From NCBI GenBank assembly GCA_004431415.1, contig QPMI01000503.1, positions 1-64,000 on the forward strand: a stretch of 64,000 bases of DNA. Direction: 5' to 3'. Position 1 is the stretch's first letter. Each line of letters starts with the position of its first letter. Made by a program: the position numbers and the translations under genes. The DNA comes from Cyanophora paradoxa CCMP329 (taxonomy: Eukaryota > Plantae > Glaucophyta). A model generated the notes under the pieces. The model ran no database searches, was not told where the DNA came from, and saw only the letters and a program-made list of their open reading frames with translations. Of the stretch, positions 1-64,000 are shown one piece after another.

Positions 1-272
1 CCTCGCCCTTTAACGACGGCGAGGTCAGCAGCGCCCTGGAGAGGATCTGCGACGCGCTGGGAATTAACTGGGAGCGCCTGACCGCGGAGGCGGCGGACGA
101 GGCCGCCGCGCCGAGTCGCTGGGCCAGTGAGGACACCAGCTCGGAGGAGATGACAGACGAAGAGGGAGACAGGGTGATTTACGTGGCGCGACCCGAGACG
201 ATTTTGCGACCTCGGAATCGGCTGCTCGGAGGGAGAGCAGAGGAGACCGAGGACGAGGACTCCGACGCCTAG
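1..272 (+). CDS. 3' end of a viral hypothetical protein with an acidic C-terminus
   Basis: Open frame from base 3, SPFNDGEVSSALERICDALG...EDEDSDA*, GC3-rich codons, stop just before the next gene's upstream motif. Confidence 0.55.
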   Translation, partial: SPFNDGEVSSALERICDALGINWERLTAEAADEAAAPSRWASEDTSSEEMTDEEGDRVIYVARPETILRPRNRLLGGRAEETEDEDSDA

Positions 273-306
273 GCGCGCCCCTTAAAATTTCCGAGGCGCT
301 AGGAAA

Positions 307-649
307 ATGTCAAAGGTGCTCCTAGGGCTCTCCCAGGCTATCGTGCAGTACGCCCTCGGCCTGGCATCCGGCTCCCTCATCGACGCCGCCTTCTCCTCGC
401 ACGAAGGCGAAAACAGGGCGGGCCACGCGCCGAGCTCGCCGCGCAAGTCGCCGTCAACGGCCTCTCCCTCGGCCTGCTCTCGAAATACGTGCTCACCCTC
501 AAGTTCTTCGACGACGACCCCACCGGCGAATTATGTTCATCCTCGGATTCACACACGGGCAGACGAACATGCTAATCAAGGCTACCAGCGCCAGCTTCGG
601 AATCAAGCAGGCGCTCGAGCGGAAGGCCGCCGCGATCACTAAAGAGTAG
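307..649 (+). CDS. Small hydrophobic viral protein, one frameshift near 430
   Basis: MSKVLLGLSQAIVQYALGLASGSLIDAAF continues in another frame as ELAAQVAVNGLSLGLLSKYV...DDDPTG...ITKE*; upstream motif present; stop abuts the VLTF3 stop. Confidence 0.55.
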
Positions 650-1609
650 CTAAAGAGTAGGAAAGAAATGCCAGTCGTTGTACTCGCAGATCCTGTTCCA
701 AATCGAATCTAACTCCGAGAGTTTCTGCCTGCTCTTGAGCAAGGGGAAAAAGGGGAGGTGCTGGGGCAAATCCAGCAGCACGAAAATCTGCCTGAAAACG
801 TAATTGTAGTTGAGCATGTTCTTCCTGCCCTGCGACTTGAACATGCTGAAGGGGACCTCCACCAGGGCGAACATCTCCTGCACCCGGTCCATGTCCTCCG
901 CGCTCATCGGAGGCGGGCGCTCGCCCGTGATGCGCCACTTGATCTGCGCCCAGCGCTCGATGTACTTCTGCTGCTTCAGAGCCCGGAGAACTTGGCGGAT
1001 ATTGTCTTTGCTCCACTCCTTCCCCGCCATGCGCCTCGCAGATAGCTGCCAGCACGTCCTCGGTACCGGAGAATCCTCCAGGCAGTGCTGCTTAAGTCGC
1101 TCGGAAACGTGGTACTTGCGCAGGTAGTTGCTGTGGAGCTCGCTGACAGCCAGGGGTTGATGGTCCGGATAATAAAGATCCAGGACCAGACCGCAGCCTT
1201 GGCAAACCAGATCCCCATCCAGGTGAACACCAACGAGGGCGGTAGAGCTGCAATTTCCGCAGGGGACAGCGGCTTCGCTTGGGGCCTTGGGTGCGGCGGT
1301 TGCGCTTGCGGGGGCGCTCTCCGGCCCCGAGGTAGGAGTTGGCGATGGCGGCGGCGGCGGCGGGGTACGGTGCCGGAGTGTCGAAGTCTGGGTCCCCCTC
1401 GTCGTGAAGGATGGCGCCGTAGCGCTGGATCTGCTCGAAGTTTCGGAGGAGGAGATCGATTTCGTTAGAGTCTGCCATTCCTCTGAGTCCTCGTACTGCA
1501 GCTGAGCTATTCCCCTGCAGAACCAACAGGTTGGCTTCTCAGAGGAGAGTGGGTCCCACTTGCAAGTGAGGAAGCACTTGTTGCAGAAGGCGTTGCTCAG
1601 GTGATTCAT
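650..1609 (-). CDS. VLTF3: Viral late transcription factor 3 (poxvirus A2/VLTF3-like) with Zn ribbon
   Basis: C-terminal RKNMLNYNYVFRQIFVLLD...FFPLLKSRQKLSELDSIWNRICEYNDWHFFPT is the typical VLTF3 signature; CGNC...CQGC ribbon upstream; true N-terminus uncertain. Confidence 0.9.
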   Translation of the reverse strand: MNHLSNAFCNKCFLTCKWDPLSSEKPTCWFCRGIAQLQYEDSEEWQTLTKSISSSETSSRSSATAPSFTTRGTQTSTLRHRTPPPPPPSPTPTSGPESAPASATAAPKAPSEAAVPCGNCSSTALVGVHLDGDLVCQGCGLVLDLYYPDHQPLAVSELHSNYLRKYHVSERLKQHCLEDSPVPRTCWQLSARRMAGKEWSKDNIRQVLRALKQQKYIERWAQIKWRITGERPPPMSAEDMDRVQEMFALVEVPFSMFKSQGRKNMLNYNYVFRQIFVLLDLPQHLPFFPLLKSRQKLSELDSIWNRICEYNDWHFFPTL

Positions 1610-1709
1610 GTGAGGCTCAGGTGATGCTCAGGTGAGGTGCGGACGTACCCCGGGGCCCCACGTGGAAGCTCACCCCAGCCTCGGAAAATTTTCTAGGCCT
1701 TGGTCTGAC

Positions 1710-2551
1710 ATGCTCAACCTCATCGCGAGGGGCGTGGCAGCAAACAGGCAAGCCCGGGCACCGAACCCTCACCTCCGCATGGACGCCTCCGGCCGCTCCC
1801 GGGTAGAGACGCACATCGTGGTGGGCAACATCAACGACAAGGTGCTGGCGCCCGACAAGACGTGGTTCCAGAAGGTGCTGGACGCGGCGCCCGTGAGGAA
1901 ACTGAACGGGGAGGATCGGCCGCAGCGCGAGTCGAATTTCATGATCACCATCCAGACCAACTACAAGCCGCGGAGCAGGGGAGAGGGCTCCAAGGTGCAG
2001 GACGCGTTTCACAGGGGGCTGGAGGCCCTCTTCTACGACGACAGGCAGCTGGCGCGGTGCATAAAGATGGGGGTGTACCCCGACAAGGCGAACCCCAAGG
2101 GCTTCGATTTCAAGTCCGACCAGTACGACACGCACGTGGAGAAGGGCAACGCGAACATCGGCATCGAGTACGGGCCGCGGTCGGGGCGGCTCCACGCGCA
2201 CATCCTGCTCACGCTGGTGCACTACTCGCGCGTGCAATTCGACGGCAAGAAGGCGTCGGATTTCCTCATCAAGTTCATGCAAACGGAGGGGCAGGCGGCC
2301 TGCCGAATTTCTACAAGGACGACTGGTTCGGGGAGGAGTACCAGAAGACGGCGGTGCGGCCGATACGGAGAAAGGACGCCCTCGGCATGCAGTGGACGGG
2401 CAAGGAGACGGGCTACAGGAAGCGAGAAACCGCCAGGCAGATGCACGTAGACGTAAAATTGCTGCCGCAGAGCAACCTTAAGGATCTGCTGCAGCTGTAC
2501 ATTACGAAGACGGTAGAGGCCCTCGAGACGGGCGCTGTAAAGCTCGTGTAA
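1710..2551 (+). CDS. HUH-superfamily (Rep-like) endonuclease 1, frameshift near 2290-2300
   Basis: Motif I-like NFMITIQTN, motif II EYG...LHAHILL, and motif III LYITK in the shifted frame ending at 2551; ATG 1710 follows AAATTTTCT. Confidence 0.75.
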
Positions 2552-2572
2552 ATTTTTTCTCGTGTCCAATAA

Positions 2573-4600
2573 ATGCCTCCGAAGCGCCGAGGCCGCAAGA
2601 AGAAGCCAGAGAGCTCGAGCGAGTCAGAGGAAGAGGAGCCCACGTCCCCGTCCTCCGAGTCGGAGGAAGAAGAGGAGGAAGAGGAAGAGGAGCCGGAGCC
2701 TAAGCCGAAGGGCAAGGGCAAGGGGAAGGGAAAGGGAAAGGCAAAGGGAAACGCGCCCGATACCGGCGTGGACGAGCTCGAGACGCCCGTCGTTGAGATT
2801 CCGAAGCGATACGTGCTGGTTCAGGGCGAGGACGGCATATTCCAGCAGCAGAAGAGCATATCCGATTACATCAAGCTCTCGGCCACCAAAGAAGTTCAGA
2901 TGCTCCCATCGCTGCTCGATAAATCATACCACGAGCCCGCGACCCTCTGGAGCATCCACAGCGAAATCGAGTACGATAAACTCCCCGAGGAGCGACTGCG
3001 CGCCATACCGCGCACGTACCAGAGCGCGCAGAAATCGCCGCCAATCTGCTACCGCTGCCTTCGCCTCATGTACGAAGCCACGCCCGTGCCGAGCGCCAAG
3101 GGGGCCAACACGCCAGAGAAAATCGCCGCGAGGGAGGCAGCGCAGGCGAGGAAGGATGCCGTGTACGAAGAGTACGTCGCGGTCATAGAGAAGGCAAACG
3201 CGTGGGCGGCCAAGCAAAACGGCAAGGGAAAGAAAAAGGGCCAGGAGCCGTACCCCTCATCAAGGACAAGAAGCCGGCGCAGGTGCCCACGGTGTCGCCC
3301 AGAAACTCGTGGCTCTGCCAGAAGTGCGTCACGCTGCTCGGCAACAAGGGCCTGCTCGTGATCTTGGGCCTGCAGAGGCGAAAGAGGGGCGACACGGCCA
3401 CCGTCTCCAAGCAGACGCGCGACCACATGGTCGAGAGCGTGCTCGGCGGGCCGAAGCCAAAGACCACGAAAAAGGCAAAGGATACGGCCGCTGACTTCGG
3501 ATCGTCCGTCATCGAGCCCAACTCTGCGCAGTCGAAAATCAGAAAGGCGAAAATCGTGGCGCCGAGCATGGAAGATTTAATGGCAACCTTCGCGGACGCG
3601 CAAGAGGTAAAGCAGAACATAGAGAAGGCGAAAACGGGACTGCAGGCGGCGCAGGCAAACGGGCTGGAGGCGCTCGAGAAGGTGATCACGGAAATCAGCG
3701 AGACGGGGCGGTCGGTCTTCATCCTCAACAAAAGAATCCCGACGGAAGCACGCGGTACGACATACGACAGGCGCGCCAGTCGCGCTACTGGGTGCTCTTC
3801 AACACCCACAAGCGCCTGGGAGAGGCGCGAGAATTCGAGGCGGCGGCGCTGCGCGACAGCCTCGCAGAGGTGCTCTCGGATGCAGAATTCTACAAGTTCA
3901 TACGCTTCAATATGAAGGAAGAGAACGGCAAGTACAAGGACGACACGTACGCCAACGCAATCATCGGAATTCGCGTGCAAGGGGGCGTGGAGGTGGGGCC
4001 GACGGACGGCGCGCTGCACGCCCACGTGCTGGTGACGATCGATCACATATCGAATTTGCAGGTGCTGTGGGCGAATTACGACTGGGTGGTGCTGCTGAAG
4101 GAGAAGGAGCCGAGCACCACGACGGTGTACGAGCGGCTGCACCAAATTCTGTCCGCGAAATTCACGGCGGCGGGCAGCGCCTCGTAGACCAGAAGAGGGC
4201 AGAGGCAGGGCCTCAACCGAGCATCGATACGATGGTGGAAATCGCAGAGCTCGAGCGCATGCTGACGGAAGAGAAGATAGGCATGGGGAAAGATCCGCCC
4301 ACCGTCCTTGCGTCGCTGATCCCAGAGGAAAATTACGCGAGCAAGCTGCAGGAGTACCTCTCAAAGACGCTGCCCGACAAGCAGAGGCGCGATTTACTGA
4401 AAGAGTGGTCGCACGCGCGAAACACGAACAACACCGACAACAACACGGACGGGTACCTCTTCACGATTTTCCAGGCGGACGCCGGCCAGGCGGACGATCC
4501 CCGCTTCGCGCCGCAGGCCGCGGAAATCGGCGACCTGAGGGCCAGGGGCCGAGGGCGCGGCAAAGGCAAGGGGCGCGGAAGGGGAAGGGGTAGCGGATAA
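2573..4600 (+). CDS. Long HUH endonuclease 2 with acidic/basic N-terminus and CxxC pairs; frameshifts near 3250, 3760 and 4170
   Basis: Joined frames give an NLS-like start, CYRC and CQKC, RYWVLFNTH (motif I), EVG...LHAHVLV (motif II), LQEYLSK (motif III) and an RG-rich tail. Confidence 0.65.
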
Positions 4601-4622
4601 TAAATCTGACGGGCCCGCGAAA

Positions 4623-4994
4623 ATGTTCCAGGGGGAATGCACCCACTCGGACATCATCACCGTCGTCTGCGGCGCGCTCTTCCTGGTCTCGGAGCTGCTG
4701 GGCGGCACGGAGCGCGTCGGCCCCAACACAGTGCTGGGCGCCCTGAAGGCGGCGGCCCTTAGGGTCGTCCGCCGCGGACAGCCCGAGCCCGAACCCCCAC
4801 CGGAGCAGCAGAGGCGCGAGAGCACGCAGAACATAGGGCCGCACCACGTCGACATTCAGATGACGCAAACCGGTACCCGTTTTTTTCTAGAGAACATGGG
4901 AAATGGAGACTCCCGCGACACCAGCCCCCAGCGCAGAGGCTCCAGCGCCCAGCAACTCCAGCAGCAGCACCGCGGCCTACCCTTGGCTTCTTAG
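4623..4994 (+). CDS. Small viral membrane protein
   Basis: Hydrophobic IITVVCGALFLVSELLG...PNTVLG segment; AAAATG start; true 3' end uncertain. Confidence 0.5.
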   Translation: MFQGECTHSDIITVVCGALFLVSELLGGTERVGPNTVLGALKAAALRVVRRGQPEPEPPPEQQRRESTQNIGPHHVDIQMTQTGTRFFLENMGNGDSRDTSPQRRGSSAQQLQQQHRGLPLAS

Positions 4995-5253
4995 GACTTA
5001 CGCGCGAAAGAAGCAGCAGCAGCCGAAGGCACCGGCGGAAATGGCGGCTGACCTGGATCGGTGCACCCGCCGCGCCATCGCGAGCTACGCCAAGCGCGTC
5101 GAGCAGTACCACCCCCAGATGGCAGAGGACGCCCGGGCGTACGCGAAGAACCCCGCCGCGAGCCCGCCCGTGATGGCCGCCGTCATCGACCGGCTGCAGT
5201 GGGCGCTGCACGAGGAGGGAGAGCGCGTCAGGAATTTCTTCATGCCCAAGTAA
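4903..5253 (+). CDS. Viral hypothetical protein
   Basis: ORF preceded by TTTTTTCT...AAATG; GC3-rich codons. Confidence 0.6.
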   Translation: METPATPAPSAEAPAPSNSSSSTAAYPWLLRTYARKKQQQPKAPAEMAADLDRCTRRAIASYAKRVEQYHPQMAEDARAYAKNPAASPPVMAAVIDRLQWALHEEGERVRNFFMPK

Positions 5254-5275
5254 ATTTCTGAATGGGCCCTTAACA

Positions 5276-5464
5276 ATGTCGTCCATGCTCCCGAGCCTCG
5301 ATGATATCACCAGCGATTCCCGCTACCTGGGCAGCCTGCTGACCCTCGGCGCGGTCGCCTACATGTCGCCCGCGCGCTACTACCTCGTGCGGATCCTCGC
5401 CGCGCAGTTCGCGGGCTACTACTTCGTGGGGCCCTACCTCCTCAACGGCCTGAGGAAGGCATAA
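5276..5464 (+). CDS. Small viral membrane peptide (62 aa)
   Basis: Two hydrophobic stretches; fits exactly between motif-bearing spacers. Confidence 0.6.
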   Translation: MSSMLPSLDDITSDSRYLGSLLTLGAVAYMSPARYYLVRILAAQFAGYYFVGPYLLNGLRKA

Positions 5465-5487
5465 TTTCTCAGGCCCCTTCCTAAATA

Positions 5488-5937
5488 ATGTCCTGCGTCA
5501 ACCTCTACGTCCAGTCGAACGGAGAGACGCAGGATTCCGAGGGCTTCTGGCGCCTCAGGCTGAACCAGATCCCCGCCGACATCGACACGCTGCAGATCAA
5601 GGGCGTCTACCTGGAGCTGGACACGACCGCGATTCCGGACCCCACCGCCGCGAAAACCGTCAACGTTCTGCTGATGGACGTGCCCGACTTGAACGTCACG
5701 ACCATCTCGAACGTCAACACGTGCATCAACAAGGTCGTGATCCCGACGTGGGGCCACGACGGCCTCGAGAACACCATCCTCTACTGGTTCGAGGTGCCCA
5801 TGGCCGTGCGCCCGAACTACGTCGCGTACGACAAGTTCCAGGAGCTGCGCGTGCGCTTCACCGACATCACGGGCGCCACCAAGAAGAACAACGCCTTCAT
5901 CGTCAAGAACTTCGGCCTCTGGGCCTTTGCGAAATAG
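5488..5937 (+). CDS. Beta-rich viral protein, possible minor virion protein
   Basis: 149-aa ORF with alternating hydrophobic pattern and strong codon bias; upstream motif. Confidence 0.6.
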   Translation: MSCVNLYVQSNGETQDSEGFWRLRLNQIPADIDTLQIKGVYLELDTTAIPDPTAAKTVNVLLMDVPDLNVTTISNVNTCINKVVIPTWGHDGLENTILYWFEVPMAVRPNYVAYDKFQELRVRFTDITGATKKNNAFIVKNFGLWAFAK

Positions 5938-5958
5938 ATTTTCGCAGGCCCCCCTTAA

Positions 5959-6435
5959 ATGCGCCTGATCATATTCCCGCGAAAGGGCTCGGGCGTCAAG
6001 ACGCGCACCTTTACGGGCGTGCCTGGCTACCCCTCGCCCCTCACTTACAGAGTCGATCTTGTAACCGCCTCTGGTCCAATTAAATACGGGCTGCTGCACA
6101 GCCTCAGTCACATCCGTCTCGGCGAGAGCGCATGGCAGGACTTGGCCTTAATCGTAGAATTCGAGTACAGGGGGGTAGACACGCTAACGGGCGAGCACGT
6201 TTACAGGGTACGGGTAGCAAGGGAGGGGTACTCGCTGCCGAACGGCACGGGCGGGGAATACTGGGAGCCGAAAATACGCGACGCCTCCGAGGCCTACCGC
6301 TGGCTGCGTGACGAGCAGATCACTATCAGGCCCGATTACCCCTACGCCGACGTTTTCTGGCAGGTGCCCGTGGGCCGTTGGACAACGGGCGAGGTGAGCG
6401 GCAAGCTGAAGTGGACGTGGGACGCGGAGCATTAG
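5959..6435 (+). CDS. Viral hypothetical beta-rich protein
   Basis: 158-aa ORF, TAAATG start, upstream ATTTTC. Confidence 0.6.
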   Translation: MRLIIFPRKGSGVKTRTFTGVPGYPSPLTYRVDLVTASGPIKYGLLHSLSHIRLGESAWQDLALIVEFEYRGVDTLTGEHVYRVRVAREGYSLPNGTGGEYWEPKIRDASEAYRWLRDEQITIRPDYPYADVFWQVPVGRWTTGEVSGKLKWTWDAEH

Positions 6436-6460
6436 TTAATTTTTCTCTCTCGCGGATAAA

Positions 6461-9400
6461 ATGTCGATGCTCGACGACCCCTGGCGCATGGCCATCCCGA
6501 ATCCGGACGAGGTGCTGAACGGCGCCTTCGCGATAGACGGGAGCCTGAGCGTGAGGGGAATTTACGCGGACGAGATAAGGCTGCGCAAGGGCGCGACCTA
6601 CAGCGATTTCCTGACGTCCGTCGGTACCTTGGACGATTACGGTGACCTCACCGCAATTATCAAGGGGCTCTGGGGCGTCACGACCGAGACGGGCGTGGAC
6701 TGGAACATTATTAAGAGGGCGGCCGACGTGAAAATCGCAAACTCCGTTACAGCGAAAGACGCCACCCTGAACCTCGTGAAACTGACTCTAAAGGGCGCAG
6801 AGGGGGACGTGAGGCCCGGGTACAACGCACTCGAGCGCATCGCGGGCCCCCTGCGCCACATCTACTGGAGCCGCCAGGCGCTGCCGAGCATGGAGCCCGA
6901 GCAGTACAGGCGCGACAGGGAGGAGTTTTTCGCGTGGTTCGACCACTTCAAGGTGAACATCCGCGCCCTGAGCGCCGACAGGACGGGCGAGACGCCGGAG
7001 ACGACGGGCGGGGGCCGCATCCCAACGGCACCCGACGTGCTCCCCGATCGCTCAGACTGGGCGAAGACGCAGAACTGGGCGCTGAAGGACCACTTCCACG
7101 ACGAGAGGTACGCCCTCGTCAAGCACCCGCATGTGAAGGCCGACATCACGGACTGGGCGCACCGCCACCTGTACGACGACATCATCGGCGGGCCCAAGGT
7201 GCCGGGCGCGATTCCGGGTGGGGGTACGGGCGGCGGAAGCACGGGAGGTGGGGGTACAGGCACCGGGGGTGGGGGTACAGGCACCGGGGGTGGGGGTACA
7301 GGCACGGGGGGCGGAGGGGGCTCCAGTGGCACGCCCGTGGGAGGGGGCGGGGGTAGCAGCGGCTCGGGTGGCGGCGGCTCGGGCGGAGAGAGCGGCGGAG
7401 GGGGTACGCTCGTGCCGATCCTTGGTACAACAACGGGAATCTTCGGCGCGGCCCTGATTGCAGGCGGTGCAAAGTACTACAGGGATCGGAAGGCGTACGA
7501 AAGGGACATTGCAGAGCTGCAGAAAGATAACAAAACGATCGTTTACTCAGACGAGCAGGTGAGAATACTGGCAGAGGAGCTGAAGACAAGGGAGCGGCAA
7601 TTTAACGAAATGAGGACAGCGGCCGAGAAAAAGATAGCGGACGATTTGAAAGAGGCGAGCGATAGAATTGAGAAATCCCTGGAGGCCGAGGAGAAAGCCG
7701 AGATCCGGAAGAGAGAGGCCGATAGGATCGTGGAAAACGCGATAAGGGAGGCAAAGGAGCAGGCAAGGACCGAGCTGGAGAAACTGGACATGGAAATAGC
7801 AAACAAGGTCAACATAGCAAACGAGGTCGAAGAGGGCACAAAGATGCTGGACGATGAGCGAAAGGCAGCGGAGGAGCAAGCCAGAAAAGCAAAGGAGGAT
7901 TTAAGGCAGCTCGAACTGCGAGAACAGGAGAGGCAGAAGGCAGAGGGGCTCGCATCCACCATACGATTCAACCTAGAGCAGCAAGTGAAAACGCTGACGG
8001 CCGAGCTGCAGAGGATAGGGACGGCTGTGCCAAGGGGCACAATGGAGACGCAGACGACGCCAAGGCCCGATCCAAGGCCGGCCGCCGAGAGGCTGCCCTT
8101 CGCGCGGCTGGGTAGGAGCGACCAGGTGGAAGAGCTCATTGGCCTCACGCTCGAGGATCAGAGGGCCCTCTTCGACGCGTTAGAGCAGCGGCGCAGGGCG
8201 GACGAGGAGGCAGCTGCCAAGACAGAAGAGGAACGACTGAAGGCAATGCAAACTGCATCAGACGAGGAATTTGCACGGCTGGAGGAGCCGAAGGTAGCGG
8301 AGCGTAAGCGACGACTGGAGACGTTCAGGGGGGCGCAGATGGATTTTTACCGCTCGGAGCTCAAAAGACTGAAAGAAGGAAATGCATCGGGGGACAGGCT
8401 CCGCGCCATGGAAGAGAACATGCGCGACTTTAGCTACGTTATGGATCAGCTGACGGGAAGGGGTCAGAAAGACGCCGAAGAACTGAGGAGAAAGATGGCC
8501 GATGAGAAGTGGAAAAACTTTGAGCGTCAGGCTGTTCAGAGGCCCATCAGCGATGCCATCTGGATAGCATACGGCGACGTGGAGGAGATGCACAGAGAAC
8601 TGCGGACGGAAGCGAGCCTGTGGCGGGGAGCCCTCGAATGGTCACTGTACCGGATACAAAAGGGGGAGTTTTTGGCAGAGCTGCGAGCCAATCCGAAAAC
8701 GGTGAGCGCGGGCGCACAGAGCGCGTACCTCTCCATGGTCGATTACGTGGGCAAGCTGAGCAAATTTTGGGAAATGCGAAGAGCCATCATTCCAGCGGAG
8801 GGGCTCGCGCAGTACGATGCCATGGTGCGCGATCTGGAGGCCTTCAAACGTGAGCACCCACCCGCCAAATACAAGATTCACATAGATACGACGGCATTCA
8901 TGGGCGATCTAAGGAAGAGAGGAGACGAGGCCAAGAGTCAGATCGAGGAGCGCTACAGAAAGGCCCAAGCGGACAAGGAGTACGCAAACAGGGTGATCGA
9001 AGAGCGGAAGCAGCAAGCCAAGGAGAACGCGGCGAGACGCAACGCCGAGATAGAAGAGCAGAGGCGGAAGATCGCAGAGCGCAAGGCGGCAGAGGAAGAG
9101 GCAAGAAAGACCAAGGTAGAGACAGAGTACCAAGCATTGAAACGGGAGGCCAATCAACTGTTAAAAAGGAGGGGAAGGGCCTACGCCGACGAGGGCGCGG
9201 GCGTGGGCTCGGCCAGCCCGGACGACATCACCCTCGCGGAAAGGGACGACGTTTCCGTAGAGGAAATGCGCCCGGGCACGGCTCGCCTGCCCTCCGAGGG
9301 CGTATTTCAGACGCTCGACAGGCGCGTGATGGGCGACTCGGACGTTATTCTGCGCAACGCCCTCATGCCCTACGGCGACTGGAACCGCGCCACCGCCGAC

Positions 9401-11572
9401 GCCCTTGCCGATTTCGACCTCGAGCGATTCACCACCAAAGAGCAGCGCGACGCCTTCCTGGGGCGCCCGAGGGCCAGGCGGCCCGGGGTGGCCAAGGAGG
9501 CCTTCAGCGCAGAGACCCTCTTCTCCGCGATGGGTACGGCGAACAACGACGGCATGTCTTTCGGGGCAGCCGATTTATTTCAGGGGGCGGGCATCGACTT
9601 GGTGGGCGCCGGGCTGGGGGGTACGGGCTCGCGGGCCATGCGGCGGGCGGGCGCGGCGGCGGCCGGCCTTGGGCTGGCGACGGCGGGCGGCCTGCTCTCG
9701 GCCTACCAGGCGCTCTCGCAGGGCAAGATAGGGGAGGCCGAGTTCTTCGATACGTTCCGCGATCAGATGATCATGACGGTCGGCTCTTTTGGCCTTCAGA
9801 CGGGCATGTCGTCCGCCCTGAGCGCCCTCACGAAAATGAGGATCGGCACGGTGGGCGGACTTGGCCTGTCCATCCTCGCGGGCGCCATCGCGCAGGTGAT
9901 CGTGGATATCATCAACGGGCGCAGCGCGGAAGAAATCGTGAAGAACTTTTTCAAGTACCCCGTCGACTGGGCGACCGACACCATACAGTTCATCGCGGAG
10001 CTCTCGCAACAGATCTACGACTGGGGCGTCGAGACGTGGGGCGACGAGGCGAGCCAGCTGCGCAACCGAATTAATCGGCTGGAGGGCGAGCTGGGCTCCG
10101 GATTTTTGGGTGTGTACGACCCCTCGGAGGCGCGCGAAATGGCCTCGCTCTTGGCCCAGGAGCTGCGGTTAAACGAAATCAAGGAGCCGAAGGAGCTGCA
10201 GGCCTTCATTCGCGCGCTCGACAACAGCATCAACGATTACCGTACCCCCAAGGACCAGAAGACCCTGCTCGAAATCGATCGCGCGACCGTGCTCTTCCTC
10301 TCCCAGCTCACCGTTAAAATGCAGGAGGGCTTCGGGTCGACTTCGCTCGCCCTGAGTCGACTTATGCGCGACCTGAAGCAGATGATAAAGGAGGAGACCA
10401 AGGGGCGGAAGCGCGTCTTAATTGCCGTCTACCAGGAGGGCCTCAACAGGATCAATCACATCGAAGCCCTAAGGCGCGAATTCGGCTCGGCCATCCGTCA
10501 CTCGGGCGTCTCGTCGAACGGAGGGGCGCAGGTGGCCCGCCTGGCGGACGCCAACTCGCGCCTCGAGATTCCCGGGACCTTCCGCATGCAGGATTGGTGG
10601 GAGGCCGAGGCCTTCAGGAATTACGGGGCCTTCATAGACAACGGGATCAATTCGCAGAGCCCCAAGGCAAACTGGCTGGTACCCAAGGCCTACGTCGATA
10701 AATTGGTTGACAGGCCTGCAGCACCATACACCAAGAAGATCGCCAAAGGCATCGAGTACTGGGCGCCCGAGCCAGGCCAGCCCGTGTTTGCATCGCAGAA
10801 CTACGAGTGGCACATGGCGCCGGGGGCGAGCCAGGCCGTGAGCACCGTGGGCGTTGCCGTGCCGCAGCTGGCGACGGTGGCACACACGGGGGCGTATGCA
10901 GATCTCAGCGGGAGGCCGACGATACCCGTGATACCAACAACGTGGGCGTGGGATAGCATCACGGGGAAGCCGAGTACGTATCCCCACGCAGACCACCAGC
11001 ACACCATCTCTCAGATCAGCGACTGGACGGCCCCGGACTTGACGAACATCTCCGTGGATTGGGACAACGTAACGGGCAAGCCACTTACCTTCCCCCCCTC
11101 TACACACAGTCACAATGTGTACTGGGATAATGTCATCGACCGACCCACTTCCTTCCCACCCTCTACGCACAGTCACACAGAGTACTCGCTCACCAGCCAC
11201 GGGCACAGAAACGTGAACATGGATGCGTACATAACGCACGGCACGTCCTTCCACTCCTACGCTGCGTACACGGAGTTTAACATCAATTCAACATACACGG
11301 TGACGTTCAACATTACATTCGGACAGGCGTACGACACTGGAGGCGGACTGGGGACCCCAGCAAACCCAACGCCGGTTATTAACGTAACCCCCTCGTTCGA
11401 CATCAATCCCGGCGGCAGCACGGATGTCGATTTCTACGGGGCCAACGTCACGGCGGTGAGTCACACTGGCTTTACAGTTAAAGTGAGATTCCAACCCAGA
11501 ATGACGGTCACGCCCACCCAAATTGTCCAGCTTTTTATTCATTGGACCGCGATCGGCAAGCTGCTTATGTAA
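6461..11572 (+). CDS. 1703-aa putative virion fibre / tape-measure-like protein
   Basis: Intact ORF with a Gly linker, long E/K/R/A coiled coil, hydrophobic Gly/Ala helices, KAYVD, LATVAHTGAYADLSGRP, three W(D)x(I/V)xx(K/R)P...HxH repeats, and a C-terminal ...TGFTV...HWTAIG fibre-tip-like domain. Confidence 0.75.
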   Translation: MSMLDDPWRMAIPNPDEVLNGAFAIDGSLSVRGIYADEIRLRKGATYSDFLTSVGTLDDYGDLTAIIKGLWGVTTETGVDWNIIKRAADVKIANSVTAKDATLNLVKLTLKGAEGDVRPGYNALERIAGPLRHIYWSRQALPSMEPEQYRRDREEFFAWFDHFKVNIRALSADRTGETPETTGGGRIPTAPDVLPDRSDWAKTQNWALKDHFHDERYALVKHPHVKADITDWAHRHLYDDIIGGPKVPGAIPGGGTGGGSTGGGGTGTGGGGTGTGGGGTGTGGGGGSSGTPVGGGGGSSGSGGGGSGGESGGGGTLVPILGTTTGIFGAALIAGGAKYYRDRKAYERDIAELQKDNKTIVYSDEQVRILAEELKTRERQFNEMRTAAEKKIADDLKEASDRIEKSLEAEEKAEIRKREADRIVENAIREAKEQARTELEKLDMEIANKVNIANEVEEGTKMLDDERKAAEEQARKAKEDLRQLELREQERQKAEGLASTIRFNLEQQVKTLTAELQRIGTAVPRGTMETQTTPRPDPRPAAERLPFARLGRSDQVEELIGLTLEDQRALFDALEQRRRADEEAAAKTEEERLKAMQTASDEEFARLEEPKVAERKRRLETFRGAQMDFYRSELKRLKEGNASGDRLRAMEENMRDFSYVMDQLTGRGQKDAEELRRKMADEKWKNFERQAVQRPISDAIWIAYGDVEEMHRELRTEASLWRGALEWSLYRIQKGEFLAELRANPKTVSAGAQSAYLSMVDYVGKLSKFWEMRRAIIPAEGLAQYDAMVRDLEAFKREHPPAKYKIHIDTTAFMGDLRKRGDEAKSQIEERYRKAQADKEYANRVIEERKQQAKENAARRNAEIEEQRRKIAERKAAEEEARKTKVETEYQALKREANQLLKRRGRAYADEGAGVGSASPDDITLAERDDVSVEEMRPGTARLPSEGVFQTLDRRVMGDSDVILRNALMPYGDWNRATADALADFDLERFTTKEQRDAFLGRPRARRPGVAKEAFSAETLFSAMGTANNDGMSFGAADLFQGAGIDLVGAGLGGTGSRAMRRAGAAAAGLGLATAGGLLSAYQALSQGKIGEAEFFDTFRDQMIMTVGSFGLQTGMSSALSALTKMRIGTVGGLGLSILAGAIAQVIVDIINGRSAEEIVKNFFKYPVDWATDTIQFIAELSQQIYDWGVETWGDEASQLRNRINRLEGELGSGFLGVYDPSEAREMASLLAQELRLNEIKEPKELQAFIRALDNSINDYRTPKDQKTLLEIDRATVLFLSQLTVKMQEGFGSTSLALSRLMRDLKQMIKEETKGRKRVLIAVYQEGLNRINHIEALRREFGSAIRHSGVSSNGGAQVARLADANSRLEIPGTFRMQDWWEAEAFRNYGAFIDNGINSQSPKANWLVPKAYVDKLVDRPAAPYTKKIAKGIEYWAPEPGQPVFASQNYEWHMAPGASQAVSTVGVAVPQLATVAHTGAYADLSGRPTIPVIPTTWAWDSITGKPSTYPHADHQHTISQISDWTAPDLTNISVDWDNVTGKPLTFPPSTHSHNVYWDNVIDRPTSFPPSTHSHTEYSLTSHGHRNVNMDAYITHGTSFHSYAAYTEFNINSTYTVTFNITFGQAYDTGGGLGTPANPTPVINVTPSFDINPGGSTDVDFYGANVTAVSHTGFTVKVRFQPRMTVTPTQIVQLFIHWTAIGKLLM

Positions 11573-11596
11573 TCGATTTTCTGATGCAATCCAAAA

Positions 11597-12664
11597 ATGT
11601 CGGTCGCTGTCCCTCTATTTACCTATGCTGCCAGCGTGAATCACAAGGGCGATCACACGATTAAGGAGACCACCCTCGGAAACCAGGCCACCGAGGCCCC
11701 CTACAACGCCACGGCCGTCCCCTTTTCCGAGGCCGACCTCGTCCGCGTCGGCGAGCTGCGCTGCGACAAGATGCGCACGCGGGAGGGCGGGTCGGCCGTG
11801 CCGGGGCGCGTGAGGACGCAGAGGCTCACCGTCACGAACGGGGCCTGGGACGGGAGCGGGTACACCACGAATCAGGTGACCTTTAATGGGACTGTGAACG
11901 GGGAGGGGAATGCGGCTCTGTATGTGCAAGGAGGCGGAGCAAACGTGGTGGGGGGGCTTAGGGTGAGCGGGGCTTCAAACTTGGCGGGCATCGTTACATT
12001 GGACGATAAGCTGCAAATTACCGGAACGTCACCGTACATAAATGGCGGTGGTTCAGGCGTAGCTATAAAGTACAACGAAAACGATAGACTCCTCTGTGGG
12101 ACTCTTGGCGTTGGTGTTACAGGTACTCTATTTACCTCGGCAATCGAAGGCCCTACTAATGGCCTAAGCATAGCAAACACTTCAATCGTTGATAGCGGAA
12201 GCGTCAGCGTCAGCTCTGGTCTATCCTTGAGAAACAACGGCACCGAACGACTGCTGTGCGGAACCGTCGGCGTTGGCATCACGGGTCGGCTCATCGTCTC
12301 GACGCTCACGGGCGATGGAAACCGAGCCGTTTATTCGGATGCTCAAGGATACCTGACAAACTCGTCGAGCGATAGCCGCCTGAAAGAAAATGTCGCGAGC
12401 ATGTCGGGCATTCTCCCTCTTCTGCTGCAGCTGAATCCCGTGTCGTTCACCTGGAAGAACACATCCTCGGGGGGTTCGAAAACGGATTACGGTCTCATCG
12501 CACAGGAAGTCCAAGGCGTCTTCCCGAGTCTCGTTTTCGAGAACGCGGATGGATTTCTCGGGGTAAACTACGACAGGCTCATTTCCCTGTCGTTGAAGGC
12601 AATTCAGGAACTTTCACAAGAAGTTCAAACTCTCAAAGACCAGGTAGCGGCACTGGCGAGCTGA
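11597..12664 (+). CDS. Fibre protein with C-terminal peptidase S74 intramolecular chaperone
   Basis: SSDSRLKENV...LNPVSFTWK...GLIAQEVQGVFPSLV...VNYDRL...KAIQEL followed by a coiled coil; duplicated RLLCGT(L/V)GVG(V/I)TG repeat. Confidence 0.9.
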   Translation: MSVAVPLFTYAASVNHKGDHTIKETTLGNQATEAPYNATAVPFSEADLVRVGELRCDKMRTREGGSAVPGRVRTQRLTVTNGAWDGSGYTTNQVTFNGTVNGEGNAALYVQGGGANVVGGLRVSGASNLAGIVTLDDKLQITGTSPYINGGGSGVAIKYNENDRLLCGTLGVGVTGTLFTSAIEGPTNGLSIANTSIVDSGSVSVSSGLSLRNNGTERLLCGTVGVGITGRLIVSTLTGDGNRAVYSDAQGYLTNSSSDSRLKENVASMSGILPLLLQLNPVSFTWKNTSSGGSKTDYGLIAQEVQGVFPSLVFENADGFLGVNYDRLISLSLKAIQELSQEVQTLKDQVAALAS

Positions 12665-12684
12665 TCTGGAACAACTAGGAATAA

Positions 12685-14816
12685 CTACACCGCGAGTATC
12701 ACAATTCGACCGTTGCCACCGTCGCTGAAAGACGAGCCACCGTTGCCGCCCCTACCAATGCCTGCTGCGTAGTGAGCGTCTCCGCTATTTCCTGCCACCT
12801 GGCCGGACCCAGGATACACCGTAGCATCCGTCAAGTTTCCTATGTAGCTCGAGCCACCGCCACCTCCAAACATTCTTGCTATTGGGTTCTCTGACACTCC
12901 GCTCCTGCTGGACCCAGAGCCTCCACCGAAGTAACCACCACCACCACCACCACCGAACCTGTAGCCGCTTGAATCAGGCCCAGTCTCTCCACCTTGGCGC
13001 AAAGTTCCCGGGTTGCTGGGCCTGGCCCCTGAGGCCACAACACCGGCTCCGCCAGCGGTTTGGGTGCCTCCTTGAGCCGGTATCTCTCCGGTTACTCCAA
13101 CCAACCCAGCCGCACCACCGGTCAACCCCCGCCTACTCCCCGCCGCCATTCGAATCACATGTACCCCACCTCCGGCCCCTGCAACAACCAAGTCGGTCCC
13201 TGCAACGCGCTGAATTGCAGAACGACCACCACCGGCGCCGTTTTTGTACTCCGGATCGACGCTATGGCTCCAGCCCCTTCCACCACCTCCGTAGACGGTA
13301 GCAGTGGCAGTCCCCGATACACCCTTTGGGCCGCCGCATCCAACAACAAGGATGAGCGTCTCCCCGAGGACACAGCCAATGTACCAACTACGCAAGCACC
13401 CGCGCCTCCACGGACCCCGTACCTGCGCGTTCTCCGCCTCCACCCCGGCCGCCCATACGATGACACGCACAGCCACAGTCCCCGTTGGTACTACGAAAGT
13501 CTGGTCGGCCCCGGTGTAGGAGAATGTACCCAAAACAGGAGCGTTTGCAGTTGTTGCACTGGCAGACGAGGACTGAGGGCCTTCCTCGCCGATCTGGTTG
13601 ACGCCCTTGATGGTGTAAGTGTAAGTGGTTCCGTAAACGGTCGTTGTGTCCGAAAAGGGGCTGCTCGTGTCGCTGGCAAGGAACACGCCACCCCTGTAGA
13701 TGTTGTAGGAGACGGTGACGCCCGTCACCGGCACCGACCACTCGAGCACAACAGGCTGTGCTGCCCCGCCGCGGGGTTGCAGTGAGCCCAGTGGGCGCCC
13801 CCGGGTCCGTGGTGACGTACGCCGCAATACTCTTCGGCCCTCCCCTCCCGTGTTCGTCGCGGAGATCTGGTACTCGTACCCTGTACCCCAGACGGTGGTC
13901 GTGTCGCTGTAGGAGTTGGTCGCGGAGTCTGTGAGGTAGGCCCCGTCTCTGTAAATCTTGTATCCCGTCGCTCCCGTGGACGCAGTCCAGCTGAGGCTGA
14001 CAGGCTGCTGCTGGTCGTTGGGTGCTGATGCCGTCACGTTCGTGGGGGCGTTTGGCATAGTCCAGACCAGGAGCGGATCGGACTTGTCGTATTCGACACC
14101 GCCCACGATGCCGGCCACCTGGTAAGAGTATTCCGTGCCCCACGTAAGAGCAGTGCTATCGTCAATGTACGAGGTAGACAGGGCACTGCTCGCAAATCCG
14201 ATTGGCGTACCGTTCCTGTAAATTCGAATCGAGTCCGCGCCCTCCATGGCCACCCAGTTGATTGTGACGACTATGGCGGGTTTCGGGAAGCCCGAAGACG
14301 CGGGGCCGCCCCCGGCAATAAAATCGCCGTAGGTCTGGGCCGTGGCGGTCGTGAGCGTGGTGTAGGCTTCGATCTGCGGGCTGAAGCCGCCTATGCCTTG
14401 GAAGAGAATGTAATTGCTCATGGCACCCTCGTGGGTGTAGAGAAGCGACTGTGCGTAGGTTGTGGGCGGGGCTTTGCCATCAGAGCCCGTGCTGCTGCTG
14501 CCCTGTTCGCGAACCGCCGCCACGCGGTAGAGTCGCTGGGCCCCAAACTAAAGGGAGAGTCCGTGTAGGTGACGGTTGGCGCATTCACCGTGGCCACGAG
14601 ATCCCAGGGGCCGTTGATGCTGGTCGCCCTGTACACCTTGTACTTGACGGCGTTGGTGACCGCGACCCAGTTCAGCTGAAAGCCGTACGTACTGTTCCCG
14701 TTGTTGAGCACGGAGCCCGATCGCACCTGGGGCCTGCCCACAGTCAGCGAGATCGGCTCCACGCCATACTGCGGAGCCTGCACCACCTGCTTTTTCACGA
14801 ATACGAAGCGGGGCAT
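12685..14816 (-). CDS. Fibronectin type III repeat + glycine-rich-domain protein, frameshifted
   Basis: About four FN3-like units (LSWTASTGATGYKIYRDG...SYSDT...YEYQISATN) followed by FSYTGADQTFVVP and GAGGG/GGGGGYFGGG motifs; ATG 14816 with upstream motif; frameshifts near 14540, 13830/13750 and 13430/13370. Confidence 0.8.
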
Positions 14817-14855
14817 TTTCCTCTACGATCCGAAAAAATATCTGCCCCGGGGTAA

Positions 14856-15535
14856 ATGACTTCCAACTGGTACCAGACCCTCAGCGGCTCACTTGACGTT
14901 GGCAACAACACCAAGGATTTCGCACGCATACCCTCCGGCAGTTACGTCGACGTCTTTCTGCAGAATCCCGTCGTGATTCAGGTCGTTCAGAACGCCTACG
15001 CCACGCCCAAGATTTATTCCTACCAGCTCTTCTTCGACCCTCTGAGCCTCAGCGCAGAGGTTATCGAGCTGCTGCACGAATCAGGACTCGTGAAAAAGGT
15101 GGCACCTGCCACGGCCACTGCCAACGTCTTGCGCTGTCTCGAGGTCAAGTTCAGGGAGACGGGGTACGGCCCCACCGTGAACCGGTACCCCAGTTCTTCG
15201 AATCTTCCGGGTACGGGAACTTACCAGATGAGGGGTACGCTCAAGGGCGACGTGCTCTTCACGAAATTCAATCCAAGTCCCGCGACCCTGGGGCCCTCTA
15301 CACGGGCGGCAACCCACGCGGCTCGACTCTACCCCGCTTCCCCTTCACCTTTTTCAGGTTCCAGGTCTTCCCCCTCTCCTACGCCGCCGACCAGCCCCAC
15401 TTCAGCACGGGCGCCAGCCTCTGCGCGGAGCTGCGTGAGTGCTCGATTTCCTACGCGTACGGCACCGACGCTGACTCTGTGCCTGGGGCCCGCGTCATGA
15501 ACATCGGTGGCGACATCACCCTCTTTCACGGATAA
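14856..15535 (+). CDS. Beta-rich viral protein, paralog A (frameshift near 15290)
   Basis: Shares QNPV, SGL(V/L)KK and LE(V/L)KF with the next ORF; the shifted frame gives NPR...PR.F...G.SLCAEL...PGA, restoring paralogy up to TAA at 15535. Confidence 0.7.
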
Positions 15536-15558
15536 TCTTTCTCATTTGAGGTCGCAAA

Positions 15559-16371
15559 ATGCCGACCACCTCGGCCACCATCGTGAAGACCGTGTCTGCC
15601 GGCTCGATCGTCCCCGATTTCTACGGCAACGCTGGGAACGTGGCCAACGCAGGGACGGACAAGGTGGAGTGGGACGGAAACTACGCCACCCCGCTCACCG
15701 TGAGGGTCCAGAATCCCGTCATGTTGCGCGTCACCTCCAACGATTTCGAGAATCCCGCCTCCTGCTCCGTGTACGTGTACTTTGACATCGACTCGGGCGT
15801 GAGCGCGGATGAGGCGGAGGCGCTCTGGCTCTCGGGCCTCCTGAAAAAGATAGAGCCCTCTGTGCCTGATCGGCCCGCCATTCGCGTGCTCGAACTCAAG
15901 TTCACCGCTAACACCGCCCTCACTCGCAAATTCGGGAATGGTGCGAATCCGAACATCAAAACGCATTTAGATGGCGCCCTCATCGATGCCACACACAAGA
16001 CCACGCAGGCCGTTCCCTTTGAGATGTACAACCTCTGGAAGATGACCGCAAAGGAGATGATGACGAATGCCACCACGGGCGGCGCCTCGGGTACCGATTA
16101 TTCATACGGCGCCTCGAATCCCCGTACCCAGGTCTGGCCCCGGCTCCTCTTCACGAAATTCACTTTCAAATTGTACAACAACATCGCCGGAATGCCTACC
16201 TCTGGAATGGTCGTGGGCTCTACCCTCATGGCCGAACTAATTGAGGCAGAGGCGGACTACACGACTGCGACTACCAACTCGACAGCGCCAGGCGCCGGAG
16301 CCGAAGTTTACGTGGCCTGGGAAACGGTCGGTCGCGAGTACGACACCAAGATTCACACCACTAGCGTCTAG
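15559..16371 (+). CDS. Beta-rich viral protein, paralog B
   Basis: Intact 270-aa ORF with AAAATG start, paralogous to 14856-15535. Confidence 0.75.
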   Translation: MPTTSATIVKTVSAGSIVPDFYGNAGNVANAGTDKVEWDGNYATPLTVRVQNPVMLRVTSNDFENPASCSVYVYFDIDSGVSADEAEALWLSGLLKKIEPSVPDRPAIRVLELKFTANTALTRKFGNGANPNIKTHLDGALIDATHKTTQAVPFEMYNLWKMTAKEMMTNATTGGASGTDYSYGASNPRTQVWPRLLFTKFTFKLYNNIAGMPTSGMVVGSTLMAELIEAEADYTTATTNSTAPGAGAEVYVAWETVGREYDTKIHTTSV

Positions 16372-16726
16372 ACTGGCTAAGCTGCATTAGCACCTGTGTC
16401 GCCTCCATCATCTCCCGAATCTCCTCGCTCTTCTCCTGTAAATTGGCGTACCCCCTCCTCTTCTTGCGAATCTCCGACATTGATGCCCAGCGCAGGTTCT
16501 CCCTCCTGTAGTCCAGCGGGTTGCCGTTGATGTGTTCCACGTAGCGTCCACGTGGCGACTTCCCGAGGATCAGCTGGGAGAGGTAGTGCTTGCGCCCTCC
16601 AAACGTCTTGCTCACCCTGTCCCTGTCCACTCTCCAGGGAAACTCCAAGGCACTCGGGGGTACGTCCGAGTTGACCAGGACGTTGTAGGCGACGTCTTGC
16701 GAGTCGGTGCACCGGAGCAGGGCCAT
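16361..16726 (-). CDS. HNH endonuclease-like protein (HNH_3 type)
   Basis: YLSQLILG...VEHINGNPLDYRRENLRWAS matches the DHINGNxxDNRxxNLR pattern with D>E and N>Y changes. Confidence 0.8.
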   Translation of the reverse strand: MALLRCTDSQDVAYNVLVNSDVPPSALEFPWRVDRDRVSKTFGGRKHYLSQLILGKSPRGRYVEHINGNPLDYRRENLRWASMSEIRKKRRGYANLQEKSEEIREMMEATQVLMQLSQSRR

Positions 16727-16747
16727 TTTGCCCTAGGTTCAGAAAAA

Positions 16748-16842
16748 CCTGGGACTTGGGACTTGGGACTTGGGACTTGGGACTTGGGACTTGGGACTTG
16801 GACTTGGGACTTGGGACTTGGACTTGGGACTTGGGAAGAGTT
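16748..16842 (+). repeat. CCT-(GGGACTT)x12-GGGAAGAGTT cassette A
   Basis: 10 full heptamers plus 2 lacking one G, 16751-16832. Confidence 0.95.
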
Positions 16843-17270
16843 GAAACCCAGGTCCCGGCCCAGACTTTCTCCAGGATCAGAAATTTGTCAGACAAGTCAG
16901 GTGAGTTTTTCTACCGACTTTTTTACTCCTACCACTCCTCATACTCTTTTTTACTCGTAGTCTTTTTTACTCGTAGTCTTTTTTACTCGTATCCCATCTC
17001 GTACCCTCCTTCTCTCGACATCTCACACGAAAACTCCTACCCTCTTCACATCCGTTTTCGGTTGCATACTCTCGTGAGCTTTCATGTCCAGTATCATGCT
17101 ACAAGTCGTACACCAGTTCAGACTCTACCTCGCTTGAAATCTCACCTGGAATGTCACCAGAAACGTCATATGCAGATTTCCGTACCCCTCTACATGTCTG
17201 CCCGGTGGTTAGGGACTTGGCGCGGCAAACTCTCAGATCCAGAGAGATTCTGGGCCCAGACCCTGAGTCT

Positions 17271-17332
17271 AACTCTTCCCAAGTCCCAAGTCCCAAGTCC
17301 CAAGTCCCAAGTCCCAAGTCCCAAGTCCCAGG
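17271..17332 (-). repeat. CCT-(GGGACTT)x7-GGGAAGAGTT cassette B, inverted relative to A
   Basis: AAGTCCC x7 at 17281-17329 with the same flanks. Confidence 0.95.
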
Positions 17333-17403
17333 ATCGCGCCAAGTCGTAACTGAATAGTCGGCCAATTTTTACAAGTATGTACAATGGAATGACGCAATAC
17401 TAT

Positions 17404-18464
17404 TTACAGCATCTCAAAGTCAGAGTCATCGTCATCGGAAACCAACTCAATGAGGCCCTCGGGCGCCGACTTAAGGGAATGCGGGAAGGGACTGCGCTGC
17501 CTGCACCAAGTCCTGCCGCTCGCGCTCGCGCTGCGCCGCCAAGGCCGCTGCCGCCTCTGCCTCGCGCTGCTGCTGAGCCTCGATGCGCGCCTTGAGCTCG
17601 GCCGCCTCCTTCTGCTTGCGCTCGGCGATCCGCGCCTTGTTGATCTGGTACTGGACAAGGCGCTCGTGGCGCCGCTTGCGCTCCAACTCCTTGCGGAGCT
17701 CGTTGCAGAGGACGCGCTTCTCAATGGTCTTGACGTGCTGAGTCAGGCGCTCGCTGTAGTGTGACGTCACGCGAGAACGGGCAATGCCGGCGCCGAGCTT
17801 CAAGTCCTTCTCGTGTGCCTTGGCGGGGTCCTTGACGCGCTCGGAGTTGTCGGTGAATGACGTAGTCTCCATGAACTTCTTCTTGACGATTGACTTGGTC
17901 TTGATAATGCGGCGCTTGCGAGTCGGGTTTTCGTTGTCGCCTTCAGAGTCAGAAGACGACTCAGAGTCGTATGGAATCGGCACGTCAAAGTCGATGAAGT
18001 CGTTGATGTCAGACTCGACGTCAGAGGCCTCGGACTTGGCGTCATCGGCGGGCTCGGGGGCGGGCTCGGCGACGGGCTGAGGGCAGATGACGACGATGAC
18101 GGAGGGGGTAATTCGTGAAGACTTGAGGGGGTAGGCCCAGGCGAGCGTCTCGGCAGCAGACTCGGCGAAAAGCTTGGGTCGCCCCAGCCGTTGGCGGTCT
18201 TGACCCAGCCGGGGACGGGGGCACGTCGACGGGGGCTCGGGCTTGGGTTGCTTGGACTTGGATTTCTTGGCCTTGGACGTGAAGGCGGACTTGGGGAGAA
18301 GTTGCACTTCGGGCCAGTGGCGCGTAAGATGGCATAATTGTAGATGTACCCAGAGCGTCGGCGCGCTGCTCCATCTCAGGGGTAGCCCCTTGAGTGCCAC
18401 CGGAGTTAGCCCACGTTGCTTGGACAAAGGCGAAGTCCTCGGCAAGCTCAGCGGGAATCGACAT
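17404..18464 (-). CDS. Viral acidic/basic coiled-coil protein, probably nuclear; frameshifted
   Basis: MSIPAELAEDF..., acidic SDINDFIDFD, NLS-like RKRR, long coiled coil; frames join near 18310 and 17480. Confidence 0.55.
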
Positions 18465-18801
18465 CTGCGCAAAGGGAAAAGAAATCAGCAAAGGCAAAAC
18501 GTGAGGTGACTGTGAGGGCGGACTTGTGAAAATTCGGAGAGGCGGGGTTTCCTTGGGCTGAGAGAAGGCGGCGAACCCGTTTCAAGAGTGAGCCAAAATG
18601 GCGGCGGACCGCGGTTTTGTGGGCGATTTTTTTCGCGTCTAGTTCGCAACGGAAAACGTTGCCAACTGGCCTGAAAAAAGCCAAATTTAGCGTTGGACCG
18701 AAGGCAGAAAAAGGGAGCCGGCCTGACGGAAATCGCCCGAGTGCGTCCGCCGAAGGTCGAGTCTCGGGCCGGGGGTACACCCTCAGGGGCCCCCCTGGCC
18801 C

Positions 18802-19272
18802 TCACCCTGGTAGTGCCCTCTCAAAGGGATTTTCGAAGCCGTACAATTCTTGGTAAGTCTCGTAATCCGGGCTGTACCCCCTCACAATCTGCGGGAGCCC
18901 CATTGAAAGCCTCCGTCTATCCTCTCTCAATTCCCTGCGGAAAAGTCTACGGTCTTCTCGAGCTTCGCGTGTCACGCCAGCTGGGCGTGGTCTATGATTG
19001 TTAGGGTTGTCGTAGCCTGGTCCCACCAGCCTCACGAAATTTTCGCGTATGGCCTCGGGGAGGCTCTGGAAACGGCTCGTCGCGTGGAACTCAATCCATT
19101 CATTGAATCGACGCGGATATTGACGGATGACTTCAAGCACGCCCTGTGTGTTGGGCTCTGGTGTTACGTCGGGGATGTCATGTCCCGTGAGGTGCCAACG
19201 CCAGAACTCGCGCAACCTCTCGAATGCCATATTCAACTCAAAGGGAAAATCGTAATAGAGATTGCCTGACAT
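18802..19272 (-). CDS. Viral hypothetical protein (~156 aa)
   Basis: MSGNLYYDFPFELNMAFERLREFWRWHL...; ATG preceded by AAATTTTC...AAAATG. Confidence 0.6.
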   Translation of the reverse strand: MSGNLYYDFPFELNMAFERLREFWRWHLTGHDIPDVTPEPNTQGVLEVIRQYPRRFNEWIEFHATSRFQSLPEAIRENFVRLVGPGYDNPNNHRPRPAGVTREAREDRRLFRRELREDRRRLSMGLPQIVRGYSPDYETYQELYGFENPFERALPG

Positions 19273-19323
19273 TTTTCTCCCCGTCCGAAAATTTCCCCGC
19301 TTTTGGGTCCAGACTCTGATTCC

Positions 19324-19385
19324 AACTCTTCCCAAGTCCCAAGTCCCAAGTCCCAAGTCCCAAGTCCCAAGTCCCAAGTCCCAGG
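19324..19385 (-). repeat. CCT-(GGGACTT)x7-GGGAAGAGTT cassette C
   Basis: AAGTCCC x7 at 19334-19382 with the same flanks. Confidence 0.95.
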
Positions 19386-19516
19386 TCACATTTTTCTCCC
19401 ATTTCAGTCCGAGATTTTGCCCAAGTCCAAATCCGGGCCCGGGATTCGAACCCTCGTTTTCGGTCGATTTCACGCGTGAAAAACGCACTTTTCGGCCTTT
19501 TCCGATTTTTCCTTTC

Positions 19517-19682
19517 TCGCGATCGCAGAAATGCCCCCGATCTCGAAATCGCGATCGAAAATGGTCGCGATCGTGAGAAAGTCGCGATCACCAGGGTCGC
19601 GATCGGGTCGCGATCGCCGCGATCGCCAGCCTCGGAGGGGGTACCCCCACAGCTGTTGCGGCGGTTATAAGAACCTCCGCAA
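19517..19682. repeat. TCGCGATC cluster, GGGGGTACCCCC palindrome and 11-bp stem-loop
   Basis: Six TCGCGATC copies; palindrome 19637-19648; TTGCGGCGGTT-ATAAG-AACCTCCGCAA at 19656-19682. Confidence 0.85.
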
Positions 19683-19976
19683 TCCAAGCGTCACTTCCGA
19701 GTCTCGAGCTCTCGGAGTTGCCTTTTCGCGTTTGGCCCATTGATGGCCCTCTTATATAGATATAGAGAAATCACAAAATCTCCAGTATCTCGGGACCGAG
19801 TCCAGAATTCGAGCCGAGCTTTTGCAAACCGTTGAACGAGGGATGGTGCACAGCATCATAATGCATTTTTCAAATCGGCGGAGCCACTGGGCCAATTTTG
19901 CGTGCGCAATCCTCGATTTTCCCTCGCTTCTCCCCCCCCCCCCCCCCCCCCCCTGCCATACAAACCGAGTTGTAGG

Positions 19977-20461
19977 TAGGGTTGCCACTTACGGCGTAAG
20001 TCCCCCAAAACCCGCCGTAAGTGTAAGTGTAAGTGTAAGTGTAAGTCGTAAGTCCGCCGTAAGTCCGCCGTAAGTCGGCCAGAAACCACAGAAAACACTT
20101 CTCAATCTGCGAGTTAGATTGTCTTCAGTCTTTTTCTGTGTGTTTGGGAGTGAGGGGGGCTTGTTTAAGCAGTGAAAGTGCCATCCCAGGTAGACACCAT
20201 GACCACCGGAGGCCCATTCCGGGGTCTTCTCACCCCGTTCAGAGGCCTAAAAGCACGTCTGAATCGGTAAGATGTGCAAATCTACTCGATTTAGATCGAT
20301 TTTAACTTGAATCTACGCTCTTTTTGCCGCTCGCAGGGGGTATCCCCAGGGGGACTTACGACTTACGGCCGTAAGTCCCATCTCGGGGCACGTAAGTCGT
20401 AAGTCGGACTTACACTTACGGACTTACACGTAAGTCCCGTAAGTCGTAAGTGGCAACCCTA
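19977..20461. mobile_element. Non-autonomous hAT transposon (MITE), 485 bp
   Basis: Perfect 17-bp TIR TAGGGTTGCCACTTACG / CGTAAGTGGCAACCCTA; 8-bp TSD GTTGTAGG at 19969-19976 and 20462-20469; GTAAGT/ACTTAC subterminal repeats. Confidence 0.95.
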
Positions 20462-20579
20462 GTTGTAGGGACCGACTTTTTTTCGCGAGCTGTGTGCGAG
20501 ACTCTGATCATCATGGCATGCGCATGATCTGAGACTCTCATCAGAGTCTCTGAGACCCCCACGGTGCCCCACCTAGGCC

Positions 20580-21190
20580 TAGGGTTGCCGTGCTGAACTT
20601 TCAGTGCACTGAAACTTGCAAGTTCAGCGATTCACTGAACTTTCAGTTTCAGTTTCAGTGGCTCACTAGTACTGCCAGGCTGAAAGTTCAGCGCTAGCTG
20701 AATTTTGGTACATGTATAGGGGGGGGTGCGACAGGCGGAATACGTATACGTATACCTAATTAATATTCCGGGGGCTTAAGGCCCCCAGAGCGATCTCAGA
20801 ACTACACTTATCGTCATTACATCGGATATATATATATAAAGATCTTCTGCATTGAGAAATTTGAAACGAGCGGATGGTCCCTGGCAAATTAAAGTCCCTG
20901 AGTCCTTGAGCTACCATGCCAATACCCCCCTCAAGGAGGTGATGAACTGGCCCATGGCCAGAATTCATGCTTTTGGACGGAGTGAACAGCTGGAAAGACG
21001 TTCGAACGTTCAAAACAACTTTGAAACGTGGACGTGGGGCTGAATTGGCGTCTCTAGATCTTTGTCGACGTCATCTCTTTTGTGCACTTGTGTGTACTGT
21101 GTACTGAATTATTCAGTACTGAATTTGCTGAAAGTTCAGCAAAATTCAGTTTCAGTGGGGTGTGCTGAGAGTTCAGCTGTTAACTTCCCC
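20580..21190. mobile_element. Second hAT-like MITE with degenerate right end
   Basis: Starts TAGGGTTGCC; TTCAG/CTGAA subterminal repeat clusters at 20595-20700 and 21100-21180; no intact right TIR or TSD. Confidence 0.55.
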
Positions 21191-21510
21191 CGTATTTCCT
21201 CCGTCCACTGCGCGGCACCTGATCGATCGATCCGATGATCGCCCAAGGATCCGAAGATTTCCGATGAGGCGGTTTGATTCCGATCGCGATGAGGCATTTT
21301 AATTTGGTGCAGGCTGTGCATGCATGCGCATCATGCCCAGCTGCAGTGGCATCGCGCGCGCAGGTCGCAGACTTTGGGATCTAAAGGACCGTCGATCGGA
21401 CATGACTCAGTGATCATGATCATGATTCGAATTCAATAATTATTGGGTCCGGGGTCCAGGAGGGGACCGTCAGACCCCGCCGGGTCCGGGGGTCGTTTGC
21501 CACTGGGCCA

Positions 21511-21726
21511 AGTTGCGTTGTTCAAGCACTCCTCTATATATACGTGGGTGCACATGCATTTCAGAATAAAACTGATCATAAACTGGCACGGGTGGCCAGG
21601 CATTTCTAGATCTAGCCGAGTTGCGTTGTTCAAGCACTCCTCTATATATACGTGGGTGCACATGCATTTCAGAATAAAACTGATCATAAACTGGCACGGG
21701 TGGCCAGGCATTTCTAGATCTAGCCG
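21511..21726 (+). repeat. 108-bp perfect tandem duplication
   Basis: AGTTGCGTTG...TCTAGCCG starts at 21511 and again at 21619. Confidence 0.95.
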
Positions 21727-22258
21727 CATTCGCGATTGATATCATCACGTTCTTAGCTATATATATATCATCACGCAATTTTTTGCAAGTGCATGTTTTT
21801 TCAAAGTTTGTCCCTTTAAGTACTAGTTTGATGCCAGCTTAATAGCTGTTTCAAATTAAATGTGAGAATATTTAATTTGAAAACCGTCCCGAGATAAAGA
21901 TCTATATATAAATAGATAGCTTGTCTGCAAGATTAACATGCTTCCAGTTCGCCCGGTTCGTCGACGTCCTGTACATGTGCAGTGTACATGTGAGTTAACG
22001 TTTCGAATTCGGCAACAGAATGTATGTGGATCCCGGAGTCCGCAACTTGGCAACTTGGAATATCCAGGTTCTCAAAGTCCCTACGCCCTGACATATATAT
22101 CATGTGGGGCCTTCAACACAGATATAATTAACTTGGAGTATTAACGGCTGCGCCGATGAGTCCAACTGTGAGGGGTACATGTACCTTGTCGACGTCAGCA
22201 GGTTCGAGTAGGTTCGGTGGCGGATCGGAAAGGGGCCCAAGGGGCGAGCAGCTCGGCG

Positions 22259-27048
<4,790 letters not shown>

Positions 27049-28294
27049 TTTGATAGAAGTTAGGTTGTTGCCCCTAGCGTAGAAAGAGTACCAGTATATG
27101 CATATAAGGTTGGCTGCCAGGCTGCATGGTCCACTGTTGATCGTGCATCGTGCCTGGGTTCTGGGGCCCACTGGGTGCACCTGCGTTCGCACTTCCGCTT
27201 CGAATTCCTCGAATTCCTGCGTCAGTTCGATACCCTGCAGCAGCCGGCTGCGGCTGCAAGCCCCCCGTGGCCGAGCCGTGGGGGCCGGGGCGCCCCGGCC
27301 GGGCACCTGCCGCAACGCAACAGCCCTGCGCGGCATGTGCTCGAGCTCCCCTCACTGGGTCAGAGCCCCCTATATGCCCTATATATATAGGTATAGCTAG
27401 TGCACATATGCATGCTTGCAGGGAGCCTCGGACTCTGGAGGCTTCGAATTCAGAAGATCTAGCCTAGTATACGTAGTAGAAGAAGAAGAGTCTGGAGGCT
27501 TGAACTTTTATATAATCATTGAATCAGAGGGTAACGGAGGGCCCAGCTGGCCAGCTTGCACACTGATTGTCACAGTGTGCTTTGGGCCTTTGGGTCCTTC
27601 GGGATCAAAACCGCACAACCGGCTTGGGAGTGTCTTATACATACTCTTCTTCTTCTTCAGTCTTCAGCTTGCACATGTACACTCAGTGACTGTGACATGC
27701 TGGTGGGCTAGCGACTCGGCCTTCAGATCCTTGGCCTTTCGTCAAAACAGAGATTGAGTGTATCTTACTAAGTTATACCTACTCTTCTTCTTCTTCGAAT
27801 TCCGAAGTTCACTGAGTGCTGAACCGTTGAACCGTTCAACTTCGGAACCTTCCGAGGCTCCGGCAATGGGGCTGTAGTGCACATCATGCACTTCAGGCTT
27901 GCAACAGTTCCGAAGTTCAATGGCTGTACAGAATTCGAACGCGGCCGTCACGGCGTCGACGTCCTCCGCCTCAGGCCTCGTCCTGGTCCGGCAGCCCCCA
28001 CCCCGGCGCGCCCCGCGCCCCATGCATGGCCATGTACTACACTGTGACATGTACAGTGGCCCAGACATTAAATATTGTGATTCAGTTCATGTCAGTGTCC
28101 GAGTGTCCAAATGCCAGGTACATCCCATACAATTTACAAGTTGACTGGTGTCAAATGTGAAGTAAATGTTCTCTGGCGCGTACTTCAGTGCATTAGAATT
28201 ACAGACCGTCGAGCTGGTGGGTTCGGTGGGTGCCAGGAGGCATGTCACGTCGTATTTTCGTTTATGTCAACAGAGCAAGGCTAGGCTTTGCTCA

Positions 28295-31025
28295 TTAAAG
28301 AGAGACCCTAATCGCCATCGTGTCCGAGAATTGTTCATACACCTTTTCTGAAAACCATGCTGAGCAATCGCGAGGGTCGCACCACAGCAACAGAAGCTTC
28401 ATGCTTGCTTCCACAATCTGTTGGTCGATTGACGTTTGCTGAACTTCCCGCAGAGAGAATGTAGCAAGGACATCGATGAGACACCGAGCCAAAGCCCTGT
28501 GACTGTATTCTTGCAAGCTCAAGTCTTTCAGTGCAAACAGCACCAATCCCACTAACTCCAAAAAGGCGATCGCCAGAAGTCTTGCTCCATAGCTGGCACC
28601 CTGTTCGGTGCATTGACGCACTGCAAGGCAATTTTAGACGCAGTGCTCACCTCTTGGGTGGAAAGCTTGAGGTATATATCACACAAATCGAGCAAATTCG
28701 AGCCAGAACTGGAATCGCAAAGCAGTTCAAGGAGAAAGCCTGCTGGATCACTGCTTTGTGCTCCACGGCTCCCGACAATCGGAAGCAATCGCAGAACTGC
28801 CACTGAAGGGCCCTCCTGCACCATGCGCAGAAGCCCTTGCACCTGAACAATATTGTTGCTAAAAGCATACATCAGATACTCAAGCGCCACACACTCACCC
28901 CTTCTTTGCTAGATGCTATTCGGTAAGGCGTCAGACAGCCTTCAAGCTGCGCCAAGAATGAAAAACAATATAAAAACAGATAGAGTTATGCAAGCAAGCT
29001 GTGCAATGTACCTCGAAGGGGATCCGAATCATTTCATGGAAGTCCTAAACAACACACAAGTAAGACTTTTGCTCTGAGTTGAAAATGTGCAATGCTTACC
29101 AGAAGCAGCTTTGCCAACTCGCAGGAAGGCTGCTGAAGGGCAACGGACAGCACAAATGCTGCCATTTCTCTTAATGATGAAGATTCATGGTTGCTGAGAT
29201 GAACAAGTGCGTAAAAGATTCCAGGGTAGCTTAGTGACGTAATAATTTCCTGCACATGGTCCTGTACAGAGATCCTGTGGCACATCCTACACAGCGACGA
29301 GATTGATTCTTCAGACCTGTCGAGATTACGTGAATAATACATAATGCACACATTGGCGCTGTACACGCAGTTGGATCAAATAGGCGTACTGACTGCAGAG
29401 AAGGGTCGCAGAAAGAGATATCGCTTCCAACCGCTTGGCGGTCCTTAGCAGAGGCCCTGCTCGGTGGCTCAAAGGGAGAAACGACGACATGTCCTTCAAT
29501 GCAATGGACCTAAATGAAAGAATGGAGCTAAATGATCGAGATCCGGTGACGTTGCTAGCAGAAGAGCTCCATCAAAGTGCCCAGTGATTGCATCCACAAG
29601 CATACACGCATACTTGACCATCTCATCGGAATCCACAGCCTCGATTGATTGGCTGAGCACGGATGCAAGACTAGATGTGATCGCTCTAGACTCGAAATGG
29701 TGAAGGACAAACGAAATCAGGGATCCAGGATCCTTGCGCAGGAGGCCATTCATTTCCTGTCCTGCATATTAAAAGCAAAGAAGAGCAGCTCATCAATACG
29801 CGCACCATCAAAATGCCGAGGATGTTTGTACTTGTGGCATCCTTTGAAACTTCAGCTTGCAAGCGCCCTAAAAGTTTGATTGTCTGCCATTCCTCCAGCA
29901 GTTGAATGCACTCATCTCGAGATTGGGACGATGGGTTCAGCGTTTCTCGGACTACTGCTTGGTACACGATCTGCAGAATGTCAGCAGGCGCATTGCAAGG
30001 AACAAAAAAGATCAAGATGGTCACATCCGACTCTTTGGAGAAACAAAGCACTTCAGCAGCCGGAGGACATCGCAAAACCGCACTAAGAACTTTCAAGGCC
30101 GTGCTGAGAGTCAACGCTGAGCCTGGCGAAGAGACAACCGATGCGAAGAGCTCAAGCACTGGCTTCCTCACAATTGCTACAGGACCAAATGCAAGGAGGC
30201 TGATCGCCTTCAGAAATTCTGTGAAAGTGTGCTGCAACTCTGAATTCTGTTGAAGATGCTTGTATCGACAGAGGACTTCAGCGAGCTGTTCGGCAGCGCG
30301 GAATTCCAGCATGCAGCTTGAAGAGTGTAAGAGAATGTTACAAGGCCATTCTAAACGCAAATGAACCATTTTGTGTCTTCCGTGTCTTCTGCAATCAAGC
30401 CCCATCGACCCGACAGATTTGAAAGCTGGGGTGTTTTCAGTTGCAAGTTTCAGTCCGAAGGGGACAGTCGTACCTGAGCGCATTCCCGGGCAGCCAAGGA
30501 TAGAGGGCGCAACTGCAGAAATCCAAGGAGGGCGTCGTCCCCAGCCACGCTCGGCACAGCATCGCCTTCTACGAGTGCAATCATGTCGCGCAGGGTCTCC
30601 AGCGCCTGTTGCCATTGTTCGCTTCCAGTTGCTGGAGTGGCCAGCACAGATCGAATTCGCAAAACCGGCCGTCGGAGTCGCTCATGATTATAGCGAGGCC
30701 AGTTGGCGCTTGAGTTCGCGGAAACATTCGATGAGCTGCTCTGCTGCGCCGATGAAATCTCCACGGAGCCAAACAAATCGATCGTGCACCGCTGATGAGT
30801 GCCCGCGCGGCGCCGCACGACAACTACGTCCGTCTTGTAGCGCTCCCCGTGCTGCACGCGCGCATATCGATCGTTCACACGGGCGAACACCTCGGCGCTT
30901 GGCAGCGGGTCTCCGCGAAGCGCGTAGTCCTCGAGGATCACCGGATCGCGCAGCCGAATCGAGTGCACTACACGATCGACCTCGGCTCCAAGTTCGATAC
31001 TGGCGAGCAGGCTGACGCCGGGCAT
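28295..31025 (-). CDS. Large helical (ARM/HEAT-like) multi-exon protein, possibly virilizer-like
   Basis: Chain of Leu-rich helical exons; N-terminal ...PV...TDVVVVR..G....TIDLFG loosely resembles VIR_N; ends approximate. Confidence 0.5.
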
Positions 31026-31588
31026 TGCTCGTCCTGCACGACCCCCGCAGGTGACGACGTCGACAGGCCCGCCTCCAGCCACGCAGCCGCTTCAGCGACT
31101 AGCCTGCGCCAACTACCGGCTACGTATACGGTTCCGCCCGCGGATCGCAGCGGATGCAAGCTCCTGGGTACGTCGGCATTGCTGACTGCCGCGCTTACGC
31201 GCACGCGCCTGCGCCTGCGCAGACAGTCTGCTCAGCGCATCCGGCGCGCATCTGCCTTCGCGGGCTCAGGTCGCTCAAGCTCACTGAGTCATGCCGCGGG
31301 CTCCAAATTCGCATATTAAGCGCGCGTCAACGTTCCTTCACAGGCTTATAAGTGTGAAATAGACGACGCTGCGAGCTGCGCCGAAAACAGATGGAAGCTG
31401 AGGTTCCCAGAGGGGTGGGTGCGGCTCTAGGAAGTGCAGTCTCCAGGGGGTGAAGTCGTCAGCGGCGAGGGACCAAAGAGGGAAGTTGCGCGCGGGCTGC
31501 TCACTGCCGGCTGTAGGGCGGTTCAAGGGCTGCTATGCTCCATTTCACACAAGCGGGAGACTCAAATGTACATCGGCTGTCCCTTCTC

Positions 31589-32246
31589 TTAACGCCGCGG
31601 GGGACCGCCACCGCGCATGCCGCCTCGGCCGCCCCCACGACCGCCTGCGAGTGAGCGAGTGAGTTCATGATTGCCAAGGAAGCATGAGCACAGCAGCTCA
31701 CCCCTGCCGCCGCGCCCAGCGAGGCCGCGCCCTCGTCCAGGGCCAGTAACACCGAGAACTTTGACGCCCTTGAGGCCCTTCGCTAGCTGCTGCTCTATCC
31801 GCTTGAACATAGGCGCATTCTTGAGCATGTCCGGCACGATCATAAACCGCACTTTGCTTCCCCGCAGAAACACCTGCGTATTTGGCGAACGACGAGGATG
31901 AATGCGACGCAGGGATTCGCACGCCCCCGCATAGTTCGACCGGCAGCTAATCTTCGCGTTCGAACCAAAGCACATGCACGAACCTGCTCGAGGTTTGAGA
32001 CGCGCCCATCCCGCGCAGTCATTGTGACGTTCTCCATTTGGCAATTCCAGTTGTCCTCGGCTTCGATGAGCTTCCCGCGATAGATTTCGCCTGTCTTGAG
32101 CTCTACTGTTACCGTGTGGCCCTCCGCCTCATGGAGCAGCTTGATGGGGATGCCGATCCTACGACGGGGGGCAAGCGATTAGCCGCGCACTACGGAGCGG
32201 TCGCGGCGTTGTGTGCTCTAGAACGAGGGCGATGGACGCACGACAT
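31589..32246 (-). CDS. SNRPD3: Small nuclear ribonucleoprotein Sm D3
   Basis: [40 protein letters not shown]...[23 protein letters not shown] and an RG tail. Confidence 0.97.
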
Positions 32247-32405
32247 CCTGCTCCGCGACTTCCTTATCCGGGTACGCGAAATCTACAGTTCGGGGGACCG
32301 GCTCAAACTTTAACGGAACAGACGAGCAGGTTATTAGATACGTGTGGTTGTTTGTAGCCGCTGTGGAGTACGTACAGTACGCCGCGGCAGCGGGGCGCCG
32401 CAACT

Positions 32406-34674
32406 ATGAACATGTGCGTGCCCGCCGCGACGCGTGAGCGCTCGCTGAGCGCTCTATTGTAACCTGTGTGCGCGCGCAGCTTCGATTACGTTGCCACAAA
32501 CCTCACTCCGGCTGCGCTCGATCGGTGCAGGCTTTCTGAGCGCTCTGATCGAGCGGGGGTTGATTGCAAGCCCGCAGGCTCTATGAAAATCCGTGGACAT
32601 GCCAGGCCGTGATTCGGTACAGCGCTGCTACACGTGCGCGGGCAAAGCGCTTGCTCATGTGTCCACGCGAAGGTCCCTCTCGCCTCTGGCGAAGCAGTAC
32701 GCCGTGCGGTTACTCTGCGTCGAGTCAGCGGTGGACAAAGCGCTTGTAGATCAGTGGGCGCGCGCGGACGCAACGTCGCAAGCAAAGCACAGGTCGGCAA
32801 TAGACCGTCTAACGGGCCTGCGTGTTCTTCTCGCCATGTCGCGCGACAAGAAGTGCGCGTGATCGGCCTTGCGTGTTTCAGTCACCGAAGGTACTGATTT
32901 CCACGCAGGTCTGCGGGTGTGCAGAAGTCGACAATGAAGGCCGTGCCATCTACTCAGTTCATTTTAAACCCTGTTTTTCAGAAGCAGCTTCTGGGGTGTC
33001 TCTGCGAGCCGTATGCATTATTCCTGTTCTGTGGTTAACCAATAAGCAAATATTGACGATGCGAATGCAGGCAGCAGCTCCCTTTCCCATTGAAGGGAAA
33101 AGGCGAGAAGCAAAGGATGTCCATCTCTGATCTCGACAAGTTTGCACAGGACCAGTGGGAGTCGATTTTACATTTCCTTGTTGGGAGTACTGGACCAACG
33201 GGGAAAGTACCTTCGGCTGGAATAGTTGAGCTGCTGGTAACGACAGGGCTTATGGTCCAGTCAGTCCTGTTTACAAAGGAGAGGTTGAGAGGTTCGGTGC
33301 TGACCGGACTGCAGGACTGGTGATGACTCATTCCAGATAACCAACGATGGCTTTCAGTTTCTTTTGAAGGACATATTTACACAGGTTCCTTTTGGGCTCC
33401 ATCTCCATTGCGTGTTTCTGGGTCCAATGCAGATGGCGCTCGCAGGTGTGGACTTTCCTGTTGGAGTATATCAACACTGCAGAGGCATGGGTTTGCTTGA
33501 TATTGTCTCCGAACACAGGCTCACCATTGAGTGCTCTCCAGGACAGAGGAATTAGCAAAGATGAAATCCTTGGCCTCCTCTTTCGGCTCAGTTTCTTATC
33601 TCTCGGCCAGGTTTGCCTGTCTTCTGGCGCTTTCTGTGTCAATGAAGACCCCTTTTTGGACAGGAATACGGAACAGAAAAGCTGTCCCCGGCACAGCTTT
33701 CTCTTCTTCAGGACCTGCGAGAACTGGGGTTGATCTATCAGCGAAAGGTCACTTTTTTTTTCTAAGCAAAACCATGTGCAAGAGCTCAATTTCGCCCCAC
33801 AGCCATCTTCAACACGGTTTACTCCCACGCGCCTGGCAGTCAACCTTTCTGCAGGAATGGGCTCAGCAGACATCAATGTTTCTTCTGCTCTGCACTTGGG
33901 ACGAGAGGATTCTGGCGACAAGTCAACATTTGGTGTCTTTTTGCCAGTACCGGCCATTCATCCTCTACTGACGCTGGTGGCAGGTGTTACACAGCAGCAA
34001 TACATTATCGTGGAGTCGAACTTCCGTCTTTATGCGTACTCAAGGTCAACACTGCAGATTGCTTTGTTGAGCCTCTTTGTCCGCATGCTCTACCGGCTGC
34101 CAAACATGGCAGTCGGCATGATCACGCGGGATTCGATCCAGCAGGCTCTCGCGAATGGAATCTCTGCAGATCAGGTGAGATTGTGCTCTTGAAGAAGAAC
34201 TCTGGCACGTGGATAAATCCTGCACTCTAGATTATCGACTTCCTTCAGACACATGCTCACCCAGTCATGAGCTCTGCACTCGATGTTTCGAGCAGTGGAG
34301 ACGGCCAACAACCTGCAAAACGAACAGCCCGCTGTGGTGTTCCGGAAACAGTCTGTGACCAAATAAGACTTTGGGAGGCTGAAAAGAATCGTGCATCATT
34401 TAAATCTGCGGTTCTCTATGAGCAGTTCATGTCCATTGAGGTACAAAGATTGTGTCCCCTTCAAATTTTTTATGTTGACCTTGAGCAGGAATTCAAAGAA
34501 TGTGAGGCGCAAGCGAAGGCATTGGGAGTCCTTTTGTGGTCAGATCTCACAAATGAACGCATGGTCGTTGACGAGGTTCAGTCTTTATTGATAATGCACA
34601 CTTTTGGATTATCTCACTCGTTGCTCCAGAGCGGCCACGAACAAATGCGTGCTTTTATCAAATCAAGGCAATAG
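32406..34674 (+). CDS. GTF2H4: TFIIH subunit Tfb2/p52
   Basis: LDKFAQDQWESILHFLVG, ITNDGFQFLL, FTPTRLA, IIVESNFRLYAY, PNMAVGMITRDSIQQALANGISADQ, PETVCDQIRLWE. Confidence 0.95.
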
Positions 34675-34719
34675 CTGCATCTTTCTAAGCCACGGGCGCT
34701 CTGGACTCCGTACCCACGC

Positions 34720-35035
34720 TTCCTCCTCCTCTTCCCTGTTCCTTACCCCCCTTCCCGCCCAATCCCCCCCCCCCCATCCCCATCCCCCCCCCCCCCCCCC
34801 CCCCCACCCACCCCACCTCCCCCCACCCCACCTCCCCCACCCCCCTACCCCCTACCCCCCCCCCCCCCCCCCCCCACGCACACACACACACACACCCCTC
34901 CCCATCCCCCATACGCATCCCCAACCCAACGCACCCCAACCCCGAACCCCCAATCCACCTCCCCCACATCAAACCCCAACCCCAACCTATGCCCCCCCCC
35001 CCCCCTCCCCCCCCACACACACACGCACATCACCC
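34720..35035 (+). repeat. C-rich low-complexity tract, likely poor-quality sequence
   Basis: Irregular poly-C and CA runs. Confidence 0.8.
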
Positions 35036-35325
35036 CTTGTTTGAGGGAGGCTGGTCAGTCTGTGCTGCCTCCCCCACCTCTGCAGTCCCCATGGCAGGAT
35101 TCCTCCTCTTGCTGGCATCCTTTCTGTCCTTTTGGTACCTGCTGCAGCCTGGCAACAGTAGCTTTCTTTGTATAAACTTTTTGAACCTGAATCGACCAAG
35201 GTGTAGAGGCCCCCGCCACCGCCCCAAGACGTCACCCGCCGCCTAAAGATGCGATGCTGCACATGCCGTGCGAGCACCGCTGGGAGGCGCAGTTCTCTCC
35301 TAAAGGGGCCACGCAGGGCCCGGCT

Positions 35326-35433
35326 GGCCAGCTTGCTGATGGGCTGGTCCCGCGGTTGCGGCAGCCGCAGTGTATCCCACACTAGTACTTGTAGCCCGGC
35401 CAGGACTTGCGTTTTTAGAACGCGTTCAAATGC
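35326..35433 (+). repeat. Dispersed repeat copy 1 (homologous to 56072-56170)
   Basis: GGCCAGCTTGCTG.TGGGCTGG.CCCGCGG...CGCAGTGTA...GTAGCCCGG...CAAATGC present at both sites. Confidence 0.8.
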
Positions 35434-36020
35434 TGAATCCACCAAAGTACTCCCGGTGACCCAGCGCCCCTGCACTGCGGCACAGGTTGACGTGATCGTG
35501 AGCTCCATGTCGTGTCTCCAGAGCCCCGAGACAATTGCAACCACCGCGGACGCCGCAGCAAGACCGTCGGACGTCGACATGTACTGGTAGCCAGTATAGT
35601 ATCCGTGGGGGCGCATTAATTACTCCCTTGAGAGGGCAACACAGGGACCGGCTGGCGGGGTGCGATCGCGAGCTCGGTGGGCTGGGTCTGCGGCCGGGCA
35701 GCGGCGCGCGCCAACCGCTGCGCCGAGGGCTCGATATCGATTGCGATTACGATTACGATTAGAGAGGGAGGGAGAAATCTATTGGCCCAGGAGCCTAGGG
35801 CTTGATTGCTCGACAGCAACAGAAGTCCGTTTAATTGGATCCATTTCAATGTCACAGTGTCCAATGAATCATGAATGCTGGGTGTTTTTTAGATTTGATA
35901 GATGACTTCTGTACCAATCATCTTAAAACTAATTCATTTCACTTTGTTTTTCGCGTTGCAAAAGGACTTTTTTTTACGTAGAGTCTGTACGTATACAGGG
36001 TTTGCGTGGCTCCAATAAAG

Positions 36021-36710
36021 CTACTGCTGGGCATCCTTCTGAGCCTTCCTCTTCTGACGCCTCTCCATCCGACGCTGGATCGCCCGCTCCTCATTGCGTT
36101 TTTCGGTCAAATAAAGCCAGCTACACACAGCGATGACCGCGATCTGTATGCCCAGATTTGGGAGAACTTCGGAAAGCGGTAGCGAGCCTCGAACGCCGCC
36201 AAGCGTAGCAGCGAGCTTTGCCTGCGCCGTTCGAGGGGCAAAGCTAGTTAGCTGACCGCGCATGTCACGTCAAAATGCGAGGGGCACCAGGAAAAAGAAA
36301 GCTCCAATCGCGCCGGAGCCGCCACAAACACCGTAGAAAAACATTCTGAAGGTGCGGAAAGGAGTCTTAACCTCCTGCTCTAGCCTGCTGGCCATCGAAG
36401 GCGGCCGGGCCGGCTGCTGCTGCGAGACGCGCGGCGGCTGCGGCAGCGGGGGAGCCGGCGCAGGCTGGTCGGCCTCCCCGGCGTTAGAATCCTCGGCGCA
36501 GACAAAGAAGCGCGCGGGCTTGGCATCCCGCGGCGCGCGCACTGGCCTGTCTGGCGCTCAGTGCGCCAATGGGCCGGCGCAACGCCTGGCCCTTGCTCAC
36601 CTGACGAGTGCCGTCGACGCGGCGGATTGCCTCGAAATTCCAACCGGCGTGTGGAAGCTGACGCGTGTCTGCGGCGCTGCCAACAACGGCGTTACGAAGC
36701 TGAGCTCCAT
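36021..36710 (-). CDS. Plastid-targeted DUF3493/LPA1-like thylakoid membrane protein
   Basis: RLEQEVKTPFRTFRMFFY...G...PNLGIQI two-TM core; transit peptide MELSFVTP. Confidence 0.75.
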
Positions 36711-37053
36711 GCCGATCGCCTGCGCACATGAAGGCGTCAACAGCGCCGCGTACGCGCGACGGTGCATCAAGAACGTCGGTGCCCTGCTGCGAGGCACCAG
36801 ATCGATTGGAATCTGTCAAGCGCGTTGGCGCACCGTCTGATGTGATTTGCCGGCCGGGTACCGACCAAATCAAATTGTGCGAACCAGCACAGCGTTCACG
36901 TGGAAGCCGCAGGTGCGCGAGTTGTAGAGCGCTCTAGCATGGTGCCGCAGAGCACAGCAAGCCCCCGCGCGCCGCAGGCCCCCCTCGATCCGTCGCGCAC
37001 GCGCCTGCTCACGCCGCGCCCATGCGCAGCCGCTGAGCTCTCTGCGCAACGCT

Positions 37054-37701
37054 ATGGTCGTCGTCGGCGTACTCGCGCTGCAGGGAGACGTCGCGGAGCA
37101 CAAGCGCAGCATCGAGGCCTGCGGCGCAGAGGCTGTCGAGGTTCGCAGGCCGGCCGATCTCGAGCGCGTCGACGGCCTCATCATCCCCGGCGGAGAAAGC
37201 ACGACGATTGGGAAACTCCTGAACTTCAACCAGCTGTTCGATCCCATTCGGCAGCGCATCGCCAGCGGCATGCCGACGTTTGGAACTTGCGCCGGCGCCA
37301 TCCTCCTTGCGCGGGACGTCCTGAGACAGCCGGACCTGCCCCGCTTTGGCGCGCTCGACATTCAGATCGAGCGGAATGCATACGGTGCCCAAGTGGACAG
37401 CTTCGAGTCGAGGCTTCCCATCCCAGAACTCGGCGATGCGCCCCTGCCCATTACCTTTATTCGAGCTCCCGTTATCCACCAAGTGGGCTCGGGTGTGCGC
37501 GTTCTTGCAAAGCTTGGCGAGCAGCCGGTACTCGTTCAGTCTGGCCACCTCTTGGCGGCCACGTTCCACAGCGAGTTGTCGGACGACGCCCGCCTCCATA
37601 GTTACTTCGTGAAGCTTATATCCGAGTCCAAGAGGCCTTTGCATGAGGCCTCCTCTACCTCTCGCAAAGCTGAGCATTACATTCCTGTGTACCAGCACTA
37701 G
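37054..37701 (+). CDS. PDX2: PLP synthase glutaminase subunit, intronless
   Basis: GVLALQGD, PGGEST, GTCAG, RNAYGAQVDSFE, FIRAP, FHSEL. Confidence 0.97.
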   Translation: MVVVGVLALQGDVAEHKRSIEACGAEAVEVRRPADLERVDGLIIPGGESTTIGKLLNFNQLFDPIRQRIASGMPTFGTCAGAILLARDVLRQPDLPRFGALDIQIERNAYGAQVDSFESRLPIPELGDAPLPITFIRAPVIHQVGSGVRVLAKLGEQPVLVQSGHLLAATFHSELSDDARLHSYFVKLISESKRPLHEASSTSRKAEHYIPVYQH

Positions 37702-38908
37702 CTAGTCCTCCCGCTTGTTTTTCTCATCATTACTAAGCCTGTGATGAAGAGCTGCAATTGTCCTTGAGATAACAAGATCCACGTTATTTGCTGCAGTGAT
37801 GATTGTTGTCAGCTTTGAATGATATTGAAATATCCGAAGTACGCACCTCCAGCATCGACTGTGACGTCGGCCTGCCCATAGAACCCCTTGCGTTGACTGA
37901 TTAGTTTGTTGAGCTTGTCCATCAAGGCATCGGCCTGTAAGGTATCACTCGAATGATTCGATGAACTTGGGAGGGAAATTTGGGGAGGAGGGCACCTCTC
38001 CAGCAAGCAGGGGCCTCGCCGCAGAAGCATCAGGATTCGAGAGACGTGCATGCAAGATTTCCGGAGCAACATCCAACCAGACGACAATGCCCGTTTGAAG
38101 GTAACTCCAGTTCTTAGGGCGAATGACTACACCTCCCCCTGCACATATGAAAACGTTAGAGCCAAATGCGCTTAACTGCGACCAATATTTACGCGAACCA
38201 GTCGAAATGACACAACCCAACAAAGGGGCCACATTTCGCAGCACCTCGGACTCCATGTCACGGAAGGCCGGTTCGCCATCCTGTTCGAAAATCTGGGGAA
38301 TGGGCTTCTTGGCGAACTATGGATCAGAGAATCAGATCTTTGCGAGCAGGCAATCAGAACGGAGAGCGAAGGCAGGCCTGCTCGATGATGGCATCTGTGT
38401 CCAGATACTTGTAACCCAGTCTGGAAGCCAAAGCCTTGCCGACTGTGCTTTTCCCGCATCCCATCATTCCTACGAGATACACGCTGACGTTCTTGAGCAG
38501 CTCCTGGAGCTCCTTCGTGAGCACGTCGAGTTCCTGCTCGTTCTGTGGCTGTTTCACAGGGCCCGGCTGAGGCTTTGGGTTCACTGATCCGACCCCTGAT
38601 CGCCAGAAGCTTAAGCTAGAAGGAGAAATAACGCGTCACAATGTACCGTTGACTCCGGAGCACACGCAATCAAAGGAGAGCTCACGCTTGCGACGCTCGC
38701 TTGGCACAAACAGACTGAGCTCTGAGGACGATCAGCGGCGCCGGCGATTAGCATCCGGCGCTGAACCTTGCGCGTGGCCAAAGAAGCGGCGCTGAGCTCT
38801 AGCGCGCTCGTGCTTCACAACCGCTTGCTTCGAAAGCCCAGCCGGCTTGTGAAAGCTGACGCGTGACTGCGGCGCCGCGAACAACGGCGTTACGAAGCTG
38901 AGCTCCAT
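37702..38908 (-). CDS. aroK: Plastid-targeted shikimate kinase
   Basis: [35 protein letters not shown]|GGVV, RPLL; last exon ANNVDLV...RED*. Confidence 0.93.
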
Positions 38909-39304
38909 GCCGATCGCCTGCACATGAAGGCGTCAACAGCGCCGCGTACGACCGTGCATAAAGCGGAGACGCCAGGGGCTGCGGAATCCATATATGCTGA
39001 GCAAACCGTTTGCGAGGCACCAGATCGAAGTTCGCGGCAGCTGCGCCGATGGAGCTCGGTCGACGTCGGACCGAGCTTTGGAATCGGGGCCGTACTTGTA
39101 CCCCTGCAGGGTCTATTATCCCCCCCTCTCGTTGCATTCTGGATTTTCTCGAATTCGGTGTGTGTCGAATTCGAAAGCGGAGCGACGTAAACACGGCAGC
39201 TAGAGAACTAGATCGGAAACTTAATCATTAAGTCAAAAAAACTTCAACGATCAAAGACCAGCGACGAGTACTGTAGGCTTCAGTTGGTGTCATTCAATTT
39301 CTAA

Positions 39305-40230
39305 TTAAACGGACTTCTGCTGCTGTTTGGGCATACGAATGAACTGAGGGGGCGCGCCAGTGGAATAATCGGTTGGCATTGATATCTGCTCGGTTCCTGG
39401 ACTTTAGGAAGATTCACATGCAAATTCAGCTTAACGAACCCTCTGGCTCCCAGATCGCGATGCCCACAACATTCCTGTATAAGGCATGACATTCCAATTC
39501 AGTGTAAGGTTGATTGCCGTTGCGCTGCAGCAAATGTGAGGCAATGCGACGAGAGTGAGGTTCACAGCCATCGTACCGCAAGCCGAAACCTTGATCGACC
39601 AGAATGTATTTATTTGGCTCGTTTGTGAGCCGGAGCTTTGCCTGCTCCTGTTTTGTGATGATCCTGTCCCAGAGCACAACCTGATTGCTCGGCTGAAAGC
39701 ATCCCATGCCAACAAAAGTCAAGAGAATATCATAGCAATATAGCGTGAGCGGCGTACGTGGGTCTCGGTGCTGTACTCGGCGGTAATGTAGATGAACAGC
39801 TGTTTCACGTTCCAGTTGAACAGGGACGAGAGGTCTGCAACCAATCAGCTGCCGGTCTAGGATTGAGATAGTTATTTTTTGCCCGCACCCGCAGAGACGT
39901 TAAAGATGAGCACAGCCTGGTCATTGCTCTGCTGGGAATGGGAGTGCGGGGTCATTGAGACCCCCCGCCGTCTGCGATCGATATCGGCATCAGGTTGAGC
40001 GGGTCTGGGCTCGGAGCGATGCGTACAGCTGAGCCACGTTTGCGGAAAGCGCGTGGAGTTGCGGGTTGGATGGGATGAAGCGGGTACTGAGGGAGCAGAA
40101 CAGAAGCATCACGGAGAGACATGAGACCGCGAACGTCAGGATCGCGTTAACGCGAAACCAGCTGCCGGCGCGACACACGTTAGCTACGGCGACGACCGGG
40201 CGGCCGAGTCCAGCGAACGCACAAGTTCAT
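39305..40230 (-). CDS. SPCS3: Signal peptidase complex subunit 3 (SPC22/23)
   Basis: DLSSLFNWNVKQLFIYITAEY, NQVVLWDRII, KYILVDQG, LNWNVMPYTG. Confidence 0.95.
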
Positions 40231-40626
40231 TGGTATTCGCGCGAGCTGAGCTACGCGACGTCACCGCCGCGAGCTGCTATGCTGCCCCGCGCGCGCCGCT
40301 GCTTCCGCCGCGCTGTTCCACGCGCGCCGACACTTCTGCCACGGCGAACCCGTCGTGTCGAAACAAAACCGGGTATCTGCAAGATGCTGCGCCTAATGCA
40401 CGAAGCGGCGCGCCGGATGGTGGCGGGCGGCGGGCGGGAGCGCAGGTCTAGAAGCCTGTACCCCCCACGGCCCTTTTCAAGGTCCTGTCTGAAGAAGGCC
40501 CGCCACTGGTCGCCGAGCGCCGCAGGACGTAGGCCTGGTCACCTCTTGCAATTTTGAAGCCCAGCCGCCGCCCCGTGTTTGAACAAGGAACAGCGCCAGC
40601 CAGGAGACTGCGGCGCCGCCTAAGCC

Positions 40627-42687
40627 ATGGTACATGCTGTCGCAGAATAGCAACTAGATTTTAGCTTCGCTTCTTGATGCCTAGCTACGCAGAGCGACGA
40701 TGAGTTCGATATGGGCGGCCGCCCGCAGCGGCAGGGACAGGGCGATGACGATGAGTTCGACTTTGACGAGTACAAAGGAGGCTCGGGTGGCAAGGGTGGA
40801 GGCACAGTCGGCAAGGCAGGCACGGCTTCGCGCGCCGCGCCACCGTCTAATGCGTCGCAGGCGGTCCAGAACAAGCCGTACGATGAGGCAGTAGAGCTCA
40901 GCGATCAGGACTCTGAGGGAGATAACGGCATGGGCGGCGCACCGCCGAAGATGGGATCCAGCGCGCCCGGCGGTGCGGCTCGCTCGACATAAGTCGTTCC
41001 CTTGTGGACGCAGGTGGTTGATAGGCGCGAGCAGATAAGAGCGCTGTGCAAGTGCAGAACAGGCCTTTCGACGAAGCGTACGACGTGGACTCGGATGGTG
41101 GCAGCGAGAGCGGCAAACAAGCGGGAATGAAGCCGAAAGGTTTGGCACTGTGGCTCGTAACTTGGGCGTTATCGCAATCGCAAACTGACAACCCCAAGCA
41201 GGGAGGGGAAACACACCTCCACAGATGCTGGACAACGAGGATGGGGATTACAACAGCGATGACGACCCAGGTGTCCCGCAACCGCAACAGCCCCCAGCCC
41301 AGGTGAGAGGAGTTGAGCTGTAGCATCTGAATGTGCTAAGCGTTCCAAGCAGTCGAAACCCGGCCCTGGTGCATCGCAAAAGATGCAAATGCAGTCAGCT
41401 TTTTCCTATGTTTGTGCTTCATTCTCCCTCAGACGAGTTCGAACAGGCAGCAAGCACCACAGCAATCAGAAGCTAGTTCTTCGGAGGAGGAGGATCAAGA
41501 AGACCCCGAGTCTCCAGGGGCCAAGGCTGCGTACGTCTGACTTTCCAAGGTGGAGTCCCAGCAGGGGTTCTAATATTGCAGCAGCGGTGGTTACAATGCT
41601 GCGGAGTATGCTTCTCTGCAAGTCTCTGCTGAGATCAAGGACCTTTTCCAGTACATCGGGCGTTACAAGCCTCATTCGATCGATTTGGAAACAAGGCTCA
41701 AGCCTTTCATTCCGGACTACATCCCTGCCGTTGGCGATATTGATGCTTTCATCAAGGTTTGCTGGTCGACGCAAACCTGATCCGTTTCCAGCCCTTGACA
41801 CGTTCTTCCAGGTACCAAGGCCAGATGGGAAGACCGATGGACTAGGACTTTCTGTTCTTGACGAGCCAGCAGCAGCACAGTCAGACCCTACAGGTGTTTC
41901 TCTCTGATTCTCGATTCTTGATTCTCCTCTGATTTTTGGTCGGTACCAGTCGTCGATCTCCAGTTGCGTGCCGTCTCCAAGCAGTCCAACATCCAGCCCA
42001 TGGTTGTTCGGAGCATTGACAATGCTGAAAAGAACCCGAAGGTGCCATTCCATTTACGTGTACTATCTCGGTTCGGCTCTCATTTGCGCTGCTGCAGGCT
42101 GTTAACAACTGGATCACTTCGATATCAGACCTTCACAAGTCGAAACCAGCTCCAACAGTGAACTACTCGAAGGCGATGCCGGACATTGAGCAGCTAATGC
42201 AGGTCTTCCCTGACGAGTTCGAACGTCTACTCCAGACTGTGCGCAATTGTCTTGCCTAGCTGCTTTTTTCACCTCTTCTACTGCTCTGAACAAAGGAGAG
42301 CAGACCAAGCTCCCTAGTGGAGACCTGGATGTGGACTTGAAACAATATGTTCGCATCATATGTGCCATCCTGGTGCGGTGTAGTGTTCAGATCGAGCTCG
42401 CAATTTGATGAACTGACTTTGCTCGCCAGGACATCCCTGTGTATCAAAACGTTGTAGAGTCCCTCCACCTTCTCTTCTCCCTTTACTCCGACTTCAAGGT
42501 CTGTCATCTGTAACCGTAATCGCCCTCTGCCACAGCTAAACTGGCGATGCAGGACAATGCACACTTTGGTGGTGCCGCACAGGGCTTGGTCCCGGGGGGC
42601 CCTGCTCCGCAGATGGGGAGTCCCATGGGCAACCCCATGGGCAACGTCATGGGTATGGGTGGCGGCGATGTCCTCACCCTCGATTAG
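40627..42687 (+). CDS. IFT46: Intraflagellar transport protein 46
   Basis: EIKDLFQYIGRYKP...LKPFIPDYIPAVGDIDAFIK|VPRPDGK...LGLSVLDEP...QSDPT; acidic N-terminus. Confidence 0.96.
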
Positions 42688-43313
42688 CATTCGTTCAAGT
42701 GTAGAGAGTGTAAACTGCAGCGCCGTTGCCGCGGGCCCAGCCAACCAGGAAGCTGGCCAGCCTAAATTAAATCAATGTCCAGGTCGGAATGAGGACGTGA
42801 AGGCACCTTATCGGTGTTATGTGGACGGGATGAGGACGTGAAGGGTGCTGCTTTCCTTTGTACGGGTCTTTCTAAATCTAAAATTAATGCTACGGGACTG
42901 CGGCTACGCCGTCAGGGCTAGATCATTTAGATCTAGAAGGGCTGGCTATAGATCATTTAAAAGGGCTAGATCGAATTCGCTTTCTTTGTTTTTTTTGCCG
43001 GAGGGGGCTGTTCATTTTGGGGTACGCGCTCTATCGTCGCTGGATCGTTGGCTGTCGTGAGCCCGCCCGGCCAGAGGCATCAGATCGACGACCCGTCTCC
43101 CGCTCTGCCATCTCACATGGTTCTGCCCGCTGCTCGCCGACCGCAGCTAAGCACCTCCGCGAGCAGCTATAGCTAAGCGGCTCAGCTGGCCCATATGGGC
43201 TAGCTAGTAGAGCATCACACAGGCATGCCGCCACTTCCTCTGCGAAGCTAGCTGACTTTCTCAATCCGGCGGCCGTGCGGTGGGCGAGGCCGGACGTTGT
43301 GCTCGGCAAAGAG

Positions 43314-46300
43314 ATGGCAGGCCGCAGCTCTCACGCGGTCGGGCTGTCTACCTGCCTCGCCTTTCTGCTTCTTGCGCAGCTCCAGCTCGGAGGTACGGGG
43401 CGCCACGCTCTCGGGCGGGGTGAGGCGCCACGCTAATGAGAGTCCCTATGCACATTCAGCGGCCGAGCTGCCCCCCGGCGTGAACGGGGCGCTGTGCAAC
43501 TCGGCCAGCAGGCCGGCGCCCATCCAACTCACCCCGGGCTCTTACGTCGTGCACACCTTCTCGGCTGCGCTCGAGTGCCAAGAGTTCAACTACACACTTC
43601 AAGGAGGTCCTCTCTTTAACCCTGCCCAGCCCGCCGCACCGTGCCCCGCCCCGCCTCGCCAACGCGCCGCCGCCGCAGGCTTCGTGGCGACCTTCTCAAT
43701 CGAGGACGTGTACGCGGTCCCGCTGGGGTATCACCGCCACGAGATCTACTCCGTCATGGGGGCCAGCGGCAGGCGCGGCCGCTCACCGGCTGCCCCGCAT
43801 CCGAGACGCCCCTCACGCGCCTCGGCCCGCAGCTTCCCGACAGACCAGATCGACTCGACCGCGCGGGGCACTGGCGCGTCGTCCGCGAAGACTACGGCGA
43901 GCGCGGAGCTCCGCCGCTGCGGCGCCAACACGCTGGCGGGCCTCACGCGCTTCGCCGTTCTCAACACGGACCAGACGAACAGGTGCGCTCGCGCGGCGGC
44001 GTCACCCCTTTTGGGTCCTTGCATCCGTTTCGAGCACGCCGGCGCCCCGCAGCGGGATGCAATTCAACTACACGGTGTCGATCCGCCCCTGCCGTGCGCG
44101 CGATTCCCCTCCCTGGGTAGGTTTTTTGCAGTGGATTCACGCCCCGAGGGCAGAGGGCATCATCACGGGCATCGCGCCGCTGGACGGGCCTCGTGTGGGA
44201 GGTGGACCCGCCCCGCCTCTCCTCCCCCCCCTCGCCCCCCCCCCCCCCCGCCCCCCCCCCCCCCCCCCCCCGCCCCCGCCCCCCGCCCCCCGCCGAGCCG
44301 GCCGCGGCAGGGAACGTGGTGACTGTGACGGGGGAGGACATCATGACGGGGGCGGGTGACCTGGTGGAGGCCTCCTCGACCTTCCACGACCGGACCCTGC
44401 GCCAGGCGGACGTCCTCTCCGTCTCCGCCGACCGCTCGACCGTCGTCCTGCGCGTCCCGACCGCCCCCGCCGCCCGCGCCGAGCCGGCCCGGAGCGTCGT
44501 CGCCACCGTCGTCTCCGCGTTCCACGGGCGGTCGGTCTCCCCGTCCTACACTCTCAACCCGGACTCGTACCTCGACCGCATCACTCCGTACCCGGACGGC
44601 CCCAGCAGCTTCGCGTACCCCGTCGTCATGTCCGTCACGAACCTCATCCCGGGGGATACCTCGTTCGTCGCGAACATCGCGGGTACCCCCCTCACCGCCG
44701 TCTCGGTAGTCAACGCGACGGCCCTGAGAGCCACCGGTGCGTCGCCGCCTCCGCCCCCGCGCCCCCGGCCGGCGCCGAGCCTTCCCCCCCCCCGCCCGCG
44801 CGCAGTGCCCGTGCGGCCGGCGCACCTGGCGGCGGCCGTGTGGCACCCTTTCAACGCCACCTCGGTCCGCTCGGGCACCTTCACGGGCCACTTCCTCTGG
44901 AACCCCGGTACCCCCGGCGGCCCCGCTCGCCCGCCGCGGGCCGCCTGACCGTCTCTGCAGACCTCACGTTCGAGTCGATCGCGCCGCGCGGGGACGGGCC
45001 GGTCGTCGGGGGTGCGCCGCCTCGCCCCAGGCCCCTCCGTCCCCCGCCGACCAGGCGACCGGCGGCGCGGCGCAGGGAACCTGATCACGGTACGGGGGTA
45101 CGGCTTCATCCACGGCGATGTCACGCTGCGCGCCTCGATCGGGAACTCGTCAGCGCGCATCGCGTGCCCCGCCATCGAGATCGTACCCCCCGTGAACGGC
45201 GAGGTGCGCGCGCCCGAGCTCCCCCTGTCGCTCGCTTCGCGCACGGCGCTCACGGCCAGCCGACGCAGGCCTACTCGCGAGCGGTGGTGATCACGGTGCC
45301 TGCGCTGAAGGCGCCCATGCGGACGGACTACGCGTACGACGTGATCCTCGAGTCGGTCCGCTCGGGCACCTTCGCCTACTCTCGCGTGTACTCGTACAAC
45401 CCGCAGGCGCGCCCCCGCCCGCCCCGCCCGCCTGCCCTTGACCGCGTCGCCGGCCTGACCCGCGGCGGGCAGCCCGAGGTCCGCACGCTGGCGCCCAACG
45501 CCCTCTCGACGCACGACAACGGCCCCGCGGCCGGCGGCCTCCCCGTCACCCTCGTGGGCGTCAACGTGCGCGCGCCTCGCACCCCTTTCCCGCCCCGCCG
45601 CCGACGCCGGCCCGCCCTCCGGCGCAGTTCGTGCCAGGCGACACGACGGCGCGCGTGCTGGCGGGATCCGTCGAATTCTTGAACGTGACGGTCCTCAACG
45701 CAACGCACATCGCATGCGTCCAGCCGCCCGCCGGCTCGAACGAGTTGAACACGCCGCACCCCGTCCTCCTCTGGTCCCTGCGCGCCGGCAACGCCACCGG
45801 GCCCTCCTACACGTGGAACGCCGGTGCGCGACGGGCGCCCAGCTCGCTCTTTCTCCTCCCGCGCGGCTCACGCCGCCCGCGCCCAGTGATCACCATGGCG
45901 GGGCTGAAGCCCTTTCCGGACGCTCCCAAGGCCGGCAAGACCCTCACCATCGTCGTGCGCGCCGCCGCCCCCACCGGATGCAGAGCGCCGCATCCCCGCC
46001 GCGCCTCACACCCCGCGCGAAGGGCCGCAACTTCGCCGTGGGTGACGTCACGCTTCGTGCGCACCTCGAGGACGACGCCGGCCGGCTCGTCCGCGTCGGG
46101 GACCCCCTACCCCTCCGCGCCCTCTCGTCGGGCTCCGGGTGGTCCACGGCAGCCGAGGTCGTCATACCGCCGCGGACCGCCGGCGCGTGGACGGCCGGGC
46201 AGTCCTACCGCCTGCACGTCGCGTCGACGCGCTCGGGCCCGGCGAACGGCACCGTGCCGCTGCTCTGGCTGCTGGACCCCATCTACGGGAGGCTGCTGCC

Positions 46301-49300
46301 CTTCCCGGACACGAGCCCCCGGATGCAGGCCCTCGCCATCCTCACCGGCACGAACGTGCGCGGCCCGCCCAGCCCCGCCCGAGCTCGCCCCCCGCCTCGG
46401 CTCAGGGTCCGGCGCCTCGCTCGCGCAGTTCGTGCCGGAGGACGGCGTGAGCGCGACGGTCGTGCGCGTCTGGACCCCCGCGGGGGAGGAGCTCCGGGTC
46501 CGCCCCTTCCCCGCGCCGCGAGACGAGATTAGAGGCATCACATATCAAAGAAGAAGACCCCTGCGGAAGAGCACGCGGCATCTGCGCTCACGCCGGGGGC
46601 GGCAGGCGAACGAGGTGGAGACGACGTCGGCGGGGACGGTGCAGTGGCGCTGGCCGACCTTCAGCGCCGACTACGTCGTCACCCGCGTCCCCTCCAACCT
46701 CAGGTCCGCCGCTTCCCTCCGGACACAGCTTGCCGGCTCTTGCCATCAGAGGGCGTCGAGCGGGAAGATAGCTGAGCGGGCCACAGCATCGTGTCGGAGC
46801 GCTGGGGCGAGCTGTTCATGGCGAACGCCTTCCTGTGGAACCCGTCGCCCGTCCTCGACGCCTACGCCCCCACCTGGCGCCTGGTGCCCCCGCCCCGCTC
46901 GCCCTGCTTTGCTTCGCTCCGCTCTCGTGACTCCGCGCCGAGCAGACGGTGGCGGGGTCCTCCCCGCTCGCGTACGCCGAGGGGCCACCGGTCGCCTCGG
47001 GGCCCTTCTACGCGGGCAACCCCATCACCGTCTACGGTCCGCGGCTCCCCCCGGCCCGAGTCCGGCGCGGGCCAACCCCGACCCCGCCGCCGCCCCGGGC
47101 CGCCGCAGGGCGGAACTTCCTCCCGGGGCCCTTCACCGTCTTCATCGACAAGCAGCTGACCTCCGACGGGGTGCGGCCCTCCCCTTCTCGTTTGTGGAAC
47201 TGCCGCTCTCTTGGGCGCCTCGCCCGCCTCGACACGCCCAGCGCCGCGCCGCCGCCGACGGTTGCGGGGCGCAGGAGGTGCTGAGCAACACGACGCTGGT
47301 CTTCCGGCCGCCCCCCGCCGACCAGGCCCTGGGGGCCCCCTCCCCCGTCCTCCCCGCCGTCCACTCGGTGCGGCCCCTCGCGTACCCCCCAGGCGCGATT
47401 GCCTCGCGTGAGTCACGCCTCTTCAGATCCGGCTCGTCTCGACGCGCTTCGGGGTCGTCACGGGGTCCGCCTTCCTCTACGCCTTCAACGGCCGTGCGCC
47501 CGCCCGCCCACCCCGGCAGCTCCCGCTCTAGAGGGCTGGCTGAGGCGGCGCCGCCGTGGCCTCCACAGGGACGGCGATCGAGTCGGCGCTGCCGCGGGAC
47601 GGGCCCACCACGGGCAACGTCCTCACCGTCGCCGGCACCAACTTCGTCGTCGGGCGCGCCCGCCCGCCGCCTGCCTTTCGCAAATTCTTTCAAAGCTCTG
47701 CTGACGGGCGGCCGCCGGCAGGTCGGAGGACCGCCTCCTCGTCACGCTGGCGGGCCTCCCGATGGCGGCCCGCGTCGAGTCGCCCACGCGCCTCCTCGTC
47801 GAGATCCCCGCCCTGCCGGCCGCCCTCTCCACCGAGACCCCCGTGCGCCGCGCCGCTTTCCCCGGCGCAACGGCTGCCGCGGCCGCCTCGCTGACTCGCC
47901 TCGGCCCTGCGCCGCCGCAGTACGACCTGCGGATTGAGTCGTACCGGTTCGGGAACTACTCGCGGCTGGGGGCGTACAGCTGGAACAACCCCGCCCGCCT
48001 CGACGCCCTCGCGTGCGCCCCGGCCCGCCCGCCCGCCCGCCAGCTCCGCGCCCCTCGCGCCGTCCCATGCTTCGCCGCCGCAGGCCCCTGGTGGGCCCCC
48101 TGGCTGGCGGGAACCTCCTTACCCTCACGGGGTACAACATGGCCGACTCGATCCCCGACATCCTCTCCGTGCGCCCCTACCCCCGCCCGCCCGTCCCATC
48201 CCCTTCGCTCACCGCCCGGCGGCCGGCGCGGCAGATGACGATCGTGGGGATCCCCATGCGGGCCTCGCAGCTGGTCTCGGCCTCGCCGGAGCGGGTCGTG
48301 CTGCGGGCCCCCAACGGCATCTCCGTCGGCCTCGTCCAGGTCCGCCCCCCGCCAAGGGCGCAGGGAGGCTCCGGATCCAGGAGACAAGCTCTAGGGGTCC
48401 TAATCGATAGGGCCGAGGGCTGGTCCCTGCGGCGCGGCGCCCCGACCCGGCGGCTCGCCTCCCGGGCGAGGGGGCGAGGGCCGCGAAAGAGAAGAGGGAG
48501 GGCAAGAGAGCGGGGACTGCACTCTCCTCGACGCTGCGGCGCGGCGCCCTGACCCGGCGGGGGCGCGCAGGGCGACCTGCACCTCGCCTCGGCGCGCTTC
48601 GGCAACTCCTCCCTCCCCGCCGCCTACCGCTTCGTCCCCGGTCCGCCCCGCCCCCGCCCCCGGCCCCCGCCCCGCCCCCCGCCGACGGCCGGGGCGCGGC
48701 GGGGCGGGGCAGGGACGCCGGCGCCGGACTCGCTGGTCTTCACCGTCCGCCTCAACTACTCGTACGCCCTCTTCGGCGACGCCGCCCACGACCGGTCCGC
48801 CCCGGCCCGCCCCGCCCCAACCCGCCCCGCCCGCCCCGCCCCGCCCGCCCCGCCCCGCCCCGCCCCGCCCCGCCCCACCCCGGTCCGCCCCGCCACGCTA
48901 CGCTCTTAGCGATTCCTAGCCGTGATATCCCGCCTTGTCTCGCTTTGGTTCGCCCGGCGCCTGTGGCTGACGGCGGGGCGGGGCGGGGGTGGGCAGGCTA
49001 ACGGGGGCGCTGGGGCGCGTGCTCCGCATCTCCCCCTCCCGCTTCGTCGTCCTCTCCAAGACCGAGGGCTCCACCCTCCTCGTCTTCGAGGTGCGCGCGC
49101 CCAGAGGGCAGCACCAGCAGCAGCCCGAGCCGGCGCTGACGCCGGCGCCGCCCGCCCCCCCGCCCGCTTGCGCCGCACCGAGGCCGCCGGCAGGTGCGGG
49201 AGTCGAGCGGGGCGGAGCAGGCGGTGGGCGAGGTGAGCGCGAGCGAGGCCTCGCGGCGCCTGAAGGCGCTCCTGGCGGCGCCGGGCGGCCTGGACCTCTC

Positions 49301-50209
49301 CCCGGACTTCCACGTCCTCTCGTCGGCCCTCACGCTGGACGCGGAGGCGACGCGGCTGCCCGTCGCCCTCGTCACGGGCGTCGTCGCCGGCGTCGGCGGC
49401 CTCCTCCTCTCCGCCGCCGCCGTCGTCGCCCTCGTCGCCATCTTCCGCCGCCGGCGCGCCGCCGAGATGGAGGGCCTCCCCGAGGGCGTCACGCCCCGCC
49501 CCATCAACGTCGCCCCCCGCTCTGCCCGCTCCGCCGAGGAGCTGCTCGACGCGGTGCCGGAGCCGGCGGCCGAGCGGGCGCCCCTCCCCGCCGCCTCCTT
49601 CCTCGGCGAGAAGCCCGGGGCGTGGCCGTCGGCCCTTGCCCTCGGCAACGCGTCGACGCTCGACGCCCGCGCGGCCGCGCAGCCGCGCCCGAGGCAGTGG
49701 GCCCAGCCCCGCTTCGAGGACCCGAATTTCGCGCGGGCGAAGCTGCCGGCGGCTCTGACCGTCGACGAGGAGAAGAAGCAGGCGCAGGCGGCGGCCGCCG
49801 CTGCCGCCGCTGCCGCAGCCGCGGCAGCCGCAGGGGGCGGCCCCGCGCCCCGGGGGTCGTGGTGGGGGTACCGGCGGAGGAAGCGGAGGCGCGAACGCAG
49901 GCGTACTCAGTGGGGTCGGCGATCCTTGCGGCCGTCTCGGCGACGCACTGGCGCCCGCGTCCGAAGCAGGCGCGGCAGGCCCCCAAGCCGGGAGAGCCGG
50001 CCCGCAAGACGCGCACCGTCTTCGCCGCGTACTACGATCGCGCGAACGCGGCGGTGGCGTCGGGCGCCGGGTCTGGTCCCGAGCCGCATGAGGAGCTCCG
50101 GGCCCCCGCCGCGCCCGCCGCGCCCGAGCCCGGCCCGCGGCCGCCTGGGGGGCCGCCGCCCAGGCGGCAGATCTCGGCGAGCCTCCGCCGCTCTTTCACG
50201 TTGGCGTAG
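43314..50209 (+). CDS. Large type I membrane protein with multiple IPT/TIG-like repeats, many short GC-rich introns
   Basis: Signal peptide; repeated GPxxGGxxvTlxGxN units (GPAAGGLPVTLVGVN, GPTTGNVLTVAGTNF, GPLAGGNLLTLTGYN); TM LVTGVVAGVGGLLLSAAAVVALVAIF followed by RRRR. Confidence 0.75.
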
Positions 50210-52271
50210 GATCTTAGTGGCCGGGTAGATAGTGGGAAATTTAGTGGCCTAGTAGCTAGTAGACCGCGTCCTGCGTAGTTGTAACTTTGTACTTAGTGAA
50301 ATGCCATGACTTAGTGATGATCATGCCATGATGATCTGAGAATCAATTCCGGACTTCCGAAATTCGGAAGTTCGGGGATCCGAGATGATATTCAAGCTTG
50401 AATGAAGTAACGTAGGAACCCGCGCGAATTCGAACTTCGGAGCTGTACGACTCACTGAGTCACTGAGTCATGCCGCAGTGCATATCATAGTATAAAAAAG
50501 GGCCACTGACTTGCCGCGCGCGTCAGTTGGGTCCGGGGAAGGGCATTTAACCTCGGCGAATCCAAGATCTAGATGCGCGCATGCAGAGGGCAGCTGCAGG
50601 GACTTAAACTAGCGCTTAATTAAGCTTAAGAAGGCGCGCGCACGGTGGCCGGGCGAGCCGCTGGGCCGGCTCCGGCTGAGGCTGGCCATGCCAGGCGAGC
50701 TCAGCGGCTGCAGCTGTCCTCGCGATCGAGGCGAGCTGTCCTCTTAGAGGTAGGCCTCATGATCGGGGCCTAGCGAGCTAGCTCTAGCTATGTAAGGCGC
50801 GGGCCTTGAGAAGGGGGAGGGAACCTTGTCTGGCCATGGACGTGCTCCAGCTCCTGCAGCTGCCAGGCTGCGCATGCCCCGTGGCCGTCGCGCGCGGAGG
50901 CGTGGCGGGTGCACGAGTGCGCATGTGCTGCGGGTGCACGTGCGTCACGGCGTGGCTACATAGCTAGGGGCTGGCCGGCGCCTCGGCCTCCGCGCGATCT
51001 GGGCGCGGGCACGGGGACGCTGCTCAAGCTCACGTTCCGCTCAAAAAGCGGCGCAGCGGGCCAGCTCATGATCAGCGGCGCCGGCTGCATGCGCAGCAGG
51101 CATGCGCATCGCGCGCGCGCGGGGGCTCTGCGTCGCGCAGCACGCGCGCCGCGCTGGCATCGGCTTGTTGGAAGTGGCATAGCCCGCCAAGTGCGGCCGG
51201 CTTGCGGCCGGCTTGTGCAATTGCGTCGGGGCGCGGTTGGCGCGGGTGAAGCGTGCGCGGCTGGCGCGGCTAGCCGCTGAGCCACAGCAAGCTGCCGCGC
51301 GGGCGAGAGGCGTAACCATTGTTGAGCCGAGCCGAGCTGCGGCGCCCGGGGGAGAAAGCGGCCGGGGGTACTTTAAGAGGTTTTCTCAGGGTAAGTTCGC
51401 ACTCTCCAATGTGATTGGCTAGCGCGCGCGGCGTCCTCCCACGCGACCGCGTTCGCGCCCGGCCTCGCTCTCGCAGTACGGAATGTCGAACATGATGCGC
51501 GCAACGACCTCGAACTGGTCTGGCCCGTATATCTGCTCCCTGTGCGTCGCTGGACCCATTTTTGTCCCGGGTGTTGGTGCCTGTTCCTGGATCACCCTTT
51601 GGTCGGACGGGACCGGGAGACATGGTTTCGGGGTCCCCTGGGGATGCGCTTTCAGGGTGTACCGCGCGGCCCCGGTTTTGCGGAGGTCGGGGAAATGGGA
51701 TTTGGGGTAGGGTTGGACCCAAGGGACAGGGACAGGGGAAGTGTTTTACCCTTCCCCAATGATCATGATTGTCACAGTGTGCAGCGCTTACCGTTGCACT
51801 GCGGCAGCCCCTGAGCCTCAGCCTGGCAGCTGCCTGACGGAGCCCCCCGGGGTTCCGAAGTTCAGCTTGCAACTTGGCAACGGTTTTATCGATGAGACTC
51901 TCAGAGTCTGACTATGTGACGCTTTGATCATGAGATCTCGGGATCTGCGTGACCGTCGGACGCTGTGACGATTATAATCGTGATCATCGTTATCGCGATC
52001 CGGCTTTAAATTTGCCGGCGCGCTGGGTCGAGTCTCGGAGTTCTTGTTGCCGCCAAGTTGCTGGTTGTGTGAGTTAGAGTAGGCATGACCCACTAATCAT
52101 AAGTGACCTCAGGGTCACCAGCACTTCCGGCCCACGAAAGAAAGGCCTACATGCCCTCAGAGCTGCCCCTGCTTTCCCTCCACCTCGCAGCGTCCGGATG
52201 CACTGAAAAAGGGGGGAAATTGCAGCTCATTAAATACATGGAGGGCGGTCTGGGGGCCTCCGCGCGGGGGC

Positions 52272-53516
52272 CTAGAAGAGCGCCGTTGCCTTCTCGATGT
52301 CCTGTGTGTAGAGGTTGGAGGGGTGCAGGGCGACGGACGGCTGTCGGACAGTGAAAGGCCCGCTGTTTGGCCTCCAGGAGCCGTGCGCGGGCCGGCCCTT
52401 CTCCCGTGCCTCGGCCTCCAGCTTCTTGCGCTCCTGCTCGGGATCCGGCACGTACTCGATCTTGTAGAAGAATCCCTCCTGGCCCTGCTTGACGCCCCCG
52501 CACGGCTTGAAGGGCTTCGCTGGCCGCTCGGGCCGCGGCGGCTCGGGCTTGGCGGGCGGGAGCGCCCCGTCGTGCCCGAGGAGCTTGGAGGCGGCGACGT
52601 GCTCCTGCGAGTCGAAGAAGTCCTTCTGGTGGACCATCGTCTTGAAGTTGGGGCGGCCCTGGCGCAGCGCCCGCATCCGCTCCTTCTCCTCCTTCTCCGC
52701 CTTCCGCGCCCCGTCGTACGGATCATTCATGTACTCCGGCGACTTCCCGATCGTCGTGTTCGGATACCCGAAGCCGCCTTTCTTCCCCACGGGCACCAGG
52801 ATCGGCTTCAGCAGCTGAGGGGGGGACGCCGAGCTGGTGGGGGGAGGGGGAGGGGGAGGGGCGCGAGTACGTCAGCGATTGAGAAAGACGAAGACGCCGC
52901 CGCGAGGCGAAGGGCCCACCGAGGTTTCAGGTCCTCGTCCGGCAGGTGGGGGAGCTTGGGCCCGAAAGTGCCCCAATAACCGCCGGAACCCGAGCTGGGA
53001 GGGGCGTCACGCGGGGCGGGGGCGGGGGCGGCGCGCTCCGCGCACTTCTTCTCAGGGGGCTTAGGGGGGACGAATGCCTTTGTCCAGTTCTTCTGCTTCT
53101 CTTTTTCTGTCGCGCGAGAGGCGAGTGGGTGTCCCGGCGCGGCCGCGCCGCGGAGGAGGCCAGTCACCTTGTCGCTCGAGGGCCGCGGGGTCTATGTAAG
53201 GCGAGCCGACCTGCGCGTGCTCAGAAAAAGAAACCGCGGCTGCGGAAAGACCGGATCGCGCACGTAGAGAGACCGGACGTCCTGCAGCTCCGAGTGAGGG
53301 CCGGTCTCAGAAGGGCGCGGGGGACAGAGGATCACGCACGCGAGACTTTCCGCCCCAGTTGTCACCGGTCTGGCCCAGCCTTTGCGGGTTGGTGAGGATG
53401 GACTTGAGATGCTCCGCCGCTACGGTCTTCGTGGCTGGGTCTCCCGAGGACAGGTAGCCCTGTTCCTTAAAGATGCCCAGCCGAGGCTGATCTGTAGTAT
53501 CTCCTTTCGACGCCAT
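52272..53516 (-). CDS. CFAP96: Cilia/flagella-associated protein (C4orf47/DUF4586 family)
   Basis: RLGIFKEQGYLSSGDP, KAFVPP, SGGYWGTFG, GKKGGFGYPNTTIGK...DPYD. Confidence 0.8.
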
Positions 53517-53880
53517 CGCCTCCGCGTGCGGCTAATTCGGCGCAAGCTGTGATTAGCTACGGGAGCGGGCTGGGAGCGGGGTGTACGGAAACTGTTCAGA
53601 GCTTAGCCTCGGGTCGAACCTGGGCGACGAGGCAGCGCCTGGGTGCTGGCTACGCTCCCGCAGCTCGGTCTCCGGTGCGCCTCAAGGAGTCTTCCGGTGG
53701 TGTATTTGCAGCACTTAATAGGCCGTAGTGCTAAATTCTCTTGCGCCGGTGCTGCGTGCGGCGCGTGTGTTGTAGAGAAGAGGGATGAGACGAAATAAGG
53801 GGCTCGTGGTACCCCCCCTACAGCGTTGCAACGGGCGGATCAACACGCCCGCGCATCGAGGCTAGGAGTAGCGCCCTGCA

Positions 53881-55506
53881 ATGGGGAAGCGCATAGGCCA
53901 GTACGTTACTCTGGCGAAGGTCAGTGAGCGTTCGACTCACCGCTCACCGCCCCGCAACCCACGCACTCACCGCCGGCTCGCGTGTACTAGATTGGCTCTG
54001 GCGCCTATGCCGGTGTGTCGGGCCTCCGCGCCTCCGCGCAGCCGAGTCTAACGCCTGCTGCAGATGTCTGGACCGCTCGCAACGAGCAGAACAATGGCGT
54101 GGTCGCCATCAAGATCGTGCCTGTGCGCACGCTTTCGACTCTGGAGCTCGAGAACCTGGACCGTGAGATTCACGTACGTGGCTCGCACGCGCGCGAACGG
54201 CCGCCTTGCGAGCCTCCGCCGCAGATCATGCGGAGCCTGCGGCACCCGAACATAGTAAATCTGGTTAGCTGTACTCTCTCTTGCTAACCGCCGCTTTTGC
54301 AAATGCATCTGATTGTCTTGCAGCACGACGTCCTTGTGCGCCGCGCGCACGAACCAGTTGCGCGGCGGATGCTGATGCGGTCAAATAGAGGGACGACAAG
54401 CACATATACATCGTCATGGAGTACTGCGCCGGGGGGTCCGCGCAACGTGCGAAGCGCCTGCACATGCGCGACTGACTGTGGTTTTTGCAGAGACCTCTTC
54501 GCTTTTATGCAGCGTCGGGCGCCGGTCCCCGAGGGCGTTGTGCGCAATTTTGTAACGCAGCTCGCTTCTGCAATCAGCTTCCTCCACGAGAACAAGCTCG
54601 TGCATCGGGATTTGAAACCTCAGAATGTGCGCTTTTCATTCTTGGTGTTATAATTTCTACGCTCACAGCGCAATCAGATCCTTCTCACACACTCCAGCGA
54701 CAGTGCATGTCTGAAAATTTGCGACTTCGGATTCGCTCGGTATGCTCATGCTGCAGGTGCGAATCCCCCAACAAGAAAATACGTCACTGGCTGCTAATTT
54801 TTTCTTAGACGACATTGCTTGTGGGTCTCCCATGTACACGGTACGGAGCTTCTAATTCGAGTTTGAAAACCTTTCGCGACTTGTAGTGCAGGCGCCTGAA
54901 ATATTGAAGCGGCAAGCGTACGATTCCAAAGCAGACCTCTGGTCAATTGGGACAATCTGTGCGTTGTAGGCAAGTTTGGCGTTCTCTCTTTCTTGACAAT
55001 TTCGGCAGTGTACGAGCTTTTGTTTGGAAAGTCTCCCTTTGAAGGTATGCATCAAGATTCATTTCGAAATACCCACACTGACTCCAAACGTACAGGCCGT
55101 ACCCTCGAGCATCTCCTCTGGAATGTGGAGAATGCTCAGCTAGTCTATCCTCCAGCAATGATGTCGCTCAGCCAGGATTGCCGGCACCTACTCGAGAACC
55201 TTCTTCAGAAGGATCCCAAAGAACGACTGACCATCCGTCAGTTCATCCATCATAAGTTTGTGTCTCCTGAGACCTCAGGATGGCAGAAGTTTGTGAGTGG
55301 CCTCTTTCTCTCACACACACTCGCGAACAAAACCTTTGACGTACTTCAAACAGGTGAAGGTCACTTTCCCCGATCTCATGGATGACATCATCGGGACCAA
55401 GCGGGCGCCATCACCCCCTGCTCAGCTTGTCCGTGCATCTCCTGCACTGGGAATGAAGTCCCATGCTACGCATACTGGCATTCGCCCTGTTCGAGCGATG
55501 CGGTAG
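53881..55506 (+). CDS. Ser/Thr kinase, ATG1/ULK-like, kinase domain plus short tail
   Basis: IGSGAYA, VAIK, HPNIV, MEYCAGG, HRDLKPQN, LKICDFGFAR, CGSPMY, YDSKADLWSIG. Confidence 0.85.
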
Positions 55507-55620
55507 CTGTGCGAGGTTTCATACATGTTGAACATGAGATTTTCATTGTGCCGAGAGCATGCCAAACCGCGTGCTGAGCAAAACTTGCACTTTCTAGGCT
55601 GAGGGCTAGGTCGTACTTCA

Positions 55621-56070
55621 TCTAGATCTGCGATTACGATCATAATTACTATGATTAGGACGTCTTAGCTTTGATCTGCGATTACGATTAGCTAGGGCGT
55701 CTTAGCTTTGATCTGCGATTACGATCGCGATTAGCTAGGGCGTCCTTAATCTAGATCTGCAATTACGATCATAATTACTATGATTAGGATGTCTTAGCTT
55801 TGATCTGCGATTACGATTAGCTAGGGCGTCTTAGCTTTGATCTGCGATTACGATCGCGATTAGCTAGGGCGTCCTTAATCTAGATCTGCAATTACGATCA
55901 TAATTACTATGATTAGGATGTCTTAGCTTTGATCTGCGATTACGATCATAATTAGGGCGTCTTAGCTTTGATCTGCGATCGCGATTAGCTAGGGCGTCCT
56001 TGATCTAGATCTGCGATTACGATCATAATTAGGACGTCTTAGCTTTGCAATTGATCTGCGATTACGATCT
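55621..56070 (+). repeat. Minisatellite with 129-bp higher-order period
   Basis: Core GATCTGC(G/A)ATTACGAT repeated; units start at 55621, 55750 and 55879. Confidence 0.9.
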
Positions 56071-56071
56071 C

Positions 56072-56170
56072 GGCCAGCTTGCTGGTGGGCTGGGCCCGCG
56101 GCCGCGGCGGCCGCAGTGTACATTCCCACACTCGTAGCCCGGACCTGCGTTTTAGTACGTGTCCAAATGC
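56072..56170 (+). repeat. Dispersed repeat copy 2
   Basis: Homologous to 35326-35433. Confidence 0.8.
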
Positions 56171-56530
56171 GTACTGGTTGGAAACTACAGAAGTCATAGA
56201 AAAATTGATGTGGATTCCAGAGTGGATTCCAGAGGGGCTTGAGTGGATTCCATCCAGAGGGGCCCCTGGCCCGTACGCGTCTGATGGCAGGAGAAAGGCA
56301 TCCTATAGCTAGGCGATCCTCCGCTGGGTCCACGCAGCAGGTGCTTCATGTCCACGCTGGTGCCGTGGCCTAGGCCTAGGAGTAAGGCGCCGCGCAGCAG
56401 GCGTTTCGCTTCCTCGCCGGTGCCTTGGCGGATGGGGATGCTCCTGCGAGGGCTCATGCCTTGGGCTCGCGTCTATTGCACGACCACAGCGAACTACCTC
56501 TGATTTTGGAGGTGCCGGGAGAATACACCC

Positions 56531-57405
56531 TTAGTTAATGGCGTAGCCAAACAGGAAGAACAGAATGAAGAAGAGGAGGCCCCCATAGATCAGGGCCTGT
56601 TTCTGCCCGGAAGACAGGCTGTTGCCGCCGAGCCCATAGCCCTGGTTCTCCGCAAAGCCGGCAATCTCCTGGTACTTGCGCACGAAGGCCTGGACAAACA
56701 TCAGACGCCAAACACGGAGTTCGATGCGCGGGCGACTACGCACGCTCTTCGGTGCGCTGCAGACGGGGCATTTGTAGTCCGCCGCGATGTCATCCCACGC
56801 CGTACCTACGAACTGACTCGGATGCGAGCAAAGCGAAAGCCAGCAGACCCGGACGGCCAACAAGCCGCACCAGGCTCTATCCGACGGAACACATCGCCCT
56901 TGTCGACCTCGTACGTGTAGGCGCACGACCGGCACTCGTAATTGTCGGTCGGAATACGGATGAATTGCTCGCGCTCACGGCCGACAAGCTTCTTCCGGAA
57001 CTCGGTTTCCTCGCCCTCCTCGTTCGCAGGGGTGCGCGCGGGCCTGTTGCCAATGAGGCGAGAGCGAAACCGAGCGAGCCGGACGAAGCTCACTCCTCGG
57101 CCTCGGCGACGACGACGGCCGGCGACCAGGCCGGCGCTGTCCGCTTCTCAGCGCGGAAGGTCGCGCCGAAGACACCGGACGCCGAGAAGGCCACCTAAAA
57201 AAACGTTCAAATCATCAGGCGGGGTGTTTGCGCGGGTGAAAGCCGTCTAGAGACGCGGCACACGCACCTTCGAGGTCGTGGGCACGTGCCGGCGCTCCGC
57301 GCGGCTGCGGACGGTCCGCTGGGCAACGTCGGTCTGAACCACAGCGCTGCTGGCTGCGGGGCCGGCCCGGGCGGCGGGGAGGGCGAGGGCGACCGAGAAC
57401 GCCAT
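56531..57405 (-). CDS. rubA: Thylakoid rubredoxin (RubA/RBD1), plastid-targeted
   Basis: YECRSCAYTY...CPVCSAPK, GFAENQGYGLGGNSLSSGQKQALIYG followed by a TM; transit peptide MAFSV. Confidence 0.93.
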
Positions 57406-57923
57406 GTCGCAGCAGAAAGTGGGCCATGGGGGAGCCGAACCGGCGGGGAATCATTTGGGTGGCTCGGGCTCGAGCGCATGCGCAGCATCCAAGCTAAGCG
57501 CTGCCGCAGCTGCGAGAGCCGCGGAGCGCCCCATAGTAGCCCAGCCGCTGAGCGCCAGGAGTGAGCGACCCTCGCGCCATCGACTTCCGCCAGCAGCTGC
57601 AGCCGCCGCGATCTGCCACGCACGCAGCGCTAGCCAAGCCTAGCCAAGGCCACCCCCGATGTCCAGGGTCCGATCAATATATCCGAACTTCTATCATCCG
57701 GAAGCGCCCTGCATGCCAGAAGTGCTCGAAAAATGGCTCAAGCTTCCAGCAAGAGGAATAGAATATCCTGATTGTAGAAAAGGAACGAAACACGCATGAC
57801 TACCCTGCGAAGCGGAACAAAATCGCAGCGTGCGATTCGATGTTGAAACTGGGGGCTGAGCAGACAGGAGAAGGGACCGGAGAAGGCACGGGTGGGGGAG
57901 AAAGAAGCGTGAAAGAAACCTAT

Positions 57924-58688
57924 CTAGTAGTCGCGGGTCGGGCGCCGGGGCGCGGTGCTGATAGAGAGCTCCTCCGGCTTCTGCGCCGCGAAGGGGTGCT
58001 CCGGGCCAGCAACCACCTTGAGGTGGGTGAAGATCTGGCGGCCGAGGGTGTTCTTGGGCAGCATGCCCTTCACTGCGGTCTCGATGATACGCTCCGGGAT
58101 GCGGCTGCGGACGTCCTTAAGCTGCTCAGTCTTCATGCCACCGGGCCGGCCCGAGTGCCGGCGGTAGAGCTTCTCCGACTCCTTGTTGCCAGTGACCGCC
58201 ACCTTCTCCGCGTTCACGACCACGACGTAATCGCCAGTGTCCGCCGCGGGGGTGTAAGTGGGCTTGTGCTTGCCGCGGAGGATGTCGGCGATCTGCACAG
58301 ACAGGCGGCCGAGGCGCTGGTCCGCCGCGTCGATCACATACCACTTCTTGTTCGCCGCAGCGACATCGTCGCCAGAGGGATAATAGCTCTTGTTGCGGGT
58401 GTCCTGCGCACGCGGGGCCGCGATCAGGTCAGCAGGCTGGGACCCATAAAATATCTCTCGCCGACGCCGCGGCCCGGCCGCAAAGCGGGCGCCCCACAAG
58501 CGTCATTGATGGCGCTATAGCGAGCGCCTTACCTTGCCGAGCTTCTCGGTCTCGACCGCGCCGGCCTCAGCAGAAATGCTGAAGGTGCAGATGGACGCAT
58601 TCACGTCCCGAACGGAGGGCGCCGCCCGGCCGAGGAAGCCGCTGCGCTGGCCGACGAGCTGCGGCGAGGACGAGACCGCGAAGAACAT
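57924..58688 (-). CDS. rpl13: Plastid 50S ribosomal protein L13, nucleus-encoded
   Basis: WYVIDA...LGRL...[24 protein letters not shown]...[12 protein letters not shown]...[11 protein letters not shown]; transit peptide MFFAV. Confidence 0.95.
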
Positions 58689-58991
58689 GGCTGCTGATCC
58701 GGCGGAGCCGACGAACTACGATCTTCCCGGGTACGGGCGAACTACACGCTTCAACGTACCCCAAAATTTCAGGCGCACCGCGATCTTGCCTGCCGCACTG
58801 ACTCCGGAGGCCGTGTTTGTTCAATTGCATAATCAGGGGGGATCCACTTGCTAGCCAAGCCCAAAGCCGCAATAGCACAGCCGCCGATCCACCCGCGGGC
58901 CAATCTGGGTCGTGGCGGTTAAGCACGCCGCCTGCGTACGTGCACGCAAATTGCGGGAGGCTCGCAGGCATCGCAATCCGACCGCTCGCAA

Positions 58992-60040
58992 ATGGTGCTG
59001 GCTCGCGTGCCGGCCCCGTTCTTCCCGCTGTTCCTCGCTGGCTCCGCGGCGTCCGTGCTGGCAACTACGCTACTGCTGGCATGTCGCCTGCACTACCTCT
59101 CCGTCGTTAAGAACGAGTTTTACGGCTACCCCGACGGTGCGCCGCCGCCGTTCACCCAGCTTCGCTCGGCCGGCGCCGCTGAGGAAGCGCCACCGCATAG
59201 AGTGGGTGCCGACAATTTCGGCGACGATTGGAGATCATAAGCCTGAGCGGTTCGGCCGCTCACAAGCGCCGCCGCAGAGGCCATGCGCTGACGAGGCCCC
59301 AGAAACGTTTTTATGATCGGCATGGCCCTGTGCGCTGGGCCGAAGTTTGTCACGCTTTTTCTCCACTACGCTGCTTTCGCGAAGACCGCCTGCGCATCCT
59401 CCAAGCGGCTCAAAGGCTTGAACTTGGCGAACCTGGCAGTTGCGTTCGCACGTACGTGGGCTGCCGGCTTCTGGATCTACGTCACCAGCTCCGACTTCCA
59501 CTCCTTCCATATCAGCGCCTTCGTGGGCTACGTGCGTTTCAGAAATTTTGTTCATGTTTGGAGGCTCTCCGGATCCTGAACTTCAGTTGCTCAGCTTCTC
59601 ACATCGATGCTCAACATGATTTTCACAACAATTTTGGCGTTCAAATCTCGACAGAGGGATCGAAAGTCGCCTTATGCGAAGACGATCTTCCTTCTTGGGC
59701 ATCAGTTGGCTTGGTGGACCGCGTTATACTTCTATCTGGAGCACAAGGATGAAGAACCAGGGGGTATGGCTATGGCTCTTTAACCTCTGCTGCTCTGTGC
59801 TCTGTAACTGATGCATCGTCACTGCACAGCGTACTCATACTACGCCATGTGCGAATGGACTGTTGGGATTTGCGATGTGCTCTTCGAGGCATCGGGTATG
59901 TCCCCACACACCAACGTCCGATGGTCCTGTTTGTTGACACCTGTGCAGGGTGGCTGGACTTCAGGGATCTTGAGATCCATCTTGTAGCGATGGGAGGGCA
60001 GGAGCCAGTGGATGCTCTGCAGGGCAGGAAAGAAGACTAG
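58992..60040 (+). CDS. PGAP2/CWH43-N (Frag1/DRAM/Sfk1 family) GPI-remodelling membrane protein
   Basis: FYGYPD|EWVPTISATIGD, ALCAGPKF, ARTWAAGFWIYVTSSDFHSFH, AYSYYAMCEW. Confidence 0.8.
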
Positions 60041-61175
60041 CGCTTGTAGGCTACCTTGTCATTCTAAAAACACCTAGGCCTGAGCAGGTACTTCGAGTCC
60101 ACACTGGCACACGCGGCTGTTGGACTGTCCTTTAATTGCGATTACGATTAGGGCTGGGTAACGAATCGAAGCCTAAGGTCGGACGTCTTTGCTTACCCAA
60201 GGCTCGTGCTTGAACCAGATATATACCCGTGCAGTTCAACGGTTCGGGGAAAGAGCGTAACTGGTACCTGCACCCCGGCCCCGGGGCCCTCGACTTTGAA
60301 GGGAGGGGCCGGGCACCCGCGGCCACGGCCGGTGATCATGACCCCCGGGCCCGTCTGAGGAGAAGGGAGGTGCCACGGCCGCGGTGCGCATGCACGTGTG
60401 GAGAGCTATAGCCACTAGGCTACGTTTACGTATACGTATATACGTATATATATGTACGCCAGAGCAGGCGCTTCGAGTCCACAAATTTAAACGTATACGT
60501 ACGTATACCGTACGCGTAGTACGTGCACATGCACGTACGCGTATATATGCATATGCCGCAGTGCATGCCGCAGTGCTCATCACCGTGGCACGTGCACGCG
60601 GCATGCACATGCATGCATGCAATATTCAATCATTGATCATGAATGACTGATCGATATACATATCAGGATGCCGCAGTGCCGCCTCAGGGCCTCCCGGCCC
60701 GATCCTGCGAGAGAGCCTCAGGCCAGAGCAGGCGCCAGGCGCTCCCGATCCTGCGAGAGAGCCTCGCAGAGTCGCAGAGTCGAGGTCAGAGCCTCGCGAA
60801 TGGACTCCGGGAGAGCCTCGGAGGATTTGCACGCACATGGCCCACTAGTACTGAGGTGGCCCGGGTGGCCGTCACGTTAGCTAGAGCTATAGCGAGCAAG
60901 GACGATGCCGAGCGCGTCATCGAGAAGCTGCAGCTGGCCATGGCATGGGACCGGGCCTGGTTGGTATGTTAATATGCATGACTAGTACACCAACACATTC
61001 CCGGGCCAGCAACAATGCACATAGTAAATGTGAAGGATAGAAGGCGCATCTACGGGTGTCCTGCAAATAAAACGAAGGTTCAGGTCCTATTGTGGTGGTG
61101 GAGCTGTACAATATTCTGGCTACTTAGTCGAAATACGCTCCATGTGCGCAATCATACGCCTCTGCCTGGCCCTGC

Positions 61176-62925
61176 TTAGGCCCTGTAGTAACCCCTTCGC
61201 GGCTCGCCAGCCCCATTCCGCGCTTGGCCGATTTCAGGCCCTGACGCCATCCCCGGAACACCGCCGCCAACCCCCGTGAGACCGCTCGCTCCAAAGCCTA
61301 TCCGAAAGTTGAGAGGCAAGCAGAGAAGAGTCATTTGTGCAGCGGCTCACCAAGCTGAGACATCGGTGCGCCACCGATGGGTCCATAGCTGCTGCCCATG
61401 TCTCCCATCATACCACCGGAGCCCATGCCCGTCATCGCTGCTGAAGTCATGCCCATGCCCATGCCGGCTGCACCCAAATGAGAAGAAAATGAAAACCGGA
61501 TGTGGGACGGAAGCGCGGACCACCAGACATGCCAAGGCCGCCGCCCATCATGCCGATACCAGCGCCCATTCCGCCAAGATACTCTGCTGCAAAAAGGGTC
61601 GGCAAAACAAACGGGTGCCGGGCTGGGATAACGAACCCTTCCCGACCGACCCGTAGTTGCCCATCGCGCCGTACGGGGGCATGTTCATCCCCATGCCGCC
61701 CAAACCACCCATGCCCATGGGCGCCATGGTAGAGAAGGGCGTCATGCCGTAACCCATGCCAGCCATCCCCCGACCGCCGAATCCCGCGCCAGGGTAGTAC
61801 CCAAATCCGAGGGGGCTGGGGAGCCGGCCTCCGGGACCGAGACGCGCTGCTGCCTGCGGCATGTTCTGCTTGGGCTCCGCCTTCTTTACTTCAACCTGCA
61901 GGGGATGAAATGCAATAGGAGACGGGGGATGCACGACGCAAACCAGCTTCTCCTGAATCGTGTGGCGGGGGTTCTCGATAACGCGCTCGACATCGTCCTC
62001 GCTCGCAAAGGTGACGAAACCAAAACCACTGCGTCGAAGTCAGAAAAAGCGCTACGAAGGACGAAACGGTGAGCAAAAGCGCACCGCGGCCTGCCGGTCT
62101 CGTGGTCGTGCATGATCTGGCTTTCAACCACTCGGCCAAACTGTTCGAAATACTTCCGGAAGTCCGCTGTCGCCGAGCCTGTTAGCTGGGCACGCGGCGC
62201 CAAGACAACGAAGCGAATACCCTCTGAGAGCGTGCTCGGCAGCCCGCCAACGAAAATCTTCTTTGTCTTCGGACCCCTTGCGGCCATAGCTTCTTTCGAC
62301 ACCGCCCGCTTCGCTTCGATCTGCGGAAACCACAATCAGCGGACAGAACATCAGATACGGCGCCGCACAGTCCGGACCTGACGGCCATCTAGGACGTGCT
62401 TATCGTTAAGTACCGTATCGACAACGCTGGGGTCGCTGCGAGCGCCAATCAGCCAACAGTTGTCCCCATAATGCGCAGGCTCGAGGACCTGTATGTTACA
62501 AAGCCGAAGCCTCTGCGCATGTCCAACGAAGGTTAATGGCAAGAATAGAAGAACGAAGCGCCCGGGGATGGCCTGCAGACCTGGGATGTCCTGTTGCTTT
62601 GTCCTTCATGATCACACAGTCTCTGTTCGCGGGAGGCGCGGTTCACACGGCCATTCCCGCACATGCATCTAACAACAACGCACATGATCTCTCCATAGCG
62701 CCCGAAGTACTCCCGAAGGGTCCTACGCGCAACGAATGACCACAACGCGAGTCGAAAGGACATGGGGCACGCTCACTCTTCGGAAGTCTCCCATGACAGA
62801 CCTGCATCATTGCATCGAAATGTACGCAGTGAGCGAAGGCGCCGTGCGGGCCGGGCTTTGTGGCAAGGCCGAGCTCGAGGGAGCGCGAAGCGCGTACCTC
62901 CGAGGAATATCTTCCCTTCCGTCAT
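61176..62925 (-). CDS. Two-RRM RNA-binding protein (hnRNP A/Musashi/DAZAP1-like) with Gly/Met-rich tail
   Basis: KIFLGG|LSWETSE, TKKIFVGGL, FRKYFEQFG, GFGFVTF, VEVKKAEPK. Confidence 0.92.
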
Positions 62926-63526
62926 GGCTCTGGTCCTACCTACTGCTACAGGCCTACGCCCACGAGCGGGAAAAGGTCCCGCCTAGTAATAACGAGCCGC
63001 GCGTAAGGACACACTCGTACCCCCAAGAATCGGAGGCTCGAGCCGCCGGAGCCGGCGCCCGACCATTTATCATGATCCACAGATGATTATATTCCATTCG
63101 AATTCGTACTATGCGTGCGTGTCCTGGCTAATTTTGAGTTAGCTATAGCTAGCTATGGCGCAGTAGCACATGTACAGCTAGCTCCATGGCCAGATCTATA
63201 GATTCGTCAGCACACGCCAAGAAGAGCTCGAGGATGCGCATGCGCAGCTGCATAAGTCAAGGATCAAGAGTTCTCTGCTTGCATTGATCTAGGCACAAGT
63301 ACATTCGTGTAATCTTCCAAGCATCATGCAGCTAGCTAAGTTCCCCCTCGCATCTTGCAGCTAGACAAGAATTACGACTACGATCAGCTCCAAGCATCAG
63401 CTAGACAAGAATTACGACTACGATCAGCTCCCGGGTCCCGCTCCATAGCGACCGCGGTCAGGCGTCGCCGTCGGAGTGGTCCCGCGCGCCCGTAGCTTAG
63501 AAAGAGCAGTGCGCTAATCGTAATTT

Positions 63527-64000
63527 TCACTTCGCAAGGAGAGTCAGGATGCCCTGAGGACCGAACATAATCTCGTTCAGGAAGGAGAGGATGGCCACCC
63601 AGACGATGGGGCTAATATCAACTCCACCAACAGGTTGAATAACCTGCTAGGGATTAGGTGAGGCCATAGAGCACAACTGTATCCTGGTGCGAACCTTGCG
63701 AGTTGGCCGGAGAATGGGCTCTGTAGGACGGACGGCAAGAACCCAGGGCAGTTTCCCGAGATTGACTTGTGGATACCAAGTGAGGACAATGCGGACGATG
63801 AAGAGGACAATGTAGATGTTCAACGCCGGCCCCAGGATCGTAATCGCAAGCTTGGCCTGAGCGAAGTTCGTATCGAGAAGCTCGTAAAAAAGAAGCGAAA
63901 TCGTAGATCACGCACCGCGCTCCCGTCTGCCCCGGCGTCCGCGGCGAGCGCAGCGGACGGAAGCAGGAGCACCGACGCCAACGACGCCAGCGCCGCGAGC
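63527..64000 (-). CDS. CCB3: CCB3 (YggT family) cytochrome b6 heme ci assembly factor, 5' end outside the window
   Basis: LGPALNIYIVLFIVRIVLTWYPQ...PTEPILRPTRK|..PVGGVDISPIVWVAILSFLNEIMFGPQGIL (this frame is not in the ORF track). Confidence 0.9.

Follow-up and report, generated by a model that had tools for sequence, protein, structure and literature searches.

What is the gene-dense left part of this locus, and how did it come to lie beside algal genes? The window, that is, the whole stretch of 64,000 nucleotides of Cyanophora paradoxa DNA analysed here, probably holds the right part of one of many near-identical, likely recently integrated copies of a mriyavirus-kind element, which forms a lineage of its own beside Gamadviridae. 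The element spans bases 1 to ~19.4 kb, and the window begins inside it (Table 1). As an earlier note on this DNA had claimed, its ORFs, about 20 in 1-19.3 kb, are tightly packed and share a start motif. Coding sequence makes up 97% of 1-16,730, and the T-rich motif was found upstream of 14 of 18 chosen element starts versus 32 of 378 other ATGs, a difference whose P value is inflated because the motif was picked by eye from the same starts. GC content is 60% in the element versus 52-55% in the next host stretches. The right end lies between ~19.4 kb and a MITE at 19,969, which marks host-type sequence past the element; beyond come MITEs and then intron-rich host genes, with LSM, Tfb2, SNO, shikimate kinase and L13 following the P-type ATPase. 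The element runs into intron-rich algal genes, as had been stated, in the assembly from which contiguity at the right junction is read. Many ORFs of the window copy are frameshifted; these frameshifts and the dozens of copies described below are two points absent from the earlier note.

Table 1. Features of the element and its right flank (positions in the window)
Feature	Position	Strand	Evidence
C-terminal end of ORF cut by window edge	3..300	+	open frame; putative-RNA contig extends ~1 kb further left
Small frameshifted ORF, tail-to-tail with VLTF3	307..646	+	three frames vs gamadvirus-like small-gene HMM
VLTF3 with zinc ribbon, frameshifted here	650..1478	-	PF04947; sister models P0012/P0016
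HUH endonuclease 1 (HUH1), short type, break at ~2293	1710..2551	+	motifs II, III; gamadvirus-like HUH matches
HUH endonuclease 2 (HUH2), about 670 codons, several breaks here	2573..4600	+	motifs II, III; sister model P0196
Three small ORFs (4623-4994, 4903-5253, 5276-5464)	4623..5464	+	ORF list
149-aa ORF	5488..5937	+	hhalign vs gamadvirus-like family
158-aa ORF conserved across copies	5959..6435	+	cluster of 17 members
1,703-aa protein	6461..11572	+	phrog_14; PDB 9d93
Fibre protein with C-terminal S74 intramolecular chaperone	11597..12664	+	PF13884; PDB 8jov
Fibronectin-III and glycine-rich proteins (12685-14421, 14418-14816)	12685..14816	-	Pfam, PHROG
Two paralogous ORFs (14856-~15535, break at 15289; 15559-16371)	14856..16371	+	mutual similarity
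HNH endonuclease	16361..16726	-	PF13392 E 1.9e-7; cluster of 8 members
Three ~100-140-bp repeat modules	16741..19397	.	87-94% identity between modules
Two ORFs between repeat modules (17471-18464, frameshifted; 18802-19272)	17471..19272	-	ORF list
Palindrome-rich zone at likely right end	19400..19760	.	ssDNA fold
Presumed hAT-type MITE	19969..20469	.	inverted ends 19977-20461, 8-bp target duplication
Intron-containing host P-type ATPase, first clear host gene	23200..27053	+	PF00122, PF13246, PF08282 in separate frames

The VLTF3 gene claimed for this locus is present, with a PF04947 match at E 3.9e-23 and 82 bits against a Pfam cut-off of 25. The intact sister models P0012 and P0016 place its true start at 1478, not 1609, and in sister copies without breaks the protein is 276 aa long; indels at 1041, 1061, 1277, and 1280 distinguish short-read contigs from the window. 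Three frames of the adjoining small ORF match positions 7-34, 43-62, and 72-107 of the HMM in order, each weakly (E 0.005-0.02, 3 targets), and this ORF is a probable homolog of the same-position small gene in gamadvirus-like contigs. A homolog search with the ORF at the left edge of the window returned no match.

The twin HUH genes were likewise confirmed as two adjacent ORFs, both with motifs II and III: LHAHI and YITK in HUH1, and LHAHV (motif II, near 4019) and YLSK (motif III) in HUH2, which has an N-terminal region of ~330 aa and whose HUH domain is in frame in sister model P0196. HUH profiles matched at E 4e-23 and 3e-17, and 143 of 150 HUH-like representatives match the window. Both ORFs match both HUH genes of gamadvirus-like contigs (E 4e-12 for HUH1) in the same short-then-longer order, as in L026, L162-L166, and L169-L173; HUH duplication is described for gamadviruses only. 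A scan with the HUH clade hit only gamadvirus-like loci among viral contigs, at ~25-32% identity, and nothing in prokaryote genomes. In Pfam, 2 of 64 HUH rows matched REP_ORF2-G2P, weakly, PDB sequence searches with HUH alignments returned nothing meaningful, and the ESM Atlas held no usable match for HUH1 or the 149-aa ORF. P0200, an HUH1 relative with 56% identity, was modeled as an HUH-like ferredoxin fold (pLDDT 75). Its fold matches are weak: ISDra2 TnpA headed the Foldseek rows at E 5e-3, with no PDB match at E<=1e-3, and Z scores were 6.7 for 2ec2 TnpA and 5.3 for SIRV1 ORF119, whereas the best (7.3) belonged to an unrelated adenovirus protein. The likeness to IS200/IS605 TnpA, the Y1 HUH transposases, lies in these top Foldseek rows, whereas structural scores are weak, identity is 7-11%, and the HUH of the element belongs to a virus genome, with transposase activity putative. 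Insertion driven by an HUH enzyme at hairpin ends has a precedent in IS200/IS605 TnpA.

The claimed phage-type fibres were also found. The 1,703-aa protein has a charged repetitive middle and phage tail-fibre-type repeats near its C terminus (phrog_14, E 1.6e-9 at 1490-1552; PDB 9d93 tail collar fibre, E 2e-4), and the next ORF carries the S74 chaperone (PF13884, E 2.7e-14; PDB 8jov tail fibre, E 3e-7). ORF 12685-14421 contains PF00041 and PF18370 and has PHROG tail matches, and ORF 14418-14816 has no family match; the products of both are likely attachment proteins. The 149-aa ORF, which is covered by a putative-RNA contig, gave the best hhalign score of 8 ORFs (20.9; E 0.017, probability 2.6%; maximum of 30 shuffles, 14.1) and is a weak candidate for a minor capsid (penton) protein. 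As to the remaining ORFs, 4623-4994 begins with a hydrophobic N-terminal segment, 4903-5253 belongs to a cluster of 9 EukProt members, and the 158-aa ORF is 93.7-99.4% identical among 11 full-length copies. The two paralogs share 40% identity over 68 aa (E 2e-12) and fall in a cluster of 15 members; a single-sequence fold of the 270-aa one was uninformative (pLDDT 29). The two ORFs between the repeat modules had no PHROG match and no Pfam match above the cut-off.

Profile searches for MCP, ATPase, RuvC, YqaJ, and ssb gave no match in the window, nor were a helicase, PolB, or integrase found in it, the element being seen for ~19.4 kb only. Among the 23 ORFs scanned with Pfam, which represent part of the element, there was no integrase, DNA polymerase, or RNA polymerase family, and so the absence of a visible integrase reported before holds within the window. 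Of the genes that mark Polintons or PLVs, pPolB and an rve or tyrosine integrase, Pfam and PHROG gave none there, and no credible Walker A was seen. In an MCP search, the best 120 of 328 matches did not include any Cyanophora row.

VLTF3 and HUH with intact motifs, which characterize Mriyaviricetes, are both present in the window, and for VLTF3 and both HUH genes the best matches that come with gene context lie in gamadvirus-like contigs; the latter carry NCLDV-type MCP, A32, RuvC, and YqaJ, and their MCP matches a Pleurochrysis MCP. This supports the proposed identity: the element is likely mriyavirus-like, a small Nucleocytoviricota relative, with formal membership resting on capsid and ATPase, beyond the part seen. 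At least 19.4 kb of the element is in view, compared with the 35-45 kb of Mriyaviricetes genomes. In the VLTF3 tree, the element occupies its own branch together with environmental relatives. It is not nested among gamadviruses but lies outside all 16 gamadvirus-like rows (support 99/96), so called by gene content and not by name. Nor does it group within large NCLDV lineages, being split at 100/100 from 9 rows that were kept from 120 loci fetched by what we take to be a large-NCLDV-type VLTF3 motif and that do not span all NCLDV families. Path length is shorter to the gamadvirus-like than to the large-NCLDV-motif rows. Given that the tree holds three groups, without any Yaraviridae row, a "sister to gamadviruses" placement is set solely by the choice of root. 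Scanning viral contigs with a single VLTF3 sequence gave no match, and a JGI scan gave no VLTF3 with >40% identity over >100 aa.

HUH2 sits on a long branch outside the HUH_long clade in HUH trees, which are poorly resolved, one lacking the closest relatives and the other being a quick tree. It also lacks the conserved long N-terminal region of HUH_long, as a profile made from 30 of the 46 long proteins matched its HUH domain only. Because of this and the VLTF3 position outside the gamadvirus-like rows, the element is not a typical gamadvirus. With Gamadviridae (Pleurochrysis endemic viruses; Phaeocystis Phaglo-G or NCLDV-like dwarf viruses; class Mriyaviricetes) it shares a small gene set tail-to-tail with VLTF3, a short HUH gene next to a longer one, and no polymerase in view; Phaglo-G is described with 61% GC and flanking short tandem repeats, compared with 60% GC and heptamer arrays at the right end here. 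However, the VLTF3 of the element is just 32-38% identical, HUH adjoins VLTF3 instead of lying ~9-10 kb away as in L162-L168, and HUH2 has ~670 aa versus ~1,500-1,900 aa, with an N terminus lacking a match. From the gamadvirus-like gene clusters, only VLTF3 and HUH are clearly matched. Yaraviridae (Yaravirus) are also small Nucleocytoviricota relatives with VLTF3 and HUH and no PolB, but they are lytic in amoebae, and the HUH duplication described for gamadviruses is not described for them.

The search for additional copies that had been suggested was successful. In EukProt, VLTF3 occurs as 21 gene models on 19 named Cyanophora paradoxa contigs, which bears out the glaucophyte host, and any element gene occurs on 39 named contigs plus one more, 40 contigs that do not equal 40 insertions because one insertion can split over two contigs. 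Both VLTF3 and another element gene are carried by 11 contigs. The copies share 90-99.6% amino-acid identity and, by gene numbers, keep their gene order; on tig00000057, element genes occur at g15 and g174, 159 genes apart. Furthermore, 14 DNA-type runs (2012-2024) contain 0.78-0.82 of the words of 14-23.5 kb, and 11 of 12 listed indels are common to all four runs compared. Short-read contigs depart from the window at its frame breaks, and hence the main form of the element family is probably intact. The same deletion variants occur in both DNA runs at depths of ~40-50 and ~70-160, while the main contigs reach ~1,500-2,400 and ~3,200-5,400; we infer from this a depth ratio of roughly 40-60-fold, which is not a copy number. 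The RNA label of the putative-RNA runs is a guess, no run being recorded as RNA, and parts they leave uncovered are no evidence of silence.

At the right end, a G-rich 7-bp unit is repeated about seven times in each repeat module, next to a flank that the modules have in common. Modules 16741-16881 and 17233-17332 are inverted around a 350-bp spacer, which has no unusual fold (z -0.4), and module 19301-19397 is a direct repeat of 17233-17332. These modules are candidate origin or end signals. The zone at 19400..19760 (ssDNA fold z -2.94; none of 100 shuffles reached this stability) is a candidate hairpin substrate and may equally be host sequence. The label of the adjacent MITE follows TIR and TSD rules that we take to be those of hAT elements. 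A single circovirus-type nonanucleotide core lies outside the arrays; it is at 19,252, within an ORF. Neither an end of the element nor a target duplication or nick site was pinned down. Telomere-type integration was also considered and is unlikely, because the heptamer is not the TTAGGG repeat of glaucophyte telomeres.

The earlier note, which knew of no characterised glaucophyte virus, needs a correction here: both the link of mriyaviruses to glaucophytes and endogenous viruses of Cyanophora have been published before. A 2025-26 preprint (bioRxiv 10.1101/2025.04.19.649669, Fig. 5f) presents Mriyaviricetes-related regions that lie within an assembly from the Glaucocystophyceae, and a legend describes glaucophyte branches coloured in its Mriyaviricetes MCP tree; its main text contains no occurrence of HUH, VLTF3, "copies", or Cyanophora, and it reads such embedded regions as mainly accidental insertions. 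Those regions share virus class, host class, and embedding in host DNA with the element and are probably this very family. Giant-virus endogenous elements in C. paradoxa were reported by Sarre et al.

From knowledge of the family (Yutin 2024), the element would be a small nucleus-replicating virus whose genome is copied and transcribed by host polymerases. HUH would nick the origin for rolling-circle-type replication, VLTF3 would drive late genes from T-rich/AAAATG promoters, and fibres would bind the host, with capsid, ATPase, and helicase predicted to lie left of base 1. Chromosome entry may proceed by HUH-linked strand transfer, as in Y1 transposases or Helitrons, via the terminal repeat/hairpin region and without an integrase; such HUH-driven insertion of the copies is our leading guess, tentatively held. 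Most copies would probably be silenced by host methylation, with some leaky transcription.

Alternatively, a mriyavirus-related small virus (Zoravirus/VC218/VC134-like) could encode, left of base 1, an rve or tyrosine integrase by which it inserts, and use HUH for replication only. In Bellas-type clusters, genomes of 20-30 kb do pair HUH with RVE or YR; an integrase would be expected to leave dozens of young copies, and just ~19.4 kb of the element is in view. We nevertheless consider this unlikely: no integrase family appeared among the scanned ORFs, VLTF3 with twin HUH matches gamadvirus-like contigs, and the preprint on Bellas-type clusters gives integration genes as absent in mriyaviruses. 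Capture of the copies by host repair in a persistent or past infection, with some depth due to free viral DNA, implies the same virus identity as HUH-driven insertion and differs in the insertion step only. The argument of the 2025-26 preprint for accidental capture of Nucleocytoviricota regions without mobility genes, the deletion variants, and the lack of an integrase in view fit it, but the dozens of young copies, long, syntenic, and near-identical, sit poorly with such a reading; the depth ratio also agrees roughly with the contig count, which leaves little need for free viral DNA, and we hold repair capture to be very unlikely. We find it scarcely credible that the locus is a piece of an endogenous element of large NCLDV type (GEVE), or that DNA of a co-cultured virus was joined to host DNA as a chimera: giant-virus endogenous elements are reported for C. 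paradoxa and the junction is read from the assembly, but the VLTF3 split from the large-NCLDV-motif rows, the twin HUH as a mriyavirus trait, and the spread over 40 named contigs, twice on one, speak against both.

Beyond the integrated, HUH-bearing family that we favor, a bolder reading, possible though doubtful, is that of a new mriyavirus family temperate in glaucophytes, with dozens of intact, inducible proviruses inserted by HUH without an integrase in a model alga that can be cultured; if true, no HUH-based integration route would have been known in Nucleocytoviricota before, and a glaucophyte virus would become obtainable for the first time. The virus-host headline is not new, since Mriyaviricetes regions in an assembly of a glaucophyte are known from the preprint, and this lessens the surprise, while the high copy number, the probably intact genes, and the predicted integrase-free insertion route appear not to have been described so far. 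Mriyaviruses are the proposed closest living relatives of the giant-virus ancestor, and that they replicate by HUH is so far a prediction. With a young, high-copy, and probably intact family in an alga that is grown axenically, a single culture would allow three questions to be tested: whether HUH is the replication initiator, how an integrase-less mriyavirus enters the chromosome, and whether methylation keeps it latent.

Twenty or so closely packed ORFs were found in the first 19.3 kb of the window, and the coding share reached 97% over positions 1-16,730, with a GC content of 60% in the element versus 52-55% in the host stretches after it. The dense viral gene stretch of the earlier note was thus real. 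Four of the 23 scanned ORFs passed the Pfam cut-off, namely VLTF3 (E 3.9e-23), an S74-chaperone fibre, an FN3 protein, and an HNH nuclease, and PHROGs matched two further proteins, of 1,703 and 355 aa, to tail fibres; both the VLTF3 and the phage-type fibres read from the sequence were therefore recovered. As for the proposed common start motif, a T-rich motif preceded 14 of 18 chosen starts versus 32 of 378 other ATGs, but this motif was picked post hoc. Phaglo-G has 61% GC and short tandem repeats on its flanks (10.1101/2022.07.28.501842), and a glaucophyte telomere repeat has been described (PMC3622300).

Features of the element, its likely right-hand end and the neighbouring host DNA
Feature	Position	Basis or remark
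Alternative form of 1,703-aa gene	7,390-8,045	654 bp skipped or replaced; frequent in both DNA runs
Divergent HNH variant	16,535-16,700	~1/10 of main depth, both DNA runs
G-rich heptamer array, three modules	16.7-19.4 kb	repeat search
Palindrome-rich zone	directly after heptamer modules	fold z -2.9
MITE with 8-bp target duplication	19,969-20,469	beyond palindrome-rich zone
Complete inverted-repeat element (first of three starts of a 10-bp terminal inverted repeat)	19,977-20,461	8-bp target duplication
Second start of that repeat	20,580	
Third start	23,326	within intron of P-type ATPase gene
Intron-rich host genes	after MITE, in the assembly	domain matches
Tandem duplication, host intergenic	21,507-21,722	108 bp, 2 copies
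Tandem duplication, host intergenic	55,605-55,991	129 bp, 3 copies
100-bp repeat, 90% identity	36,627-36,726; 38,825-38,924	on both sides of SNO and shikimate-kinase genes
Host segment, 71% GC	43,000-54,000	long low-complexity frames; surroundings much lower in GC

The VLTF3 search returned 9 matches among 78 candidates. Six were EukProt models; their clusters comprised 21 accessions from Cyanophora paradoxa, spread over 19 named contigs, and these named records confirmed the suspected glaucophyte host. One model (P0001) was 100% identical to the window copy, private out-of-frame segment included. Exact counterparts were present in the protein collection for 5/9 other element ORFs and 0/1 host ORF tried. 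With the members of the other element ORFs included, 39 named contigs were reached; VLTF3 and another element gene occurred together on 11 of these, at neighbouring gene numbers, and an HUH model brought a fortieth contig; the suggested search for more copies thus succeeded. One insertion may straddle two contigs, which makes the count for a single gene, 21, a safer minimum. Full-length copies had identities of 93.7-99.4% (11 sequences), 90.2-99.6% (6), and 95.9-98.3% (3). A single contig carried element genes at both g15 and g174, indicating that at least some copies lie in large gene-rich contigs.

A set of 14 DNA-type runs from one organism (2012-2024), one of which may be the source sample itself, contained 0.78-0.82 of the words found in 14-23.5 kb, and both DNA runs compared covered 30/30 bins of window 1-16,730. 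Relative to the window, 12 indels were listed and 20 more counted; 11 of the listed ones were common to all four runs, and they sit at frame breaks of the small ORF, VLTF3, HUH1, and the 14,856 ORF. We infer from this that the breaks reflect errors or are confined to the window copy and do not belong to the main form of the element family. Identical deletion variants in both DNA runs, at depths (which do not equal copy number) ~40-60-fold below the main contig, fit dozens of inherited copies. The divergent HNH variant suggests a second subfamily, and the alternative 1,703-aa form, with about half the depth of the main contig, marks a possible variable region. Transcription is weakly hinted at by two putative-RNA runs (19/30 and 26/30 bins), whose contigs covered VLTF3, HUH1, the fibres, the HNH region, and the 149-aa ORF.

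Scans seeded with VLTF3 recovered contigs bearing NCLDV-type MCP, A32, RuvC, and YqaJ, which we labelled gamadvirus-like from gene content and order; their MCP matches a Pleurochrysis MCP, and their gene order agrees with Table 1 of Yutin et al., the paper defining class Mriyaviricetes (PMC11253617). Two VLTF3 trees were built (23 rows without model P0004; 30 rows without P0004 and L007). The Cyanophora copies formed one clade with the environmental models P0002 and P0005 (100/99), outside 16 gamadvirus-like rows (99/96) and, as the phylogeny proposed earlier was to check, outside nine large-NCLDV-type rows (100/100). These nine were retained from 120 loci fetched by a motif. L007, a 57-kb IMG/VR contig, has a very divergent VLTF3 (branch 2.6) that falls with the large-NCLDV-type rows. 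In these trees of three groups, none of them Yaraviridae, sister placement to gamadviruses depends on the root, and path lengths favour it.

Profiles from 52 and 19 gamadvirus-like gene clusters clearly matched only HUH and VLTF3 in the window, with weaker signals for the small VLTF3 neighbour ORF and a candidate penton. HUH1 and HUH2 each matched both HUH genes of gamadvirus-like contigs, which supported the twin HUH claim and, together with the VLTF3 path lengths, a mriyavirus relationship; the second HUH of gamadviruses, however, has a long N-terminus that HUH2 lacks. The HUH profile search yielded 650 representatives at E<=0.001, and 143/150 HUH representatives among the matches listed matched the window. 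The closest environmental HUHs were P0200 (56%) and P0225 (42%); a Logan contig of 8,181 bp is listed for P0225 and likewise for the VLTF3 relative P0021, and the two entries are probably identical. The predicted P0200 fold (pLDDT 75, 64-row alignment) had IS200/IS605 TnpA as best PDB Foldseek rows (E 5e-3), and VIA-align gave Z 6.7 for TnpA and 5.3 for SIRV1 ORF119, with an unrelated row higher at 7.3. This modelled fold is compatible with HUH, the case for which rests on motifs and sequence homology.

Judging from what is known of this virus family, a host polymerase would copy the genome once HUH has nicked it, VLTF3 would drive late transcription, and the fibres would serve attachment. Since long syntenic copies are many and young, enzyme-driven insertion is arguable, and among the enzyme classes in view only HUH joins DNA; we tentatively prefer HUH-linked strand transfer. 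An integrase encoded in the unseen part of the element is a somewhat unlikely source, and mriyaviruses are reported to lack integration genes (10.64898/2026.06.19.733378). Repair capture appears unlikely given the many young copies, even with Nucleocytoviricota insertions without mobility genes being read as mainly accidental in bioRxiv 10.1101/2025.04.19.649669. Multiplication by duplication after insertion is very unlikely. That the copies are inducible proviruses inserted by HUH is doubtful. CpG in the element (0.95-1.17) is not depleted, as would be expected of a newcomer to a genome in which methylated giant-virus elements are reported (PMC12344493).

The literature search turned up no isolated glaucophyte virus, and neither the copy number nor the twin HUH nor the insertion route of this family was found described, although supplements or subscription papers could hold such an account. 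Regions related to Mriyaviricetes and embedded in a Glaucocystophyceae assembly have already been reported (bioRxiv 10.1101/2025.04.19.649669). PMC12220804 mentions a C. paradoxa PLV; two searched supplements of PMC11253617 contain no Cyanophora entry, and the main text of PMC6704402 lacks the words 'virus' and 'viral'. Environmental relatives at 42-76% identity, namely P0002 (ENA), P0005/P0021 and P0225 (Logan), and P0200 (JGI), show that the lineage exists outside the Cyanophora assembly. The element is a divergent relative of the known mriyavirus kind, with a previously reported host link.

Follow-up and report, generated by a model that had tools for sequence, protein, structure and literature searches.

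The window analysed here, the first 64,000 nucleotides of contig QPMI01000503.1 of the glaucophyte Cyanophora paradoxa CCMP329 (assembly GCA_004431415.1), carries near its left end two adjacent genes for apparent HUH endonucleases of different size, referred to below as short HUH and long HUH. The genes and other features around them are as follows, in positions of the window.

650..1478, minus strand: VLTF3-like late transcription factor gene, divergent from the short HUH gene and broken by assembly indels.
1710..2551, plus strand: short HUH endonuclease gene, 280 aa, with His162, His164, Tyr264 and Lys267; motifs FMITIQTN (1938-1961), LHAHIL (2190-2207) and YITK (2498-2509).
2552..2572, plus strand: spacer of 21 nt between the two HUH genes, one of seven spacers of 21-25 nt.
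2573..4600, plus strand: long HUH gene, 676 aa, HUH domain with His483, His485, Tyr596 and Lys599; motifs YWVLFNTH (3786-3809), LHAHVL (4014-4031) and YLSK (4355-4366); two CxxC motifs (3047-3058 and 3316-3327), 90 aa apart.
4623..16371: remaining gene block of closely packed intron-less genes, with small membrane-type ORFs, fibre-like proteins and an FN3-repeat protein.
16361..16726, minus strand: HNH endonuclease gene of the element (PF13392, E 2e-7), whose cluster comprises eight algal gene models.
16742..17332: non-coding stretch that has an array of a 7-nt unit at each end, the two in inverted orientation, and short direct repeats inside.
19301..19968: third array of the 7-nt unit and a CGCGAT-rich foldback stretch, from repeat analysis.

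Three-frame translation of the window places the ATG of the short gene at 1710 and its stop at 2551, spread over two frames, and the ATG of the long gene at 2573 and its stop at 4600, in four segments that lie in different frames. Both proteins and their motifs I-III sit where a first-pass annotation, made from the sequence, had placed them. The charged N-terminus with CxxC pairs that it ascribed to the second protein is there as well, and its statement that neither protein has a fused helicase agrees with Pfam, which detects no helicase domain in either. In long HUH the basic/acidic N-terminus, which includes a putative NLS-like stretch, is followed by a helical linker, the HUH domain and a Gly-Arg-rich tail. 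The LHAH present in both proteins is a His-hydrophobic-His metal-binding motif, and the catalytic tyrosines of the YxxK motifs (Y264/K267 and Y596/K599) fall within predicted helices (256-279 and 586-600). The two HUH domains are paralogous, with a local alignment score of 103 (mean 31 and maximum 53 in 1000 shuffles) and an hhalign probability of 94.6 (E 6e-8). Pfam, PHROGs and PDB sequence searches recognised neither HUH protein. In the Atlas, the third match for the HUH query was a rolling-circle Rep cluster (0.91, weak), and the best match of the N-terminal part 75-300 of long HUH (0.82) was uninformative. Contigs of one sequencing run, which we guess to be RNA, cover parts of both HUH genes, and this speaks neither way on expression.

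Motif III of both proteins had been described at first pass as hidden by frameshifts. This is true of the window, where motif III lies in another frame than motifs I and II, but not of the organism, in which short-read contigs contain the missing bases and gene models of other copies are intact. One single-base deficit lies in the short gene (2293/2294) and three lie in the long gene (at about 3256, 3732 and 4175), all four at short homopolymer runs. The extra base at 2293 is present in the assembled contigs of four of four short-read runs at full depth, a depth that is not a copy number. Over 2757-4652, the short-read contigs of two runs show 0 substitutions and exactly 3 gaps and those of a third run 1 + 2 gaps over two contigs, so that read-contig support for the three break places in the long gene is taken from gap counts, not from per-position rows. 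Gene model P0019 (280 aa) is identical to the window in residues 1-195 and again in 196-280, the window lacking one base at the join, and gene model P0063 (676 aa) matches it across the three breaks except at 3 of 676 residues. Motifs I-III stand together in one gene model in 11 of the 12 members of the short cluster and in 13 of the 17 members of two long clusters, some of them with predicted introns. The four frameshifts are assembly errors, not biology.

That the frameshifts are real, through programmed recoding or decay of this copy, is scarcely credible. Short-read contigs merge near-identical copies, and the sequence of a single locus could differ from their majority; however, the window's form at 2293 is found in none of the short-read contigs listed for the four runs, and four single-base losses that all fall at homopolymer runs are of a kind with the indels that pepper the neighbouring genes. 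One- or two-base indels occur elsewhere in 1-1300 (in VLTF3 at 1041, 1277 and 1280), and short-read contigs give at least 12 indel rows in 1-6500, which marks the whole stretch as error-rich. The published C. paradoxa assembly is described as PacBio-based in the available text of PMC6704402, which fits the type of error seen at the breaks. Programmed frameshifting was rejected because the breaks are homopolymer assembly errors. Spliced genes were also rejected: shorter models skip the breaks via predicted introns, and full-length models need none.

Relatives were recovered from IMG/VR with a second motif pattern made of the residues invariant between the short and long paralogues, which gave 12 loci, eight of them true homologues (profile E 5e-23 to 6e-17) and four chance matches. 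The 11 loci obtained earlier with another motif pattern were chance matches throughout, and no relatives came from protein-seeded scans of IMG/VR (with a window piece, A1, A3 and the VLTF3 alignment A4), metagenomes, prokaryote genomes and phage records. The gamadvirus HUH profile matches the window with E 1e-25 and 3e-21. Short HUH is followed by long HUH in three of the eight loci (L013, L017 and L021), where the long protein has 1637-1758 aa and a C-terminal HUH domain. VLTF3 is present in five of the eight; the VLTF3 of the window, recognised by Pfam PF04947 (E 4e-23, and E 3e-24 on the intact model P0084), is 35-39% identical to these five and matches the gamadvirus VLTF3 profile with E 3e-45.

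We aligned 17 HUH domains, 8 short and 3 long from the loci and 4 + 2 from the algal group, and found both histidines, the tyrosine and the lysine invariant in 17 of 17. In a domain tree drawn with no outgroup the sequences form four groups, and short joins short and long joins long at 86/84; a tree in which the algal pair is held together, as expected from an independent duplication, was not rejected (p-AU 0.14). The homology to gamadvirus-type HUH, the invariant catalytic residues and the neighbouring VLTF3 uphold the first-pass view of the two proteins as HUH endonucleases of a eukaryotic double-stranded DNA virus, and we regard the identification of the pair, taken by itself, as close to certain. 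A stand-alone transposon was rejected. An HUH transposon of the IS200/IS605 or Helitron type, which would be expected to have subterminal hairpins, defined ends and a target motif but no virion genes, is less likely, as the VLTF3 and fibre genes in the context argue for a virus.

The combination of a short and a long gene is an arrangement already published as the HUH and HUH_long of 'Gamadviridae' (Mriyaviricetes; Pleurochrysis endemic viruses), as far as the available parts of PMC11253617 describe it. The two share a short and a long HUH gene side by side in the same orientation, a C-terminal HUH domain in the long protein, the same motif I-III context and a VLTF3 in the genome. Neither has a fused helicase, which is normal for mriyaviruses because their helicases are encoded separately (PMC11253617). 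According to the same source, HUH occurs in all mriyaviruses and HUH_long in gamadviruses, and the mriyaviruses have no polymerase and encode a RuvC-like resolvase. In contrast to 'Gamadviridae', identity is only 24-33%, the long protein has 676 aa instead of 1637-1758 aa, and the host is a glaucophyte and not a haptophyte. The CxxC pair of the long protein has a spacing of 177-193 aa in gamadviruses and of 90 here, and the N-terminal regions do not align. Gene order differs too: VLTF3 directly adjoins short HUH upstream in the window, whereas 8.5-9.3 kb of conserved genes separate the two in L012, L016 and L021. HUH and VLTF3 are the only gene clusters, of 25 shared among the eight loci, to match 1-16.7 kb of the window; the other 23 gave no match there, with shallow profiles and a partial element. 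Membership of the element in Mriyaviricetes is likely, and we leave the element outside 'Gamadviridae', as what appears to be a divergent lineage with another gene order.

The viral genes of the window are followed by repeats, a MITE-like element and host genes, from which we conclude that a viral element has integrated here and that its right 19.7 kb lie in the window. No capsid, packaging ATPase or helicase gene was found in the window, the element extending to the left of base 1, and in its visible 19.7 kb no SF3/SF2 helicase, RuvC, VLTF2 or Mriya_48/50/51 was recognised, genes expected of a mriyavirus along with a total size of 35-45 kb. Seven spacers, at junctions within 2551-11597 and selected by eye, begin T-rich and turn A-rich ahead of the ATG, in many cases with GGCCC as a core: TTTY occurs at most 10 nt from the stop in six of seven (background 3%), and at least two A precede the ATG in seven of seven (background 13%). 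These spacers are likely to be a viral terminator/late promoter unit, judging by their composition.

Copies of genes of the block recur on the labelled contigs that carry HUH genes. Within 6461-12664, a 1703-aa fibre-like protein carries, towards its C-terminus, repeats that resemble those of phage minor tails, and a second fibre-like protein, of 355 aa, has a Peptidase_S74 chaperone domain; the FN3-repeat protein is encoded on the minus strand. A 149-aa ORF between 4623 and 16371 may, by resemblance, encode a minor capsid protein. Two adjacent related ORFs of 214 and 270 aa at 14856-16371 belong to no family, and short DNA matches suggest a tandem duplication. Rfam gave 0 matches in 1-16.7 kb. 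The non-coding stretch 16742..17332 is a candidate origin, and 19301..19968 probably holds the right end of the element. The 7-nt unit has a G-run and forms three arrays, of which two stand in inverted orientation on either side of 400 nt of non-coding DNA, and 17248-17332 recurs at 19301-19385 (94%); the arrays could be iterons or could form G-quadruplexes. The observed/expected ratio of CpG is 1.06 in the element versus 0.96-1.10 in the flank, and no depletion marks the element.

The element is multi-copy in the algal genome. A homologue search with the short gene found 18 proteins, 16 of them gene models of one eukaryote and 2 environmental (69% and 57% identity), and the search with the long gene found 10, all from the same eukaryote. 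Among contigs labelled Cyanophora paradoxa, 30 carry short HUH, 24 long HUH, 36 either, 18 both, and 10 both together with VLTF3; these are label counts, some of which may be assembly duplicates and one the window's own locus. The short variants are 95-98% identical, and long HUH has two algal variants that are 70% identical. At 2361 and 1365, short-read contigs depart from the window for at least 255 letters, pointing to insertions or divergent variants in other copies. Environmental relatives with 57-76% identity are P0006 and P0071 (ENA), P0009 (JGI) and P0073 (Logan), which indicates that the lineage also occurs away from the alga in culture; P0006 and P0071, both on 3639-nt contigs, may be neighbours.

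Viral sequences have been noted in this alga before. The available texts report methylated viral regions (PMC12344493), 366 capsid matches of two groups (PMC10120064) and, in a single mention, a PLV of C. paradoxa (PMC12220804); the five example capsid contigs of PMC10120064 are not among the HUH-bearing labels. Mriyaviricetes-related insertions have been reported in a Glaucocystophyceae assembly (10.1101/2025.04.19.649669), the same virus class in the same host group, in a text that, as available, names neither HUH nor Cyanophora; these insertions are likely to be the element family of the window. Cyanophora is absent from the supplements of PMC11253617, and our literature search, which left most subscription papers outside, found no description of this HUH pair in a glaucophyte. 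The closest parallel in composition is Phaglo-G, described as an algal genome resident of ~61% GC with flanking short tandem repeats (10.1101/2022.07.28.501842), to which the 60% GC of our element and its 7-nt arrays near the end may be compared; in contrast, Phaglo-G has a haptophyte host and is scored with HUH_long only (Table S1, PMC11253617). The Zoravirus (VC102) and VC218 polinton-like groups are small mriyavirus-related genomes, some with HUH, for which RVE or YR integrases are described and a HUH duplication or VLTF3 is unstated in the available text (10.64898/2026.06.19.733378).

Structure prediction yielded weak models, with a mean pLDDT of 51.6 for the short and 43.6 for the long protein. 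Against predicted viral structures each model had one significant match (E 8e-10 and 3e-8), and the two models share it: a 793-residue piece of a long protein. This BFVD entry, A0A2H4YB87, may be HUH_long of Pleurochrysis virus KY346835. The assignment fits by length (793-residue second piece; domain 1353-1574 in PMC11253617). The first-pass annotation had proposed a Foldseek comparison of the frame-corrected proteins, and the outcome was divided. The order of elements in the short model, beta-alpha-beta-beta-alpha-beta-alpha with the tyrosine in the last helix, fits HUH, but no solved structure matched below E 0.001, SIRV1 ORF119 standing at rank 34. When the candidates were realigned, IS200/IS605 HUH transposases took ranks 1, 2, 3 and 5 (Z 6.1-6.5), the best with Z 6.5, rmsd 4.6 and 127 aligned residues, but unrelated ferredoxin-like folds tied with them at Z 6.1. 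The modelled fold is consistent with HUH, and the sequence evidence is stronger than the structural. SIRV1 ORF119 Rep (PDB 2X3G) and IS200/IS605 TnpA resemble our proteins as single-tyrosine HUH enzymes without a helicase, with a weak structural match; in contrast, they come from an archaeal virus and prokaryotic insertion sequences, and are much shorter.

Our favoured reading, which we consider probable, is that the pair belongs to a gamadvirus-like virus that is multi-copy in the glaucophyte, is intact barring the four assembly errors, and is likely to encode nick-and-join replication initiators. Rolling-circle initiation with a host polymerase has been proposed for mriyaviruses in the available parts of PMC11253617; the nicking-based replication suggested at first pass agrees with that hypothesis, although the first pass had not recognised the short and long pair as one already described. 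By analogy with established HUH chemistry, the His pair would bind a divalent metal, and the YxxK tyrosine would cut one strand at the origin and remain bound to its 5' end. In the nucleus, a host polymerase would then extend the free 3'-OH, together with a helicase from a separate gene, and a second cut-and-join would free unit genomes. More speculatively, the long protein might add a zinc-bound, basic DNA-binding or targeting region and share the work, for instance in termination or on the second strand, and one of the two stretches bounded by repeats, 16.7-17.3 or 19.3-19.7 kb, might contain the origin.

Rolling-circle replication of mriyaviruses rests on motif conservation, and how viruses with no reported integrase enter host genomes is at issue. 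A rather doubtful reading is that of a separate glaucophyte-infecting mriyavirus lineage without an integrase, in which short and long HUH form a TnpA-like nick-and-join machine for replication, insertion and excision. If true, HUH-driven integration would have its first case in Nucleocytoviricota, and a cultured alga would carry dozens of near-identical copies that might be inducible. It is also unlikely that the pair, or the long protein, is an integrase or excisase that acts on single-stranded ends like IS200/IS605 TnpA or AAV Rep, perhaps besides replication; the first pass had raised a possible integration route as well. Such an activity would explain the many insertions, 36 labelled contigs carrying a short or long HUH model, and integration genes are reported absent from mriyaviruses in the available text of 10.64898/2026.06.19.733378; moreover, a scan of viral ORFs in the window detected neither an integrase nor a tyrosine recombinase. 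However, the left part of the element, outside the window, may hold an integrase, and the TnpA proteins that head the structural matches do not stand clear of the background. Environmental gamadvirus contigs carry the same pair, and insertions of Nucleocytoviricota have been read as mainly accidental (10.1101/2025.04.19.649669, available text).

Quite unlikely, in our judgement, is a linear genome with hairpin or repeat ends at which HUH nicks and reseals by a flip-flop, with no rolling circle. The precedent is the rudivirus protein ORF119, named as the closest solved relative of the mriyavirus HUH family (PMC11253617) and said to act by this mechanism on closed linear genomes (PMC4187194), both in partly available texts; the foldback and tandem-repeat DNA at the right end of the element and the RuvC-like resolvase of mriyaviruses (PMC11253617) would suit it too. 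Against this, direct terminal repeats in several Yaraviridae contigs indicate circular or terminally redundant genomes, in the parts of PMC11253617 available, and the left end of our element is outside the window.

A very improbable reading makes the short protein the sole enzyme and the long one a diverged, non-essential or structural paralogue. The long HUH domain does sit on the longest branch of the tree, long HUH was found in only three of eight loci (some of them cut short), and Table S1 of PMC11253617 scores HUH_long as missing from 6 of the 20 gamadvirus rows that precede Phaglo_G; however, neither algal long variant, and none of the three gamadvirus long proteins, has lost the two histidines, the tyrosine or the lysine.

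The short and long HUH arrangement is now known from one more lineage, which is divergent and has its genes in another order. The value of the finding is mainly practical, in that many copies in a cultured alga make questions of replication and integration testable: intact genes on at least 36 contigs offer many junctions for comparison in a host in which induction can be tried, and the 676-aa long HUH is compact and easier to express than the versions of 1,600-1,750 aa.

To the right of the viral element, a host-type MITE-like element at 19977-20461 has 10-nt terminal inverted repeats and an 8-nt target duplication, and its end motif is found again at 20580 and 23326. From 23.9 kb onwards the genes belong to the host (P-type ATPase, Tfb2, shikimate kinase and SNO). 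The SNO/Pdx2 glutamine amidotransferase ORF at 37054-37701 has no introns among intron-rich host genes and is possibly of bacterial origin, and at 43300-50200 the host part reaches 74-78% GC with long proline-rich ORFs.
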